From: Bacillota bacterium
GTDB taxonomy: Bacteria; Bacillota; Clostridia; Christensenellales; WQRI01
Length of the DNA stretch: 49,611 nucleotides
Assembly (NCBI GenBank): GCA_009786825.1
Contig: WQRI01000004.1
Coordinates: 1 to 49,611, forward strand
Direction of reading: 5' to 3'
The position numbers and the translations under genes are program-made. The notes under the pieces are model-generated. The model was given only the letters and a program-made list of their open reading frames with translations. It did not search any database and was not told the origin of the DNA. Shown here one piece after another: positions 1 through 49,611 of the stretch; within the stretch, counting starts at the first letter, position 1; every line of letters starts with the position of its first letter.

Positions 1-259
1 CCAAAGTGGCTTGCTTACGGCGGTAGGTGTTGGTAGTGTAACAATTACAGCAAGGGTTTTGGATATTAGGGCTGCGAGTATTATGCCAACCGAGTTAGTG
101 TCTGTAGTGGAGATGTTTATGACAGAAGAAGGTTTAGTGGTGGCTGGTCAAGCTGCGGGTGTGGAACTAAGAAGCGCTTTGGCTTTAGGCGGATTATTGG
201 TTTTGTTACTAATAGCAATTGGCATAGTTGATGCGGCAGGGCGAAAGAGATTGGAGTAG
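1..259 (+). CDS. C-terminal part of a membrane-anchored protein with an Ig-like (Big_2-type) strand; candidate virion/adsorption protein, 5'-truncated by the window edge
   Basis: Frame is open from base 2: QSGLLTAVGVGSVTITAR resembles the Big_2 C-terminal motif; C-terminal TM helix followed by basic RKR. Confidence 0.55.
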   Translation, partial: QSGLLTAVGVGSVTITARVLDIRAASIMPTELVSVVEMFMTEEGLVVAGQAAGVELRSALALGGLLVLLLIAIGIVDAAGRKRLE

Positions 260-274
260 TTAGGGGGTTAGTGT

Positions 275-1618
275 ATGAGAATAATTTCAATTTGTGTAGC
301 GGTGGTTATTTGCTTAACGGCAGTTGCGGTTGCTGTTCCAAAAGAAAGTGAATATAGCGCAGAGAGCAAAGTAAGTGAGATTTTACAGCCGCTAACTATT
401 AACAATCCTAGATTGGTAGAGCCAATTTGGAGTGATAGACCTTATGATGTGGTTGAGAGTTACGTATACGCGCGGGGTGGTAGGCGGTTGTTTCATTTGC
501 GCGAGACTGGAATTGTAGTAACGGAAGATGGCATACCTGTTAAGAACCCAGCGGACAGTAGTATAGTTATATACGATGAAGAGACAGAGAGTTTTGTAGA
601 TGGTGCTAATAGGTCGCTTTCAATATTTTTAGATAGCAGAGTTAATAGGCATTACTTACGAAGCGGCGGCAGATATGTAACGCCCATTAATCTAGATAGA
701 AATGTTTTTATGATTAACTTAAACGCAAGGGATGGGCAAAGACTAATTTATGCATTCCGCACAAGGTACGATAGGGGGTGGCTAAATGGCATTTTAGGTG
801 AGCGCTTTGGCTACAGATTTTATGATATGAACGGGCGGCACATCAACAATAATTATATAGCAAATTTTCAACGCCCGGCGTGGTGGAGACAAGTGCTGTT
901 CGGTCCTGTTGCTTTGACGCTTACGGGGAATCATTTAGTGCCAGTTGTAGACATTTTGGGTAAGAGTACGCTTAGAGAGTTAACGACCCTAATCAGTCAC
1001 GCGACCACTCACCCGTGGGCAACACTAGAATGCAGTATAATTAATAGACCAGTTGTAACGGAAGATAATAGGGTGGTTTTCGTGAACCCTAGAACAAACC
1101 AACTGACCGACTTTTTCGGCTTTGCTTTGTTTAACTCTGTAAGTGGCTTGCCCATAGTTTTTCATAACGGGGATATTATCACGACCGACTTAGAGCAACA
1201 ACGGATAGACACAATACAAGCGGTAGGTAGCAATCAACCAAGTGCAGTTTTGAGACAAGTAACTACTGTATGGGCATTGTTAGAGAGTGAAACCGAATTT
1301 TATATGGCTAGCATCACCACATTTTTTGGGCAGTTTGATGTGCCGGTATTCAGAACAAATGTAGATGCAGAAAACCCAGAGTGGCAGTTAATGAATGGCG
1401 AATGTGCAAGGGACACTATAAATGATATGCGACCTAGTGAAGTGCTGGACGGCGAGAGTTTTGCAGATTGGTTAAGGCGAGTTGCGCCAAGCGGCGTGAA
1501 TGCAGTTAGCACATTTGGTAGGATAGTTGCATTAGTGTTGGGCATTGCGCTTTTAGTTTTGTTAATAATTTTAGCGTTAAAAGTGTGGGCAATTATTGCG
1601 CCATTAAGGAGATTTTGA
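275..1618 (+). CDS. Secreted, C-terminally membrane-anchored protein; pIII-like adsorption/minor coat candidate
   Basis: N-terminal signal peptide (MRIISICVAVVICLTAVAVA), C-terminal TM + RRF, position upstream of the pI-like ATPase. Confidence 0.55.
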   Translation: MRIISICVAVVICLTAVAVAVPKESEYSAESKVSEILQPLTINNPRLVEPIWSDRPYDVVESYVYARGGRRLFHLRETGIVVTEDGIPVKNPADSSIVIYDEETESFVDGANRSLSIFLDSRVNRHYLRSGGRYVTPINLDRNVFMINLNARDGQRLIYAFRTRYDRGWLNGILGERFGYRFYDMNGRHINNNYIANFQRPAWWRQVLFGPVALTLTGNHLVPVVDILGKSTLRELTTLISHATTHPWATLECSIINRPVVTEDNRVVFVNPRTNQLTDFFGFALFNSVSGLPIVFHNGDIITTDLEQQRIDTIQAVGSNQPSAVLRQVTTVWALLESETEFYMASITTFFGQFDVPVFRTNVDAENPEWQLMNGECARDTINDMRPSEVLDGESFADWLRRVAPSGVNAVSTFGRIVALVLGIALLVLLIILALKVWAIIAPLRRF

Positions 1619-1619
1619 T

Positions 1620-1790
1620 ATGCTCGTGTTATTTTGGTTAAGGACAATTTTAAACTTGCCAATAATCAGACCAATTTTTAGGATAATTTTGTTTGGTGCT
1701 GTCGTTTTAATTGTGGCATACATAGCCTTTACTTATGGTCAGACAACCGCTTTGCAAGGTGTGGGAATTTATGAAAATTATGTTTACTAG
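1620..1790 (+). CDS. 56-aa hydrophobic protein missed by the ORF track; pVI-like minor coat candidate
   Basis: AAGGAG RBS at about 1606-1611, ATG 1620, MLVLFWLRTILNLPIIRPIFRIILFGAVVLIVAYIAFTYGQ..., TAG 1788-1790; fills the gap between the flanking genes. Confidence 0.65.
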   Translation: MLVLFWLRTILNLPIIRPIFRIILFGAVVLIVAYIAFTYGQTTALQGVGIYENYVY

Positions 1791-3978
1791 GGTGTTTAGT
1801 TTTGGAACATTAGACAGATACAAAGTAACTTTACTGTTGCTAATTTTGGTGAGTGCAATCTTTACGCTCACCATTTTTAGCCACGCACCTATGCGGCTAG
1901 TTGAGGGCTTTTTTGAGTTGTGGGGCGGGCTTGTATCTTATGTAAAATTCTTTTTTGGATACTTGCCAGAGAGCAGCCCGCTTGTTCCGCCTAGCCAAAG
2001 TGCGACGCCCGATAGCGAAATTAGTTTGTTGCCCGATAGCCCAGAAAGTTTTTGGCAAACATTATCAGCCTTTTTCAACTTGCTGTTTTGCAAGCAAAAT
2101 TTAAGCAATTTTGCTACAAGCCTAGCAATTGTAATAGAGTATTTTGCGCGTGTGTTTATGCTAGCAATACCTGCATATGTGTTAGCAAAAGTGCTATTTA
2201 AACGCCATTTTAAGCGTTCTAACAACAATTATGGTAAAGATAGCGTTGCGCTAAGGCTATTCAACTATGTGTGTCATACAACATACGCTCCTAGCAAAAG
2301 TTTTGTAGTGGGGGTAGTAAATTGTTTAAATACGACGCGCTTCGGAAGAAGGGCAAAACTGTTACTTGTGCTAATTTGGCTACTGAACTTTAATTTTTTG
2401 GGCATTGGGTTGACTGCGCTAGGCTTCCTTTTGTACTTTTTTGTAAGCCTAGATTTTGCAAGTATATACCACTTTGTGCTGAAACTAACGCTAGACATTT
2501 TGCCTGCAATCAGGTTTATGTACTCACCTTTAACTATACCAATTTCGGTATTATTAGTGCTTTACTTTATAGATAAGTGGCGAAAGAAAAGGGCAATTAG
2601 TGTGCTAAACCACTTAGACAATATGAACACAGGCTTGTCAAAATCACTACCAATAATACTATTTTTCAAAGGCACAGTAGGCACAGGCAAGACAACAAGT
2701 GCGGTAGATTTTGCCCTAACCGAAGAGAAAATTCAACGCACAAATGCTTTGAACGATATGCTAGATATTGACTTAAAGTTCCCAAATTTCAGCTGGATAC
2801 TGCTTGAGAATAAATTAAAAGAAGCAATAGATAGGGGCATAGTTTTTAATTTGGCAACCACGAGAGAGTTTATTGATAGCAACGAGAAAAATATTTTAGC
2901 ACTAAATGGTATTGGGGGCAAAGAAAATTCGGTATATGATGACAAGTTAAAGTTAACAAGCCTATTAGAAGCGGTTAGAGATTATGCAATGCTTTATTTA
3001 ATCTACATAACGCAAAGCAGTTTAATTTTATCTAATGTGGCAATTCGTACAGACTTTGTAATGCGTGATAATGGCAATTTGCCGTTGTGGGATTTGAATT
3101 TTTTCACAAGAGACAGTAGCCAGCTTGACAAATTTTCAAGGCACTCAAAAATACTTGATTTTAATATGCTCCGCTTAGGCAAAAAGATTTTAACGCATAA
3201 CCAACAAGCCAAAGCATTAGAATTCGGCGTGATTGTTGTAGATGAGGTAGGCAAAGAAAGGGGCAACCAAATAGATGATAGGGGTCTGTTTCAAGCATAC
3301 AAAAAAGCAATAGCAAAAGGCGAAGAAGCCCCAGTTAGCCCGCTAACCGATGGCTTTAACGACAGAATTAAAATGATTAGACACCCAGCTTACGTGTATG
3401 GCAGAGAATACATAAGGGTAATTTTTGCAGACCAAAGAGCAGAAAGTTCAAATGCAGACTTAAGGCAATTAGCAACCTTAGTCAACATAAGGGAAGTATC
3501 AGAAAAACGACTTGCAATGCCACTTTTCGCATTTGCAGAATTAATTTATGCGTGGATATTCCCACGTTTTAAAAGGCTATATCTACAATATCGTTTTCAC
3601 AGAGGCGACAACACATTGCTAATGGCTTTGCTTAAAAAAGCAGCCGCCACTATCCACAAACACTACACACGCATTTACAATATGTTCTCTTATAGCGTAG
3701 TAATTTTAGAATTTGAATGTGGTATGGCAAATAGTAGCGGTGGCTCAAGTGGTAGCAAGCGAGTTAGCGGAACAACACAAAGGCGGTGGTATCGCATAAC
3801 TAAAAAAATCTATTCACAACGCTTCGTATCAGATGCTTTTGGCGACTTTTTACGAGAAAAGCAAGCAAACGCACAAATAGGACACGACCAACTACAAGAA
3901 TATCAAAGCCACAGAGCAACACCACAAGAATTCAGAGAACAAAATTCTCACCTAATTATTAAATGGGATAAGGACTAA
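1735..3978 (+). CDS. Zot/pI-like morphogenesis ATPase with N-terminal multi-TM region (start may be ATG 1771)
   Basis: Several N-terminal hydrophobic helices; Walker A GTVGTGKTT, Walker B VIVVDE, and a Zot-like motif IFADQR...DLRQL. Confidence 0.7.
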   Translation: MVRQPLCKVWEFMKIMFTRVFSFGTLDRYKVTLLLLILVSAIFTLTIFSHAPMRLVEGFFELWGGLVSYVKFFFGYLPESSPLVPPSQSATPDSEISLLPDSPESFWQTLSAFFNLLFCKQNLSNFATSLAIVIEYFARVFMLAIPAYVLAKVLFKRHFKRSNNNYGKDSVALRLFNYVCHTTYAPSKSFVVGVVNCLNTTRFGRRAKLLLVLIWLLNFNFLGIGLTALGFLLYFFVSLDFASIYHFVLKLTLDILPAIRFMYSPLTIPISVLLVLYFIDKWRKKRAISVLNHLDNMNTGLSKSLPIILFFKGTVGTGKTTSAVDFALTEEKIQRTNALNDMLDIDLKFPNFSWILLENKLKEAIDRGIVFNLATTREFIDSNEKNILALNGIGGKENSVYDDKLKLTSLLEAVRDYAMLYLIYITQSSLILSNVAIRTDFVMRDNGNLPLWDLNFFTRDSSQLDKFSRHSKILDFNMLRLGKKILTHNQQAKALEFGVIVVDEVGKERGNQIDDRGLFQAYKKAIAKGEEAPVSPLTDGFNDRIKMIRHPAYVYGREYIRVIFADQRAESSNADLRQLATLVNIREVSEKRLAMPLFAFAELIYAWIFPRFKRLYLQYRFHRGDNTLLMALLKKAAATIHKHYTRIYNMFSYSVVILEFECGMANSSGGSSGSKRVSGTTQRRWYRITKKIYSQRFVSDAFGDFLREKQANAQIGHDQLQEYQSHRATPQEFREQNSHLIIKWDKD

Positions 3979-4013
3979 AAGTTGTAATGCAAATTGTAAA
4001 ACGCTCGGGTTTT

Positions 4014-4100
4014 CGGGTAGCCCCACAAAAGCGGTTTAGCGTGTGGGGCTACCCGCCCGCGTAAGCGGGCGGCTCTCGGCTGTATATTATTACCAGCCGA
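4014..4100 (+). other. Rolling-circle origin 1: three hairpins, the last with a TATTATTAC loop
   Basis: 14-bp stem 4014-4027/4042-4055; stem 4053-4060/4065-4072; stem TCGGCTG 4076-4082/CAGCCGA 4094-4100 with the nonamer at 4085-4093, directly upstream of Rep. Confidence 0.88.
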
Positions 4101-4110
4101 CTATGTACCA

Positions 4111-5241
4111 TTGTACCAAAATTTACACTCTTGGGGGTGCATTTTTAATACTTACAAAAAGGGGGTGAGAACCATTGAAAGCATAGATATTGAAAAAATC
4201 ACAGCAGATATTAATGCTGAACAAAAAGTTGACACTCAAGCGAGAAACTGGTTTTTCACAATTAATAATCCCGAGAATTCAGAAACAGAACTTTACAAAT
4301 ATCTAAGTGAATTAAACTGGGTCAAATATTTTATCTTTGGCAGAGAGAAAGAGACCACCGAACACTATCAAGGCTATATAGAATTCACTAAGCCGATAAG
4401 GTTTAGCCGAATGCAAAAAGATTTTTCTAAGCCTAACATTTTGCCCGGGGCGCACATAGAAGCCCGAAAAGGTAAAAGGGTAGATGCTAGAGACTACATT
4501 CTCAAAATTTGCAGATTTGTAGACAAAGCACACACGCGTATAGGCGAGATTCAAGAATACGGCGAATGGGTAGAAGATGGTCAGCGCACCGACCTTGAAG
4601 ACTTAATTTTAATGGTGGAAGATGGCTTGACCGATTTTGAAATTCGCCAGCAAGTGCCATCATCTATGCTCAGATATCAAACCCATATTACAAGGTATCG
4701 TAACTTATGGCTTAAAGAAAAATACGGGAAGCAGCGCAGATTAGATTTGCAAGTTACCTATATCTACGGCGGAACTGGAACTGGCAAAACAAGGCACATA
4801 ATGGATAAATACGGAGACCAAAATGTGTTTAGGGTAATTGATTACGAGCGCGGCACATTCGATGACTACACAACACAAAATACCGTTGTGTTTGAAGAAT
4901 TTAGGTCTAGTTTAAAAATCACGGATATGCTAAATTATCTAGATGTTTACCCAACGCCGCTAAAAGCCCGCTTTCAAAACAAAATTGCGTGTTTTAATCG
5001 TGTCTACATTCTATCAAACATACCACTTGAAAGCCAATACAAAAATATTCAAACCGATGAACCAGCCACTTGGAACGCATTCAAACGCAGAATACACAAA
5101 GTAGTCAATTGGGATAACAAAACCCACCAACTAAATTTCATAAGCGGTAAAGAATGCCAAAGCACAAAACCAATAATCACAGCAAGCGGAAATATTCTTA
5201 TTCCATTATCCCCAACGGAAGAAGATGAATTACCATTTTAA
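4111..5241 (+). CDS. rep: CRESS/pCRESS-type replication initiator (HUH endonuclease + SF3 helicase); true start probably near 4165-4174
   Basis: Motif I FFTINN, motif II EHYQGYIEF, motif III DYILK, Walker A GGTGTGKT, Walker B VFEEF, motif C ILSN, Arg finger AFKRRI. Confidence 0.92.
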   Translation: MYQNLHSWGCIFNTYKKGVRTIESIDIEKITADINAEQKVDTQARNWFFTINNPENSETELYKYLSELNWVKYFIFGREKETTEHYQGYIEFTKPIRFSRMQKDFSKPNILPGAHIEARKGKRVDARDYILKICRFVDKAHTRIGEIQEYGEWVEDGQRTDLEDLILMVEDGLTDFEIRQQVPSSMLRYQTHITRYRNLWLKEKYGKQRRLDLQVTYIYGGTGTGKTRHIMDKYGDQNVFRVIDYERGTFDDYTTQNTVVFEEFRSSLKITDMLNYLDVYPTPLKARFQNKIACFNRVYILSNIPLESQYKNIQTDEPATWNAFKRRIHKVVNWDNKTHQLNFISGKECQSTKPIITASGNILIPLSPTEEDELPF

Positions 5242-5259
5242 AATTAAAGGAACTGAACT

Positions 5260-5994
5260 ATGGAATTAAATAATATTTATCAAGGCTGTGCTTACGAACT
5301 AATCAAGCAAATACCAACTGCAAGCATAGACCTAATCTATACCGACCCACCTTATTTATACAATATTTGCAAAGAGAAAGCAACAAAAAACAAACTGCAC
5401 GAGAGAGCCAACAAAAGAAAAGAGCAATTAAGCAATATATCAAATGGCTTTGATTACAATATATTTGCAGAGTTTATCAGAGTGCTAAAGCATATTAATA
5501 TTTTTATATGGTGTAGCGAAAAACAAGTCAAAGATATTCTCAATTGGTTTTATGATAGGTACAGCACAAAAGAAATTTATCACAAAATACTTTGCTGGGT
5601 AAAACTAAACCCCGTGCCACTAACAAATTTTGTTTGGCTATCCGACATAGAACTTTGCATTCATTTCAGAGCCTATGGACTACCCCTAAACAACAGCCCA
5701 TTTGACACTAAGCGCAAAGGCTATGTGTCTAACTTAAATGTTTCAGATAAGCAAAAATTCCACCACCCAACTATCAAGCCACTAGCGCTAATCCAAAACC
5801 ACATTCTACATACAACTAAACCAAACGACATAGTATTAGACACTTTTGCAGGCTCTGGAACAACCTTAGTAGCCGCTAAAAACACCAACCGCAATTACAT
5901 AGGTTACGAACTAGACCCCAAATGGTACAACATAGCCAAAAACCGCTTGCAAGGCATTACTGCAAGTGGACAAACAAGTTTTGTTTTGAGTTGA
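5260..5994 (+). CDS. Orphan DNA N6-adenine/N4-cytosine methyltransferase (beta class)
   Basis: Catalytic TDPPY, HPTIKP, SAM-binding LDTFAGSGTT. Confidence 0.92.
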   Translation: MELNNIYQGCAYELIKQIPTASIDLIYTDPPYLYNICKEKATKNKLHERANKRKEQLSNISNGFDYNIFAEFIRVLKHINIFIWCSEKQVKDILNWFYDRYSTKEIYHKILCWVKLNPVPLTNFVWLSDIELCIHFRAYGLPLNNSPFDTKRKGYVSNLNVSDKQKFHHPTIKPLALIQNHILHTTKPNDIVLDTFAGSGTTLVAAKNTNRNYIGYELDPKWYNIAKNRLQGITASGQTSFVLS

Positions 5995-6007
5995 CATAAA
6001 ATGTGGA

Positions 6008-6253
6008 ATGTTAGAAAATTTGTTTGTTGGTTGTGGTGTGAGTAAAGAACTTGAAATAGGTGCTAAGGAATTTGGAATAGATACTAGAGAGTGTGGTGTT
6101 GAGAGTAAACGGATTAAAGAGATAAGTGAGGATAGTGAAATGCAAGAAAAATTTAATAGGCTGCTAAAAATAGGGGTGTATAAAGAGTTGCATAAAAAAG
6201 GTTTGCTTAGTGATAGTCAATTGTCTATGCTGAAAATATATTCATCAAACTAA
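6008..6253 (+). CDS. Small protein with SHOCT-like C-terminus upstream of the LSR; candidate directionality factor/regulator
   Basis: C-terminal LLKIGVYKELHKKGLLSDSQL is conserved in the paralog at 25841-26143, which has the same position. Confidence 0.6.
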   Translation: MLENLFVGCGVSKELEIGAKEFGIDTRECGVESKRIKEISEDSEMQEKFNRLLKIGVYKELHKKGLLSDSQLSMLKIYSSN

Positions 6254-6317
6254 ACGAACTACTCATTTTTTCGGTTGGAATTATGCTGATTTGGGCTTAA
6301 AAAGAGACTAAGAAGAC

Positions 6318-6388
6318 TTTACAATTCTTGCAAAATATGGTATAATATAGACATACACTAAAGTATTTGCAAGGGTTGTTTAGGAGGT
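6318..6388 (+). promoter_or_regulatory. sigmaA promoter, operator-like inverted repeat and RBS of LSR1
   Basis: TTTACA 6318-6323, 17-bp spacer, TGnTATAAT 6341-6346; CTTGCAAAATA...TATTTGCAAG; AGGAGGT; conserved in element 2. Confidence 0.7.
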
Positions 6389-6393
6389 AAAAT

Positions 6394-8073
6394 ATGAAAC
6401 AACTAAGCAATATAGCAATGCCACACGTGCAAACAATACTTGCACACAGGGCTTTAAGTGCAACGCAAGGCAAAATTATAGTCTCACCTTACTGCCGTGT
6501 TTCTACTGATAAGAACGACCAAGCAAATTCTTATGCAAGTCAAATTAGTTATTTCTCTGAATATGTAAATAGGCAAGAAAACTGGGAACTGGGTCAAGTT
6601 TATGCCGATGAAGGACTAAGTGGAACTAGTGTAAAAAAGCGCAAGCAGTTTAATAGAATGATAGAAGATGCTATGCACGGCAAAATTAATCTTATCATAA
6701 CTAAAGAGGTGTCCCGCTTTGCAAGGAATACTGTTGACACTCTAACTTATACTAGAAAACTTAAAGAGCGCGGCGTTGGTGTGTTTTTTGTTAGTGACAA
6801 CATTAATACTATGGACGCCGATGGCGAGTTGCGCTTGACTATTATGGCAAGTTTGGCGCAAGAAGAGAGCCGAAAGACAAGTGAAAGGGTTAAGTGGGGA
6901 CAGAGACGGCAAATGGAAAAAGGTGTTGTATTTGGCAGAGACTTACTAGGCTACACAGTTAAAGAGGGTAAGCTTTCAGTTAATGAGTGCGAGGCGGAAA
7001 TAGTTAAACTAATCTATCACAAATATTTGGTTGAGGGCAAGGGTACTCGGGTTATATCAAGAGAGTTATACGAGGCAGGGATTAAGTCAAAGCGAGTTAA
7101 AGAGTTTTCTAACACAATGATTTTGAAAGTGCTTAAAAATGAAAAGTATGTGGGCGACTTATTGCAAAAGAAAACTTTCACTCCAGATTATCTAACGCAA
7201 AGCAAAAAGGCAAACAAAGGGCAGGAAGACAAAATTTACATAAGAGACAACCACGAGCCTATAATTGAGAGAAATATTTGGGATAGCGTACAGCGCGAAC
7301 TTGAGCGGCGAAGCCCACCGCTAGAGCAAAAACAAAGGCATACAAATAGATACTGGTGTAGTGGCAAATTGTTTTGTGAATGTGGTCAGAGATTTATTAG
7401 CAAGACAAGAAAACTTAAAGGCGGCAAGCACAAGGCTTGGAGGTGCTTAGAGGCGGTTAACAATGGCTCAGAAAAAATCGGCAAATTTGGCGAGAGCATA
7501 GGTTGCGATAGCGGTTCGGTAAATGATAGAACACTACTTGTTTGCGTGGCAAATGCAGTTAAGTATGTGCAAGGCAATACTAGGGCAATAATTAACGAAA
7601 TGCTGTACGAGTTTTCACAAATTCAGTCTGAAAATAAGCCAACCGACACAAGCCAAATTGAAAGCAAAATTGCTATTGTGCAAGACAAAAAACTTAAAAG
7701 CATAGATTTAATGCTGGAAGGGATAATCAGCAAGGAAGCCTTAAAAGCACGACAAGCAGAGTATGAGATAGAAAGAGAGCAACTTGTTAGCAGGCTTCGT
7801 GATATTCAAATTAAAAATAGCCAACTCTCAACTCAAACAAACAACCTAGACACTTACAAAACTGCCCTGAACGAAATTTTAAAATTCACGACCGACACCG
7901 ACTTGCTGTATAGAGAATTGCTAGACAAGATAACAATTTTAAAAGATAAAACTTTGATAATACACTTAAATGCGCTACCCTACGGCATAAAAATTGAATA
8001 CAAAACAACAGGCAAAAACAATAGTTTTACAGCAAATATCCACAGCCTAGAACTAGTAAACCTACCTGCCTAA
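6394..8073 (+). CDS. Large serine recombinase (integrase) 1
   Basis: YCRVST catalytic Ser, YADEGLSGT, KEVSRFARN, LAQEES, recombinase domain, zinc ribbon (CECG...WRC...C), coiled coil. Confidence 0.96.
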   Translation: MKQLSNIAMPHVQTILAHRALSATQGKIIVSPYCRVSTDKNDQANSYASQISYFSEYVNRQENWELGQVYADEGLSGTSVKKRKQFNRMIEDAMHGKINLIITKEVSRFARNTVDTLTYTRKLKERGVGVFFVSDNINTMDADGELRLTIMASLAQEESRKTSERVKWGQRRQMEKGVVFGRDLLGYTVKEGKLSVNECEAEIVKLIYHKYLVEGKGTRVISRELYEAGIKSKRVKEFSNTMILKVLKNEKYVGDLLQKKTFTPDYLTQSKKANKGQEDKIYIRDNHEPIIERNIWDSVQRELERRSPPLEQKQRHTNRYWCSGKLFCECGQRFISKTRKLKGGKHKAWRCLEAVNNGSEKIGKFGESIGCDSGSVNDRTLLVCVANAVKYVQGNTRAIINEMLYEFSQIQSENKPTDTSQIESKIAIVQDKKLKSIDLMLEGIISKEALKARQAEYEIEREQLVSRLRDIQIKNSQLSTQTNNLDTYKTALNEILKFTTDTDLLYRELLDKITILKDKTLIIHLNALPYGIKIEYKTTGKNNSFTANIHSLELVNLPA

Positions 8074-8123
8074 TACGCTAAAACCACCACCCCAAAAAGA
8101 CTAAAATCACCACCCAAAAACCA

Positions 8124-8177
8124 AAATGTGCCTTTTGCTAAACGACGTAGGTACATAGTTACCGAACTTGCACATTT
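8124..8177. other. attP-like (P-P') junction between elements 1 and 2, central GG 8150-8151
   Basis: Outer inverted repeat AAATGTGC/GCACATTT symmetric about GG; left arm aligns with 28078-28103; sequence mimics cotJC codons NDVGT..ELAHLE with a 5-nt insert. Confidence 0.85.
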
Positions 8178-8270
8178 AGAAATAAATAGTTTAGATAAGA
8201 GTAAAAGCATATGAAACAAAAAAATCAAAATTCAAAATTAAAACAACCGCCAAATAAGTTTACATTGTAT

Positions 8271-8317
8271 AAAAAAGAGGCTAGCAGAAAATAAAAAATC
8301 TACGCTAGTCTTTTTTT
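8271..8317. terminator. Hairpin with A-tract and T-tract (bidirectional terminator-like); repeat family copy 1
   Basis: AAAAAAGAGGCTAGC...GCTAGTCTTTTTTT. Confidence 0.6.
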
Positions 8318-8439
8318 ATTAAGCGTAAACAAAAAACTAAAGACATATTCAAGTTTAAACGCTTTGAAATATTAGATGGTCGTGGTATAATTTATAAAGC
8401 AGAAAGAAAATAACGCTGAAAAAGAAAAGGAACAAGATT

Positions 8440-9396
8440 ATGATTTTAAGTGTAAGTAGGCGGACAGATATCCCAGCACTGTATAGTGAATGGTTTTTCG
8501 AGCGGCTTAGGGCAGGGTATTTTTTAGTGCCTAGTCCTTTTATTTTAAACAAGAAAATCGCAAGGGTAAATGTTTCACCAGTTAGAATTGAGCGCAACTT
8601 GTTAGGAGCGATTGACACCAATGCTAAGGGCGAGCAAGCAATTAGCGACAACATAGATGGGATTATGTTTTGGTCTAAAAATCCTGAGCCTATGATTAAG
8701 CGGCTTAGCGAATTGGAGAGTTTAGGTTACAGCAAGTATTGTTTTCTTTTTACGCTCAATCCGTACGGCGCGGAGATTGAGCAAAATGTGCCGCCTCTAA
8801 AAGAGCGAATTGATACTTTTAAGGAATTATCAAGTGCCGTAGGGGCAGATAGAGTTTTTTGGCGGTACGACCCTATTTTGCTCACAAGCGAATACGATGC
8901 AAGTTGGCACATGAATCAGTTCGAGATGCTAGCAACTCAACTTAACGGCTATACTAAAAATTGCAAATTTAGTTTTATTTTAGGCAAGCACCCAAAACTG
9001 CTTGCGCCTACATGTAGCCAGAAAATGCAATTAGCAAAAGCTTTTGCAGATATATCTAAAGCAAATGGCATACTGCTTGAGACTTGTGCGGTGGAAGAGG
9101 AGTTTTCAGACTTAGGCATATCGCAAAGCAAGTGCATAGACCCAGAGTTTTGGGAAGAGTATCTAAACGCAAAACGCAAGTCTAACAAACTTGATGGGCA
9201 AAGAAAAAACTGCTTGTGTATGCCAAGCGTGGATATAGGCATATACAATACTTGCAAGTTAGGTTGCATATATTGTTACGCTAATGGCTTTTACGCAAAC
9301 AGAGGCAAGCCAACCTGCCAAACAAAAACCCCACGAGGCGCCCAACTAGAGAATATTTACGAGCGCAAAATTGAACGGTCGTTTAATTATAGTTAA
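8440..9396 (+). CDS. DUF1848 family protein (Fe-S/radical-SAM-like)
   Basis: N-terminal SVSRRTDIPA.Y.EWF, FWSKNP, WRYDPI, C-terminal C.C..SVDIG.YNTC..GC.YCYAN. Confidence 0.9.
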   Translation: MILSVSRRTDIPALYSEWFFERLRAGYFLVPSPFILNKKIARVNVSPVRIERNLLGAIDTNAKGEQAISDNIDGIMFWSKNPEPMIKRLSELESLGYSKYCFLFTLNPYGAEIEQNVPPLKERIDTFKELSSAVGADRVFWRYDPILLTSEYDASWHMNQFEMLATQLNGYTKNCKFSFILGKHPKLLAPTCSQKMQLAKAFADISKANGILLETCAVEEEFSDLGISQSKCIDPEFWEEYLNAKRKSNKLDGQRKNCLCMPSVDIGIYNTCKLGCIYCYANGFYANRGKPTCQTKTPRGAQLENIYERKIERSFNYS

Positions 9397-9399
9397 AAG

Positions 9400-9449
9400 A
9401 AAAAAAGAGGTTAGCAGAATTCCAAAAATTCACGCTAGCCTCTTTTTTT
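9400..9449. terminator. Terminator hairpin; repeat family copy 2
   Basis: AAAAAAAGAGGTTAGC...GCTAGCCTCTTTTTTT. Confidence 0.7.
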
Positions 9450-9548
9450 GATGGGTTTTTCCAACATAACAAATAGTAAAAAAATGGGTTAAAATAATTT
9501 CTATAAAATACAATTGACTTTTTTATTTTGATTTGGTAAACTATAAAT

Positions 9549-10871
9549 ATGGAAAATAGCGTAATTGAATATAAATTAAAAGTAACTGAAGATATAGAAA
9601 AAACCATCGTTGCATTTTTGAACACGACAGGTGGCAAACTACTTATTGGCGTTGATAAAAATGGAGAAGTAGTAGGTCTTGAGAATGCAGACAAAGACAG
9701 TCTAGCCATTGCAGATAAAATAAGGCAAAATATAATACCTAGTGCAATCGGCTTATTTGATATAAATATTGAAGAGATGTCAAATAAGCACTATATTGTT
9801 GTTAGGGTTGCGGGAGGCATGGAAAAACCATACTATATAAAAAAATATGGGATGTCGCCAAAGGGTTGTTTTGTGCGAATAGGTTCGCAAAGCGTGCCTA
9901 TGGAGCAATCTGCAATAGATAGTCTTTACGCTAAGCGTGCTAAGAACACCTTGAAAAATATAGTAGCACCTAGACAAAACCTAACTTTTTCTATGCTTAA
10001 AATATTTTACAAAGAAAAAGGCATAGATGTAGAGGGCGAACATTTTCTTACAAACTTAGATTTAATTACTCAAGACGGCAAATATAATTATGTTGCTTAC
10101 TTAATGGCAGATAGCAATTCAAGTTCATTCAAAGTAGTTAGATATGAAGGCTTAGATAAAGTGAAAATCTTAAGTAAAAAAGATTATGGAAACACTAGCA
10201 TTCTAGTTGCCACAAAAAACATTTTAGAAAATCTAAATATTTTGAATACTACCACAGTTGAAATCACATATCCTAAGCGCATAGAAACAAGTTTGGTAGA
10301 CCCTGTTGCTCTTCGAGAGGCTGCGCTAAATGCACTTATTCATCACGACTACAGCAAAGGCACAGAGCCAGTTTTTGAGTTTTACGATGATAGGGTTGCT
10401 ATAACATCTTATGGGGGATTACCTATAGGGCTTACGCAAGAGGAGTTTTTTGCTGGGCGTTCATTGCCTAGAAACAGAGAACTTATGCGAATTTTCAAAG
10501 ATATGGAGTATGCAGAAAGTTTAGGTAGCGGAATGAACAGGATAATGAGCATTTACGGCAAAGACAGTTTTGATATCTCAGAAAACTTTTTAAGTGCGGT
10601 ATTTAAGTACGATGATAAAGTCCTTTCTCGTTTGAAAGAAAAAGCAAAAGATAAAGCCATAGAGGCAAAATCCGAGATAAACAAACTGCAAAGTGATATA
10701 TTGCAACTCATAAAAACAAACAATAATCTTTCTGCTAAGCAAATAGCAGAGACTATAGGGAATGCAACTGAAAGGACAATACAAAGAAATCTAGACACAT
10801 TGAAAGAAATAGGCTATATAGAACGTGTTGGCTCTAGAAAAACTGGTTCTTGGAAAATTGTTAGGCAATAA
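9549..10871 (+). CDS. AlbA_2 (Schlafen-like) + HATPase_c_4 + wHTH protein
   Basis: IEYK...IVAFLNTTGGKLLIGVDKNG; REAALNALIHHDY; RNRELMRIF...ESLGSG; C-terminal RNLDTLKEIGYIERVGSRKTGSW. Confidence 0.88.
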   Translation: MENSVIEYKLKVTEDIEKTIVAFLNTTGGKLLIGVDKNGEVVGLENADKDSLAIADKIRQNIIPSAIGLFDINIEEMSNKHYIVVRVAGGMEKPYYIKKYGMSPKGCFVRIGSQSVPMEQSAIDSLYAKRAKNTLKNIVAPRQNLTFSMLKIFYKEKGIDVEGEHFLTNLDLITQDGKYNYVAYLMADSNSSSFKVVRYEGLDKVKILSKKDYGNTSILVATKNILENLNILNTTTVEITYPKRIETSLVDPVALREAALNALIHHDYSKGTEPVFEFYDDRVAITSYGGLPIGLTQEEFFAGRSLPRNRELMRIFKDMEYAESLGSGMNRIMSIYGKDSFDISENFLSAVFKYDDKVLSRLKEKAKDKAIEAKSEINKLQSDILQLIKTNNNLSAKQIAETIGNATERTIQRNLDTLKEIGYIERVGSRKTGSWKIVRQ

Positions 10872-10926
10872 ATGTCGTAATAAATGTCGTAATAAATGTC
10901 GTAATAAATGTCGTAGTAAGTATCGT
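10867..10926 (+). repeat. 12-bp tandem repeat AATAAATGTCGT x4 plus one degenerate copy
   Basis: Read directly from the sequence. Confidence 0.95.
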
Positions 10927-11138
10927 AAAAATGGAACAAGACAATTAAAAAATAGCAATAGAATATTCAAACAATTAAAGGCACTTGAACAAATCAAAAT
11001 TGAAATGTCTCAAGTGCCCTTATTAATTGCGAACAACTAAAGCAATTAGGCATAACTTAGATAAACTTAAGCGAGAAGGGTTATTAATCAGGCACGGCGG
11101 TTGCTAGGGGCGGACATTGGGAAGTGGTAGAAAAGTAA
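10927..11138 (+). pseudogene. Decayed second wHTH C-terminus of an AlbA_2-family paralog
   Basis: AIRHNLDKLKREGLLIRHGG / frameshift / RGGHWEVVEK* mirrors the C-terminus of the upstream gene. Confidence 0.65.
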
Positions 11139-11208
11139 ATGCTAATTACATTATTTGGAATAAACATACACCGCTTGCTTTAAACCAAAGTCTTATGAGT
11201 GCTATTTG

Positions 11209-11357
11209 GTTTTGTTTGTTTCCCCATCGCCTTACCCTTTAAAAAGCACGCCAACAAAAAATTGTCAAGGGCGGTTTACTAAACCGTGCATTTACCCTTG
11301 ACAATTTTTTGTTGTGTGTGCTACTATACAAAAAGGCGGTGGGGAAACAAACAAAAC
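11209..11357 (+). promoter_or_regulatory. Long hairpin containing -35/-10 boxes: Frpo/sso-like single-strand promoter
   Basis: Arms 11210-11233/11333-11356 (one G-T pair) and perfect 20-bp arms 11252-11271/11295-11314; TTGACA 11298-11303 is paired, TACTAT 11322-11327 lies in a bubble. Confidence 0.7.
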
Positions 11358-11594
11358 GAAAGCGCAAGCCCACCCTACACGCCACCACCCAAAAAATGTT
11401 TCCCTTAAGCCTGAAAAAGAAAAATAAACAGGATTTTGCGTGAAAAAAAATCTGCTTTCAAAATAAGACTTTTTCCGCTAAATATGATATAATAAAAGTA
11501 AGCCGTACATATACAAGGTGTTTTAGACTGTAGGGGAAGGCACTTTTGCTGTTGATGGCGGAAGAGAGATGAATAAAATGGAGATGTGTAAAAA

Positions 11595-12956
11595 GTGAGA
11601 AAAGAAGTTTTGAGTGGGGATGAACTAAAAATTGTTGAAGCTTTTAGCGAGATTTTCCCTAATGGAAGTTTTTTAGATAGTGCAGATATAGATAGGCTAA
11701 GAGAAAATCTAAAAGAGATTCTGTCCTACACAGTTTCCAGTGACTTTCTCAAGAGCTTATTATCCAAAGTTTGTTTCAAAATTTATGATAGGTATTTTAG
11801 TATATATTCAGCAGTAAGCGATGAATTCTATCAAGTAATTGAAAGCATATTGGAGGAGCATTTTCAAAATGGATATAGCAGAATATACATATGCCAACTA
11901 TTTAATAAAATAAGAAACGAATCCGACTTATCAGAAGGCGTAAACCCAAACTTAAATGCAAACGCTTTTGGTGAAGTAATTGAGTTTTTGTCAGATGGTA
12001 AATATATAATGAATGGCAAGAGTGGTTTCTTAAGGCAATCTCGAAGCACGGAAAGCATCTTAGGAGTAGATGATGAAATTATAAATGCTGTTTTAGAGTT
12101 GCTTAAAGAGGGACAGTGGTTGACAGTAGAAGAAATACATAGTAAACTGTATTTTTATCCACCTGCAAGAATAAATGAAATTTTTGATAAGTCTGCTAAG
12201 GTTAGAGCAAAGTCAAAAGAGTGGCAAGAGATAATAGAAAAAACCAACTCAATTAGACCTGAATACATTCATGTTGAAACGGTTTATCTTACAGAAAGTG
12301 ATAAGACAAAAACTAGCAACACAATAGATGCGATGAGAGGATGCGATTTTTTCAAGGAAGAAAAAGATGAGTTGCTAGCAGTAGCAGGAAAGCTTTTAGA
12401 AAAGGCAAAAGAAGCAATAAGCAGTCAAGACGCTATCAAGGCAGATAAAGCATCAAACACGGCATCTACGATTATTGACTTAGCACAAACACTTATGCCA
12501 AAAGATGAAATATTGGCGAGCGAGTTGCTTGCTAGACTAATGCAGAGCGAGCCACAAGTTGTGAAAGGTATAATAGATGACTTTGGAGTAGAGGGTGTTG
12601 AAAAAGCACTTGCTTACAATTTTGATAGAGTATTACTAAATACTAACTCGCAGAAAGCGAGCACTTACAAGTCCAGAAAAAGCAAGGCTAGTAAAGAAGG
12701 CTGGGCTTCCAACTTTGTGAAATGGCTACAGAGTGTTGAAGGCAAATCCGAGAATACGGTAAACTCATATGCTAGTGCCGTGCTTAAAGTATTAAAAAAC
12801 GAAAGCCTGACCTATGAAGGGCTTGATGAGCGTTTGCTTGCGCGGATTATTGCTGATTACGACAGAGGCGGAGTAAACCAACATATAGGCGATGAAGGCA
12901 ACAGAACAGTAATTAATGGCTTAAAAGCCTTGCAAAGGTTTAGAGCTAGCATATAA
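11595..12956 (+). CDS. Hypothetical protein upstream of BREX; C-terminus resembles an integrase SAM-like helical domain
   Basis: 453-aa ORF; FVKWLQSVEGKSENTVNSYASAV motif near the C-terminus. Confidence 0.6.
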   Translation: MRKEVLSGDELKIVEAFSEIFPNGSFLDSADIDRLRENLKEILSYTVSSDFLKSLLSKVCFKIYDRYFSIYSAVSDEFYQVIESILEEHFQNGYSRIYICQLFNKIRNESDLSEGVNPNLNANAFGEVIEFLSDGKYIMNGKSGFLRQSRSTESILGVDDEIINAVLELLKEGQWLTVEEIHSKLYFYPPARINEIFDKSAKVRAKSKEWQEIIEKTNSIRPEYIHVETVYLTESDKTKTSNTIDAMRGCDFFKEEKDELLAVAGKLLEKAKEAISSQDAIKADKASNTASTIIDLAQTLMPKDEILASELLARLMQSEPQVVKGIIDDFGVEGVEKALAYNFDRVLLNTNSQKASTYKSRKSKASKEGWASNFVKWLQSVEGKSENTVNSYASAVLKVLKNESLTYEGLDERLLARIIADYDRGGVNQHIGDEGNRTVINGLKALQRFRASI

Positions 12957-13032
12957 GTTTTATTATAAAGTGGAATAAAACTATAAGATGTGGCATTATA
13001 TGTGCTAAAAACATACACAAGGAGTTACATAA

Positions 13033-15414
13033 ATGTACTCATACGAATGGGATAAAGAAACAGGTGGGTTTGTTTTAAATACCAAACCGCAAGGCTTCTC
13101 TAAAGAGCCACGACCCGTGTGGTATCATGAATTAGACCTATTAGGCTTTGACAAATATTGGGTGTATCCAAAATGCAAAGAGACACCCATTATGTGGGCG
13201 GAGGCAACAAGCTACATATATAGAGGCAGAAAAATTGCTAAGATATCTGGCGGAAGCACTTACACAGCACCGAAGTTGGAGATAATAGAGCACTACCCAG
13301 AAGGCAAAAAAAGCGATGCCGAGTTTAAAGGTACAAAAGAAGATGCTTTTAAGTTTGATGTTAACGAAACAAACTCGCTTCAGTTAATAGATATTGAGCG
13401 ATTTGTAGGAAAAAACGCAAACTTAATGGATGCTTTAGCCAACAAAACAATAAAAGACCTTTACAATACTTACAAAAAGTTTCAACCGCAAATTGATGTA
13501 TTTCAAGTGGCTTTCTCGGGCGGTAAAGATAGCATTGTGCTTTTAGATTTGGTTAAAAGAGCAATACCCGAAAAAGACTTTATTGTTGTGTTCGCCGATA
13601 CGCAAATGGAATTTCCCGATACATACGACCTAGTTGACAAAGTGGAGGCACAACTAAAAACAGAAGGGATAACCTTTTTAAGAGCAAAAAGCCATTTAGA
13701 TATAATGTATACTTGGCAAGAGTTTGGACCACCGTCAAGCACTTTGAGGTGGTGTTGCACAGTGCATAAAACTGCACCACAATTGGCAAGAATAAGAGAG
13801 CACGAAGGAAAAAGCGATTTAATAAAGATGTCATTCATTGGCGTTAGGGCTGATGAAAGCTTAGCAAGAAGCGAGTATGACGCATTAGCGGAAGGCAGAA
13901 AAATCAGAAAACAATTTGCATATAGACCAATTTTAGAGTGGAGTAGTGCGGAGGTTTGGATGTATAAGATTAAAAGAAACCTAGAAATCAATGAGGCTTA
14001 TAAGAAGGGAAGCAGTCGTGCTGGGTGTATAGTATGCCCGATGTCAAAAGGACACAGCGAGTTTATTAGAAAAGCACTTTATCCTAATCAAAGTCAATCA
14101 TTCTACGAGTCAATTTACAACTCATACGGGATAACAAAGGACAGTGAGCAAGAACGATATGCGGAAAAAGGTATATGGAGATACCGTGCAAGCGGAAAAT
14201 CTCTTGCTAACTGCCATAGTCTTTTTTCAAACAGCACAGGCGAGGCGCAAATAGTTTTACACCTAGGAGTACCTAAGGTCAGTTGGAAGGAGTGGATGAA
14301 AACTTTGGGTGGTTTAACACAGATAAGCGAGCACACCTTTGAATTAAAAATAGAAGGAAAAAAAATTGATTTTAAGGTGAAAGAAAAGCAAGACGGACTA
14401 GAGATTATTTATAGCTCGAAAATAGCAAAAGAAGCATCAAGCATAAATAAGTTGTTCAAACAAGTGTTTATCAAATCAACGCACTGTATAATGTGTAAAG
14501 CTTGCGAAGCAAACTGCCCTACAGGGAATATAGATTCTACTGGCGGAAATTTAAAGATAGAGGGATGCACACAGTGTTTAATGTGCCACACAGTTGCTGA
14601 TGGGTGTTTAGTTTATCAGTCTAGGAAAGTTCCAAAAGGAGATGGAAGAATGTCTAAAAGTATAAGTGCTTATTCAACGCACGCGCCAAAAAAAGATTGG
14701 GTATTTGATTTTTTAAGATTACAAGAAAAATATTTCCAACAAGCAGGACTCTCTTCGAGAAAGCAAGATGAGTTTAAGAAGTTTTTAAGGCACGCAGGCT
14801 TATTGGAAAAAGACAGCATTAGTGGTTTTTCACAATCGCTTTCAATGGCTAATGGAGAGTCTACTGTCTTAGGTTTGATATTATCCAATCTTGCTTATAG
14901 TACCCAAATAGGCTGGTGGATTAAGAATGTAAGAGGGTTTAATAGCAGAGATGATTTAAGAGGTTTGTTATTAGGCTTTGACCAAACTGAGGGAAGTATA
15001 AAAAATGCGTTGCAAGAGTTCCCGTTGCTGTTAGATATCTTCGAACCTGTTGGCTTAGGACGTGTAGAGCGTAAAGTAAGCAAAAGCGGTAAAGAGGGGC
15101 AAGTAGAAGGTTTTACTAGACTTAGCTGGGAAAATCCTGAGCCTGCTGTGATATTGTATTCGCTCTACAAAATGGCAGAGAAAAACGGTGGACTGTATGA
15201 GTATAGACTAGAAAGGTTAATGGACTTTGATATAGATGGTGAGGGTATTTCGCCCGCGCAAATTTTTGGTTTAAGTGCAGAAGCGCTCTCGCAGGTACTA
15301 GTAGAGATAAGTGTAAGGTATCCAGAGTTTGCCGAGTATAGCCAAACGCACGGACTTAAAATACTAAAGCTAAAAAAAGAAAAGACAAGTAAAGAAATTT
15401 TGGAGTTGCTTTGA
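13033..15414 (+). CDS. brxP: BREX type 4 BrxP: PAPS-reductase family + 4Fe-4S + DUF4007-like domain
   Basis: VAFSGGKDS, RWCCTVHK, GVRADES, RAGCIVCP, CIMCKACEANCP ferredoxin motif; first gene of a brxC-pglZ-brxL operon. Confidence 0.85.
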   Translation: MYSYEWDKETGGFVLNTKPQGFSKEPRPVWYHELDLLGFDKYWVYPKCKETPIMWAEATSYIYRGRKIAKISGGSTYTAPKLEIIEHYPEGKKSDAEFKGTKEDAFKFDVNETNSLQLIDIERFVGKNANLMDALANKTIKDLYNTYKKFQPQIDVFQVAFSGGKDSIVLLDLVKRAIPEKDFIVVFADTQMEFPDTYDLVDKVEAQLKTEGITFLRAKSHLDIMYTWQEFGPPSSTLRWCCTVHKTAPQLARIREHEGKSDLIKMSFIGVRADESLARSEYDALAEGRKIRKQFAYRPILEWSSAEVWMYKIKRNLEINEAYKKGSSRAGCIVCPMSKGHSEFIRKALYPNQSQSFYESIYNSYGITKDSEQERYAEKGIWRYRASGKSLANCHSLFSNSTGEAQIVLHLGVPKVSWKEWMKTLGGLTQISEHTFELKIEGKKIDFKVKEKQDGLEIIYSSKIAKEASSINKLFKQVFIKSTHCIMCKACEANCPTGNIDSTGGNLKIEGCTQCLMCHTVADGCLVYQSRKVPKGDGRMSKSISAYSTHAPKKDWVFDFLRLQEKYFQQAGLSSRKQDEFKKFLRHAGLLEKDSISGFSQSLSMANGESTVLGLILSNLAYSTQIGWWIKNVRGFNSRDDLRGLLLGFDQTEGSIKNALQEFPLLLDIFEPVGLGRVERKVSKSGKEGQVEGFTRLSWENPEPAVILYSLYKMAEKNGGLYEYRLERLMDFDIDGEGISPAQIFGLSAEALSQVLVEISVRYPEFAEYSQTHGLKILKLKKEKTSKEILELL

Positions 15415-15437
15415 TTTGAAACAAGGCACAAAAAGTA

Positions 15438-18400
15438 TTGTACATAAGGAAACACATTATGTCAAATTATAAAGAGTATTTTAATATCGAAGACAAGCAA
15501 GCTGTTATGGACAAGGCTCAGTTTGAGAAAAATCCACAACTCGTGACAAACTTTTACCCTCATAAAGATTTTGTGAAATTGCTTGAAGATACACAAAAGG
15601 TTTTGTCTAGACAAGAAAAGAAGTCGATATGGATAGAGGGTGTTTATGGCACGGGGAAAACTCACGCTGTGTTGACGCTTCAAAACTTGCTTGATTGCAA
15701 TGAGGCTGAGCTAGTTAGCTATTTTGATAGCTTTCAGCAAAATTTGAGTAAAGAGCTAAAAGACAAATATGTTAGACTAAAACAAACTATCAAAATTTTG
15801 ACTGCTTTTAAGTCGGGTGATAGCGGGCTACACACTCAGGACGATTTGATTCCAGCTTTACAGATGACAATATCCAAGAGGCTTAAGGAAAAGGGGCTGA
15901 TAGAAGCGGAAGGTGCACTAAAAGAAGCGGGGGTAAGATGGTTAAAAGATGCAACAAACGCTAAAATATTTCAAACACTTATAGATGAAGATGTTGATAA
16001 AACCTTTACTAATCCAAATACAGTAGAAGGCATTTTGAAAGTGCTTGAAAGCGAAGATGAAGATGCTATTTTAGGTATGGTGCAAAAGTGTTCCATATTA
16101 GCAAAAAACAGAAATATTGATTTGTTTACTCCAAACTTAGAAGAATTTAAGGCGTGGGTAAATAAAGTTATTGAGGTTAACAAATTAACCGCACTTGTCT
16201 TTTTTTGGGATGAACTAACTAAGTTTTTTGAAAACTCAACAAGCTTAGTTGTTTTTCAAGAAATTGCACAAATGTCTATGTTAGACTCTCCTTTCATTTT
16301 AATACCTGTCACGCACAGTATTGACGAGAAAGTTCTAGGTGATTCTAAAAGTGCAGAAAGTAAGAAAATAAGAGATAGATTTATTGTTAGAAGCTTAGCA
16401 CTCTCAAGCAATATAGCTATTGAGCTTATGGCTAATGCTTTACGGAAAAACGAAGCAAGAAAGTCAGAGTGGGAAGGGGTTGAAAACACGCTTAATGATA
16501 GGGTTGACAAGGTAAGAAAGATTGTGGCTAACTCAATCAAAGCAAAAGAAGAACATATTAGAGGCGTGTTGCCTATTCATCCATACTCAACATTAGTGTT
16601 AAAGCATTTAGCAAAAGAGGTAGCCTCAAATCAAAGAAGCATATTTACTTTTATAGCAGACAACGAAGATAAGAGAAGTTTCAAGTATTTTCTAGCAAAC
16701 AACAAGCCACACATGCTGCTAACAGTACCTCATCTATGGCATTTCTTTTATGAGGGAGTTTCTTTAAACAACACAACAACTAGAAGCGTAATGCAAGCAT
16801 TTAACAATGCTAAAATATCAAAACTAAACGATAAAGAGCAAATGGTTTTGAAAGCGATTTTGCTTTTAATTGCCACAAGTAAAAGCTTAATGGATAGCGA
16901 TGAGTTGCTTTTGCCAACAGAAGACAACTTGCGACTTGTTTTTGAAGGTTGTGAAGTTATAACAGTAAACAACGCAGTAAATATAGCCAATAGCTTGTTG
17001 AAAGACAACTACATTTTAACTAAAACACAAAGCGGAAAAACAAAATACGATGTATCTTCAGACCATATAGATACAAGCAGACTAAAAGAAGAAAAAGAAA
17101 AAATTTCTTTATCAACTAAAGAGCTAGCAGAAGATGCGGAGCTAGGAAATATTCTTGCTTACAAAAAGCCTTTAGAGTTGAGGTTTGACACTAAGATGTC
17201 AAGCGTTAATGATTTTTCTAGAGAAGTTGGTGCGTTGAACAACTCTAGCCCAGCAAGCAATAAAATTTATGTTAGGTTTTGTATTGCTTCTAGCCAAATC
17301 GAAGCAAATAAAGTAAGAGAAAAAATAGCAGAAGCTAGCAAAAATATAAAAGGCAGTAACCTTGACTTTGTCTTGGTTGACGCATCTCGAGCATTTTTAA
17401 GCGACCAAGATAGAGAAGAATATAAAACATATAAAGCACGAGAAAATATACTTCGAGATAGTAATAGGGCGGATAGTCAAAACTACGCAAGGCAAGCGAA
17501 TCAGGTATTGAACAGGTGGAAAGATAGTTTTAAAAAAGAAAAGTTCGTTTTGCATATTTTAAGTGAAGGTAGACAAATCGAAGCAACAGGTTTGGCAGAA
17601 GTTTTAGAACAACTTTACAAACTTAATGCAAGACTTTATCCGTATGCGCCAGAAAACATCGGAAGTTTTGTTGATACGCTATTTCCAATTAACAACAGGA
17701 GGCAGGCGGCAGATTTAGGTATTTTGGAGGACAGAGCAAAGCCAACAGGAGCGTTTTCGGGCGGCAAAACACAAATTGCATCAACCTTAGATGGTGCTTG
17801 GATGGTGTCTGATTATTGGGTATATAGACCCGAACTACCTATTTCAAAAATCAAAAAGGAAGTTGACCTGTTTATTGAAAATTCGCAGTCTAACACAAGG
17901 GAAGTGTCTTTGAATGCATTAATGGAGCATCTTTCGCAAAAACCTTATGGCTTTTTAGGGCATTCAATTTCGGCTTTCTTTTTAGGGTTTTTGCTAAAAG
18001 AATATGCAAGAGAGGAAGGTTATACATACAGGTTTGGCGATGTAGATGAACCGTTAACTGAGAGCAACTTACAAACTGCTATTGTGACAGCAATAGAAAA
18101 CATAAGCCAAGCAGAATTAAAAAAGAAGCCCATTTACATAGGCAAGCAAAGCGAGCAAGCAAATGCATTTGCAGAAAAATCTCAAATAATTTTTAACCTA
18201 AGAGATTTAAGTTTGTCTGTTGCAAAAGTTAGAGAAAATCTAAGGCAAAAAATGCAAGACTTTGTGTTTCCGCTATGGGCATTAAAAGAGTCGGGCAGCT
18301 TTCCGAAACAAGTAGAAAACATTCTAGACATGTATATAGGAATTTTAAACACTCGTAATTTTGAAAGTGGCACAGACACAGAGTATAATATAGCAAGCAA

Positions 18401-19619
18401 AATAGGGCAAAAATTTATTTCACAACCAAGTATTGTTGGCGACTTGAAAAATTTGATTGAGCAAGAAAACTTCAACAACGGTATGCGAGCTGTTGTGATG
18501 AGCTACAAAGAAGGTGAGTTAAGCAAACTTGCAACAAGCTTAGGTTACAATTATCTAGAACTTCTTATGCAGAGTTTTAAGCAAGATGCAGGGAGCTGGG
18601 CGTGGGACAAAGAGACAGGTCTTAGCCAAGTAAAAAGCTTGATAGAGTGGTTAGAGTTAGTTCAAGTTTCTAAGGTAGTGGGTGTTCAAGTATCAAAGAC
18701 TGAAGGCTCTGCCAAAAATGCACTAGTAGATAGTTGGAGAATTGAACTGGAGGCATTTAAAGTGCCTAGTGAAATATTAAAAGATTTTGAGGTTGACACA
18801 GTACTTCTAGATAGCTTGAAGGAAATGTATGTTCAACGAACGATACACCATTCAAGTAAATTTTTAGAATTACTAAAGGCTCACAAGGATAAGCTAAAAG
18901 ACTTGCTAGCACACAAAGCAAGTTATTTCAACAAGTTTTTGACTGCACAATTCACACGAATATCTGCACAAGAGCAAAATGCAATTTACGACAAAGCGCA
19001 CCAAGGACAATTTGCAAAGGACAAGGACAGCTATATGGCTCATATTTCGCAAATTGTGACGGAACACGCACAAGATTCAGGCAGGGAAAAGCTGCGAGCT
19101 ATATGGTTTGACAAAACAGGAAGTAATACCCCAAGAGAGTGGTCAAGCAAAAGCCAAACGCCAGCGTTGATATTTTGTGGTGTAGAAGAGATAAGCAAGG
19201 CGAAGAGGTCTTTCGGTATAATCAATGGAAATTTAATCCAACCATCAGGCAAAGATATTGAAGAAGGATTACAATTTTTGAGTTCTCTAGACTGGTTGTG
19301 CAAACTTAGCGACAAGAGTTTTGTCGATAGTAAGTTTGGAGAGGTAATCATTGGCAGGTATATAGGCTTGGTAGGTGTTAACGAGGCTAGAAAATATCTT
19401 TCAGATAAACTAATAGAGCACCCATATGACTGGTTTGATAGTAAACAAGTTCAAGACAAAGTGCGTGAAATTGCAGAAGTGAACTATAAAAAAGATGGTA
19501 TCAGTAGAGCAATAGAAGCAGTTGACCGAATTGGCGACCCACAAAAGCTAAGAGACTATATTAAACGACTAATTAAAGATAGCTTAGATGTTGGCATTCA
19601 GATTATGAAAGAAGAGTAA
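15438..19619 (+). CDS. brxC: BrxC/PglY-like large ATPase (likely start ATG 15459)
   Basis: Walker A GVYGTGKT, Walker B FFWDE, LPIHPYS and SNQRSIF motifs; operon position. Confidence 0.8.
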   Translation: MYIRKHIMSNYKEYFNIEDKQAVMDKAQFEKNPQLVTNFYPHKDFVKLLEDTQKVLSRQEKKSIWIEGVYGTGKTHAVLTLQNLLDCNEAELVSYFDSFQQNLSKELKDKYVRLKQTIKILTAFKSGDSGLHTQDDLIPALQMTISKRLKEKGLIEAEGALKEAGVRWLKDATNAKIFQTLIDEDVDKTFTNPNTVEGILKVLESEDEDAILGMVQKCSILAKNRNIDLFTPNLEEFKAWVNKVIEVNKLTALVFFWDELTKFFENSTSLVVFQEIAQMSMLDSPFILIPVTHSIDEKVLGDSKSAESKKIRDRFIVRSLALSSNIAIELMANALRKNEARKSEWEGVENTLNDRVDKVRKIVANSIKAKEEHIRGVLPIHPYSTLVLKHLAKEVASNQRSIFTFIADNEDKRSFKYFLANNKPHMLLTVPHLWHFFYEGVSLNNTTTRSVMQAFNNAKISKLNDKEQMVLKAILLLIATSKSLMDSDELLLPTEDNLRLVFEGCEVITVNNAVNIANSLLKDNYILTKTQSGKTKYDVSSDHIDTSRLKEEKEKISLSTKELAEDAELGNILAYKKPLELRFDTKMSSVNDFSREVGALNNSSPASNKIYVRFCIASSQIEANKVREKIAEASKNIKGSNLDFVLVDASRAFLSDQDREEYKTYKARENILRDSNRADSQNYARQANQVLNRWKDSFKKEKFVLHILSEGRQIEATGLAEVLEQLYKLNARLYPYAPENIGSFVDTLFPINNRRQAADLGILEDRAKPTGAFSGGKTQIASTLDGAWMVSDYWVYRPELPISKIKKEVDLFIENSQSNTREVSLNALMEHLSQKPYGFLGHSISAFFLGFLLKEYAREEGYTYRFGDVDEPLTESNLQTAIVTAIENISQAELKKKPIYIGKQSEQANAFAEKSQIIFNLRDLSLSVAKVRENLRQKMQDFVFPLWALKESGSFPKQVENILDMYIGILNTRNFESGTDTEYNIASKIGQKFISQPSIVGDLKNLIEQENFNNGMRAVVMSYKEGELSKLATSLGYNYLELLMQSFKQDAGSWAWDKETGLSQVKSLIEWLELVQVSKVVGVQVSKTEGSAKNALVDSWRIELEAFKVPSEILKDFEVDTVLLDSLKEMYVQRTIHHSSKFLELLKAHKDKLKDLLAHKASYFNKFLTAQFTRISAQEQNAIYDKAHQGQFAKDKDSYMAHISQIVTEHAQDSGREKLRAIWFDKTGSNTPREWSSKSQTPALIFCGVEEISKAKRSFGIINGNLIQPSGKDIEEGLQFLSSLDWLCKLSDKSFVDSKFGEVIIGRYIGLVGVNEARKYLSDKLIEHPYDWFDSKQVQDKVREIAEVNYKKDGISRAIEAVDRIGDPQKLRDYIKRLIKDSLDVGIQIMKEE

Positions 19620-19668
19620 CCTAACAACCGCTGGCATAAGTTGTTATACCTTAAAGCAAGAGAAAAAT

Positions 19669-21765
19669 ATGGTAAGTAAAAGTTATAAAAGCCTAGAGCA
19701 AGCAACAAAGATTATAAGTGGAGCTTCAAACAAAACTCCATTTATAGTCAATGTAAACAGCAGCGAGCAGTACAAGGAAGTGTACTCAAAGTTTAAACAC
19801 CTTGAGACTATTAGGCTTTCTTCTTATATAGTTGCCGACAACCCGCACCCTTGTTTGCAAAACTTGAATAGTGCAGTTAGTAATAGTGCAAAGCCTGCTC
19901 TAGTATTGGGGTTTACACAATACCTTGCGTTTATTGGAAAAGAAAAGCCAATAGAAGACTTTTTGATAAAAACGATAAATGAAACCAACAAGATTATAAT
20001 ACTTACTTTTAATCTAGAAAACTTGCTTGTGAAGTTAGCAAAAGACCCACGCATCGAAAAGAACATCTTATTTATAGAAAGTAGTCGGGCAGTAGAGCAT
20101 CCTAAGATAACAATTTCACAAGGTGCAAAAGACTCACTAAGAATTTTTTTTGAAACCTTAGAAACTGAGGGTTTGCATATTGGGCGAGTGAATGATGTAG
20201 ACGTGAAATCTTTCAAAGACGGCATATGGTCTGTACGGGCAGAATCAAATTATGATATACTTATTAATTCAGGCATATTTGCGGGAGTTTCTGTTGAAGA
20301 AGAGTTTGGAACTAATGAGCAGTGGGAGTTTTTAAACGGGCTACTGAGTAATAAGCATGGCACAAGCACTCTACAAAGTGCTTATCTTTCACTTTTTGTC
20401 AAACAGACTATAGAGAGCATACTTAAAAATTACGATAAACTTGATAGTGACCAAAAGTGGTTTCTGTGGCTGTGTAGTAGGCACGCTACTGAAAACAAAT
20501 ACTTGTCTTTTGCTTTAGAAAAAACAAAATGTAGCACTGACTTTTTACCTAGTATATATGAAGCAATCTTAGATGTGAACTTCAAGGACAAACGGTTCGC
20601 GGGCTTCTACAAGGAAAGAAAAGAGTTGCTTTGCGCTCTTATTAAGAGTAAAGACCACATAAAGCTTTTGAAGAGTTACATAGAGCAAGTAGTCGCAATG
20701 AGTTCGGCAGATAAGGCATACTACTTAACAGACTTAACGCCAACAGAGAGGGAAACGCTTATAAGAACAATAGTGGAAAACAGATATAGCCCTACAGACT
20801 TGCGTAAAATTTTGTCTCATGCTGATAGCAAGCTTTCTGCATATATGAGTTCGTGGACAAGCGATAATGAGCAAATCGATAATTATGTAAGCGCTTACTT
20901 TGACGAGGGCGGATACAAGTACCACAAACTGACGAACCAAGTAACAAACAACTTCTTACAGACTGTAGACTCGAACGCAAGAGAAAGGCAGTATAATAAA
21001 TTGCTTGACACTACAGCACAGGTTTTTTCATCAATAAACAAAGACAAGTCTAAGGTTTATTTTATAGACTCACTAGGATTTGAGTTTGTTGGATATATTG
21101 TAAACAGAACTAGCGAGTTGGGGATAGATTCAAAAGTTACACCAGCAAGGTGCAACTTGCCATCCAGTACAGAGTTCAACAAGCAGTTTTTGAGTGATTA
21201 CAAAGTGGGTGAAAAGAATTATGTAGAGAAGGAATACTTAGACAAACTTAAGCACGGCAAAAACAAGGATGCAACTTTTAGTAAAACAGACTTGCCGATA
21301 CACTTACTGTCCGAACTAGATATAATTGACAAAATAATTGAAAATATAGCAAGAGATTTAGCTAGTTCGAGTTTTGATAAAGTCTTAATTGTTACAGACC
21401 ACGGTTCATCAAGATTGTTTGTGCTTGCTAGAAATAGTGGTGTTTCAAGTCTGGTTGTACAAGCTTCTGGTGGAAGCGGTAGATTTTTGACGCATGATAC
21501 ATATAAAATTTTAAACATAAATGAGTCTCATAAGGCAAGTATAACAATCGAAGACGAGCATGCGATAATAGCGAGCTATAACTATTTTAACAAGCAGTCC
21601 CTAGGAGTTGAAGCCCACGGTGGGGCTACGGTTGAAGAGGTTGTTGTTCCTGTGATTGAGTTTACACTACAAAAAGCAGTCTCATTGCATACACAAATAA
21701 AGAAAGAAGACAAGCAGCCAAAAGGAGAGAAGTCGGCTGCTAAGATAGTGGATCTAGGTATTTAA
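19669..21765 (+). CDS. pglZ: BREX-4 PglZ phosphatase-fold protein
   Basis: FIDSLG, LPSSTEFN, LDKLKH, VTDHGSSR, HGGATVEEVVVP. Confidence 0.9.
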   Translation: MVSKSYKSLEQATKIISGASNKTPFIVNVNSSEQYKEVYSKFKHLETIRLSSYIVADNPHPCLQNLNSAVSNSAKPALVLGFTQYLAFIGKEKPIEDFLIKTINETNKIIILTFNLENLLVKLAKDPRIEKNILFIESSRAVEHPKITISQGAKDSLRIFFETLETEGLHIGRVNDVDVKSFKDGIWSVRAESNYDILINSGIFAGVSVEEEFGTNEQWEFLNGLLSNKHGTSTLQSAYLSLFVKQTIESILKNYDKLDSDQKWFLWLCSRHATENKYLSFALEKTKCSTDFLPSIYEAILDVNFKDKRFAGFYKERKELLCALIKSKDHIKLLKSYIEQVVAMSSADKAYYLTDLTPTERETLIRTIVENRYSPTDLRKILSHADSKLSAYMSSWTSDNEQIDNYVSAYFDEGGYKYHKLTNQVTNNFLQTVDSNARERQYNKLLDTTAQVFSSINKDKSKVYFIDSLGFEFVGYIVNRTSELGIDSKVTPARCNLPSSTEFNKQFLSDYKVGEKNYVEKEYLDKLKHGKNKDATFSKTDLPIHLLSELDIIDKIIENIARDLASSSFDKVLIVTDHGSSRLFVLARNSGVSSLVVQASGGSGRFLTHDTYKILNINESHKASITIEDEHAIIASYNYFNKQSLGVEAHGGATVEEVVVPVIEFTLQKAVSLHTQIKKEDKQPKGEKSAAKIVDLGI

Positions 21766-21792
21766 AAGTATTATAATAGGAGTTAGAGCGAC

Positions 21793-23265
21793 ATGGGCGA
21801 AGCAATAATTACACTTGAAAAAAAACTGAAGGATAGTTTTCCAGAAATGGTAGTTTATAAAGACCTTAAAAAGTCAAACTTTTTTAATTCTTTAACACTA
21901 CCTAGCTTTATGCGAGACTGGCTAATAAAACGTTTTCAAGCGGAAGACGGGTTTTTGGGTGAAGAGCAAATTGAAAATATACGCAACTTTATTGATACAT
22001 ATATTCCTAGAACAAAACAAGACTGGAATAAAATCAAGAGCAGAATAATTAACGAATCAGAGAGGGTTAAGATTTTAGCCAAGATAAGTGTAGATATAGA
22101 TATAAAAACAGGGTGGCGTTTTTTTACCCTTTCTGACTTCGGGCTAGGTAAGGCAGACACTGGTATCCCAAATAATGTATGGTATGATTTTTCCGATGAC
22201 TTTTTAGCGGCAAACGAGATTTGGGGTATAGTTGAATTGGCGTATTTGCCAAAAGACTATTCGGAAGATAAAAAAGGCAAGATAATAATTACAGACTTTA
22301 AAAAGTTTTGTCCATATCAAATAGACCTCAACTTTTACAAAGAGGCACGGAAAAACTTCACGATAGATGAGTGGTTTGATGTTTTGTTGGGTGCAATAGA
22401 TTACAACCCAAGCGGGTATAAGGAAAGAGTTCATAAGCGCACAATGCTTTCTCGATTACTGCCATTTGTTGAAAAGCGATTAAACTTAGTTGAGTTAGCC
22501 CCGAAAGGAACAGGAAAATCGTATGTGTTTGAAAGACTATCAAGGTTTGGCTATTTGGTAGGTGGGGGTAAACTCTCACGAGCTAAGTTGTTTTATGATA
22601 GGTCAAAAAAATCAAGGGGATTAATATTTTCTAATGACTTTGTAGCGTTAGATGAAATTCAAACCATATCAGCAAGTGATCCAAATGATATTAGAAGTGC
22701 GTTAAAAACATATATGGAAAGTGGGCAGTACAGCGGCGATGACTTTAGAGGTGTCGCAGATGCAGGAATTATACTATTAGGAAATATTGAATCAAGAAAT
22801 ATGGACGAGTACACGGATTTATTTTTTGAACTACCAAACCTATTTAAAGAAAGCGCGCTGATTGACCGCTTCCACGGATTTATAATGGGGTGGAATATTC
22901 CTAGAATGAACGATGATTTAAAGATGAATGGATTTGCCCTTAACTCAGAATACTTTACTTCAATAATGAATTTACTCAGAGATGATATAACTTATAGGCA
23001 AATTGTGGATGAAATAATCGAAGTGCCTAAGCACGCAGACACAAGGGATACAGAGGCGATTAAAAGAACAGCAACAGCATTTTTGAAGTTATTTTTCCCA
23101 AATGTTCAGTCTCCTAGCGGTATAGTTGCACACGAATTTGAAGAATATTGTTTGCGCCCCGCGTCAAAAATGCGTGAGATTATCAAATACCAAATGGGGA
23201 AGTTAGATGATGAATTTAAAGGGAAAGATATTCCCAACTTGTTATTAAAGGAAAAATTTAGATAG
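21793..23265 (+). CDS. brxL: BrxL-like AAA+ protein without the Lon protease domain
   Basis: RLLPFVE, ELAPKGTGKS, VALDEIQ, SALIDRFHG..GW, RDTEAIKR. Confidence 0.9.
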   Translation: MGEAIITLEKKLKDSFPEMVVYKDLKKSNFFNSLTLPSFMRDWLIKRFQAEDGFLGEEQIENIRNFIDTYIPRTKQDWNKIKSRIINESERVKILAKISVDIDIKTGWRFFTLSDFGLGKADTGIPNNVWYDFSDDFLAANEIWGIVELAYLPKDYSEDKKGKIIITDFKKFCPYQIDLNFYKEARKNFTIDEWFDVLLGAIDYNPSGYKERVHKRTMLSRLLPFVEKRLNLVELAPKGTGKSYVFERLSRFGYLVGGGKLSRAKLFYDRSKKSRGLIFSNDFVALDEIQTISASDPNDIRSALKTYMESGQYSGDDFRGVADAGIILLGNIESRNMDEYTDLFFELPNLFKESALIDRFHGFIMGWNIPRMNDDLKMNGFALNSEYFTSIMNLLRDDITYRQIVDEIIEVPKHADTRDTEAIKRTATAFLKLFFPNVQSPSGIVAHEFEEYCLRPASKMREIIKYQMGKLDDEFKGKDIPNLLLKEKFR

Positions 23266-23275
23266 AGAGGAGAAA

Positions 23276-23482
23276 ATGTCTAAGCCGATTGTTAAATGTT
23301 TTTCGTGCAGGATGCACCCAATTTCTAAAGATGAGTTGTCAATATGTAAAAAAATGTTAGGCAGAAAAACAGAGAATTATTTTTGCTTAACTTGCTTGGC
23401 AGATTTTTTACACGTTGCAGAAGAAGACATTTTAGATAAGATTGAGCAGTTTAAAGGAGAAGGGTGTGTTTTGTTCAAGTAA
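23276..23482 (+). CDS. Small Cys-rich (CxxC...CxxC...GCxLF) protein closing the BREX operon
   Basis: GAGGAG RBS, 10 bp after the brxL stop, six Cys in 68 aa. Confidence 0.75.
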   Translation: MSKPIVKCFSCRMHPISKDELSICKKMLGRKTENYFCLTCLADFLHVAEEDILDKIEQFKGEGCVLFK

Positions 23483-23559
23483 TTTTTATGGTTATGAATT
23501 AGGTCATAAAAAAGTAGATGGCGAAGGTTAGCAGCAAAACACAAAAAATACAAACAACA

Positions 23560-23596
23560 AAAAAAGAAAGGTTTAAATAAATGACCTTTCTTTTTT
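23560..23596 (+). terminator. Terminator after the BREX operon
   Basis: AAAAAAGAAAGGT / ACCTTTCTTTTTT inverted repeat. Confidence 0.7.
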
Positions 23597-23628
23597 GTTT
23601 TATCATTTGTATGACATAGCAGTTAGCC

Positions 23629-24162
23629 AGTAGAATATAGTAGGGGGCTATTTTTTCTATTAAAAAGTTTGTTGAAATGGCACTTATGTTGTCAAAAATT
23701 CCGTAAGTTTTTATGTTGCTGGACTATTAGAAAGGGGGGAGTTTTTTTATTAAGCAAAAGTTATTTGAAAAACTTTTCAAAAAGGGGGTTGACTTTTGGC
23801 GTTTTCGTGGCTTTATTATAGAGGGGTATTTTTTTCGCAGGGGATAAGCGACAAAAATTATTAAAAAAGTTTTGAAAAAAACCTAACCAAACAGCGTTTT
23901 TCGTGGCTATATATAGAGGGGTTTTTAAAAAATAGTTGTTGGTGCTTACTTATATTAGGCTTTATTGCGGTAGTAGAATATAGTAGGGGGATAAAAAAAG
24001 ATTAGCGAATTGTTAGAAATTTTGTAAGGTTGGTTGTGTGAGAGGGCAGTTTCAAGGTAAGCAGTAGTAAGGGGATTTTGTCATATTAGCAGTATGCAAA
24101 TAAAAACTTTTTGTAAAAGTGGTTGCCAAAGTGCCATTCTCGTGGCTTTTATATAGAGGGGT
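23629..24162 (+). repeat. Non-coding array of dispersed direct repeats ending in G-runs
   Basis: TCGTGGCT(W)nTATAGAGGGGT at 23805, 23901, 24140; AGTAGAATATAGTAGGGGG at 23629 and 23972. Confidence 0.85.
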
Positions 24163-24300
24163 TTTTCTAACCACTTTTAAAATCTAGGTTAGCAGGAGGG
24201 AGAAATGAAAACAAAAGGTTTACATAGTGCAAACAATAATAGCGCATTTAAAGCGGAAACAAGCGACTATACAAACGAAAAAACCTGCTAGGCGGATAAA

Positions 24301-24394
24301 GCGGAAGCCACGCATATAGCGGTTTAGCGGTGCGTGGCTTCCGCCGCCGTAGGCGGCGGAATTGGCTAATGTTTTTATTATTACCATTAGCCAA
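24301..24394 (+). other. Rolling-circle origin 2: three hairpins, the last with a TATTATTAC loop
   Basis: 14-bp stem 24301-24314/24331-24344; stem 24340-24348/24352-24360; 10-bp stem 24362-24371/24385-24394 with the nonamer at 24376-24384. Confidence 0.88.
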
Positions 24395-24583
24395 CATAGT
24401 AACAACGAAACGAAACCGAGCGTTTCACGGAGTGTTTTACCATTACATTTTAAAGTTATTATGGCTACATTAATCAGACTTTAATGGTTTGATAATTAAC
24501 ACATAATCAGAATTACTTTTTGCTAAATGCAGAAAAGTAAGTGATAACATGAAAAAAGAAAAGAGAAAGGAGGATTTGAAAAT

Positions 24584-25743
24584 TTGGAAACAAATGAAAC
24601 ACGACAAGACTATGGTCTTGAAAACACACAAAGCAATGACTTAGAAAACGACTATGGCTTGAGTGCCTTAAAGGAAGAGGCAGAGCCAAAAGTGGACACA
24701 ATGTATAGGAATTGGATGTTTACAATTAACAACCCAGAGCAAACGGAAGCGGAGATTTATACATACTTGTCTAACCTAGACCATGTGAAATACTTTATAT
24801 TCGCAAAAGAAAAAGAGAGCACCGAACATTATCAAGGTTACATAGAATTTTCGCAACCTGTAAGATTTAGCCGAATGCAAAGAGATTTTTCTAAGCCTCA
24901 CATTCTGCCAGGCGGACACCTTGAGAGGCGCAAGGGTAAACGCTCACAAGCAAGAGACTACATTCTCAAACTAGGCAAGTATGCCGACAAGGCTCACACA
25001 AGAATTGGCGAAATTCAAGAGTACGGCGAATACATAGAGGATGGTCAACGAACCGACCTTGAAGACTTGGTGCATATGGTTAAAGAAAACCTAAGTGATT
25101 ACGAGATAGCAGAGCAAATGCCAAACGCCTTTGTTAGATATGGCAAGTTATTGATATGGTTCGCCGCGCTTACATTGAAGAAGAGTTTGGCAAAAAGCCA
25201 CGCCTTGACTTACAAGTAACCTACATTTATGGCGGAACAGGCAAAGGCAAAACACGCTATGTTATGGACAAATATGGCTATCACAATGTGTTCAGAGTAA
25301 TTGACTACGACAGAGGCACATTTGATGACTACAAAACCCACAAGGTCATTGTAATGGAAGAGTTTCGCTCATCCCTTAAAATCACCGACATGCTAAACTA
25401 CCTAGACATTTACCCAACACCACTAAAGGCACGCTTTAAAAACAAAATTGCATGCTACAACAAAGTTTACATTCTATCCAACATACCGCTTGAGAGCCAG
25501 TACAAAAACATTCAAACAGAAGAGCCAGAAACTTGGAAAGCCTTCAAACGCAGAATACATAGAATTATAAACTGGGACAAGACACTTGCCGTGTCGGGCG
25601 GTGTCTTAACAGAGCAGTCTAAAATCACTCAAGCCACATTAATCAGCGGTAAGGAATGCCAAAGTATGAAACCAATAATAACCGCAAGCGGAAATATCCT
25701 TATCCCACTGTCCCCAACAGAAGAGGATGAACTGCCGTTTTAA
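24584..25743 (+). pseudogene. rep: Second CRESS-type Rep, split by a 1-nt deletion near 25147-25151
   Basis: HUH motifs in 24584-25219 and SF3 motifs in 25156-25743, collinear with Rep1; AAAGGAGG RBS + TTG. Confidence 0.85.
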
Positions 25744-25786
25744 ACCGTGTGTTCCACGATTTGTCTAAGACTTGTGGAGGCTAATG

Positions 25787-25828
25787 GCATAACCGCAAGT
25801 GGACAAACAAGTTTTGTTTTGAGTTGAC
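25787..25828 (+). pseudogene. 3' remnant of the deleted methyltransferase
   Basis: GGCATAACCGCAAGTGGACAAACAAGTTTTGTTTTGAGTTGA matches the end of the MTase at 5953-5994 (GITASGQTSFVLS*). Confidence 0.85.
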
Positions 25829-25840
25829 ATAAAATGTGGA

Positions 25841-26143
25841 ATGTTAGAAAATTTGTTGATTGGTTGTGCTGGGAGTAAAGAACTTGAAATAGGTGCTAAA
25901 GAATTTCAAGTGAAGGCTGAGGAATTTGAAATATGTGATAGGGCGTGTGGTGTTGAGAGTAAAGAAATTAAAGTAAGTAAACAGATTAAAGAGATAAGTG
26001 AGGATAGTGAAATGCAAGAAAAATTTAATAGACTGCTAAAAATAGGGGTGTATAAAGAGTTACATAAAAAAGGTTTGCTTAGTGACAGTCAATTGTCGGC
26101 GTTGGTTCATATGCAGAATAAACCTTTGAGAATATATTCGTAA
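25841..26143 (+). CDS. Paralog of 6008-6253 (SHOCT-like, candidate directionality factor)
   Basis: Near-identical N- and C-terminal blocks and same position. Confidence 0.65.
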   Translation: MLENLLIGCAGSKELEIGAKEFQVKAEEFEICDRACGVESKEIKVSKQIKEISEDSEMQEKFNRLLKIGVYKELHKKGLLSDSQLSALVHMQNKPLRIYS

Positions 26144-26213
26144 AACTAAATAAACTACTCTTTTTTCGGTTTGGAATTGTGGTGATTTAGGCTTAAAAAG
26201 AGACTAAGAACAC

Positions 26214-26284
26214 TTTACAATTCTTGCAAAATGTGGTATAATATATTATACACTAAAAGTATTTGCAAGGGTTGTTTAGGAGGT
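26214..26284 (+). promoter_or_regulatory. sigmaA promoter and RBS of LSR2
   Basis: TTTACA 26214-26219, 17-bp spacer, TATAAT 26237-26242, AGGAGGT. Confidence 0.7.
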
Positions 26285-26289
26285 AAAAT

Positions 26290-27965
26290 ATGAAACACTA
26301 AGCAAAATAATAGTGCCTCACGTGCAAACAATATACGCACACAGAGGACTAAATGCACATCACCCAAGCAAAATTATAGTCTCACCTTATTGCCGTGTTT
26401 CTACTGACAAAAACGACCAAGCAAACTCTTATGCAAGTCAAATTAGTTATTTCTCTGAATATATAAATAGGCAAGAAAACTGGGAACTGGGTCAAGTCTA
26501 CGCCGATGAAGGACTAAGTGGAACTAGTGTAAAAAAGCGCAAGCAGTTTAATAGAATGATAGAAGATGCCTTGAATGGCAAAATTAATCTTATTATAACT
26601 AAAGAGGTATCCCGCTTTGCAAGGAATACAGTTGACACACTAACTTATACACGAAAACTTAAAGAGCGCGGCGTTGGGGTATTTTTTGTAAGTGATAACA
26701 TTAATACTATGGACGCCGATGGCGAATTGCGACTTACCATAATGGCAAGTTTGGCACAAGAGGAAAGCCGAAAGACAAGTGAAAGGGTAAAGTGGGGACA
26801 GCGGCGGCAAATGGAAAAAGGTGTTGTATTTGGCAGAGACTTACTAGGCTACACAGTTAAAGGTGGTAAACTCTTTGTAAATGAGCAAGAAGCACTTATA
26901 ATACAGCAAATCTACAATAAGTATACCATAGAGGGCAAGGGAACTTGGGTCATAGCAAGAGAGTTATACGAGGCAGGGATTAAGTCAAAGCGTGTTAAAG
27001 AGTTTTCTAACACAATGATTTTGAAAGTGCTTAAAAATGAAAAGTATGTAGGCGACTTATTGCAAAAGAAAACTTTCACTCCAGATTATCTAACACAAAG
27101 TAAAAAGGTAAACAAAGGGCAGGAAGACAAAATTTACATAAGAGACAACCACGAACCTATAATTGAAAGGTGGCTTTGGGATAAGACACAACAAGAGTTA
27201 GAGAGGCGAAGCCCACCGCTTGAGCAAAAGCAAAGATACTCAAATAGATATTGGTGTAGCGGTAAGGTTAGATGCGAATGCGGACAACGATATGTTAGCA
27301 GAACAAAAGCACTACTAGGTGGAGTTATGCATAAAGCGTGGCGGTGCTTGTCGGCGGCTAATCACGGTACTGAAAAGTTGGGCGTGTTCGGCGAGCAGGT
27401 AGGTTGCAATAGCGCAAGTATAAATGACAAAAGCCTTTTAGCCTTGATGAGTGAGAGTATAAACTTTGTTCAGCAAAACAAGCAGTCTATAACAAAAGAG
27501 ATTTTGCGTGAGATAGAAAGTGTGCAAGAGAATGCAAAACCAGTTGACACAACGCACCATAAGCAAAGGCTTGAAGAGTTGCAAAACAAAAAGACTAAAG
27601 CAATTGACTTAATGCTTGATGGCATAATCACTAAACAAGACTTAAAAATTCAAGCACAGGGGTACGACAAAGAGATAGCGCACATTGCCACGCAACTTGA
27701 AAAGGTAGAGGCTCAAAACAACAAGGCGCGCCAGCAAACACTTGATTTAAGCGCATATGAAAGCCAGATAGAAAATATAATGCAGTTTGGTCAAGAAAAC
27801 GATTTGCTTTACAGAGAACTGCTAGACAAAATAGTTATACATAAAGATAAGTCTATAACTATCTACCTAAACAACTTAGCCAAAGGCATTAAAATTGAGT
27901 ACATAACAACAGGCAAAAAAGACACTTTCAAAGTGGCTATCCAAAGTTTAGAAATGGTTTCTTAA
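26290..27965 (+). CDS. Large serine recombinase 2; 1-nt deletion just after the RBS-linked ATG (open frame from GTG 26313)
   Basis: Same motifs as LSR1; ATG AAA CAC TAA versus ATG AAA CAA CTA in LSR1. Confidence 0.9.
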
Positions 27966-28077
27966 AGCAAAAACAATAAAAAATCAACTAAAATTCTTAG
28001 CATATACCACTAATAAAAACAACTAAAAACCAAAATCAGCAACTTAAAATATGCTTGAAAACTTATCCAAAAACCCT

Positions 28078-28126
28078 AAATGCGCAATTTCGGCAACGAT
28101 GTAGGGACGGAGGAGTTGGCGCACTT
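28078..28126. other. attR (P-B') site, central GG 28104-28105
   Basis: Left arm AAATGCGC.. aligns with 8124-8149; the right-arm motif GCGCACTT is 5 bp closer to the centre than at 8170. Confidence 0.85.
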
Positions 28127-28517
28127 TGAGGTTGTGGGGACTATTGTTTATCAGTTGACTAGGGATATGCACGCAGATGAGATTAAGGCGGCGGGTTATG
28201 ATGGCTGGTATGTAGAACACGGGCTGGGGGTTTATCCGCAGAGTGCGGGGGGCGATGCGTTTACGGCGGCGGCGCTTCAGTCTAAGGGCGACCCTATTGC
28301 CGATATGTACGAGAATTTGGCGGCAGAGCAAAAGGCTCGCGTTACATACGAATACTTGCTAGATATGATAGACGACGAAGATGTAGCAAAACCAATACGC
28401 TTTTTGCGCGAGAGAGAAATTGTTCACTTCCAGCGCTTTGGCGAGGCACTAAACTACGTAAAAGATTGGCAAGAAAAAAAGCACATCTTCTACGGCAACG
28501 AAAGACGCAGAACCTAA
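28095..28517 (+). pseudogene. cotJC: 3' half of the spore-coat manganese catalase CotJC, interrupted by the element array
   Basis: NDVGTEELAHFE..., KGDPIADMYENLAAEQKARVTYEYL, FLREREIVHFQRFGEAL; the N-terminal about 55 aa (YGG.DGE region) is absent. Confidence 0.9.
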
Positions 28518-28568
28518 GAGGTTTTGAAAAACTAATGTGGGATTAGCACATAACAATACATAAAAATT

Positions 28569-28605
28569 AAAATAGGATAGCATTAATTTTTTGCTATCCT
28601 ATTTT
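28569..28605. terminator. Bidirectional terminator between cotJC and the aquaporin
   Basis: AAAATAGGATAGCA / TGCTATCCTATTTT between convergent genes. Confidence 0.8.
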
Positions 28606-28651
28606 GGTTTTAGTGTATGAAGTTTATGGTTGGTACGCTAGTTAGTTTTTT

Positions 28652-29701
28652 CTAGCCGCAGCCGCCGCAAGAGCCTGAGCATTTTGCGCCGCAGGTTTGT
28701 GGCTCTATTAGGTTTTTGTTGTTTTCTGAACTTTCTGCTAGTTTTTCTATGTTTTCTTCTATTTTGCTCTCATTGCCGTCTTTGTCTTTGCTGAACACGC
28801 CTTCTTTTGTGTAGACTTTGTCTTCGTAGTAGCCCCACGCGTGACATTGGTGAAGTACGCTTTCTGTTGGTGCTTCTGCAAAGTGGTTGTTAGCGAATAG
28901 TGGGCGCCCTATGCGACCTGCTAGATAGCCGGCTAGAAGTGCAGGACCTAAGTAAGCCCATAAGTCTCTTAGTGGGTAGAACCAGTGCGCGCCCGCGTAG
29001 TCTGTTCCCCTTGCGGTATGCTCTAAGCCAAAGAATGCGAATTGTATAGCGATACCAACGTTGATTATAGGGTTTACGCTTGCGCCCCTAATTAGTACTG
29101 CAACTGCGTGTTCTAGCACAAGGGACAGACCAATTGTTACGCCGATTATTCTGTTTTTGCCGTATCTGCCAACCGCGCCAGCAACTAAGAATACGAAAAT
29201 AAATGTTAGCACAAATACAAGAAGCGGAATGTGAAGCATAGCCCAGATGCCTTCGTTGTATTCAACAAGGCGCGGTGGGTATGGGATGTAGTAGTTGCCG
29301 TATGCAGCATAACTTTCTGCATAATAGAATGCGCTAGATGTTAAAAACCAAAGTATGAAGCCCGCCAAAAGCGCACCAACAATTTGGAAAAGCATATACT
29401 TAAAGCTACACCTAACGTAGATTTCGCCGTCGTACGCTTCCCCTAAAGATACTGCGGGGTTTAGGTGACACCCGCTTATAGGCTGTATAACAATGCCAAG
29501 ACCAATAACAATTAAAGAGTACATTAAAAATGATACCCCCAAAGGTTGCATCCAAGTTTTAGTTAATACAGCAGCCAAAATTAGAATTATAACACCCATA
29601 GTCTCAGCCAAAAACTTACGCATACAGCGCCTTTTGATAAAGCCTAAAAACATAGGTTCTTTCTTTTTTACTGGCATAAATATTTCTCCTTTATTTTTCA
29701 T
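28652..29701 (-). CDS. MIP/aquaporin family channel
   Basis: FLAE..G, ISGCHLNPAVSLG, GASVNPI, six TM helices. Confidence 0.85.
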   Translation of the reverse strand: MKNKGEIFMPVKKKEPMFLGFIKRRCMRKFLAETMGVIILILAAVLTKTWMQPLGVSFLMYSLIVIGLGIVIQPISGCHLNPAVSLGEAYDGEIYVRCSFKYMLFQIVGALLAGFILWFLTSSAFYYAESYAAYGNYYIPYPPRLVEYNEGIWAMLHIPLLVFVLTFIFVFLVAGAVGRYGKNRIIGVTIGLSLVLEHAVAVLIRGASVNPIINVGIAIQFAFFGLEHTARGTDYAGAHWFYPLRDLWAYLGPALLAGYLAGRIGRPLFANNHFAEAPTESVLHQCHAWGYYEDKVYTKEGVFSKDKDGNESKIEENIEKLAESSENNKNLIEPQTCGAKCSGSCGGCG

Positions 29702-30064
29702 TATATGAAATGCGTTCTAAAATTATTTTCTGTAATACATTGAACCCGCTTGTAAAACTTAACTGTTTAGGTTTTGCAAAAGGTTCATCGTAGATATATT
29801 TTACTACATTTAAAAAAAAATGTCAACGAACTTAAAATGCTTTATCAATTTTTTTTTGCACCCTAACAAAAAATCGCCCATAAATTTTATTGCATAATTT
29901 GTATAAAAATGATATAATATTTTTAAAGGTCTAGAGTGTTTTTAGAAACTAAACAAAAGTCTGCATTAAAAGGAAAAGTAAAACTTGAAAAGGAAACGAG
30001 AATATAATCTTTTCGGGGAGTTTTGTGGCGCGGGATTTGTCAAAAGCCGGTCACGTGAAAAATT

Positions 30065-30904
30065 ATGGAAAACAACAAAACAGATTTAACGTTTGATTGC
30101 ATAAGGCAATTAGATGTACAAGGTAATGAATTTTGGTATGCAAGAGAATTGATGGGCATATTAAAATATGCCAAGTGGGAAAATTTTCACAAGGTTATCA
30201 AGCAAGCAATGATTAGTTGTAAGATTAGCCAGCAAGATGTTGGTTACAACTTTCCTGAGGTCAGGAAAGTTGCAGTAAGTGAAAATGGTAAAAGGCATTC
30301 AATCAAAGACTATCGCCTTACGCGCTATGCTTGCTATTTGATTGTAATGAATGCAGACCCTAGAAAAGAGGTTATCGCATTAGGTCAAACATATTTTGCA
30401 GTTAAAACAAGGCAACAAGAATTGCAAGAGTTATATAATAGGTTAAGCGAAGATGAAAAGAGACTATTTTTAAGAAGCGACATCAAGCAAAAGAATATGC
30501 TACTTGCAGAAGTTGCGCACAAGGCGGGTATAAACACAAGCCTAGAATATGCAGAGTTTACGAACAAAGGTTACGAAGGGCTTTATGGTGGGCTTACTGC
30601 AAAAGATATTGCTTTTAAAAAAGGCTTAGACGAAAACCAAGAAATTTTAGATTATATGGGTAGCGAAGAGTTGGGTGCGAACTTATTCCGCATAACTCAA
30701 ACTGAAGGTGTGCTTAAAAAAAGCAATGTTACAAATAAGATTTTAGCGGGTGATATCCATTACAACGTAGGCAAAACAGTTAGAAAAGCAATTGAAGAGA
30801 TAGGTGGAACAATGCCGGAAGATTTACCAACGCCCAAAAAGTCTATACCGCAAATACAAAAAGAGCAAACAAAACAACTAAAAGATAAAAAGGGTAAAAA
30901 ATAG
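30065..30904 (+). CDS. dinD: DNA damage-inducible protein D
   Basis: EFWYAREL, LTRYACYLIVMNADPRKE, GQTYFAVKTRQQE, GLYGGL, MGSEELGANLFRITQTE, GGTMPEDLP. Confidence 0.92.
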   Translation: MENNKTDLTFDCIRQLDVQGNEFWYARELMGILKYAKWENFHKVIKQAMISCKISQQDVGYNFPEVRKVAVSENGKRHSIKDYRLTRYACYLIVMNADPRKEVIALGQTYFAVKTRQQELQELYNRLSEDEKRLFLRSDIKQKNMLLAEVAHKAGINTSLEYAEFTNKGYEGLYGGLTAKDIAFKKGLDENQEILDYMGSEELGANLFRITQTEGVLKKSNVTNKILAGDIHYNVGKTVRKAIEEIGGTMPEDLPTPKKSIPQIQKEQTKQLKDKKGKK

Positions 30905-31001
30905 GTTAGTGTCTAAGAAGTAAGCTGAGAAGGTTTTATATTGAGAACTTTTGCAGTAGTTGTGGCTTGAGAAAAAATAAAATTTAATAGAGAGAAAAAT
31001 T

Positions 31002-31457
31002 ATGAGAAAGTTAAAAGTATTGTTGTTGTTTATTTTTACTTTGTCTCTTTTTATTGCGCTGGTTGCGTGTGACGAATCTGATAATCAAGGTGATAGTTAT
31101 ATTGTAGACAAGGATGCGGTTTATAAAGCGTTTAGGGAAGCAGGCTGGGATATACGCGTTTGGCGATACGAGAATGTAGAAGACCATTATTTTTTAGATG
31201 AAATGGCTACAAATCTAGAACTTATAAACGGAATTGATAATTTAGAATTGCTTTGGGTAGTAGATGCAAATAACTTTAAGCAAATTGCGGATATTGGCAT
31301 ATTGCAACTTGCCACTATTTCACAAGCGATTGCATTGTATGAGGCTTTACGCGAGAGTGAACACGCAACAGCAGAAGGTGTTGTTATAAGCCGTTACGGA
31401 GCTTTTGTATATACTGGAGACCAAGCGGGGTATACTCTTTTTAAAGCGAGCAGATAA
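31002..31457 (+). CDS. Hypothetical lipoprotein
   Basis: Signal peptide with lipobox LVAC. Confidence 0.75.
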   Translation: MRKLKVLLLFIFTLSLFIALVACDESDNQGDSYIVDKDAVYKAFREAGWDIRVWRYENVEDHYFLDEMATNLELINGIDNLELLWVVDANNFKQIADIGILQLATISQAIALYEALRESEHATAEGVVISRYGAFVYTGDQAGYTLFKASR

Positions 31458-31576
31458 ATTTAAAGTACTCGCCATAATTTTTTTAAATTTTTGTGTGTCA
31501 AATGGTTGCTTTATTATTGGTTATAGTGTATAATATAATTGTGAATAAAATATGAATATTGTGGAATTAAAAAGTT

Positions 31577-32935
31577 TTGCTTGCCGTAGATAAGCAAGTG
31601 GCAAGCAAAGGCAAAATTTCACAATGCAAGACAATTACTAAAGAGAGGGTTTTGTATATGCTTAAACTAGTTAAGCCAACGGAGATTTGGGAGGCTAAAT
31701 TTAAAGATTACATAAGGGACTGGGTGGACAATGGCGAGACGCCGGTTCCTGCTATTACTAAGTACAAAAAGGTTAAGTACGAAAAGTGGCTTTGGGAAAT
31801 TTTTAAACGAAGCGACCCTAAGTTATGCAAAAAAACGGTCATACCCGCGCACACATTTTTTTTGGTTAAAGAAACGTTTGATAATTGGACTGACAATACG
31901 GCTGTAGAAACTACGATTATTGGGCTTATAGAGGTGCGGCACAACTTATCTAAAAAAACGTACAGAACAAGCGGGCATATAGATTATGGGATAAGACCCT
32001 CAGAGCGCGGCAAGGGTTATGGCAAAACTATTATAAAGTTGGCTTTAGATTTGGCAAGAAAGTTGGGGATAAAGAAGGCTGTGCTTTGTGTAAAGTCAGA
32101 TAATGTGCCGTCTAAAAAGATAATAGAAAGGGCGGGTGGAATTTATCAAGACTACATAATAGATAAAAAAGGCAAGATAGATAGATATTTTGTTATTTTG
32201 TGCGAAGAGTTGTTAGCAGCGGAAAGAGAGGCAGAGAACAAAGCGATAGAGCCAAATGTTGTAATAGAACTACAAGCGGCAGAGAAATTTTTAGTAGAAC
32301 ATATTGTGCAAAAAAACAAAGAGTTAGAGCAAGCGGCAAGGCGCGCTGTTTCTATGACGCTAGGGCAACCGCTAGAGTTTCCAATAGTGCAGTCTGTAGA
32401 GCAAGTTTTAGGTAGAAAGGGCGAGAGTGGCGAGAGCGAGAATACAGGGCAGGGCGTAGAGAAAACCACAGAGCAAGCAGAGCAAGAGATAGGTAAAGCA
32501 ATGGGACAAGTGGCAGAGCAAGAGATAGGTAAAGCAATGGGGCAAGTGGCAGAGCAAGAGATAGAGCAATCACAAATTCAGGCACAAGAAGTATCAGAGC
32601 AAGACGACGACCTTCCAGAGATTACAGAGCCGTTTAGCATATATCTACAGCCAGAAGAGCCAGTTACAGAAGTAGTGGAAAAAGAGCCTACAGCAAAGAC
32701 TGATAAGCCAGTTGCAAAAAAAGAGCCGGTGAAAGAAAAAGCAAAAGAGCCGCAAACCGAGATAAATAAAACAAAAAAATCAAAGCCCGAAGTAAAATCA
32801 AAACCAGAACCAAAGATAAAGCCAGAACCTAAGGCAAAGGCAACTAAAGAAAGTGAAGCAAAAGCAAGCAATACAGAGCGCCAAAGCAAGTTAGAACAAG
32901 CGCGCAAAAGGCTTGCCAGCAAACCTAAAAAATAA
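31577..32935 (+). CDS. GNAT acetyltransferase with a long charged low-complexity tail (start likely 31658)
   Basis: GHIDYGIRPSERGKGYG, NVPSKKIIERAGG; E/K/P-rich tail. Confidence 0.8.
   Translation: MLAVDKQVASKGKISQCKTITKERVLYMLKLVKPTEIWEAKFKDYIRDWVDNGETPVPAITKYKKVKYEKWLWEIFKRSDPKLCKKTVIPAHTFFLVKETFDNWTDNTAVETTIIGLIEVRHNLSKKTYRTSGHIDYGIRPSERGKGYGKTIIKLALDLARKLGIKKAVLCVKSDNVPSKKIIERAGGIYQDYIIDKKGKIDRYFVILCEELLAAEREAENKAIEPNVVIELQAAEKFLVEHIVQKNKELEQAARRAVSMTLGQPLEFPIVQSVEQVLGRKGESGESENTGQGVEKTTEQAEQEIGKAMGQVAEQEIGKAMGQVAEQEIEQSQIQAQEVSEQDDDLPEITEPFSIYLQPEEPVTEVVEKEPTAKTDKPVAKKEPVKEKAKEPQTEINKTKKSKPEVKSKPEPKIKPEPKAKATKESEAKASNTERQSKLEQARKRLASKPKK
32477..32563 (+). repeat. 36-bp coding tandem repeat (AEQEIGKAMGQV) x about 2.4
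   Basis: Read directly from the sequence. Confidence 0.9.
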
Positions 32936-32978
32936 AGGTCATATACAGTAGAGCGTTTTACAACACACATAAAAAGCG

Positions 32979-33020
32979 AAGAGACTAGCAAAATTCAAAA
33001 ATTAATGCTAGTCTCTTTTT
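32979..33020 (+). terminator. Terminator hairpin; repeat family copy 3
   Basis: AAGAGACTAGCA...TGCTAGTCTCTTTTT. Confidence 0.7.
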
Positions 33021-33383
33021 GTTGTTCCCCAAAAAAAGTAGAAAATCTTTATAAAAATGTGCGTGTGGGGATAAGTGGGGCGAGAAAAAAATGCAGAATT
33101 TGAAAAAAAGTGCTGTAAAACGCTTGCTTTTTTGCAAGCAAGCAAGCAAGTATAATAACAGTTATGCACAAAATTTTACTTTGTGTGTATAAGTAGGGCT
33201 TGATATTTAAGATTTTCGCGGTTGTTTTTATTTGGAAAACAAAGGCTTAAAATATTAATATCTGCGCTTTACGTATCTGCTATGCATAGTGCGTAGTAAA
33301 ATAATAATTAAAAAATAGAGGGCTACTAATTTGATTTTTGTTAGTCATTTCAAATTAGTAGTGTCTGAAAAGGAGAAAGTTTT

Positions 33384-34193
33384 ATGAGAAAGAAACTTAA
33401 AATTTTACTAGTAAGTTTACTTGCCTTAAGTATGGCATTTGTAATGTTTGCTTGTGACGACAATGGAAACGGAAATGGCACAGGTGGCGGTAATGGTGGC
33501 GGACCAGAAGATATTGACTTTGATTTAGGCGAAGCAGGCGCTGCACTAACTACTGACAGGACAGCAGAGTTGCTAGACAACTGGCTAGAGAAAGTAGAAA
33601 GCGCTACGCTTGAGAGCATAAGGTCTTTTAATTTTTCGTCTTTGTTTACGGAGTTAAGTGATGGAGCTTTTCGTACAGAAGAATCAGAGACCTTTGTTGC
33701 AAACAACGGAATAGGGTTTGCAGAAAGAATTTTTACTTACGATAGAGTATCAAATCCTTATATCATTCAAACAAGCACATACTTTTATAACAATTCTAGA
33801 TTTGTTCACGCGCATACAAAATGGTTTGACACATTGGGTGGAATTATGGAAAATGAAAGTGAAAGTAAAAGCGTATACCAGTTATGGTACTCTTTAGATT
33901 TCCTTTTTGGTTTTTGTTGCTGTGATTTTTATGCTGACATTGTGGGTAGAAGTTATGCAAACGGGTATGCTATAGTTTTGAGCTATGAGTATGAGGACAA
34001 TTTTAGTAGTTTTATTAAAACACTTGTTTTTGATAACCAAGGCTATCTTGTAGGTATAAGTTATTATAGAACGCACGCATATGAGTGTTATTGGGAATCG
34101 GTTATTATAGAGCGGAAATTTACGAGAACAACAAACATAGTGTGGGGAGGAAACCCAGCAGTACCAACACCAGATGTTAGTTTGTGGGCGTAG
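33384..34193 (+). CDS. Hypothetical lipoprotein with Gly/Asn linker
   Basis: AAGGAG RBS, lipobox MFAC, DDNGNGNGTGGGNGGG. Confidence 0.75.
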   Translation: MRKKLKILLVSLLALSMAFVMFACDDNGNGNGTGGGNGGGPEDIDFDLGEAGAALTTDRTAELLDNWLEKVESATLESIRSFNFSSLFTELSDGAFRTEESETFVANNGIGFAERIFTYDRVSNPYIIQTSTYFYNNSRFVHAHTKWFDTLGGIMENESESKSVYQLWYSLDFLFGFCCCDFYADIVGRSYANGYAIVLSYEYEDNFSSFIKTLVFDNQGYLVGISYYRTHAYECYWESVIIERKFTRTTNIVWGGNPAVPTPDVSLWA

Positions 34194-34458
34194 TGTGTGT
34201 AATTTTGTAGGTAGTGGTTGGTAAAACTTTACTTCAGAATTTTGCAGTATTAAGAATAGTTGTTAAATACACTTGCAATTTGGCAAAATAAATAGTATAA
34301 TAGTGCTATGGTAAAAAAACCATAGCACTATTTTGTATTATAAGAATTATTGTTAAGCGGGTGTTGTATCCGTTAACAACGTTATGAAATGTTTGTTATG
34401 GTTAGTCTCATTCTAAGAACGACAATTTCTATATCATAAAAAAATTGGGAGAGAAAAT

Positions 34459-34983
34459 ATGAGTTATGTAAAAAATTTAGCAGCAGATGAAGAAGTTTTA
34501 TTAAAGGCAAGGCGCACCAAACTTATTTTTACTGATAGCGTTTTGTTAAGTATTGCGTATATCGCTTATGTGATATGCTTTTTTGCGTTCGATTGGCTAG
34601 ATAGTGCAGACACGCCGGCAAGGCTTTTGGCCGCGTTTGGTCCGGCAATTATTCCGGTGGGGTTACTGATTAAAGACTTTTTAGGGTATATTGATTTGGA
34701 AGTGGGTCTTACGCCGACAAGGCTGCTTGGCAAGAAGGGAATAATAAGGTTACTGATTTTAGACCACCCGCTAAATCGTGCTACTAATATGAAAGTAGAA
34801 ATCAGTCTACTAGGCAGAATTTTTAAATTTGGCACGCTTAGAATTTTTGCGCCGGGCGTTGAGTATGTTTACAAAATGATAAGAAACCCGCTTGCTATTC
34901 AAGCAATGGTAAACAGACTGTCTATGCAAAATCAGAATGCGGCTAACACGTTTGGTGGTAATACGCCGCAACAACCGCAGTAG
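34459..34983 (+). CDS. Bacterial PH-domain membrane protein
   Basis: Two TM helices, LT..RL.GKKG, SLLGRIFKFGTL pattern. Confidence 0.75.
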   Translation: MSYVKNLAADEEVLLKARRTKLIFTDSVLLSIAYIAYVICFFAFDWLDSADTPARLLAAFGPAIIPVGLLIKDFLGYIDLEVGLTPTRLLGKKGIIRLLILDHPLNRATNMKVEISLLGRIFKFGTLRIFAPGVEYVYKMIRNPLAIQAMVNRLSMQNQNAANTFGGNTPQQPQ

Positions 34984-34985
34984 TA

Positions 34986-35146
34986 AGTGAGTGTAGAGTG
35001 TAAAGTGTAAAGTGTAAAGTGTAGAGTGGTTAAATTCATTAACTACTATGCTTTTGAACAGTCTGCAATAGGTGTCTGCCTGCAATTTACAATAATTATT
35101 GCCCGCGTAAGCGGTGTAACCATTTAACATTTAAAATTTAAGATTT
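34986..35146. repeat. Intergenic element with heptamer tracts at both ends
   Basis: (AGTGTAA/G)n at left, (CATTTAA)-like at right; internal motifs shared with 45174, 47505 and 48427. Confidence 0.65.
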
Positions 35147-35150
35147 ATCT

Positions 35151-37346
35151 ATGAAACCTAAGTCTACTATAAAATTTCCCAAAAAGGCTGTTGTTACGGC
35201 GGGAATGCCCTACGGAAATAAAGAACTTCATTTTGGGCATATTGGCGGTGTATTTGTGCAAGCAGATGTGTTTGCAAGATTTTTGCGTTGCAGAATTGGG
35301 CGTGAGAATGTAATTTTTGTATCGGGTACAGATTGCTACGGCTCTGTAGTTTTTGAAAAGCACAGACAACTTTTAGAAAGCGGACAATTCAGCGGAAGCG
35401 TCTCAGACTTTGTAAGCGGTGTGTACGAGTCGCAAAAAGCCACGTTAGAGAAGTATTTTATAGATGTGCATTATTGTGGCTCGAGCGAAGGGCAAGCGGG
35501 GGACATTCATACGCAGTTAAGCGCAGACATTGTGAACTGTTTGTATGAGCGGGGCGTTTTGTTTAAGGCGCAAAGCTTGTTGTTTTTTGATACTGTGCAT
35601 AATGTTTTTTTAAACGGCAGGCAAGTTAGCGGTTATTGTCCGATTGCCGCGTGTAAATCGGAAAAGGGGTATGCGGACGAGTGCAGTTTGGGGCATCAAT
35701 ATTTTCCGCACCAATTGCTAGAGCCAAAAAGTGAACTGTCGGGTAGCATACCTCAGCTTAGGGAAGCGCCAAGTTGGTATTTCGATTTAGAAAAGTATAG
35801 AGAGTTTTTGCAAGGCTTTTTGCATCGTAGGGAAGGCTTTGGTGATGGGCTTAGTGATGGGCGTAGTAGTCGTAAGGGGGCGAGCGGGGCAGACAGCGCG
35901 CTAGGTGTGGCTCAAAACAGCAGGGCTTTTGTTACTGCCGCGTCTAAAGAATTTTTAGTGCCGCCAAGTATATTTATAAAAAGCGAGTGCGGCGAGAGCA
36001 AAAAAATAGTTTACAACAGCCTTCAAGAAAGGGAAGAAGCAAGTAAAGATTTAGCCGCAAAAGGCAAAAAATTCAGAACTTCAAAAACGCTAGTGCCGTT
36101 CAGAATTTCTGCGAATTTAGAGTGGGGTGTACCATTTCCAAACTTAGACGGCGCAAGCGCTGGGCTAACTACGTGGGTGTGGCCTGAGAGCCTATGGGCG
36201 CCAATAAGTTTCACCAAGCACTATTTAAGCGCTTTAGGGGGCAATAAAAAAGGTGAGGGGGCAAATTCTACAAAAGTTGCGGGGGTCAGTTATAAAGATT
36301 TTTGGCAAAATAAAAACGCCGCGGTTTATCAGTTTATAGGTGAGGATAACATCTATTTTTACAACATAGCACAGCAAGCGATGTTTAGTGAGTTGGCTCG
36401 CTCGGCGACATTCAAAGGGCTTGTAGAGACGGAAGTTATTGCTAACAAGCACCTGTTATTTTTTGGCAGTAAGGCGGCAAGTAGCGGGGCTGTGAAGCCT
36501 CCTATGGCAGACGAGTTGCTAAGCCACTACAGCGCAGAGCATTTGCGTGCGCACTTTTTTGCGATGGCGCTAGATAAGCATAGCGTGAGTTTTCAGCCGG
36601 CGGCGCTAGTGGCTGGTGCGGGGGCTGGCGTGGACACAAAAACTAGTGCTACAGACCCTGCCCTTAAAGAGTGGAATGTTTTTGCAAATTTGCTTAATCG
36701 CGCGTGCAGAACATTGTTTAATACTTTTCAAAAGTTTCATCCAGATAAGGCGTCAGATAGCGAAGCAGACCAAATTTTTTATGGGGGGGCAATCTCAAAA
36801 GAAGTTAAAGATACGGCAACAAAAGCGGTGGCAGAGTACGAAAGGCTTATGATGGCTACGGCGTTTACTAAAGTTATGGTGCATCTAGAAAACTTTTTTA
36901 AAGAGATTAACGGCGTTATAACAAGCAAGGTTCAGCAACTAGAGGCTTTTATAAATAAACAGCGCGAGTGGCTAGCAAATACAAACCCAGATTATGCAAA
37001 CCTAAAGATGACCGAAGTCACGCAATATTTATCAAAAAACAAAGATTATAAAAAGAACCAAGGCGGTAGGCAGAACCAAGGCGACACAAATACTAAAAAG
37101 CAATTTGCAGAGTTTACAAAACTGTTCAACAATACCATAGCAGATATAACCCATCTTGTAAAAACCGCAACAATTTTGTCCTACCCAATTACGCCACAAT
37201 CAGCAGACAAAGTAAGGCATCAACTTAACGCCAGCCCAGACCTTTACTGCTATACAAATATCCACCACCCACTAGACAAAATAATCACAAAAAACCACCG
37301 CTTCAAACACCTACAACCAAAAACAGACTTCTTCCCAAAAGCCTAA
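35151..37346 (+). CDS. metG: Methionyl-tRNA synthetase (divergent)
   Basis: TAGMPYGN..LHFGH, FVSGTDCYG, Zn knuckle CP..C...DEC..GH, WVWPES, QFIGEDNIYF. Confidence 0.9.
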   Translation: MKPKSTIKFPKKAVVTAGMPYGNKELHFGHIGGVFVQADVFARFLRCRIGRENVIFVSGTDCYGSVVFEKHRQLLESGQFSGSVSDFVSGVYESQKATLEKYFIDVHYCGSSEGQAGDIHTQLSADIVNCLYERGVLFKAQSLLFFDTVHNVFLNGRQVSGYCPIAACKSEKGYADECSLGHQYFPHQLLEPKSELSGSIPQLREAPSWYFDLEKYREFLQGFLHRREGFGDGLSDGRSSRKGASGADSALGVAQNSRAFVTAASKEFLVPPSIFIKSECGESKKIVYNSLQEREEASKDLAAKGKKFRTSKTLVPFRISANLEWGVPFPNLDGASAGLTTWVWPESLWAPISFTKHYLSALGGNKKGEGANSTKVAGVSYKDFWQNKNAAVYQFIGEDNIYFYNIAQQAMFSELARSATFKGLVETEVIANKHLLFFGSKAASSGAVKPPMADELLSHYSAEHLRAHFFAMALDKHSVSFQPAALVAGAGAGVDTKTSATDPALKEWNVFANLLNRACRTLFNTFQKFHPDKASDSEADQIFYGGAISKEVKDTATKAVAEYERLMMATAFTKVMVHLENFFKEINGVITSKVQQLEAFINKQREWLANTNPDYANLKMTEVTQYLSKNKDYKKNQGGRQNQGDTNTKKQFAEFTKLFNNTIADITHLVKTATILSYPITPQSADKVRHQLNASPDLYCYTNIHHPLDKIITKNHRFKHLQPKTDFFPKA

Positions 37347-37503
37347 CGTTAATGCAAAACAGGTCAACCGACAGAGTATAAATAGGCTAAACCAAATTAT
37401 CAAAATAGGTCAACCCGATTATAAAATCTTAAGCAATACTCAAGGTTCAATCGAAAATTCAAATACCAAACAATACGCTGAAACATATCTCAGCGTTTAA
37501 CAC

Positions 37504-37578
37504 GCTTCCGTGGCGCAGGGGTAGCGCACCTCCATGGTAAGGAGGGGGTCGTGGGTTCAAATCCCATCGGAAGCTCCA
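37504..37578 (+). tRNA. tRNA-Thr(GGT)
   Basis: Acceptor GCTTCCG/CGGAAGC, anticodon arm CCTCC-ATGGTAA-GGAGG, GGTTCAAATCC, CCA end. Confidence 0.95.
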
Positions 37579-37804
37579 CGCTTACGCTTCGCCGCCAAAC
37601 GAAATTTTGCGTTGCAAAATTTGCGGCGACTTCTTTGCTATGTTTTTCTTGAAAATAGATTTTCAAGAAAAACGTAAATGCAAGCATTTACAAAAACGAA
37701 CGGATAATACTATAGCACACAACAATTATATTTGACACAACATTCGTTTGATATTAACATTTTTTAGAAAGGTCTTAGTATTAAAAGCAAAAAGGTGGTG
37801 TATT

Positions 37805-38191
37805 ATGAATTCAAAAGCGAAAGAAAAATTTTTACAGAAACGAAAAAAAGCACAAGATTTCTTAAATTTTATGGTGGTAGAGCGTGGCATCACGAGTGAA
37901 AAATTTTATGATAGTATGGACATTGTAAAAAGATTTTCGCTTGAACAAATTTCAAAAGCCCTAACTCATTATTGTTTTAGAAATGGTCCTGTCGAGAATA
38001 TGCACGCAGCCCCTAATAGTAAACTATCGGACGCAGATATGAAAACTTTAAATAAATTCTGTGTTGATAAAATTTTCACCTTTTTAACTATGATGAAAAA
38101 TAATAAAGTAGCGGAGTTAACCGAGATAATAGAGTTTGGTATTCAGTATGGCTCGAATTGGGATGAGCCTCAATACAGAGAGGGTGACTAG
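37805..38191 (+). CDS. Hypothetical protein
   Basis: AAGGTGGT RBS + ATG 37805; FRNGPVENMHA motif. Confidence 0.7.
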   Translation: MNSKAKEKFLQKRKKAQDFLNFMVVERGITSEKFYDSMDIVKRFSLEQISKALTHYCFRNGPVENMHAAPNSKLSDADMKTLNKFCVDKIFTFLTMMKNNKVAELTEIIEFGIQYGSNWDEPQYREGD

Positions 38192-38401
38192 CAAAATTAA
38201 TTGATTTGTAAAACTTTCATCTGACTTAAACAATACACGAAGAACTATGTATAAAAGCGAAATAATTATATTTCAAGCTGAAGAATTCAAAGGTTACACA
38301 GTCGTAACACTGCTAGGGATTAACAGCAATTACATAAATTATGTCTTAGTTTGATAACTAAAACACGCATATAATATAAAAAAACCATTTAAGGGGTACG
38401 C

Positions 38402-38671
38402 ATGAAAAGAAAAGATTTACCACAAATTTTATATGAATTAATCAAAGATATGGGCGGCTCAGGCAAGATGATGGATATTTTTAAAAAATTTTGGGAGCAA
38501 AATAAAAACGCTATAAGTGATAAGAGTGACTTGTTTTACACATGGAATTACGATATACGCTGGGCGGCAACCAAATTGCGAAGAGAAAAAAGAATGAAGC
38601 CTGCAAGCAGACAAGAAAACACGTATGGTTTAGACATGAGCTCAAGAGGCATTTGGGAGATCATTCAATAA
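38402..38671 (+). CDS. Stand-alone Mrr N-terminal-like wHTH protein
   Basis: IKDMGGSG, DIRWAATKLR...RGIWEI. Confidence 0.6.
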   Translation: MKRKDLPQILYELIKDMGGSGKMMDIFKKFWEQNKNAISDKSDLFYTWNYDIRWAATKLRREKRMKPASRQENTYGLDMSSRGIWEIIQ

Positions 38672-38858
38672 GTTTTAAAACAGCAGATATCAAAGCAGAA
38701 GTTAAATTTAAGGGATACGTTAAGGCAGAAATTTTAACTAGCTGTAGGTATTAACGCGTTTTCACAAGGGTCTTAGTATTAAAAGCAAAGGGTGCTGTTT
38801 TATGAATTCAGAAGCGAAGGAAAAGTTTTTAAACAATACAAGAATATAGGAAATAACT

Positions 38859-39860
38859 ATGTATAAAAGCGAAATAATTATATTTCAAACTGAAGATGGT
38901 CAAACAAAAATCGAAGTTGTTTTTGACGGCGACACAGTTTGGCTTACACAGGATAAAATAGCAGAACTTTTTCAAAAGAGCCGTAGCACAATAACAGAAC
39001 ACATAAATAATATCTTTGCGGATGGGGAATTAGAAGAAAGTGAAGTTAAGACTTCGGTCGGAAATCCCGACGGAAGTCTTAAACATAGACCTCCTAAATT
39101 ATTTAATTTGGATATGATTTTGGCGGTTGGTTATCGTGTAAAGTCTAACAGGGGCATACATTTTAGAAAGTGGGCAAGTTCTGTACTTAAAGAATATATG
39201 CGAAAGGGCTTTGCTATAAATGATGAACTTTTAAAAAATGCAGGTGGTGGTACATACTTTAAAGAGTTACTTAGCCGAATTAGAGACATTCGCTCTAGTG
39301 AAAAAGTTTTTTATAGGCAAGTACTAGACTTATTCGCAACAAGTGTTGACTACGATAGCAAAAGCGAGATAGCAATAGAGTTTTTCAAAAAGATGCAAAA
39401 CAAACTGCTGTTCGCGGTTAGTGAAAAAACAGCGGCGGAATTAATATCAAGTCGGGCAAATGCAGAACTACCCTTTATGGGACTCAAGGCATTTAAGGGA
39501 GATAAGCCTAAAAAGCACGAGGTTACAGTTTCTAAAAATTATTTGACCGAGTCGGAAATAGTTGATTTAAATTTGACAGTTTCTGCGTATTTGGATATAG
39601 CAGAAAGAAAAGCAATAAGGCAAGAGATTATGCATATGGCGGACTGGGCAAAAGAATTGGAAAGATTTATTGTATACCAAAAAATGCCAGTGTTAAAAGG
39701 TGCGGGCAAGGTAAGTCACGAAGATGCAACAGAAAAAGCAGAAACAGAATATGCAAAATACAAACAAAAAACGAAAGACGAATTAACTCAAGTGGAAAAA
39801 GATTTTCTAGAAACAATTCATAGAACTTATCAACTACTAGAAGGCAAAAAGCCTAAGTAG
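38859..39860 (+). CDS. rhuM: RhuM (virulence RhuM family) protein
   Basis: TVWLTQ..IAELFQ, NLDMILAVGYRVKS, IRDIRSSEKVFY, QNKL..AV...TAAE. Confidence 0.9.
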   Translation: MYKSEIIIFQTEDGQTKIEVVFDGDTVWLTQDKIAELFQKSRSTITEHINNIFADGELEESEVKTSVGNPDGSLKHRPPKLFNLDMILAVGYRVKSNRGIHFRKWASSVLKEYMRKGFAINDELLKNAGGGTYFKELLSRIRDIRSSEKVFYRQVLDLFATSVDYDSKSEIAIEFFKKMQNKLLFAVSEKTAAELISSRANAELPFMGLKAFKGDKPKKHEVTVSKNYLTESEIVDLNLTVSAYLDIAERKAIRQEIMHMADWAKELERFIVYQKMPVLKGAGKVSHEDATEKAETEYAKYKQKTKDELTQVEKDFLETIHRTYQLLEGKKPK

Positions 39861-39924
39861 TTGAAATTAGACTATAAAAGCATTAAAGGTATGAGAGCAG
39901 CAAATCTAGAATTTTCACGAGCAA

Positions 39925-40494
39925 ATGGCCTTTACGTATTTAAATTATATGGGTTGGACAGAAGAACAAAAAGATTCAATGAAAAAGTGGTGGCGTGCAG
40001 AGGGCGTCGAACGTGGGGTCTGGTTTGAAATTGAGCATCAAGCAGACGCTGATTTTTTGCTAGAAAAATTTATGCATTTGCACGATGCTTATTTAGTGCA
40101 TATTGACTATAATAATGCAATCTACGACAGGGAAGATTCGCATATAACATTGTGTTTTGATAGTTGTTGGATAGAGCCTATATTAGAATTAAGGTTTTCA
40201 GGGCTTGAAAGGCTTAATTTATCAGGGCAAAAGTTTGAACCATTCTACGATTGTTTTATATCAGTTAAAGAAGGTCCAAAAAATTCAATCCTTGGAAAGA
40301 GCATAGTCGAAAATAGAATTATATTTATAGAGAACAGCGAACTGTCAATTACAGAGACGCTTAATGACATAGCAAATACTAGTATATTCGTTGTAGCCAA
40401 TAGGCTGAAATGGCGCTTTATGGACAGTAAAGATGCTATATATTTAGGCGAAGAAAAAAAATTAGGAAAGAAAAAATCTTGGAAAAATGAGTAG
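39925..40494 (+). CDS. Hypothetical protein
   Basis: 189-aa ORF co-oriented within the islet. Confidence 0.65.
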   Translation: MAFTYLNYMGWTEEQKDSMKKWWRAEGVERGVWFEIEHQADADFLLEKFMHLHDAYLVHIDYNNAIYDREDSHITLCFDSCWIEPILELRFSGLERLNLSGQKFEPFYDCFISVKEGPKNSILGKSIVENRIIFIENSELSITETLNDIANTSIFVVANRLKWRFMDSKDAIYLGEEKKLGKKKSWKNE

Positions 40495-40520
40495 GTGCTA
40501 AAAAAACAATTTGGAGACTT

Positions 40521-41231
40521 ATGAATTTACAGCAGATTAAAGAAATTTTTGAGCAGAATGCAGATGAAGAGAGAGGCGAGCGAGACAAAAAGTATATGCG
40601 TAATTTGTTTTCGCACTATGGCGTGCGTGCGGGCGAGCGCGACAAGTTGTTTGCCGTATTGTTTTCTAAAGAGGCGTCACAGCAACCGATAGATTGGGGG
40701 TTTTTAACGGATTGTTGGAATGAGCCAATGCGCGAGTTTCAGTACATTGCCGTTTGGTATTTGCACACGCGAAAACAGCAACTAACAAAGGTAGACATTC
40801 CAAAAATTAAAAAACTCGCAAAGCAAAAACAATGGTGGGATACAATCGACGGGCTTTGCACGCTGCTTGGACACCTTAGCCAGCGCGACGAGAGTGTCAA
40901 ACAAATAATGTTAGAGTGGAGCAAAGACGAAGACTTTTGGATAAGGAGAATCGCAATACAACACCAACTATCGCTAAAAGCCAAAACCGACACCGAGTTA
41001 CTAGCCACAATTATAAAGAACAATCTCGGCGAAAAAGAGCGAAGCAGCCCATCAACTGACGGATTAAATAAAGAGCAAAACCAAGCCTTTTTCATAAATA
41101 AAGCAATCGGCTGGGCGCTTAGAGAATACGCCAAAACAAATCCAAACTGGGTTCGCCAATTCATAACCGCCAACCAAAACAATATGGCAAAACTAACCAT
41201 AAGAGAAGCAACCAAACACCTAAACAAGTAA
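40521..41231 (+). CDS. alkD: DNA alkylation repair protein (AlkD-like HEAT repeat)
   Basis: REFQY, WWDTID, FWIRRIAI, FFINKAIGWALREY. Confidence 0.88.
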   Translation: MNLQQIKEIFEQNADEERGERDKKYMRNLFSHYGVRAGERDKLFAVLFSKEASQQPIDWGFLTDCWNEPMREFQYIAVWYLHTRKQQLTKVDIPKIKKLAKQKQWWDTIDGLCTLLGHLSQRDESVKQIMLEWSKDEDFWIRRIAIQHQLSLKAKTDTELLATIIKNNLGEKERSSPSTDGLNKEQNQAFFINKAIGWALREYAKTNPNWVRQFITANQNNMAKLTIREATKHLNK

Positions 41232-41274
41232 AATCGATGTTGGTTAAAATCAAGAGCCTTTCAGGAGTATAATT

Positions 41275-41925
41275 ATGAAAAAAGGAAGAGTATATTTAGT
41301 TACAAATCCAGCATTCCCACATTTGTTTAAAATTGGGCGAACAAGTAAGGATAGTACAGAAAAGAGAGGCCTGACGGCTTCCAATGTACCGGAAGACTAC
41401 GAAATTGTTAGAGAATATGAATGCGCAGACCCTAAAAAAATAGAAGAATTATTTCATAAAACTTATGCAAATTTCAGACATCAAACTGCAACGGGTAGGC
41501 GTACAGAGTTTTTTTATATAGTTTGTTTAACTACAGCGGTTGAGTGGATGGATACGCTAAAGGGTTTGGGACTTGTAGATGTGACCGAAGAAGCGGTTGA
41601 GGAAGTGGAAGAGGAAGTAGAAAGTGATGCTAGATATGATGGGTCTGAGGGGAGGCGCGAAAGGTCAACATTTGAAATGTTGGATATACCTATTGGCGCG
41701 ATATTGACATTTACTAAAGACAAAAATGTTACGGTTAAAGTTGTTGAGGGAAATAAAATTATGTACAAAGGTGAGGTTTTATCTTTAACTGCTACTGCAA
41801 AAAAGCTTTTGAAAGAGAGGAAACTTTATGCTACTAATATAGCAGGAACAGCATATTTTAAGTATGAGGACGAAACTTTGCGAGCTAGACGGTTAAGAAT
41901 GGAAAACCACAAGCATCGCGGTTAA
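41275..41925 (+). CDS. GIY-YIG/T5orf172-family nuclease with C-terminal RAMA-like domain
   Basis: VYLVTNPAFPHLFKIGRT, EFF; C-terminal YKGEVLSLTA...G..YFKYE. Confidence 0.8.
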   Translation: MKKGRVYLVTNPAFPHLFKIGRTSKDSTEKRGLTASNVPEDYEIVREYECADPKKIEELFHKTYANFRHQTATGRRTEFFYIVCLTTAVEWMDTLKGLGLVDVTEEAVEEVEEEVESDARYDGSEGRRERSTFEMLDIPIGAILTFTKDKNVTVKVVEGNKIMYKGEVLSLTATAKKLLKERKLYATNIAGTAYFKYEDETLRARRLRMENHKHRG

Positions 41926-42152
41926 TATAGCGACTATAGAAAAAACCTTTGTGATAAATAAAAGGCTCTGTCAAATGTTGAGTTGTTGGTATTCTTTGGA
42001 TAGAAGTAGAGCGTTTGTGTATCCACCTATCCCCTAGGGGGTGGGTGGGATTTTTACCTTGGCGATTTATTGTTTTGGCTTTTTTTAATCTAGCTTACAC
42101 TTGTGTTCTTTGTTAAAAAATGATATAATGTTACCTAAGTGATAATTGGAGT

Positions 42153-43172
42153 ATGAAAATAATGAGTATCAAAAAAGAAAATCACTATGTCCCTGCATTT
42201 TATTTAAAAGGTTGGTGTAACGGTTTGTCCAAAAAAGGCAGTGTTTTTTGGTTGTATAAAGGTAAAGTTGAAAATAGAAATATTAGTAGCATAGCACGAA
42301 AAAAATATTTTTATAGTTTTGAGCCATTTGGGCAGGCAGAATATGAATTTTTATTTTATTCGCGCGATGCATATATTTTAAACAATAGTGCGAAAACTTT
42401 TGCAGGCGATTGGGTCGATTTTTGTAAATTATTAGCAAGATTCGATTCATTGAACGCTAGTCAACTAGAGCAGGCTAATGATTTAAGTATAACATTAACT
42501 GGTGAAAAGTTGCAAGAAAATAAGAAAACGGCTTATGCTAATTCAATTGAAAATTGGTATCAGAAAATAGAGTTAGAGGCAGCACCGATTATGTTAGATT
42601 TAAGAAAAGGCTATTTAAAAACTCTTAGAAGTAATAGTAAAATGGAATTTTTGTACAAGTATGTTTGGAGCCAATTTATGCGTACAAAGAAGGCAAAAGA
42701 TATGTACTTGCCAATTTTAAAGGATAATTATGCGAAAATAGTTTTAAAGGCTAAAGAAATAGGACACAATCCCGACAATAATATTAATATGGAGGCGGTG
42801 TATAAAGTAATGATACCAGTAGTAACACATAGTTTGATAAGTCATAATAAGAATAGAAATATTTATTTGCTTCAAAATTTAAATTATGGAGTTCAACCAC
42901 TTTTAACAAGTGATTCACCCGTTGTTATATATAAGAGTCAAAACACTATTGGAAAAGGTTTTGAGGGTCTGACAGGAAAAATATATTTTCCGATATCACC
43001 ACAATATGCTATTTTAATTGAAGAAAAAGGAGTAGTAAACCGAGTGTATAAATACAATAAGATAAACACGATGAGTGGAAGGGAGATATTCGAGTTTAAT
43101 AAAGCAATAGCTGAAACAAGACACGAACAATTATTTTCTAGCACAGAAGAATCTTTAAAAAGTTTTAAATAA
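42153..43172 (+). CDS. DUF4238 family protein
   Basis: HYVPAFYLKGW, QFMRT, LLTSDSPV, FPISPQY. Confidence 0.85.
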   Translation: MKIMSIKKENHYVPAFYLKGWCNGLSKKGSVFWLYKGKVENRNISSIARKKYFYSFEPFGQAEYEFLFYSRDAYILNNSAKTFAGDWVDFCKLLARFDSLNASQLEQANDLSITLTGEKLQENKKTAYANSIENWYQKIELEAAPIMLDLRKGYLKTLRSNSKMEFLYKYVWSQFMRTKKAKDMYLPILKDNYAKIVLKAKEIGHNPDNNINMEAVYKVMIPVVTHSLISHNKNRNIYLLQNLNYGVQPLLTSDSPVVIYKSQNTIGKGFEGLTGKIYFPISPQYAILIEEKGVVNRVYKYNKINTMSGREIFEFNKAIAETRHEQLFSSTEESLKSFK

Positions 43173-43466
43173 GAAAAGGATTCGATATAAATAAAAAAGG
43201 GCTGTAATAAAAGTATTGCTTAGTTACAGTCCTTTTTTGCTCATTTTGCAAAATTGCCTTTGCTATCCATTTATTGAGTTAGATAGCGGTAAGACTTTAT
43301 TTGTGTTAGTTGAATTGTTTTGAACACTATCCCCGCTGCCATTTACAAAATGTAATGCATTTCAAGGCGAGTGTTCAAACGCAATTCTGTGTGGCGGAGA
43401 GAGTGCTAGTATGTACGAACACTCTTTTGTTGCCATTTGACCACGTGGGTTCGTATGGCTATCACT

Positions 43467-43557
43467 TGGCGGAGCTGGAGGGATTCGAACCCTCGCGTGC
43501 TTTCACACCTACACCCTTAGCAGGGGTGCCTCTTCGACCAGACTTGAGTACAGCTCC
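43467..43557 (-). tRNA. tRNA-Ser(GCT)
   Basis: Reverse complement GGAGCTG...CACCC-CTGCTAA-GGGTG, long variable arm, GGTTCGAATCC, CAGCTCC-G-CCA. Confidence 0.95.
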
Positions 43558-43851
43558 GTATTTTTTTGTTAAGTTGATGTTTTTAAACTTGGTGGTTTGT
43601 GGGTTATTGTTTTGACTTGGCATTTATAGCCTATTTTTTTAGGTGAAGTGATTTGACTATAAAAAGTGTTGTTGTGTTAGCGGACAAGGCTTGTGTAAAG
43701 TTAACCTATATAAACTTAACTTATATAGTTTAGCAGAGTTTTTTTGAAAAGTCAACTAATTGATTGAATGTTTGTATTTTTTTTGGTGGATTTTAATAGA
43801 TTAGTGATATGAAAAAGGGTGTGGGGTTGTAGTAATTTGTGGGGTGGTATA

Positions 43852-44895
43852 ATGAGACGTAGTTTTTTTAGGGGTGTTGTTTGGGGTTTTGTTTTGATGT
43901 TTGGGGCTTTGGTTTTTTTGGTTGGGCTTGCGGGTTGTAGTGGTGAGCGACAGATTTTGGTTGTATCGCGCGAGAGTGGAAGCGGGACGCGAGATGCGTT
44001 TGATAGTTTTGTGCTTAGTAGTGTAGGGCTTACACAAACAGGGCTACAAACAAACAATACACAAACAAACAATACACAAACAAACAATACACAAACAAAC
44101 AATACACAAACAAACAATACACAGACAAACTATATACAAGCACGTGGCGAGCAAAGCAGTTTGGCTTTGCATTACAGGGCGCTTGTGCTTAATGGGACGG
44201 GGCTTGTGGTGGACAGGGTGGCGCGAAATGCTAATGCTATTGCGTATATGTCTAAAGCGCAGGTGGATAATTTGCGAATGCTTAGTATAGATGGGTTGAC
44301 ACCGGTGGACAGCGATTACAGTTTTCGCCGACCATTTAACGTTGTTGTGCCGAATAATTTAAGTGCTAACGCGCGCGACTTTTTGTTTTTTTTAAAGTCT
44401 GCCACCGCGACACAAATTATTTGCAGGGCGGGATATATTCCTACACTTAGCGGTTTGCCTTACGTGCCGCCTACGACCCCGCTATCTAAGCGCGATGTTG
44501 TTACAATTGTAGGCTCTAGTTCTGTAGAGCGGCTTATGGGCGTTTTGATATATAATTACAAAACGCTGTACAATAGGGCGCACCCCAAAAACCCTTTGGG
44601 CGCGCATAACTTTTATATTAACGCGATGGGAAGTTCTGCAGGGATTAAGGCTGTGAGCGGTGCTGTAGGTGGTGCTGTAGGCGGTGCTGTAAGTGGTGGG
44701 GCTAGTAATATTATAGGTGTTGCTAGCAGAAATTTGACTAGTGCGGAAGCCTCTAAAGCCACCAACTTTACGCTAGCGCTAGACACACTTGTTGTTGTAG
44801 TTAATGCAAATAATAAAGCGCTAGATAATATTACCACACTACAACTTTATAAAATTTTTACGGGGCGCATAAGATTTTTTAGCGAGATTGTTTAG
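43852..44895 (+). CDS. pstS: PstS-like phosphate-binding lipoprotein
   Basis: Lipobox LAGC, SRESGSGTRDAF, RPF, GSSSV, GSSAGI, GVASR. Confidence 0.8.
   Translation: MRRSFFRGVVWGFVLMFGALVFLVGLAGCSGERQILVVSRESGSGTRDAFDSFVLSSVGLTQTGLQTNNTQTNNTQTNNTQTNNTQTNNTQTNYIQARGEQSSLALHYRALVLNGTGLVVDRVARNANAIAYMSKAQVDNLRMLSIDGLTPVDSDYSFRRPFNVVVPNNLSANARDFLFFLKSATATQIICRAGYIPTLSGLPYVPPTTPLSKRDVVTIVGSSSVERLMGVLIYNYKTLYNRAHPKNPLGAHNFYINAMGSSAGIKAVSGAVGGAVGGAVSGGASNIIGVASRNLTSAEASKATNFTLALDTLVVVVNANNKALDNITTLQLYKIFTGRIRFFSEIV
44046..44135 (+). repeat. 15-bp coding tandem repeat ACAAACAAACAATAC x5 plus one degenerate copy (QTNNT)
   Basis: Read directly from the sequence. Confidence 0.95.
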
Positions 44896-44907
44896 GTTTT
44901 AGCGGTG

Positions 44908-45135
44908 TGTCACGGGGACGGTGTAATTGATGGCAAAAAGCAAGTTTTTGCCACCTTACAGGCACTTCGCTTCGTTTCGTGTCACTTACAGCCGTCCCCG
45001 AGACAAACAATTTGCTACTTTGAAAAGAGAAAAACAAAAAGCGGCTCGACTGTTAGCGCAGATAAGTGCGTTAGCACTCTTCAGCGAATTTCACTAAGTG
45101 CGTTAGCACTCGGTGGAAAATACAGCCAAGCCGCT
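44908..45135. repeat. Nested palindromic REP-like intergenic element
   Basis: CGGGGACGG...CCGTCCCCG arms; AAAGCGGCT...AGCCGCTTT enclosing two TAAGTGCGTTAGCACTC copies. Confidence 0.65.
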
Positions 45136-45239
45136 TTATTGAATTGTAGAACCGCATCGATTTGTTTACTATCGTAGACTGTTCAAAAGCAAAAGCATTT
45201 AATGGGTACAACAATTATTCATTATTCACTATTCATTAT

Positions 45240-45896
45240 TCATTTCGGCGTATCTATCTCGCGCCAATTTACGCGGTGGTAATAGTTGTCGTTATGCTGA
45301 TATCCGTATGCTGAGAGCAAGTATTTGTTAGACGTTGCAATTATTTGACCCTTCCTAAACAAGCCATACTCAAAAGCGGTAAAGTTGTAAAACCTGCCAG
45401 AAGTTAGCATATGAGAGCGAGATGTGTCGTCGTAGATAGACCTTAGTTGATGATTTCCAGCCCAGTAAAACCTGCCCACCTTTTTTCGAATGCACGCGTT
45501 AAACGTGGAAGTATCTAAAATTTTTACCCAACTGTAAGTGTTGCCGTTGTCTGATGTCTCAGACAATGTGTGCAGGGCAGTAATAGGCTTGAAGTTATCC
45601 CACCACGGACAAATGCCGTCCATAAGCCCCTGACCATTTATAGTTCGCATAAGCCTAGTGCTGAACAGCCTTGTGTTTGTGCTTCTAGACGTGGTAGAGC
45701 GGGCAGTTCTGTGCCTTGCATAAACCACATCGCCCGCCTTTACAGACTTTGGGTTGGCGATTCTTAAAAAAATGCCGTCTTCTTCGTTGCTGCTTCCGTT
45801 AGTGCCGATAGCCCCTATAAACAATTCTAAAATTGGCATTCTGTTTCTGTTAGGGCAGCAAAACACTACGCCAGATTGATTTACAATTTTACTCAA
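45240..45896 (-). CDS. Hypothetical protein
   Basis: 218-aa ORF, GAGGA RBS upstream of TTG. Confidence 0.6.
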   Translation of the reverse strand: MSKIVNQSGVVFCCPNRNRMPILELFIGAIGTNGSSNEEDGIFLRIANPKSVKAGDVVYARHRTARSTTSRSTNTRLFSTRLMRTINGQGLMDGICPWWDNFKPITALHTLSETSDNGNTYSWVKILDTSTFNACIRKKVGRFYWAGNHQLRSIYDDTSRSHMLTSGRFYNFTAFEYGLFRKGQIIATSNKYLLSAYGYQHNDNYYHRVNWREIDTPK

Positions 45897-45961
45897 AGTT
45901 ATGTCCTCACATTTTTTAAGTGGGTTGGCACTAAAGAAAAGATTTTCTAAGTAAAGCCCTT

Positions 45962-46342
45962 CTAAACAGTAGCACCAACCTGCACTTTAAAGCAGATAGT
46001 AATTGTTTGGTTAATATCAATTGTGTCTATGTTAAAACTTAATTCCTGACCATCTATGGTTGGGGTTTGCTGTGTGCCGTCTACTAAAAAACTATCTTCT
46101 ACGTAGGTTAGCCTTTGGTCTAGATTGTCGAACCACTTCAAATCTTCTAGCGGAATCTCGCTTTGGTTTTCTATTGTTGTACAGTAAGTAATTGTGCCGC
46201 CCACAACAAAATAAGGGCAACTTTGCGTTTTGGTTACGATAATAACGAGTTCTGTGGCTTCTACTTCGTTGCTTAAAACAACCATTTGGTCTTCACAAAT
46301 CTCAAAGTTTAAGCCAGATTGGTTTAGTATTGTCTCTGCCAT
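45962..46342 (-). CDS. DUF11-like Ig-fold protein
   Basis: VTKT...VVGGTITY...IEN, D.L...LTYVEDS..VDG; AGGAG RBS. Confidence 0.8.
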   Translation of the reverse strand: MAETILNQSGLNFEICEDQMVVLSNEVEATELVIIVTKTQSCPYFVVGGTITYCTTIENQSEIPLEDLKWFDNLDQRLTYVEDSFLVDGTQQTPTIDGQELSFNIDTIDINQTITICFKVQVGATV

Positions 46343-46425
46343 TTATTCTACTCCTAATGTTTTGTGTTGTTACTTTTTTAGCATATGCGGTGGCATAAAT
46401 TTATGTTACTGCATATTTTATTTAT

Positions 46426-46662
46426 GTGACAAAACCTATTACAAACAAAGCGGTTATAGAGTTTTATATTTGTGGCGAGCGTAATACAGTTGAGAGCAAC
46501 TGGGTTTTTGCGTACGAGAGTGGTAGCGTAGGCGAGTGGACAGACCATTGTAAAAAGCGCAAGCGCTTAAAAAATTGCAAAAGTCTGCGCAAAAATGTGC
46601 GCAAAAGTTGTTGTAGTAATTGTGCGGGCTTATTAAAATCTATTTGCTGTATTTTGTCATAG
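46426..46662 (+). CDS. Small Cys/Lys-rich protein
   Basis: ITNKAVI...VESN strand plus Cys-rich basic tail; start uncertain. Confidence 0.45.
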   Translation: MTKPITNKAVIEFYICGERNTVESNWVFAYESGSVGEWTDHCKKRKRLKNCKSLRKNVRKSCCSNCAGLLKSICCILS

Positions 46663-46761
46663 AAATTATTGCTAAGCGGGTGTAGTGTTAAGATTTGGTA
46701 AAGTTTTAAAAAAACAACCGTATATGGTTGCTTTTTTAAATTTTTGTGATAAAATAAAGTT

Positions 46762-47460
46762 ATGCAAAGATTAATTTATTTAGCGGAAGATGATGACACT
46801 ATTAGAGAACTTATCGTTTATGCGGCAAGCTCTGAGGGTTATGATATTAAGGCGTTTTCTAATGCAGACTTACTTTTACGTGAGTGTGAAAAACAAATGC
46901 CCGATTTAATATTGCTAGACATTATGATGCCCGGCACAGACGGCATAACTGCGCTTAAAAAAATAAGAGAGCGCGAGCAAGGCGGCGAGCCACACATAAT
47001 TTTACTAACGGCAAAAGTAACCGAGATAAACAGAATTAAGGGGCTTGATGCGGGCGCAGACGACTATATTACTAAGCCTTTTTCTGTGTTAGAACTTATG
47101 GCGCGCATACGGGCAAGCCTTCGCAAAAAGGATAAGTCTAGCGGTGTGGGTATAAAAAGCGGCAAACTAGAGGTTAATGATATTGTGCTTTGTCTAGACA
47201 CTAGAAGTGTTAGTGTTAGTGGTAGGCTTGTGCCGCTTACGCTAAAAGAGTTTGAGTTGCTAAAGTTTTTAATGCAAAGTGTTGGGGTTGTGGTAGAGCG
47301 CGAGGTTATATTTAAAAAGGTTTGGGGGGACGAGTATTTTGGCGAGACGCGCACAGTAGATATACATATGAAAAACCTAAGGGGGAAATTGGGCGAGGCG
47401 AGTAGTGCAATACAGTCTATAAGGGGTGTTGGGTATATATTGCTTCGCAATAATGAATAA
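46762..47460 (+). CDS. phoP: OmpR/PhoB-family response regulator
   Basis: AEDD, LLDIMMP, LLTAK, ADDYITKPF, ETRTVDIH; lies between pstS genes. Confidence 0.88.
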   Translation: MQRLIYLAEDDDTIRELIVYAASSEGYDIKAFSNADLLLRECEKQMPDLILLDIMMPGTDGITALKKIREREQGGEPHIILLTAKVTEINRIKGLDAGADDYITKPFSVLELMARIRASLRKKDKSSGVGIKSGKLEVNDIVLCLDTRSVSVSGRLVPLTLKEFELLKFLMQSVGVVVEREVIFKKVWGDEYFGETRTVDIHMKNLRGKLGEASSAIQSIRGVGYILLRNNE

Positions 47461-47587
47461 TTGTGAATTGTGAATGATTAATTTAGAATTATGAATTCAG
47501 AATTGTTACACCGCTTGCGCGGTAAAGATTTTTTGGGTGGGTGCAATAAAAGGTTTAGGCTAGTTTGAAAATATTAAAGGGTAGATT

Positions 47588-48313
47588 ATGAAAAAAAAGC
47601 AGATAGAAAAAAGTCAGGTAGAAAAATTAGAAAAAACGCAAAAAGAAAAAGAGAAACTTCAAAAAGAGAAGCAAGACTTTTTTATTAATGCATCTCACGA
47701 ACTTAATACGCCGCTTACTTCTATATTGGGCTATGCAGAGATTTTAAAAAAAGAAAAGGCGTACAAAGAAGAGTTTGTAGATGCAATTTATAAGCAAGCG
47801 CTTAGAATGCTAGCGCTTATTAGCGATATGCTACTTATTAGTGAACTTGAAGAGATGGTAGAGTTTCCAAAAGAGACGCTTTGTTTAAAGCAAATTGCAA
47901 TGGAGATTTGCGAGACTCACGCGCCAAAAGCAGAAAGCAAAAACATAAAACTTGTTACAAACTTAGAGCCAGTCACACTTAAAGCCAACAAAGAAAAAAT
48001 AGTAGAACTTATATCAAATTTGGTGGACAACTCTATAAAGTATACAAACAACGGCGGGCTAGTAGAAATTACTGTAAAAAACAATAAGGGCAGGCCGCAA
48101 ATAATTGTAAAAGACAACGGCATAGGTATAGAAAAGAAGCACCAAAAAAGAGTATTCGAGCGCTTTTACAGAACAGACAAAGGGCGCTCGCGCCAAGAGG
48201 GCGGCACGGGGCTAGGCTTAGCAATTGTTAAGCACATCTGTAATTTGTACGGCGCGGCTTATACAATAAACTCGGAAGAGAATGTAGGCACACAGATTAC
48301 AATAGAGTTTTAG
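47588..48313 (+). CDS. phoR: PhoR-like histidine kinase, HisKA + HATPase only
   Basis: ASHELNTPLT, NLVDNSIKY, DNGIGI, FERFYR, GGTGLGL; no TM segment. Confidence 0.85.
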   Translation: MKKKQIEKSQVEKLEKTQKEKEKLQKEKQDFFINASHELNTPLTSILGYAEILKKEKAYKEEFVDAIYKQALRMLALISDMLLISELEEMVEFPKETLCLKQIAMEICETHAPKAESKNIKLVTNLEPVTLKANKEKIVELISNLVDNSIKYTNNGGLVEITVKNNKGRPQIIVKDNGIGIEKKHQKRVFERFYRTDKGRSRQEGGTGLGLAIVKHICNLYGAAYTINSEENVGTQITIEF

Positions 48314-48314
48314 T

Positions 48315-48489
48315 AAATTACAAATTACAATGTACAAATTACAAATGTTGAAAGCTTTAAATGCTTTGCTTTCGAACGGCTCAAATTTGTAACCGCAAAT
48401 TAGTCAAATTTCGTAAGGCACAACTTGCAGACTGCTTAAAAGTAATATCTACTATGAGTGAAATATTTGTACATTGTAATTTGTAATTT
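48315..48489. repeat. MITE-like element with 25-bp terminal inverted repeats built from heptamers
   Basis: AAATTACAAATTACAATGTACAAAT 48315-48339 / exact reverse complement 48465-48489. Confidence 0.75.
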
Positions 48490-48503
48490 GTAATCTGAAT
48501 AAC

Positions 48504-48568
48504 TTTACCAATTCTTTACAAAACTTTACTGTTTCTTACGGACAAGGCAAGCAGACCTGTGTTATAAT
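48504..48568 (+). promoter_or_regulatory. Pho-box-like direct repeats and -10 box upstream of pstS
   Basis: TTTAC at 48504, 48515, 48525 and CTTAC at 48535 (10-11 bp period); TGnTATAAT ending 48568. Confidence 0.65.
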
Positions 48569-48678
48569 TTGTATGGTTTAACTACCAAATATACGTAAAG
48601 TACGTATAAAATTTTAAAGGAGATAAATACTGTTAAAATAATCAAAAAAATATAACAGTATAAAAAACCAAACAAATT

Positions 48679-49611
48679 ATGAAAAAAAGATTTAAATTAT
48701 TTAGTTCAATGCTTTTAGTAGCAGTATTCGCTGCAACAGCATTCTTACTAGCGGCTTGTGGCGACGACAATGGTGGGCTAGCAGCACCTTTTAATAAAGA
48801 AGCTAGGATTATACCTATCTCTAGGGAGGCAGGTTCTGGTACTAGGGCTGCTTTTGATGGAAACATTACGAGTGGCGCTGGGGTTTCGTTTGCTAGGTGG
48901 CAAGCTGCAACTACAGCAACTATAGATGGTCAGCCGGGCTTAGGTAATGCTCTTCCTGGTATTATGAACTTCTCTCATTCTACATCTGGTATGATGACTA
49001 CTGTTGCAAATAGCCCGAATGCAATAGGTTATGTAGGCATAGCAAACTTAAATGCTACTGTTAGGGCAGTTACTGTAGATGGCGCAATAGCAGACAGTGC
49101 AGAAAATCCACTATTCCGCCCATTTGTTTTAGTTTATAACAATGAAGTAACTCAGAACCCAATTCTTACTGACTTTATTAACTTCACTAAGAGCCCAGAG
49201 GCTCAGGCTATCGTTTCTAATGTTAATCAAACTCCATTACCAGATGGAGCTATAGAGGACGAACCTTTTGTTTCTGCTCACACAGCTCGCCCGTCTGGAG
49301 CACCGCAAGTTCTTGCTAGAGGTTCTTCATCTGTTGCGGCTTTGATGGCGGCTTTAATTGCGGAGTATATAAGAATAGTGCCTTGGGCAGTTGCAGGAGA
49401 TTTCCAGTTAGATATGACTTCTTCAGGTCACGCTTTAACTTGGACTACAGGCACTCCAGGTGCAGGTAACCATGGTAACGTAATAGGTGCTCACTCTGCA
49501 GCAGCTTCACTTAACTTCCCAGAAACTAATCCTGTAAATGTTTTCACAGTAGCATACGATAGAGTTGCAGTAATAGTTCATCCAACTAACCCATTAACTA
49601 ATGTGACACTA
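48679..49611 (+). CDS. pstS: PstS phosphate-binding lipoprotein (runs off the window; absent from the ORF track)
   Basis: MKKRFKLFSSMLLVAVFAATAFLLAAC lipobox, SREAGSGTRAAF, NAIGY, RPF, GSSSV. Confidence 0.85.
   Translation, partial: MKKRFKLFSSMLLVAVFAATAFLLAACGDDNGGLAAPFNKEARIIPISREAGSGTRAAFDGNITSGAGVSFARWQAATTATIDGQPGLGNALPGIMNFSHSTSGMMTTVANSPNAIGYVGIANLNATVRAVTVDGAIADSAENPLFRPFVLVYNNEVTQNPILTDFINFTKSPEAQAIVSNVNQTPLPDGAIEDEPFVSAHTARPSGAPQVLARGSSSVAALMAALIAEYIRIVPWAVAGDFQLDMTSSGHALTWTTGTPGAGNHGNVIGAHSAAASLNFPETNPVNVFTVAYDRVAVIVHPTNPLTNVTL

Follow-up and report, generated by a model that had tools for sequence, protein, structure and literature searches.

Two related elements in cotJC

The window, meaning the whole stretch of DNA analysed, is 49,611 nucleotides long. 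It carries the 3' part of the spore-coat gene cotJC and, 5' of it, genes encoding Rep proteins, large serine recombinases (LSRs), a DNA methyltransferase and a BREX system (Table 1). The 5' part of cotJC lies on a second contig, C6, where the neighbouring cotJA and cotJB are intact. C6 (reverse complement), C41 and C4, the window's contig, form a chain with overlaps of 71-75 nt and open frames continuing over the contig ends. The C41/C4 overlap is 75 nt. The link between C6 and C41 runs through a 71-nt repeat with a second occurrence at C6:1646, and the size of the left element is therefore uncertain. Independent Logan contigs covered the stretch from LSR1 through attX to 8679 and positions 23898-25824, and the array is continuous in that assembly as well.

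Table 1. Features of the cotJC locus (window coordinates unless a contig is named).
Feature	Position	Strand	Evidence or content
Big_2 (Ig-like) surface protein gene, 3' end	2-259	+	frame continues from C41:14429-15193 (Big_2 domain)
orf447	275-1618	+	signal-peptide-like N terminus, C-terminal membrane anchor; hydrophobic 1-19, 407-444
orf747	1735-3978	+	about 5 N-terminal membrane segments and P-loop ATPase; Walker A and B in translation
ori1 hairpin A	4017-4052	+	loop with GCGGTTTAGC and ssoA hallmark TAGCGT
ori1 hairpin B	4053-4072	+	fold
ori1 hairpin C	4076-4100	+	7-bp stem, loop TATATTATTAC, nonanucleotide 4085-4093
Rep1, intact, HUH nuclease and superfamily 3 helicase	4111-5241	+	PF02407 E 5e-14
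N6/N4 DNA methyltransferase, E1 only	5260-5994	+	PF01555 E 9e-28; PADLOC MTase_II
Small hydrophilic ORF	6008-6253	+	67% identical to 25841-26143
LSR1, intact	6394-8073	+	Resolvase E 7e-33, Recombinase E 1e-22, phrog_95 integrase
attX, E1/E2 junction	8123-8178	.	E1 P arm, central GG (8150-8151), E2 P' arm
DUF1848 protein, E2 cargo	8440-9396	+	Pfam, PADLOC
Schlafen/AlbA_2-HATPase-wHTH protein, E2 cargo	9549-10871	+	Pfam, PADLOC
453-aa ORF upstream of BREX genes	11595-12956	+	open reading frame
BREX gene span	13033-23265	+	BrxP, BrxC, PglZ, BrxL
BrxP	13033-15414	+	PADLOC 1.7e-212
BrxC	15438-19619	+	PADLOC 1.9e-146
PglZ	19669-21765	+	PADLOC 1.6e-48
BrxL	21793-23265	+	PADLOC 7.3e-203
Non-coding repeat stretch	23600-24170	+	35-65-nt unit x3 and 22-nt repeat
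ori2 hairpin A	24301-24344	+	ori1 loop motif, different stem
ori2 hairpin B	24345-24358	+	fold
ori2 hairpin C	24362-24394	+	10-bp perfect stem, loop TTTTTATTATTAC, nonanucleotide 24376-24384
Rep2, one frameshift near 25150	24584-25743	+	nuclease part 24584-25219, helicase part 25156-25743
Small ORF, E2 homolog	25841-26143	+	alignment with 6008-6253
LSR2, full length, GTG start	26313-27965	+	end-to-end alignment with LSR1
attR	28077-28132	.	E2 P arm, central GG (28104-28105), then B' arm within cotJC
cotJC 3' part (Mn-catalase family)	28080-28517	+	PF05067 model positions 52-198
cotJC 5' part	C6:7149-7337		PF05067 model positions 1-64; cotJB and cotJA also on C6

The locus is best explained as a tandem pair of related but distinct mobile elements, E1 and E2, inside cotJC (probability about 0.7). 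The array runs attL (B-P'1), E1, attX (P1-P'2), E2 and attR (P2-B'), and the 20,291 nt between the origins ori1 and ori2 are its repeat period. A common backbone unites the two elements: sso-like hairpin, TATTATT^AC stem-loop origin, CRESS-type Rep combining an HUH nuclease with an S3 helicase, small ORF, LSR and att arm. In a self-BLAST, Rep matched at 70% nucleotide identity, and the small ORF together with the first two thirds of the LSR at 84%. Protein identity was 64-73% for Rep and 72% for the LSR. Self-comparison of the window revealed no E2 counterpart of the E1 methyltransferase. A search for a close E2 relative for comparison found none. The bacterium's taxonomic family comprises this genome alone, and a Rep was present in 10 of 200 other genomes of the order at an identity of at most 48%.

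The P and P' arms of each element are mutual inverted repeats (P1 to P'1, 22/27; P2 to P'2, 23/27), but arms match across elements at only 17-19/27. Within attX, which was crossed by an independent Logan contig, the left arm pairs with the attL P' arm on C6 (22/27) and the right arm with the attR P arm (23/27). The preliminary description had placed an attP-geometry site at 8124-8177. The geometry is real, but the site is a hybrid of the E1 P arm and the E2 P' arm, which match each other at only 17/27. As attX is common to E1 and E2, they cannot each be excised by canonical attL x attR recombination. How the P1-P'2 junction arose is not accounted for by canonical serine-recombinase chemistry, which joins attP to attB only, and this counts against the tandem-array reading.

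LSR2, previously taken to be frameshifted, aligned with LSR1 over 550 aa at 72% identity with no stop, and its RVST serine motif was retained. LSR2 is intact, and there is therefore no relaxed selection on it to account for, contrary to the earlier proposal. The small ORF at 6008-6253 had no Pfam or PHROG family and no hydrophobic segment. It may possibly encode a recombination directionality factor or a regulator.

Origins and Rep genes

The nonanucleotide TATTATTAC occurs in the window only at 4085-4093 and 24376-24384. Two co-oriented origins 20,291 nt apart had been proposed here, and both copies were indeed found on the plus strand at that spacing, with perfect stems and a Rep gene downstream. 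The copy count itself is within chance (at least two copies in 25 of 100 shuffles), so the significance of the origins comes from their hairpin and Rep context. The three-hairpin folds had energies of -30.6 kcal/mol (z -6.1) at ori1 and -33.8 kcal/mol (z -7.6) at ori2, equalled in 0 of 200 shuffles. The Rep genes that follow, paralogs with a PF02407 domain, start 18 nt (ori1) and 200 nt (ori2) after the nonanucleotides. In relatives most Rep starts are likewise preceded by a stem-loop, with NANTATTAC on the 3' side of its loop (genome loci, 69 of 80 starts; IMG/VR loci, 64 of 73). The stem sequences all differ. Both sites are genuine co-oriented CRESS-type origins. Replication would be of the rolling-circle type, started by a nick 3' of T7 in the nonanucleotide, which is predicted to fall after 4092 at ori1 and after 24382 at ori2. 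These nick positions are assigned by analogy with CRESS-type origins.

The hairpin A loop motif recurs at ori1, ori2 and two further loci (L016 and L080), each time on a different stem. TAGCGT is the CS-6 consensus of ssoA in the accessible text of PMC4598088. Hairpins A and B of ori1 (4017-4072) are a candidate single-strand origin or packaging signal. Directly 3' of hairpin C are iteron-like tandem repeats, which differ between ori1 and ori2.

Motifs FTINN, HYQGYIEF, YILK and GGTGTGKT of Rep1 are visible in the Rep1/Rep2 alignment. Rep1 also matched PF00910 at E 0.0037, which is under the family cut-off. The reported frameshift in Rep2 is a single event, and the Logan contig covering 23898-25824 reproduced it with 0 differences. 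Rep2 retains all catalytic motifs despite the frameshift, and its 211-aa fragment forms a protein cluster of its own (P0036) on three contigs. Judging by these motifs Rep2 may still function as two polypeptides, in which case E2 would be autonomous for replication.

Gene content of E1 and E2

E1 is probably a filamentous-phage-like prophage of about 30 kb with its left part on C6 and C41. Its module of an Ig-like protein, a candidate pIII-like protein and a candidate Zot-like ATPase lies directly 5' of ori1. The Big_2 protein has a C-terminal membrane anchor (a hydrophobic segment). The product of orf447 had no Pfam or PHROG family but is a candidate pIII-like virion or adsorption protein, judging by its sequence features. 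Synteny with orf747 and Rep is conserved for its C7 and C25 paralogs and for the homologs from L016 and L017. No match to orf747 was obtained in Pfam, PHROGs or a PDB profile search. A structure model of its residues 290-747 (pLDDT 79) gave as top VIA match the Zot N-terminal domain (2r2a, Z 10.3, 165/191 residues aligned), tied with RecA-like and conjugative-coupling ATPases (together Z 8.1-10.1; RecA-like folds Z 10.1). Zot leads were also obtained from Atlas and BFVD. On this model orf747 is a candidate pI/Zot-like morphogenesis ATPase. The order orf447, orf747 and a REP_ORF2-G2P Rep was also found in IMG/VR L095 and in two paralogous modules of this genome. A Pfam Zot protein was encoded just 5' of a Rep of the Rep1 family in 5 of 6 IMG/VR genomes examined. 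With this structural match and Zot beside related Reps, the filamentous assembly genes ascribed to E1 stand as a filamentous-phage-like module, and packaging would be in filaments. C41:12000-14440 yielded no small membrane ORF that could encode a major coat protein. C41 also carries a siphovirus-type tail cluster, an odd cargo for a filamentous phage, which counts against this reading of E1.

Bajarodino virus 56 (PQ006124.1, Inoviridae, circular, 5,709 nt) encodes Zot and a Rep that aligns with 81% of Rep1 at 40.8% identity. This virus and IMG/VR L238, L242, L245, L247, and L254 are small filamentous-phage genomes, all circular, with Zot, then an origin stem-loop, then a Rep1-family Rep. Unlike E1 and E2 they are 5-9 kb in size and have no serine recombinase or cargo. 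Pfam detects their Zot but not orf747, which has in addition a long N-terminal membrane domain.

E2 is a complete serine-recombinase unit of 19,954 bp (window 8152-28103) with its own att arms. By position all the defence cargo belongs to E2; a defence island with no owner element was rejected, as the cargo lies inside E2 between its own att arms. An E1 homolog of the AlbA_2 protein (46% identity) is at the equivalent place just inside attL on C6. The 453-aa ORF had no Pfam, PHROG or PADLOC match. BrxP, BrxC, PglZ, and BrxL form the set reportedly assigned to type 4 BREX by Goldfarb et al. (2015). E2 matches the type 4 gene order but differs in that its copy is on a rolling-circle, serine-recombinase element with an upstream ORF of no known family. 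Homologs of orf447 and orf747 are absent from E2. E2 has no filamentous module and its Rep is split by a frameshift, and so it is most likely related to E1 but non-autonomous, either a satellite or an integrated plasmid. Packaging of E2, and perhaps Rep function too, would depend on a helper of the E1 type.

Alternatively E1 and E2 could form no virions and be integrated pCRESS-type rolling-circle plasmids or decaying relics, acting mainly as an intervening element of a sporulation gene. In the mother cell the serine recombinases would remove the array as a whole and restore cotJC, and the origins would be irrelevant to spread of the cargo. This was judged unlikely. Most bacterial CRESS-like Reps are in site-specifically integrated elements with no known viral structural genes, according to the accessible text of PMC6668415, and sporulation-gene interrupters excised during sporulation are described as widespread in that of PMC5595907. 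The split cotJC with intact neighbours fits such an element, as do the broken Rep2, the lack of a major coat protein candidate and the findings on orf747, which has no sequence-level family and a Zot fold match tied with other ATPases. Against it, Rep1-family Reps adjoin bona fide Pfam Zot in the 5 of 6 IMG/VR genomes and the GenBank inovirus, and orf447-orf747 modules are found repeatedly beside G2P-type Reps. Rep1, LSR1 and LSR2 are intact, and strong, covarying three-hairpin structures are kept at both origins.

The pCRESS elements (Kazlauskas et al. 2019, PMC6668415) resemble E1 and E2 in their nuclease-helicase Reps and mostly site-specific integration. In the part of that paper available they have no homologs of known viral structural proteins, whereas E1 has a Zot-like module; its supplementary tables may include serine-recombinase elements like E1 and E2. 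Large serine recombinase insertion in a mother-cell-expressed sporulation gene is also described, in the accessible accounts, for skin, SPbeta and gin. These differ from cotJC, which holds two tandem elements with rolling-circle origins. In the accessible literature on sporulation-gene intervening elements cotJC was not found as a target.

Proposed release between the origins

The preliminary description proposed that Rep1 nicks ori1, replicates rightwards and terminates at ori2. The product would be a 20.3-kb single-stranded circle with Rep1, the methyltransferase, the small ORF, LSR1, attX and the E2 cargo, forming a packaged, cotJC-integrating, self-sufficient BREX vehicle. As a whole this is improbable. 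The listed genes do lie between the origins and Rep1 and LSR1 are intact. Both origins point the same way and carry the same nonanucleotide, Rep1 is intact while Rep2 is frameshifted, and the circle would retain the sso-like hairpins A and B of ori2, which are 5' of the nick. The shared attX bars separate canonical excision of E1 and E2, and run-through is the only rolling-circle product possible from the integrated array without excision. The iteron-like repeats differ, so Rep1 may not initiate at ori2; run-through would then be the sole Rep1-driven copying of the cargo.

Several results were unfavourable. The hybrid origin (ori2 left arm and ori1 right arm) folded at -2.2 kcal/mol compared to -6.6 and -8.3 for the native hairpins and did not show the nonanucleotide in a loop, and with this mismatched stem re-initiation on the product is doubtful. 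The att site of the circle would be P1-P'2, with arms matching at 17/27 compared to 22-23/27 for native sites. Self-sufficiency is doubtful because of the mismatched origin hairpin and the hybrid att site. The relaxed-selection argument is lost for LSR2, which is intact. Raised coverage over 4092-24382 had been expected. In the contigs of one run, which drop rare variants, depth was flat (31.7, 31, 28.4, and 30.1; cargo 31, ori2-Rep2 28.4, host flank 30.1) and there was no joint at 24382 among the 6 of 42 loose ends listed. A 30-mer of the hybrid junction had 0 matches in metagenome_contigs, where records near the window's genome may be excluded. Flat depth and the lack of a junction match are compatible with a rare or induced release event.

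Run-through from ori1 to ori2 is therefore best regarded as a predicted by-product of the array, possible in principle but unsupported here. Formation of such molecules when Rep1 is expressed has somewhat less than an even chance, and a working transmissible unit is a good deal less probable. The locus is an interesting tandem array and the release mechanism a prediction.

Release between two origins has been described for geminiviruses, where the segment is released and circularised by Rep in trans (Stenger et al. 1991, as cited in the accessible part of PMC4955380). Rep is of one class in both systems, and the origins are built alike (stem-loop, nonanucleotide ending TATTAC). The geminivirus origin copies are identical and the rejoined origin is intact, whereas the rejoined ori1/ori2 stem would be mismatched; the geminivirus case also concerns a eukaryotic virus and engineered constructs.

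The formation of circles by tandem CTXphi arrays, cited as a precedent, is documented in the accessible text of PMC4439123. The CTXphi/RS1 arrays of Vibrio cholerae likewise consist of filamentous-phage elements integrated in tandem, with rolling-circle origins in the same orientation and an HUH Rep, and a satellite with no morphogenesis genes uses a helper, as proposed for E2. The present locus, known from sequence alone, differs in its CRESS-type Rep with a helicase domain and in the differing stems and iteron-like repeats of ori1 and ori2. CTXphi is integrated by host XerCD with no excision, whereas E1 and E2 each have their own large serine recombinase.

The two origins and their Rep genes

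The nonanucleotide TATTATTAC occurred exactly twice in the 49,611-nt window, both times on the plus strand and 20,291 nt apart. At least two copies were present in 25 of 100 shuffles, and the count alone is unremarkable. At both sites, ori1 of element E1 and ori2 of element E2, it sits on the 3' side of the loop that closes a perfect stem (hairpin C). Two more hairpins (A and B) lie immediately upstream of each. Folded as single-stranded DNA the three hairpins gave -30.6 kcal/mol at ori1 (z -6.1) and -33.8 kcal/mol at ori2 (z -7.6), and none of 200 shuffles was as good. Just downstream of each origin is a Viral_Rep gene (PF02407; E 5e-14 for Rep1 and 3.5e-16 for the N-terminal part of Rep2) in which the HUH and catalytic-tyrosine motifs, HYQGYIEF and YILK, were seen in the alignment. 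Each also has a weak superfamily 3 helicase match (PF00910) below the curated cut-off, with E 0.0037 for Rep1 and 0.001 for the C-terminal part of Rep2. The Walker A motif GGTG(T/K)GKT was visible and the Rep homologs have a precomputed PF00910 match.

The Rep family had 506 matches among about 5.8 billion proteins. An alignment-based search confirmed 134 Rep-family loci in species-representative genomes, with Clostridia predominating, while a genome-contig search with Rep1 alone gave 64 pattern matches of which none was confirmed. Of the 80 Rep starts in the retained genome loci, 69 had a stem-loop at most 700 nt upstream whose loop carried NANTATTAC on its 3' side; the same check on IMG/VR loci gave 64 of 73, three Reps near a contig end being left out. 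The stem sequences were unrelated among the genome-locus relatives. The hairpin context, the adjacency of Rep and the stem-loops of relatives identify both sites, at the sequence level, as genuine CRESS-type double-strand origins, and the two co-oriented origins of the preliminary description were thereby confirmed. From knowledge of the CRESS class the nick is inferred to follow the seventh base of the nonanucleotide.

Table. Coordinates of features in the window
Feature	Position	Remark
ori1 stem, hairpin C	4076-4100	7 bp
ori1 nonanucleotide	4085-4093	plus strand
ori1 direct repeats	4103-4118	two 8-mers
Rep1	4111-5241	intact
DNA methyltransferase	5260-5994	E1 only; intact
Small ORF, E1	6008-6253	intact; counterpart in E2
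LSR1, large serine recombinase	6394-8073	intact
Non-coding repeats upstream of ori2	23600-24170	
ori2 stem, hairpin C	24362-24394	10 bp
ori2 nonanucleotide	24376-24384	plus strand
ori2 direct repeats	24404-24419	two to three 5-mers
Small ORF, E2	25841-26143	counterpart of E1 ORF
CotJC, C-terminal two thirds	28080-28517	
tRNA	37504-37575	
RhuM-family gene	38859-39860	

The hairpin-A regions of ori1, ori2 and two related loci, L016 and L080, were folded one by one. The loop motif GCGGTTTAGC of ori2 hairpin A was found again only at ori1, L016 and L080, and the stems of the four hairpins differ. In ori1 and L016 that loop also contains TAGCGT, described in PMC4598088 as the CS-6 hallmark of ssoA single-strand origins. 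Hairpin A is a candidate complementary-strand origin or packaging signal because of this shared motif and the TAGCGT of ori1 and L016. A scan for the loop motif plus TATTAC in metagenome (at least 119 stretches) and viral sequence (7) was rejected as chance; none of 128 loci had a Rep, LSR or orf447 homolog (orf447 being the candidate pIII-like protein of E1).

Short tandem direct repeats were observed immediately 3' of each stem-loop. They are unlike between ori1 and ori2, and L016 and L080 have the same design with repeats of their own. They are candidate iterons that would set Rep specificity. Approximately 600 nt of non-coding sequence upstream of ori2 contained three copies of a 35-65-nt unit, each ending in TTTCGTGGCT, 4-6 nt and TATAGAGGGG, and two copies of a 22-nt unit. 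The units resemble reiterated promoters or genes for small RNAs. A scan of 23200-24700 for promoters and terminators gave promoters at chance level. The Rfam scan returned two tRNAs only, neither between the origins, and no match for these repeats.

Rep2 has one frameshift near 25150, which separates a nuclease part from a helicase part with the motifs kept in both. An independent Logan contig had 0 differences over 23898-25824, frameshift included, so the frameshift noted earlier is not an error of this assembly. The 211-aa Rep2 fragment forms its own protein cluster, on 3 contigs. A family-level genome search found only the window's own genome and an order-level search only distant Reps; neither gave a close relative of E2. 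The closest IMG/VR Rep (L290, 52%) is on a partial sequence containing N.

Recombinases, attachment sites and the array in cotJC

The backbone of E1 is repeated after ori2, minus the methyltransferase. Nucleotide identity by self-BLAST was 70% for Rep and 84% for the small ORF and the first two thirds of the recombinase. The 84% tract (5953-7513 versus 25786-27414) gives way to a recombinase C-terminal part that is barely alignable, which looks like recombination or gene conversion between E1 and E2. The recombinase of E2, LSR2, is full length with a GTG start and aligns stop-free with LSR1 over 550 aa (72% identity); contrary to the earlier claim, it is not frameshifted. Both recombinases have Resolvase and Recombinase domains and the catalytic serine. 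The conserved small ORF is a candidate recombination directionality factor. The preliminary description correctly placed intact Rep1, the methyltransferase, the small ORF and intact LSR1 between the origins.

The window is the whole of contig C4, from a metagenome-assembled genome of 1.7 Mb with 86% completeness. CotJC is split: its C-terminal two thirds are encoded here, and contig C6 encodes the first 63 residues together with cotJB and cotJA. Neighbouring ends overlap by 71-75 nt when the contigs are ordered rc(C6), C41, C4, and open frames run across both joins. This chain is likely but not certain, because one overlap is repeated inside C6.

Inverted repeats were found around a central GG dinucleotide. 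The right arm at the C6 junction matched the left arm of a site at 8123-8178 (22/27), and the right arm of that site matched the left arm at 28077-28103 (23/27), whereas cross-element arm pairs matched at only 17-19/27. With P and P' as the arms of the elements and B and B' as those of cotJC, the arm pairing and the split cotJC point to a tandem array attL(B-P'1) - E1 - attX(P1-P'2) - E2 - attR(P2-B'). The attP-like site previously described at 8124-8177 is accordingly an att site; it is a P1-P'2 hybrid and not the attP of one element. An independent contig runs from LSR1 through this E1-E2 junction, attX, to 8679, so the junction is real. Between its two central GGs E2 spans 19,954 bp, with ori2, Rep2, LSR2 and all defence genes inside. 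The defence cargo therefore belongs to E2.

Because attX is common to both elements, a canonical attL/attR pair is lacking in E1 and E2 alike. A P1-P'2 junction would need integration into attL or attR, or a reaction of attP with attP, neither of which serine integrases are known to permit. Homologous recombination of two circles followed by integration would also give two elements in tandem but was rejected, as it would leave a native attP in the middle where the arms show a hybrid. Canonical recombinase rules do not account for the hybrid joint of the stacked elements. Even if both are no more than integrated plasmids, they are a clean case of a single sporulation gene holding two stacked serine-recombinase elements. 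As far as the crossover, the P arm of E2 was seen to mimic cotJC coding sequence, and it supplies an ATG (28077-28120), so that an N-terminally truncated CotJC of 145 aa stays open at attR.

The phage-like module of E1 and the cargo of E2

Three genes lie directly upstream of ori1 and encode an Ig-like protein with a membrane anchor, orf447 and the candidate pI/Zot-like protein orf747. Protein orf447 has a signal-like N terminus and a C-terminal anchor. Protein orf747 has a P-loop ATPase preceded by about five membrane segments. No Pfam or PHROG family was found for any of the three and no Pfam Zot match for orf747. The top match of the modelled ATPase part of orf747 (pLDDT 79) among 48,161 solved chains was the Zot N-terminal domain 2r2a (Z 10.3, 165 of 191 residues), tied with RecA-like folds (Z 10.1). 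Searches in Atlas and BFVD gave Zot as a lead. For orf747 a profile search against PDB sequences gave nothing meaningful and Foldseek against PDB gave no match at E <= 0.001. The search for a major coat gene in C41:12000-14440 found no ORF of at least 30 aa with a convincing membrane segment, bar one overlapping 33-aa frame.

The gene context was more informative. Contigs C7 and C25 of the same genome carry two further orf447-orf747 pairs; after each come a small membrane protein and a Rep from the ORF2/G2P family of filamentous phages. An IMG/VR contig also had orf447-orf747 with a G2P-type Rep after it. In the termite-gut genomes L016, L017 and L080 orf447 and/or orf747 adjoin a Rep of the Rep1 family, and L016 further carries SSB and a serine recombinase. 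Six small IMG/VR genomes were examined, including a circular one of 5.4 kb; in five, a Zot gene recognised by Pfam lies directly upstream of the origin and a Rep1-family Rep. The circular GenBank inovirus Bajarodino virus 56 (5,709 nt) has Zot, and its Rep and Rep1 are 40.8% identical. Filamentous phages with the Rep family of Rep1 are thus already in public records. The order adsorption protein, pI, origin, Rep predicted for E1 matches that of recognised inoviruses with the same Rep family. E1 is most likely a filamentous-phage-like prophage with a CRESS-type Rep (probability roughly 75%), because of this gene context, which weighs more than the fold of orf747. Bacterial CRESS-like Reps in integrated elements are described in PMC6668415 without viral structural genes; the same source records free exchange of inovirus replication modules. 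Tandem inovirus prophages are common according to PMC6813254, with several pI genes in 800 predictions, and serine recombinases are among the inovirus genes it describes.

In C7 (28000-42391) and C25 (1-14000) the modules also include Big_2 proteins, the small membrane protein has two segments and the Rep is of the REP_ORF2-G2P type. The C7 module adds an rve integrase, and the 1.7-Mb genome has three such modules in total. Inside the E1 recombinase unit a siphovirus-type tail cluster was observed (C41, 1300-11135; C6, 440-1156). It comprised major tail, tape-measure-like, fibre and collagen-like proteins without a head, portal or terminase gene, and may be tailocin-like cargo or a prophage remnant.

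No homolog of orf447 or orf747 was found in E2, which keeps hairpin A. E2 resembles an integrated plasmid or a satellite from the E1 lineage. The cargo between the origins comprises a DUF1848 protein, a Schlafen/AlbA_2-wHTH protein, a 453-aa protein of no known family, BrxP, BrxC, PglZ and BrxL. The last four, which make up a type 4 BREX set, are all present and adjacent (PADLOC E-values 1.7e-212 for BrxP, 1.9e-146 for BrxC/PglY, 1.6e-48 for PglZ and 7.3e-203 for BrxL). E1 has a homolog of the E2 AlbA_2 protein in its left part, likewise placed immediately within the att arm. A partial copy of the E2 DUF1848 protein (180 aa, 87% identical) was seen on contig C8 at 16972-17511. Two pairs of direct repeats, 37752-37834 with 38749-38831 (84.5% over 84 nt) and 38240-38284 with 38852-38896 (95.6% over 45 nt), about 1 kb apart, adjoin a tRNA upstream of the RhuM-family gene. 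They may be an att scar left by a further integrated element.

The novelty lies in the combination; elements of this kind may already be listed in the supplements of PMC6668415 and PMC6813254. Two unlike elements stand in tandem in cotJC with a hybrid att site between them, the 20-kb one has exchanged the morphogenesis module for type 4 BREX and other defence genes, and module-swapping run-through is predicted as a result. Of the 10 papers listed by a literature search for inovirus with BREX none had both terms, which is no proof of absence in print. If the array works as its anatomy suggests it joins CRESS-type Reps, filamentous phages and large defence islands, which are usually studied apart; the bacterial relatives of such Reps had been described on plasmids lacking virion genes. 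A 20-kb BREX island on a rolling-circle serine-recombinase backbone beside a filamentous-phage-like helper would then be a new route of defence spread in gut Bacillota.

The proposed origin-to-origin release

The preliminary description proposed that replication from ori1 to ori2 releases a self-sufficient circle of 20.3 kb carrying BREX. The precedent on which this drew holds. Free CTXphi DNA is made between tandem prophage copies in a process analogous to rolling-circle replication, as described in PMC4439123, and in geminiviruses Rep acting in trans frees the stretch between two origins as a circle (PMC4955380, citing Stenger et al. 1991). The array has the two co-oriented origins of CTXphi-type replicative release. 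There is no second ori1 downstream, so ori1 to ori2 is the sole rolling-circle product possible without excision. Rep1 may not initiate at ori2 because the iteron-like repeats 3' of hairpin C differ. Termination there should need little beyond the nonanucleotide, by analogy with CRESS Rep biochemistry.

Self-sufficiency of the circle was counted against on three points. The rejoined origin (ori2 left arm and ori1 right arm) is mismatched and folded at -2.2 kcal/mol with the nonanucleotide not in the loop, compared with -6.6 and -8.3 kcal/mol for the native hairpins. The att site of the released circle would be the P1-P'2 hybrid. LSR2 is not degenerate.

Only one public run contained the sequence, as contigs. 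This termite-gut metagenome (X1) is probably the source sample. Its contigs were mapped on 8000-27999 of the window. No joint at ori2 was listed in that range, and none was at ori2 among the 6 of 42 loose ends listed. One joint going back from 27235 to 8000 was considered as a circle junction and rejected, being an LSR1 contig cross-mapping onto LSR2. Mean contig depth was 31.7 over LSR1-attX, 31 over the cargo, 28.4 over ori2-Rep2 and 30.1 from LSR2 to the host flank. The raised coverage predicted over the cargo was thus not seen at these depths, which are coarse as contig depth, contigs dropping rare variants. A 30-mer across the expected ori2/ori1 junction had 0 exact matches in metagenome_contigs, a collection from which records near this genome may be left out. 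The depth, joint and 30-mer results neither support nor refute rare or induced release.

As a working transmission route ori1 to ori2 release is considered unlikely. It is equally doubtful that E2 is a BREX satellite of a CRESS-Rep filamentous phage, travelling by run-through from ori1 to ori2 with each passage swapping the helper's Rep-recombinase module onto the cargo. Were it true, tandem arrays of such elements would serve to shuffle modules, and filaments would spread a 20-kb defence island in single-stranded form with no excision. The heterologous array is a natural test of whether termination by a CRESS-type Rep occurs at a foreign origin with nothing but the nonanucleotide in common.

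Repeated co-oriented Rep copies with identical origins were also observed at two other loci. L242 (IMG/VR, 8,825 nt) has two copies with a period of about 5.6 kb and L045 (genome contigs, 7,376 nt) has four with a period of about 1.8 kb. They may be true tandem arrays, or small circles assembled as concatemers.

Follow-up and report, generated by a model that had tools for sequence, protein, structure and literature searches.

A BREX-4-carrying, probably non-autonomous member of a rolling-circle element family, integrated beside a phage-like sister in the spore-coat gene cotJC

INTRODUCTION

The spore-coat gene cotJC of a Bacillota bacterium (assembly GCA_009786825.1) is interrupted by two related elements in tandem, and the second of these carries antiviral defense genes and no recognizable virion genes, which raises the question of what kind of element it is and whether it can still move. 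We analyzed the whole available stretch of DNA (the window; 49,611 nucleotides of contig WQRI01000004.1). Element 2, the subject of this work, occupies positions 8152 to 28105, and its sister of approximately 30 kb is called element 1. Features of element 2 are on the forward (+) strand unless noted. A previous, sequence-only reading had described element 2 as a capsid-less, satellite-like sister of an inovirus-like phage, and every part that it had listed was found in its place.

RESULTS

Boundaries of element 2

Element 2 (8152..28105; 19,954 bp) is a discrete unit that has a cognate pair of serine-recombinase attP-type arms of its own (P2'/P2) at its ends, along with a common core, and it lies in tandem with element 1 inside cotJC. 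The core, GTAGG, is common to both ends of element 2 (8147-8151 and 28101-28105), and the ends proposed previously, 8152 and 28105, coincide exactly with it. Because element 2 was inserted next to the related ~30-kb element, the junction between the two (8125..8180, + strand) is a hybrid, in which the core at 8147-8151 is preceded by the P arm of element 1 and followed by the P' arm of element 2. The partner of its left arm is the P1' arm at attL on contig C6, and that of its right arm is P2, at 28078-28100. At the far end, attR (28078..28105) consists of the P2 arm and the core (28101-28105), followed by cotJC coding sequence. The order of the sites is B-core-P1' at attL (C6), P1-core-P2' at the junction, and P2-core-B' at attR, with P1/P1' forming one inverted arm pair and P2/P2' the other. 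Contigs C6, C41, and C4 were joined by exact overlaps of 71 and 75 nt, which lie at repeats; within the window, Logan contig record 1 spans 7600-8679 across the junction with 0 differences.

The C-terminal part of cotJC starts at 28080, and the N-terminal part lies on contig C6. When the two were joined in silico, the reading frame was continuous at GTAGG, with ...ATLNDVG running directly into TEELAH. Judged from this arrangement, restoration of cotJC would require the departure of both elements. The host has other sporulation and coat genes (Spo0A, SipL, CotJA, and CotJB). Neither an excised circle nor a restored attB nor a form with a single element was seen among the contigs of one run, a data type that drops rare forms, and contig depth was flat at ~31 over element 2 and its flank, with no excess.

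Backbone shared with element 1

The two elements have a common backbone, in which a three-hairpin origin and a CRESS-type Rep are accompanied by a small conserved ORF and a large serine recombinase (LSR). Between element 1 and element 2, blastn aligned 5953-7513 with 25786-27414 (83.8% over 1,633 nt), 4243-5242 with 24707-25744 (70.4%), and 7899-8052 with 27800-27953 (70.8%). Two claims of the sequence-only reading, that the backbone is like that of element 1 and that element 2 is a separate member of the family, were borne out by these blocks of 70 to 100% nucleotide identity and by the cognate att arms, family origin, Rep, and LSR that element 2 has of its own.

LSR2 (26313..27965; Pfam Resolvase, E value 4.5e-33, and Recombinase, 7.4e-21) is full length relative to LSR1 and 72% identical to it. 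The catalytic and recombinase domains of the two proteins are nearly identical, while the C-terminal third has diverged, and the diverged DNA-binding parts agree with the different att arms. The catalytic half is 94 to 100% identical to LSR1 at the nucleotide level, which points to a recent exchange. The small conserved ORF upstream of the LSR (25841..26143; 100 amino acids) is 85% identical to its counterpart at 6008-6253. Its motif, YKELHK..LSD.QL, is kept in locus L084 and also occurs upstream of related LSRs (L083, L084, and L166-L168); no family match was found in Pfam, PHROG, or NCBIfam. Position and conservation make it a candidate recombination directionality factor or regulator.

At the left end of element 2, the gene at 9549..10871 encodes AlbA_2/Schlafen, HATPase_c_4, and winged-helix (wHTH) domains (Pfam). 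This gene had been listed as cargo, an assignment that we revise: because element 1 has such a gene at the same end (L005:5520-6839, minus strand; 47% protein identity), the AlbA_2/Schlafen gene is part of the family backbone. At the other side of the element, the suspected methyltransferase (MTase) remnant after Rep was confirmed at 25786..25824, where only the last 13 codons are left, 100% identical to those of the N6/N4 DNA methyltransferase of element 1. The intact gene is found at 5260-5994 in element 1 (Pfam), after Rep, and a Rep-MTase pair also occurs in L018 and L012.

Origin, Rep, and promoter-like boxes

A rolling-circle origin of three hairpins lies at 24300..24398, with the nonamer TATTATTAC (24376-24384) in the third loop. 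This nonamer is found twice in the window (4085 and 24376), a count that is not above chance, as 25 of 100 shuffled sequences also reached two; both copies lie in the loop of the third hairpin, just upstream of a Rep gene. The DNA folds of the two origins gave z scores of -5.0 and -7.1, the element 2 origin having a folding energy of -33.8 kcal/mol (z score, -7.05), in accord with the previous placement of an origin upstream of Rep. The origin of element 1 (4010-4100) follows the same three-hairpin plan with different stem sequences; the stem differences are compensatory, and the 12-nt loop AGCGGTTTAGCG is common to both. The NANTATTAC nonamer in a stem-loop beside rep, by which pCRESS-type replicons are recognized, is represented here by TATTATTAC in a hairpin with a 10-bp stem, and a hairpin with TAnTATTAC in its loop lies upstream of Rep in 48 of 68 related Rep loci.

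The Rep2 region (24584-25743) contains two overlapping ORFs that result from a 1-nt frameshift near 25150. The N-terminal HUH nuclease part (24584..25219; Pfam Viral_Rep, E value 3.5e-16) has an out-of-frame tail at its end and carries the motifs FTINN, HYQG, and YILK, and the C-terminal superfamily 3 helicase part (25156..25743) follows in the -1 frame with Walker A (GGTGKGKT), Walker B (VIVMEEF), and motif C (ILSN). All catalytic motifs are intact, spread over two frames by a single lesion. Logan contig record 4, from an independent contig set, matches 23898-25824 throughout, with 0 differences and no gaps; the frameshift is real, and element 2 could simply be decaying.

Upstream of the origin, the region 23617..24166 contains three copies (23806, 23902, and 24141) of a putative family promoter-like box, CGTGGCT-N(5-9)-TAGAGGGG, and two copies (23630 and 23973) of a second putative box, GTAGAATATAGTAGGGGG. 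The first motif has exactly 4 copies in the 1.7-Mb assembly, and the one outside element 2 lies in element 1 (C41:13557), after a sigma-like gene and before the morphogenesis genes. Two other repeats were found: four copies of a 12-nt tandem repeat that overlap the stop of the AlbA_2 gene (10867..10931), and an imperfect palindrome of 167 nt with TTGACA boxes in both arms (11200..11366, not assigned to a strand), which is located upstream of ORF453, has no counterpart in element 1, and is probably regulatory.

Cargo of element 2

The BREX type 4 operon (13033..23265) is complete and intact, with all four genes near full length in PADLOC: BrxP (13033-15414; E value, 1.7e-212), the BrxC/PglY ATPase BrxC (15438-19619; 1.9e-146), PglZ (19669-21765; 1.6e-48), and the Lon-like BrxL (21793-23265; 7.3e-203). 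Residues 1-792 of BrxP, which also matches Pfam PAPS_reduct, align to positions 1-774 of the 779 in the PADLOC profile, and PglZ scored 292.6 bits against NCBIfam BREX_PglZ_4 (cutoff, 140). The gene order was the same in all five other BREX-4 genomes. BREX-4 systems elsewhere are described as active and as modifying DNA by phosphorothioation (PMC12914056). Directly after BrxL lies a Cys-rich, zinc-ribbon-like ORF of 68 amino acids (23276..23482) without a Pfam or NCBIfam family; a homologue with 44 to 51% identity directly follows BrxL in two of the five other BREX-4 loci, so this ORF is likely a BREX-4 accessory gene. The sequence-only reading had overlooked it, along with the Rep2 frameshift and the AlbA_2 gene of element 1.

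The variable cargo at the left end is a DUF1848 protein with a radical-SAM-like cysteine cluster (8440..9396; PF08902, E value 1.9e-83). Its gene also matches PADLOC RTasDUF1848 (5.6e-40) and has a truncated paralogue on contig C8 (85.6% nucleotide identity). Between the AlbA_2 gene and the BREX operon, the orphan ORF453 (11595..12956; 453 amino acids) has an integrase-SAM-like DNA-binding domain in its C-terminal 80 residues and no family in Pfam, PADLOC, PHROG, or NCBIfam. A search of 5.8 billion proteins returned only ORF453 itself, and a representative protein library gave 38 distant matches. The C-terminal domain was seen fused to TIR, GmrSD, or DUF4145, and HARE-HTH was present in 2 of 10 relatives of the N-terminal part. 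None of the five other BREX-4 loci has a counterpart of ORF453 upstream of BrxP.

The cargo slot lies between the AlbA_2 gene and the boxes of the family promoter; its occupant in element 1 is a different block of ~19 kb. A stretch at 11030..11139 is 94.4% identical over 108 nt to C6:5519-5625 and corresponds to residues 405-439 of the element 1 AlbA_2 protein; this 3' end of an element 1-type gene is a recombination scar that marks the left side of the slot. The ORF list and Pfam showed no recombinase or transposase within the cargo, which leaves the BREX block with no mobility genes of its own.

Virion genes and candidate helpers

With 11 element 1 proteins as tblastn queries, no virion-gene remnants were detected in element 2, where nothing apart from AlbA_2 scored below an E value of 0.4; a search of 8152-28105 for pI/Zot or coat genes by Pfam, PHROG, and tblastn was likewise negative. 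Element 2 is capsid-less, as had been proposed. The further proposal that a defense island had replaced the virion genes is inaccurate: virion genes are absent and defense genes are present, but BREX occupies a separate cargo slot, and the place of the virion module, from the promoter boxes to the origin, has simply lost it. As in RS1, morphogenesis genes are absent and replication and integration genes are shared with a coresident element.

The morphogenesis module of element 1 looks inovirus-like. A module of the same type is joined to a G2P-type Rep at two other loci of this genome (contigs C7 and C25), and a Zot-family ATPase occupies the corresponding position in L009 and L163, findings that favor the earlier description of the neighbor as inovirus-like. 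The 747-amino-acid membrane P-loop protein of element 1 itself had no Zot match; hhalign against the L009 Zot-like protein gave 61% probability over 33 columns, and its AF2 model was poor (pLDDT, 46).

Related loci

In L085, L084, and L166-L168, too, cotJC is split by an element with an LSR of this family, at an identical codon. Cargo varies among these relatives that share LSR and cotJC target: some have genes for GNATs and methyltransferases, and others have a small, plasmid-like gene set. L085 (9.8 kb) carries GNATs and methyltransferases and has no Rep, while L166-L168 have the Rep-small ORF-LSR backbone with a weak FtsK-like gene and no virion genes. The cargo of homologous backbones is indeed variable. 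The suggestion of a defense-cargo hotspot has few cases behind it: a multigene defense cluster lies beside Rep in only 1 of the 10 nearest Rep loci (L018).

DISCUSSION

These results make it probable that element 2, a discrete unit integrated at a specific site, is non-autonomous and belongs to a Bacillota family of rolling-circle elements with CRESS-type Rep proteins, a family in which other members carry a filamentous-phage-like morphogenesis module. It is best read as a pCRESS-type integrated replicon that is also a sporulation-gene intervening element and that resembles RS1 beside CTXphi. LSR2 inserted it at the GTAGG core inside cotJC, beside the ~30-kb element, and BREX-4 may phosphorothioate host DNA and protect the lysogen. 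The LSR, probably with the small upstream ORF, could excise element 2, for which it would have to use the hybrid P1-core-P2' site and not a standard attL, and loss of both elements would rebuild cotJC, in the manner of other elements that intervene in sporulation genes. If element 2 replicates by the rolling-circle route at all, the Rep of the neighbor would have to act in trans on the conserved origin; such activation of ori2 by Rep1 is suggested only by the shared 12-nt loop.

An alternative is that element 2 is a true filamentous-phage satellite like RS1. Filaments of Ff phages have no fixed length, so the size of 20 kb is not a hard bar to packaging. After excision, the helper Rep would fire the origin, a helper sigma-like factor would switch on the promoter boxes, and element 1 or the related C7 or C25 prophages would pack the 20-kb single strand into a long filament. 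The loss of morphogenesis genes with retention of origin, Rep, LSR, and promoter box is consistent with this, as are the tandem position next to a candidate helper, the three candidate helpers in the genome, the common loop of the origins, the sigma-like gene that is present in element 1 and absent from element 2, the restriction of the box to element 2 (three copies) and the helper morphogenesis region (one copy), and the RS1 precedent (PMC3545932). We nevertheless consider it unlikely. Rep2 is broken, the identity of a helper pI/Zot is indirect, and none of 17 circular contigs with related Reps exceeded 7.7 kb, in keeping with the earlier remark that ~20 kb is large for such a Rep. The satellite behavior proposed for element 2 found no support in the flat contig depth of ~31, in the contigs, which contained no circle junction, or in a search for a packaging-type hairpin common to elements 1 and 2. 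A bolder reading goes further, making element 2 the first defense-carrying satellite of a Gram-positive filamentous phage, and we regard it as quite unlikely. Element 2 would have shed its sigma factor, repressor, virion genes, and working Rep and retained an origin compatible with the helper and three copies of the helper's late-promoter box; prophage induction next door would therefore activate it, turning on the LSR operon, replicating it in trans, and exporting a 20-kb BREX-4 strand in an extra-long filament. The near identity of the LSR catalytic parts would then be under selection, with mixed tetramers removing the tandem in one step and rebuilding cotJC during sporulation.

The frameshifted Rep, the methyltransferase cut down to 13 codons, the AlbA_2 gene reduced to a scar, and the single-copy depth would also fit an immobile relic, a chromosomal defense island that has lost its virion and regulatory genes, Rep, and methyltransferase and keeps an LSR gene. 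We give this a very small chance, as LSR2 and the small ORF are undamaged, the origin hairpins and both att arms are preserved, Rep has all of its catalytic motifs and one lesion only, and the near-identical LSR catalytic halves speak for recent exchange. Mobilization by a resident conjugative element, with Rep as the relaxase and the origin as oriT, seems highly improbable. Streptococcal integrative mobilizable elements with PF02407-type putative relaxases have been described (PMC5704250), and L166-L168 combine the same backbone with a weak FtsK-like gene and no virion genes; against this, Rep is broken and Pfam and PADLOC found no coupling protein or other transfer gene in element 2.

As a non-autonomous family member, element 2 can be compared with several known systems. 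RS1, beside CTXphi in Vibrio cholerae, is described as a capsid-less relative of a filamentous prophage that keeps genes for replication, integration, and regulation and shares a chromosomal site with that prophage, the two lying in tandem (PMC3545932); element 2 stands in a similar relation to its filamentous-phage-like neighbor. RS1 is ~3 kb, integrates at dif through host XerCD, possesses a working RstA, and has been shown to be packaged, whereas element 2 is 20 kb, with its own serine recombinase, a sporulation-gene site, a frameshifted CRESS-type Rep, and BREX-4. The integrated pCRESS plasmids of Kazlauskas et al. (2019) share the bacterial HUH and superfamily 3 helicase Rep, here split between two frames, site-specific integration with att repeats, the lack of known viral structural genes, and Clostridia among their hosts (PMC6668415). 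The filamentous-phage-like module carried here by sister elements is not reported in that paper, and the defense cargo and the tandem cotJC site appear to be new as well. Sporulation-gene intervening elements (skin, SPbeta, vfbin, and gin) are also bounded by LSRs within a split mother-cell sporulation gene whose frame excision would restore, and they may carry nonphage cargo, as in gin (PMC5595907); cotJC itself is a reported target (10.1101/2021.11.22.469490, citing Abe 2013). The present locus differs in having a rolling-circle module and in having a tandem of two different elements; to repair the gene in one step, recombination would need to join the attL of one element to the attR of its neighbor. 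Rousset et al. (2022) described defense hotspots in P4-like satellites and P2-like phages, phage-related mobile elements that similarly hold variable defense cargo in a fixed slot between conserved genes (PMC9122126), but they differ in element type, host phylum, and integrase, and the hotspot claim made here rests on few relatives.

The locus joins three topics that are usually apart, namely, the filamentous phages of Bacillota, bacterial replicons with CRESS-type Rep proteins, and the intervening elements of sporulation genes, and a single backbone for integration and replication can bear a virion module, a plasmid-like set, housekeeping-type enzymes, or BREX-4. Mobilization of element 2 by its neighbor would widen the range of defense-carrying satellites to take in both filamentous phages and the Bacillota; otherwise, element 2 is still a clear example of a defense system fixed inside a developmental gene.

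Results

The N-terminal 63 codons of cotJC were found on contig C6 of the same assembly, with cotJA and cotJB ahead of them, and the C-terminal two thirds of the gene lies on the side beyond element 2, from 28080. When joined, the two halves read in frame (...ATLNDVG/TEELAH). Three recombination sites could be read from the sequence: attL on C6 (...CTAAACGATGTAGG, then TACATAGTTGGACAAAAGGCACATTTT across the boundary), the junction between element 1 and element 2 at 8125 to 8180 (AAAATGTGCCTTTTGCTAAACGACGTAGG, then TACATAGTTACCGAACTTGCACATTT), and attR at 28078 (AAATGCGCAATTTCGGCAACGATGTAGG, then GACGGAGG). The attL arm pairs, as an inverted partner, with the left arm of the junction, and the attR arm pairs in the same way with its right arm. 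Thus, each element has its own palindromic attP, with the middle site a P1-core-P2' hybrid of the element 1 and element 2 arms. With crossover within GTAGG, the ends of element 2 that had been placed at 8152 and 28105 by the sequence-only reading are exact.

Only one public sequencing run contains the stretch, and no RNA run is listed. An assembly artefact at the tandem junction was ruled out, as a Logan contig of that run spans 7600 to 8679 with 0 differences. Positions 23898 to 25824 were covered without gaps by contigs of the same run, and contig depth was flat at approximately 31. Since the run may be the source sample, this agreement represents an independent assembly and not independent biology. 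Joints in the Logan contigs at which the sequence goes back were also considered as circles and were ruled out, being due to cross-mapping between the paralogous large serine recombinase genes LSR1 and LSR2.

The assembly is 86% complete (103 contigs, 1.7 Mb), and the window is all of contig C4. Every gene named from the sequence alone was present in the Pfam, PADLOC, and NCBIfam searches. The right-hand part of element 1 carries two ORFs without a family (275 to 1618 and 1735 to 3978), Rep1 with Viral_Rep and SF3 helicase domains (4111 to 5241), an N6/N4 methyltransferase (5260 to 5994), a small ORF (6008 to 6253), and LSR1 (6394 to 8073). All twelve ORFs of element 2 are on the plus strand; they include a DUF1848 gene (8440 to 9396), an AlbA_2/HATPase_c_4/wHTH gene (9549 to 10871), the family-less ORF453 (11595 to 12956), BrxP, BrxC, PglZ, and BrxL (13033 to 23265), Rep2 in two pieces (24584 to 25219 and 25156 to 25743), a small ORF (25841 to 26143), and LSR2 (26313 to 27965). 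Rfam gave no matches in positions 1 to 30000 at E values up to 0.1, and the tRNA scan found none. Outside both elements, a Bro-N domain protein is encoded at 30065 to 30904, about 1.5 kb past cotJC, and genes for RhuM, a DNA alkylation repair protein, T5orf172, and DUF4238 lie in the downstream chromosome at 38859 to 43172, possibly a further small island of mobile or defence genes. RhuM copies also flank prophages on contigs C7 and C25.

The right ends of the two elements aligned with 70% identity in the Rep stretch, 84 to 100% over the stretch that begins at the end of the methyltransferase gene and takes in the initial 1.1 kb of the LSR gene, and 70% at the 3' end of the latter. At the protein level, LSR1 and LSR2 were 72% identical, with almost identical catalytic and recombinase domains and a diverged C-terminal third, which fits the differing outer arms. 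The methyltransferase of element 1 survives in element 2 as its last 13 codons only. Both elements have three consecutive hairpins 30 to 200 nt upstream of Rep, in which the stem sequences differ and the pairing is kept; the first loop has AGCGGTTTAGCG in common, and the third loop holds TATTATTAC in both. Two occurrences of this nonamer in 49.6 kb are within chance, with 25 of 100 shuffles doing likewise, and the origin assignment therefore rests on position, structure, and conservation and not on the count alone. A TAnTATTAC sequence was located in a hairpin loop no more than 700 nt from Rep in 48 of the 68 related loci with enough upstream DNA.

Compared with Rep1, Rep2 lacks one nucleotide near 25150, where the nuclease domain gives way to the helicase domain, so that motifs I to III fall in the first ORF and Walker A, Walker B, and motif C in the second. 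A programmed -1 frameshift was rejected as unlikely, because the second frame already matches Rep1 ahead of the sole A-run, before which a stop also lies. The N-terminal fragment is recorded from three contigs, and the Logan contig has the identical sequence.

An exact overlap of 71 bases joins C6 (reverse strand) to contig C41, and one of 75 bases joins C41 to the window, while other contigs fit neither end. Element 1 thus comprises C6:1-7160, C41, and window positions 1 to 8151, approximately 30.4 kb in all. Its leftmost gene, of the AlbA_2/HATPase_c_4/wHTH type, shares 47% identity with the version in element 2, and this gene, earlier regarded as cargo, is thus part of the backbone. Next comes a block with a tail-tube protein and fibre repeats, in which a 729-aa protein and a collagen-like protein also occur as three paralogous pairs. 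The regulators come after this block, namely a LexA-like repressor, a protein with an HTH, and a sigma-70 region-4 protein, and then small ORFs and a protein with a terminal membrane anchor. Last before the origin and Rep are the 447-aa protein, which has a signal peptide and a C-terminal anchor, and the 747-aa protein, which has five membrane helices and a P-loop. Two mobile elements may be combined in element 1. Its tail-like block is echoed in two IMG/VR relatives that have a siphovirus-type lysis and tail module past the LSR gene and a cotJC fragment (L168:8538-16260 and L167:7607-13525).

In element 2, a 108-nt scar at 11030 to 11139 is 94% identical to the 3' end of the element 1 AlbA_2 gene. 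The 1.7-Mb assembly contains exactly four copies of the box CGTGGCT-N(5-9)-TAGAGGGG: three at 23806 to 24141 in element 2, and one in element 1, directly downstream of the sigma-like gene (C41:13065-13532) and ahead of the morphogenesis genes. From the 3' end of AlbA_2 to the box, element 1 has about 19 kb of tail-like block and regulators, and element 2 has ORF453, BREX-4, and a 68-aa Cys-rich ORF (23276 to 23482). Between the box and the origin, element 1 has the 5.5-kb morphogenesis module and element 2 only two further boxes. This layout indicates that the virion genes were not replaced by defence genes, as had been proposed; the virion module was deleted, and the defence genes occupy a separate slot. 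A search with element 1 proteins detected no virion-gene remnant in element 2, and an ORF and Pfam scan of its cargo showed no recombinase or transposase.

The BREX-4 system is complete, with near-full-length matches to all four profiles. In a sample of 400 other genomes of the phylum, 30 had BrxP relatives, with at most 42% identity, and the gene order was identical in all five BREX-4 loci examined. A homologue of the 68-aa ORF directly follows BrxL in two of five other BREX-4 loci (L110:15455-15637 and L112:4696-4881), making it a possible fifth BREX-4 gene, as yet with no family name. ORF453 preceded BrxP in none of the five, and a protein search gave no close relative. Its last 80 residues form an integrase-SAM-like domain, found elsewhere fused to TIR, GmrSD, or DUF4145, and of 10 proteins that its N-terminal part resembles, 2 have HARE-HTH. 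The AF2 model of ORF453 (pLDDT 43.4) was too poor for a fold search, and the ESM Atlas returned only unnamed clusters (0.89 to 0.90). A truncated DUF1848 copy on contig C8 (16972 to 17550; residues 1 to 180, 87% amino acid identity) adjoins a truncated C-5 DNA methylase.

Cryptic inoviruses were reportedly described by Roux et al. in 2019. The 747-aa protein of element 1 had no Zot match. Its pairwise similarity to a Zot-like relative was limited to the P-loop, and hhalign gave 61% probability over 33 columns. A profile search yielded one weak match (E value of 0.014), PDB sequences yielded none, and the AF2 model from five sequences was unusable (pLDDT 46.0). Gene context was more informative. 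The module of Big_2, 447-like, and 747-like genes appears twice more in the genome (C7:26000-42391 and C25:1-20000), each time with an inovirus G2P-family Rep (PF23343) after it in place of a CRESS-type Rep; these loci share the morphogenesis module with element 1 and have a swapped replication module. Near the C25 prophage lies a shorter Spo0A_C ORF of 262 aa (L117:11894-12682), the main Spo0A being on contig C18. Loci L009 and L163 encode, between the 447-like gene and Rep, a protein that matches Pfam Zot. Locus L010, in a split UPF0047 gene, carries sigma, SSB, Flg_new, 447-like, 747-like, Rep, and LSR genes. We read the element 1 module as filamentous-phage-like, with relatives that swap replication modules, a reading for which gene context is stronger evidence than the direct tests.

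Among the candidates scored, 506 relatives of Rep had E values of 0.001 or better. A search of genome contigs with Rep1 alone gave 64 pattern matches and no relatives. Species-representative genomes contributed 77 Rep loci, almost all under Bacillota titles; the remainder were from a small number of Acholeplasma/Haloplasma-type MAGs and a single MAG with a Gammaproteobacteria title. In these 77 loci, homologues of the 447-aa protein, homologues of the 747-aa protein, and a Rep-adjacent methyltransferase were each present in two, and BREX genes in none. IMG/VR contributed 78 loci, and for 58 of them the contig was no longer than 10 kb. Lengths of the 17 contigs that have terminal repeats and a related Rep ran from 2.1 to 7.7 kb, bearing out, for this Rep family, the earlier remark that 20 kb is large for a CRESS-Rep replicon.

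Variable cargo on homologous backbones was borne out as well, in a small sample. A 9.8-kb element between cotJC halves (L085:1544-11340) has a related LSR, no Rep, and cargo of GNAT acetyltransferases, SAM methyltransferases, a transglutaminase-like protein, an RsgA-like GTPase, and an RNHCP protein; past its shortened cotJC C-part is a second mobile element (ArdA, DUF3801, and another LSR). In L084, the LSR gene abuts the cotJC N-part in the opposite orientation at the same codon. Loci L166 to L168 have Rep (36 to 37% identity), a small ORF, and LSR (54 to 57% identity) adjoining a cotJC fragment, with a Cro/C1-type repressor and a weak FtsK-like ORF upstream and virion genes absent. Few cases speak for a defence-cargo hotspot. 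PADLOC gave some match in 5 of the 10 nearest Rep loci (134 ORFs), but a multigene defence cluster lay beside the Rep-methyltransferase pair in only one. After the pair, this locus (L018:9899-20436) has DUF488/DuOB (PDC-M45), a DUF1848 fragment, an Eco47II endonuclease that is split, an Eco57I-type methylase, and genes for a GHKL ATPase and a PtuB-like HNH protein. The LSR gene beside the L018 Rep is split into two ORFs.

Discussion

The cotJC gene is cited as a target of intervening elements (10.1101/2021.11.22.469490, citing Abe 2013), and gin shows that an intervening element can be something other than a phage (PMC5595907). Kazlauskas et al. reported plasmids that are integrated, carry CRESS-like Reps, and, according to those authors, have no known structural genes (PMC6668415); the subgroup seen here may already have been described. 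BREX-4 systems elsewhere make phosphorothioate DNA (PMC12914056). The closest functional parallel to element 2 is RS1 beside CTXphi (PMC3545932). Overall, element 2 is a genuine capsid-less sister element that has clear boundaries and carries BREX-4, and its transfer as a putative satellite is possible.

Follow-up and report, generated by a model that had tools for sequence, protein, structure and literature searches.

The window analysed here, a stretch of 49,611 nucleotides, contains the sporulation gene cotJC in a form that begins abruptly within its coding sequence, immediately beside a gene for a large serine recombinase (LSR), and the question that it raises is whether the gene has been lost to mobile elements or is put back together when they excise. 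Contig C4, which the window covers from end to end, belongs to a 1.70-Mb metagenome-assembled genome (MAG; 103 contigs, 85.8% complete) of Clostridia type from a termite gut, referred to below as G000. The ORF at 28080-28517 on the forward strand encodes a 145-amino-acid fragment of CotJC, a Mn-catalase homolog, and represents the 3' two-thirds of the gene (Pfam PF05067, E value of 3.2e-31). Protein residues 6-131 matched profile positions 60-198 of 284, and CotJC homology therefore starts at N6-D-V-G-T-E-E-L-A-H; the first five residues (MRNFG) are element derived and are not part of CotJC. Likewise, the ATG at 28080 that opens the listed ORF belongs to the element, and host DNA begins after the dinucleotide GG at 28104-28105. 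The features at this junction were as follows.

28078-28131, forward strand: attR, made up of a P-type arm of the element here called Y (AAATGCGC...AACGATGTA), the core GG at 28104-28105, and a B' arm that is cotJC coding sequence
28095-28517, forward strand: 3' part of cotJC, from N-D-V-G-T-E-E-L-A-H to the stop codon (Pfam PF05067, own-genome HMM match, and intact homologs)
28563-28611, forward strand: terminator-like hairpin 3' of cotJC, with a 20-bp stem followed by a U-rich run (fold of 28515-28640)

The hairpin was strongly predicted (fold of 28515-28640, minimum free energy of -40.5 kcal/mol, z score of -6.9, none of 200 shuffles as good). The nearest relatives with solved structures were the Mn catalases Alr3090 (6j42/4r42) and that of Lactobacillus plantarum (1jku), with query residues 7-125 aligning to residues 61-190 of chain 1jku_A. 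Going by the L. plantarum structure, we take the E-x-x-H motif just past the break to hold two metal ligands. The original prediction had placed the start of CotJC homology at NDVGTEELAH and at this GG, which the profile match (positions 60-198) and the symmetry of the attachment arms described below confirmed, and had described the 3' half as intact with its terminator, which also held. Its placement of the break at the metal-ligand motif itself was approximately right: the break sits 2-3 codons upstream of E-x-x-H, inside the codons for N-D-V-G-T.

A profile search of the genome located the missing 5' fragment at C6:7149-7337 on the reverse strand (PF05067 profile positions 1-64, 51.6 bits). 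This ORF has 63 codons and ends in A-T-L-N-D-V-G-T-stop, the split falling after codon 63. Directly upstream, in the same orientation, stand genes for CotJB (86.2 bits) and CotJA (33.9 bits), beyond which is a gene for an AcrB-type transporter. In the genome search, the two halves covered profile positions 1-64 and 52-198, and no PF05067 match beyond these two was present in the assembled genome (85.8% complete) at E values up to 10. Read in the orientation of cotJC, attL is ...CTAAACGATGTAGG followed by TACATAG..., and attR is ...GGCAACGATGTAGG followed by GACGGAG...; the sequence AACGATGTAGG was common to both, in an identical reading frame. The predicted join reads ...ATLNDVGTEELAH..., the same as in intact homologs, the closest of which read MVTPQAIATLNDVGTEELAH, that is, the 5' end of the G000 gene followed by the start of its 3' half. 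The motif (N/T/S)-D-(V/I)-(G/A)-T-E-E-L-(A/G)-H ran across the join point in 9 of the 9 intact metagenome homologs printed. When joined in silico, the G000 protein comprised 198 amino acids and kept 73 of the 75 columns that were at least 90% conserved in 57 intact homologs; its conserved-column score was 0.973, and leave-one-out scores of the intact homologs ranged from 0.908 to 1.000, with a median of 0.987. Recombination between attL and attR would thus, as judged in silico, rebuild an intact-looking and conserved cotJC ORF of 198 codons. The original prediction had asked for a cotJA-cotJB-5' cotJC segment with an attL, for halves that join in frame, and for halves that are not decaying while an intact copy exists elsewhere; the segment and its attL were found on C6, another contig of the same genome, the halves joined in frame at AACGATGTAGG/GG to give the sequence of intact homologs, and neither decay nor a further PF05067 match was seen in the assembled part of the genome.

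In Bacillus subtilis, mother cells express the cotJ operon, and all three sporulation markers checked were present in G000: Spo0A_C (140.2 bits), SpoIVA (353.9 bits), and SpoIIID (110.9 bits). It could be argued that different strains, or contigs joined in error, contributed the two halves, given that the MAG consists of 103 contigs and that the halves lie on different ones. Such an assembly or binning artifact is highly improbable, however: each junction lies inside a long contig (43.7 kb for C6 and 49.6 kb for C4), a separately built Logan contig spans attR (maybe from the same data and so not independent), a third contig, C41, bridges the other two via exact end overlaps, and identical junction types were seen in many other assemblies.

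A further junction, attM, was found inside the window, together with the part of a first element, X, that precedes it.

1-8149, forward strand: right-hand part of element X, the remainder of which lies on C41 and on C6:7152-1 (exact end overlaps)
8124-8177, forward strand: attM, an attP-like hybrid X/Y junction made up of the P arm of X, GG at 8150-8151, and the P' arm of Y

The attM site is an inverted repeat, AAATGTGC-N18-GG-N18-GCACATTT, whose center is GG 8150-8151; in attR, the spacing between the arm AAATGCGC (28078-28085) and GG 28104-28105 equals that between the attM arm and its own GG. Because attM is symmetric around GG and the attR arm is equally spaced, GG was taken as the center of crossover. 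The right arm of attM and the element arm of attL on C6 were 95.7% identical over 23 bases. Over 26 positions, arms matched best with their own partners (21 of 26 for PX/P'X and 22 of 26 for PY/P'Y, with 17 to 19 of 26 for the cross pairs), which shows that X and Y are distinct elements and that each has its own arms at its ends. This agrees with the plural "elements" of the original prediction: two LSR elements stand in tandem. All four P-type arms had a distal AAATG(T/C)GC and a core-proximal AAC-N-A-N-GTA in common. No further site of this kind was present in the genome, and three other degenerate matches to the arm pattern lacked AACGATGTA before GG. The 11-base core was not significant by itself (two window matches with at most one mismatch versus 0.5 expected; 9 of 100 shuffles gave at least two), and its weight comes from its position, its reading frame, and the matching arms.

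The complete array can be written as cotJA-cotJB-cotJC5', attL (B-GG-P'X), X, attM (PX-GG-P'Y), Y, attR (PY-GG-B'), and cotJC3' with its terminator. The insert amounts to about 50.3 kb, and its probable order is C6:7152 to 1, C41 (15,195 bases), and C4:1-28103. The first 71 bases of C6 are the exact reverse complement of the first 71 of C41, the last 75 bases of C41 are the first 75 of C4, and no other contig end in the assembly has either overlap. Since the break between C6 and C41 falls within repeated genes for collagen-like fibers, the order C6-C41-C4 is probable and not proven.

Each element carries a recombinase gene next to its right-hand junction, preceded by a conserved upstream region.

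6394-8073, forward strand: LSR1, the recombinase of element X, 559 amino acids, with an intact ATG behind AGGAGG (Resolvase, 114.2 bits; Recombinase, 80.4 bits; phrog_95, E value of 6.6e-119)
25841-26143, forward strand: small ORF of 100 amino acids that precedes LSR2; a copy that is 72.7% identical precedes LSR1, at 6008-6232 (tblastn)
26214-26242, forward strand: sigma-70-type promoter-like site before LSR2, TTTACA-17-TATAAT with TG (11 of 12 consensus matches; conserved before LSR1)
26313-27965, forward strand: LSR2, the recombinase of element Y, 550 amino acids from a GTG (Pfam Resolvase, 114.8 bits; Recombinase, 74.8 bits; phrog_95, E value of 1.7e-117)

Both proteins combine the PF00239 and PF07508 domains and match the PHROG integrase family phrog_95, as large serine recombinases of the phage-integrase type do. 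They are the sole two LSR genes in the genome, both lie within the insert, and they are 71.6% identical to each other. LSR1 ends 77 bases from the attM core, and LSR2 ends 139 bases from the attR core. LSR2 is distant from other LSRs, its best NCBIfam match being CcrB with 152.9 bits versus a cutoff of 900. Relative to LSR1, LSR2 has a 1-base deletion that shifts the ATG behind AGGAGG (26290) out of the reading frame, which is taken up again at a GTG, 12 bases past a mini-ORF of three codons; this shift could be real decay or an assembly error, and so could the frameshift in the Rep gene of Y described below. About 400 bases upstream of the two LSR genes, which hold the small ORF and the promoter-like site, are near-identical save for in-frame indels, and the two copies of the small ORF differ by indels in multiples of 3. 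The small ORF belonged to no family in Pfam, NCBIfam, or PHROGs, the Atlas gave weak hints of a SHOCT-like fold, and it is by position alone that the ORF is a candidate accessory or directionality factor.

The cargo of the two elements was as follows.

4111-5994, forward strand: intact Rep gene of element X (Viral_Rep plus helicase, 4111-5241) and DNA methyltransferase gene (5260-5994) (Pfam; PHROG methyltransferase)
8440-10871, forward strand: left end of element Y, with genes for a DUF1848 protein (8440-9396) and an AlbA_2/HATPase_c_4/wHTH protein (9549-10871) (Pfam; PADLOC RTasDUF1848)
13033-23265, forward strand: type 4 BREX-like cargo of Y, with BrxP (13033-15414), BrxC (15438-19619), PglZ (19669-21765), and BrxL (21793-23265) (PADLOC and Pfam)
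24584-25743, forward strand: Rep of Y, a circovirus-type HUH Rep with a helicase part (Viral_Rep PF02407, E value of 3.5e-16)

Element X (about 30.4 kb) encodes an AlbA_2/wHTH protein adjoining attL, a tail tube, tail proteins, a tape-measure-like protein, and collagen-like fibers, as well as an S24 LexA/UmuD-like repressor, a sigma-70 region-4 protein, a circovirus-type Rep with its helicase part, the DNA methylase, and LSR1. Scans of 30 ORFs of X with Pfam and PHROGs recognized neither terminase nor portal nor capsid genes, and several ORFs of 400 to 750 amino acids had no assignment; since X has tail genes and no recognizable head or packaging genes, the "release of the phage" that the original prediction tied to sporulation is uncertain. 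Element Y (19,954 bp) carries the Rep, the small ORF, LSR2, the BREX genes, and the DUF1848 and AlbA_2/wHTH genes, and it has no virion genes. Its AlbA_2 protein has a 46.5%-identical counterpart adjoining attL on C6 (tblastn). BrxP, BrxC, PglZ, and BrxL together make up a type 4 BREX system, and the four consecutive genes of Y scored 705.8, 487.5, 163.8, and 672.8 bits, respectively, in PADLOC. The Rep gene of Y is frameshifted into two ORFs, 24584-25219 and 25156-25743, to which residues 36-211 and 193-376 of Rep1 align in different frames.

Serine integrases recombine attP with attB for integration, and recombination of attL with attR requires a directionality factor. The explanation that we favor, with modest confidence, is that the two-element array splits cotJC and that attL x attR excision in the sporulating mother cell restores the gene. 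If attL and attR recombined at their GG, the entire array would leave as a single circle; after the examples of skin in sigK, SPbeta in spsM, and gin in gerE, the sporulating mother cell is the probable setting for this reaction. A constitutively expressed LSR, as the sigma-70-type promoter suggests, would drive it together with a putative directionality factor, and the coat gene would be restored solely in the terminal cell line, the germ line keeping the elements. Since attM is of the attP type, neither element leaves alone under canonical rules, and for cotJC to be rebuilt the entire array would have to go; the earlier claim that whole-array excision would restore the gene was upheld in silico in this sense, the attL x attR join being the only one that rebuilds the ORF. 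Because attL bears an arm of X and attR an arm of Y, restoration would need one LSR, or a mixed LSR1/LSR2 complex, that acts on both sites. Such cross-recognition is plausible, because the four arms share parts and the two LSRs are 71.6% identical. The damaged Rep and the displaced LSR start in Y indicate that Y probably depends on X or on LSR1.

Two routes could have produced the array. One element may have integrated into the attL or attR of the other, which would be noncanonical, or the attR of a chromosome copy bearing X may have recombined with the attL of a copy bearing Y, which would yield exactly PX-GG-P'Y. A cointegrate formed by homologous recombination between the near-identical regions upstream of the LSR genes was considered and rejected; it predicts a middle site with the arms of one element, and attM consists of PX and P'Y.

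Traces of excision and of its developmental control were sought in several ways. No contig with a restored attB was found among the Logan contigs of the sole public run that contains the stretch (DNA, possibly the source sample); no RNA run was listed as containing it. One Logan contig of 6,016 bases crosses attR unbranched and without joints (26000-30000 examined), and the sole loose ends in this interval lie inside the LSR gene, where LSR1- and LSR2-like variants collapse; as contigs drop rare forms, the unbranched contig says nothing on excision. No sigma-E or sigma-K pattern was present upstream of cotJA, LSR1, LSR2, or the small ORF, as judged by the B. subtilis consensus, which may not fit this lineage. 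A sigma-K-like match common to X and Y (11033-11059 and C6 5624-5598) was dropped, as it lies in a duplicated remnant of the C-terminal coding part of AlbA_2. No directionality factor was recognized among the element ORFs with Pfam, PHROGs, NCBIfam, or the Atlas. A basic ORF of 58 amino acids that starts directly behind the attL core is probably spurious, since the corresponding frame behind attM runs into a stop immediately and no counterpart exists there. In SPbeta, the recombinase is made vegetatively and a 58-amino-acid factor with a mother-cell promoter times excision (PMC4191935); a vegetative recombinase of this kind fits with the sigma-70-type promoter on LSR1 and LSR2. For gin in gerE, GirC and GirX are reported to play the roles of recombinase and accessory factor (PMC5595907).

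These results also bear on the possibility that the tandem can no longer be resolved and that cotJC was recently and permanently inactivated in this lineage. Three observations are consistent with a locked array of this kind: attL and attR bear arms of different elements, Y has both an LSR2 ATG that is out of frame and a frameshifted Rep, and no contig had the attB form. However, the shared arm parts and the identity of the two LSRs make cross-recognition plausible, LSR1 is intact with a canonical start, and the cotJC halves show no decay, and we therefore regard permanent inactivation as quite improbable. A variant of the favored explanation, which we consider doubtful, assigns the elements to two tiers: Y would be a decaying BREX island that docked next to the phage-like X in the same cotJC site, possibly through the exchange of attR of X with attL of Y described above, and cross-acting or mixed LSRs would remove both in the mother cell. 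If so, cotJC would be restored, spores would inherit the defense island, and neither element would leave alone.

Relatives were informative as to whether interruption of cotJC is a single event. With G000 counted, 61 genomes of the order were searched, and 36 had a PF05067 match, mostly from profile position 1 to about 198 in one open frame, and cotJC was split in 8 of the 61 (G000, G003, G005, G006, G021, G040, G042, and G043). An LSR homolog (25 to 54% identity) adjoins a junction in six of the seven split relatives in the stretches fetched; the exception is G003, in which the halves are on short stretches of two contigs with no LSR adjoining. The insertions fall at three places in the gene: near residues 63-68 in G003, G005, G040, G042, and G043, as in G000 (5.1 to 10.9 kb in the relatives where measurable); near residues 146-151 in G005 (25 kb) and G021 (10.9 kb); and near residue 30 in G006 (2.9 kb). 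G005 has one cotJC copy with two inserts and a second, intact copy. The relatives' junctions near residues 63-68 lie within about 20 bases of each other and are not all at one dinucleotide.

A similar picture emerged from 80 metagenome loci found with the 3' cotJC half as the query. Fifty-seven were intact, with a full 5' half adjoining, and two more were intact but matched from residue 3 or 4. At least 11 had an element junction at the same GG (L030, L031, L038, L047 to L049, L053, L055, L090, L091, and L098), among which L047 to L049 are mutually identical over the 3' half and L031 has an arm near-identical to PY of G000. One locus (L074) breaks a few codons later than the GG, in four (L037, L085, L089, and L096) the 5' part is missing residues 1 to about 29, with an LSR upstream in two, and five run into a contig end. 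Two unannotated "Bacteriophage sp." records from fecal samples consist of an LSR adjoining a cotJC half and were the best phage-collection matches of LSR2 (42 to 45% identity). No homologs of Rep, the small ORF, DUF1848, or AlbA_2 were found in the relatives' split-cotJC loci or in the metagenome loci, and the elements at the cotJC site therefore have only the LSR in common. A free attP form was not found: 36 viral-contig loci matched LSR1 (best, 54%), none of them with Rep or an attP with matching arms, and one of these loci (L112) is another integrated copy adjoining a cotJC 5' half.

Selection on interrupted genes was estimated from another lineage. The interrupted 3' halves of L047 and L055, which have related junction arms, differ by 43 synonymous and 13 nonsynonymous changes (dS of 0.70, dN/dS of 0.059), which argues that split alleles remain under purifying selection, provided that the insertion predates the divergence of the two loci, as assumed here. 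Among the cotJC fragments of the genomes of the order, no frameshift and no multiple stops were seen, and internal stops amounted to a single TAA in two rows, including the G000 3' half, in which the match extends upstream over the element-side stop. Homology searches favor intact fragments, and the absence of decayed halves is biased for that reason.

These findings have to be weighed against plain integration of the lysogeny type, without any developmental role. Under it, the conserved stretch of a dispensable coat gene that encodes DVGTEELAH would be no more than a docking site, excision, if any, would follow induction (for example, an SOS response via the LexA-like repressor of X), and cotJC would be off in lysogens. 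The S24 LexA/UmuD-like repressor of X fits with this, as does the finding of neither a sporulation promoter nor a directionality factor; recurrence at one site would be expected from LSR target specificity alone; and G005 retains an intact second copy beside the doubly interrupted one. In addition, B. subtilis cotJC mutants are reported to be without apparent defect (PMC12122855), and a permanent knockout might therefore be tolerated. A gene that is never rebuilt should decay, however, and the state of the fragments was counted against this alternative: they carry no frameshifts or multiple stops, the G000 halves retain nearly all conserved columns (73 of 75), the dN/dS between the two interrupted alleles of the other lineage is low, and G000 has no second cotJC copy in its 85.8% assembled portion. 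We consider plain integration possible but rather unlikely, and excision in the mother cell remains the explanation that we favor.

For mobile elements that split sporulation genes, the locus supplies a well-documented case, in which all three att sites can be seen along with the two recombinases and a join that is in frame. It also shows repeated docking in cotJC, at three or more sites within the gene, both in an uncultured order from the termite gut and across many metagenomes. The tandem array poses the question of whether an attL and an attR with arms of two elements can recombine, through one enzyme or a mixed complex. Finally, a BREX system travels on an element that splits cotJC; the known principle is unchanged by this case.

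Several known systems invite comparison. The SCC/SCCmec arrays at orfX in staphylococci consist of CcrAB serine-recombinase elements stacked head to tail with internal att-like junctions; SCC enters at a gene's end, leaves the gene active, and has no link to sporulation. The present array resembles them in that serine-recombinase elements are stacked at one chromosomal site; it differs in that the recombinase subfamily is another one (scores here are below the Ccr equivalog cutoffs) and in that cotJC is split. Skin elements in sigK include that of B. subtilis, with the recombinase SpoIVCA, and that of Clostridioides difficile, with a directionality factor. As is reported for skin elements (bioRxiv 10.1101/2022.02.25.481979), elements at one site here have little in common besides the recombinase. 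Unlike sigK, cotJC encodes a coat protein and not a sigma factor, and therefore no regulatory checkpoint is implied. A close parallel is SPbeta in spsM of B. subtilis (SprA, an LSR, plus SprB): a sporulation gene of the mother cell is interrupted by a large element of phage origin that carries an LSR gene at its edge, the ORF is restored by precise excision, and the sprA promoter is vegetative (PMC4191935); the promoter of the LSRs here looks likewise, and the rebuilding here was done in silico. The differences from SPbeta are that the target is cotJC and not spsM, that two tandem elements are present instead of one, that no SprB-like factor or mother-cell promoter was recognized in the present elements, and that X has no recognizable head or packaging genes. 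In Bacillus cereus ATCC 10987, the gin element that splits gerE (GirC plus GirX) is a non-phage element with a developmentally used LSR (PMC5595907). Element Y, as a defense island, and the inserts of 2.9 to 5.3 kb in G006, G043, and G005 are gin-like in this respect; unlike gin, Y is 20 kb with BREX and Rep and stands in tandem with a phage-like element, and no GirX-like factor was recognized in the array.

With regard to cotJC itself, a skin-like element in Laceyella sacchari cotJC is listed in the same preprint (bioRxiv 10.1101/2022.02.25.481979), and another names cotJC among frequently used integration genes, crediting Abe et al. 2013 (bioRxiv 10.1101/2021.11.22.469490). The C. difficile phage phi027 is described as adjoining a cotJC-like gene and not lying inside it. 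A search of the full-text literature returned one-line listings and no experimental study of a cotJC element. The published listings share with the present case the target gene and the class of element; here, the host is of an uncultured termite-gut lineage and the insert is a two-element array. The use of cotJC as a target of such elements is thus already in print, and the features particular to this locus are the two-element array, a middle site that is an attP-like hybrid, the BREX cargo, and the module of a circovirus-type Rep with an LSR.

The main cargo on the 20-kb element Y, the second of the two tandem elements that split cotJC, was a type-4 BREX set, which looked complete:

Window 13033-23265, type-4 BREX set comprising BrxP, BrxC, PglZ, and BrxL

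The docking site of this BREX defense island is a sporulation gene. In the large serine recombinase gene of Y (LSR2), a 1-base deletion relative to its counterpart in element X (LSR1) produced a stop 3 codons past the canonical ATG (window 26290-26315), and the long LSR2 reading frame resumed at a GTG without a ribosome-binding site of its own. The disrupted start points to decay, to termination-reinitiation, or to an error in the assembly.

The elements also contained repeats. The 12-mer AATAAATGTCGT, in 5.7 tandem copies (window 10867-10933), covered the final codons of the AlbA_2 gene of Y and the DNA directly 3' of it, and beyond it lay a duplicated remnant of an X-type AlbA_2 gene, corresponding to its C-terminal coding part; the 12-mer repeats look like iterons. 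In the interval separating LSR1 from the arm of attM, the attP-like X-Y junction, a 23-base unit, CTAAAACCACCACCCCAAAAAGA, occurs twice (window 8078-8120). In addition, a further copy of the DUF1848 gene, apparently truncated, was located outside the insert on another contig of the same genome (G000:C8:16778-17511; 86.7% identity over 180 aa).

Element X, which probably extends over contigs C6 and C41 into the window, carried three collagen-repeat tail-fiber-like genes, all in the opposite orientation to the tail module:

C6 440-1156, collagen-repeat tail-fiber-like gene
C41 563-1249, collagen-repeat tail-fiber-like gene
C41 7497-8189, collagen-repeat tail-fiber-like gene

These genes share near-identical repeated segments (98.5% between C6 1-259 and 1646-1904), because of which the assembly was broken at C6/C41.

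In the host DNA that continues rightward from cotJC, the following features were found:

Window 28652-29701, minus strand, MIP/aquaporin-family protein of 349 aa, convergent with cotJC, with a long C-terminal tail ending in a Cys/Gly-rich motif
Window 30065-30904, 38859-39860, 41275-41925, and 42153-43172, mobile- or defense-flavored genes (Bro-N, RhuM, T5orf172, and DUF4238)
Window 37504-37578, tRNA-Thr
Window 43467-43557, tRNA-Ser

The mobile- or defense-flavored genes, near which both tRNA genes lie, possibly mark a further island.

In G005, a relative of the same order, a single cotJC copy contained two inserts (G005:C1:580978-612121; loci L022 and L023): one of 5.3 kb near residue 64, in which no LSR1/2 homologue was detected, and one of 25 kb near residue 146, carrying a distant LSR. 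The G005 genome also has an intact second cotJC copy.

Both X and Y encode a circovirus/nanovirus-type Rep (Pfam Viral_Rep, PF02407), positioned immediately upstream of the LSR module:

Window 4111-5241, Rep of X, intact
Window 24584-25743, Rep of Y, frameshifted

FTINNP, HYQG, and Y-x-x-K motifs could be read in translation, and there is also a P-loop helicase part. None of the other split-cotJC loci examined contained a Rep homologue, and the pairing of Rep with an LSR on integrated elements of 20 to 30 kb seems unusual.
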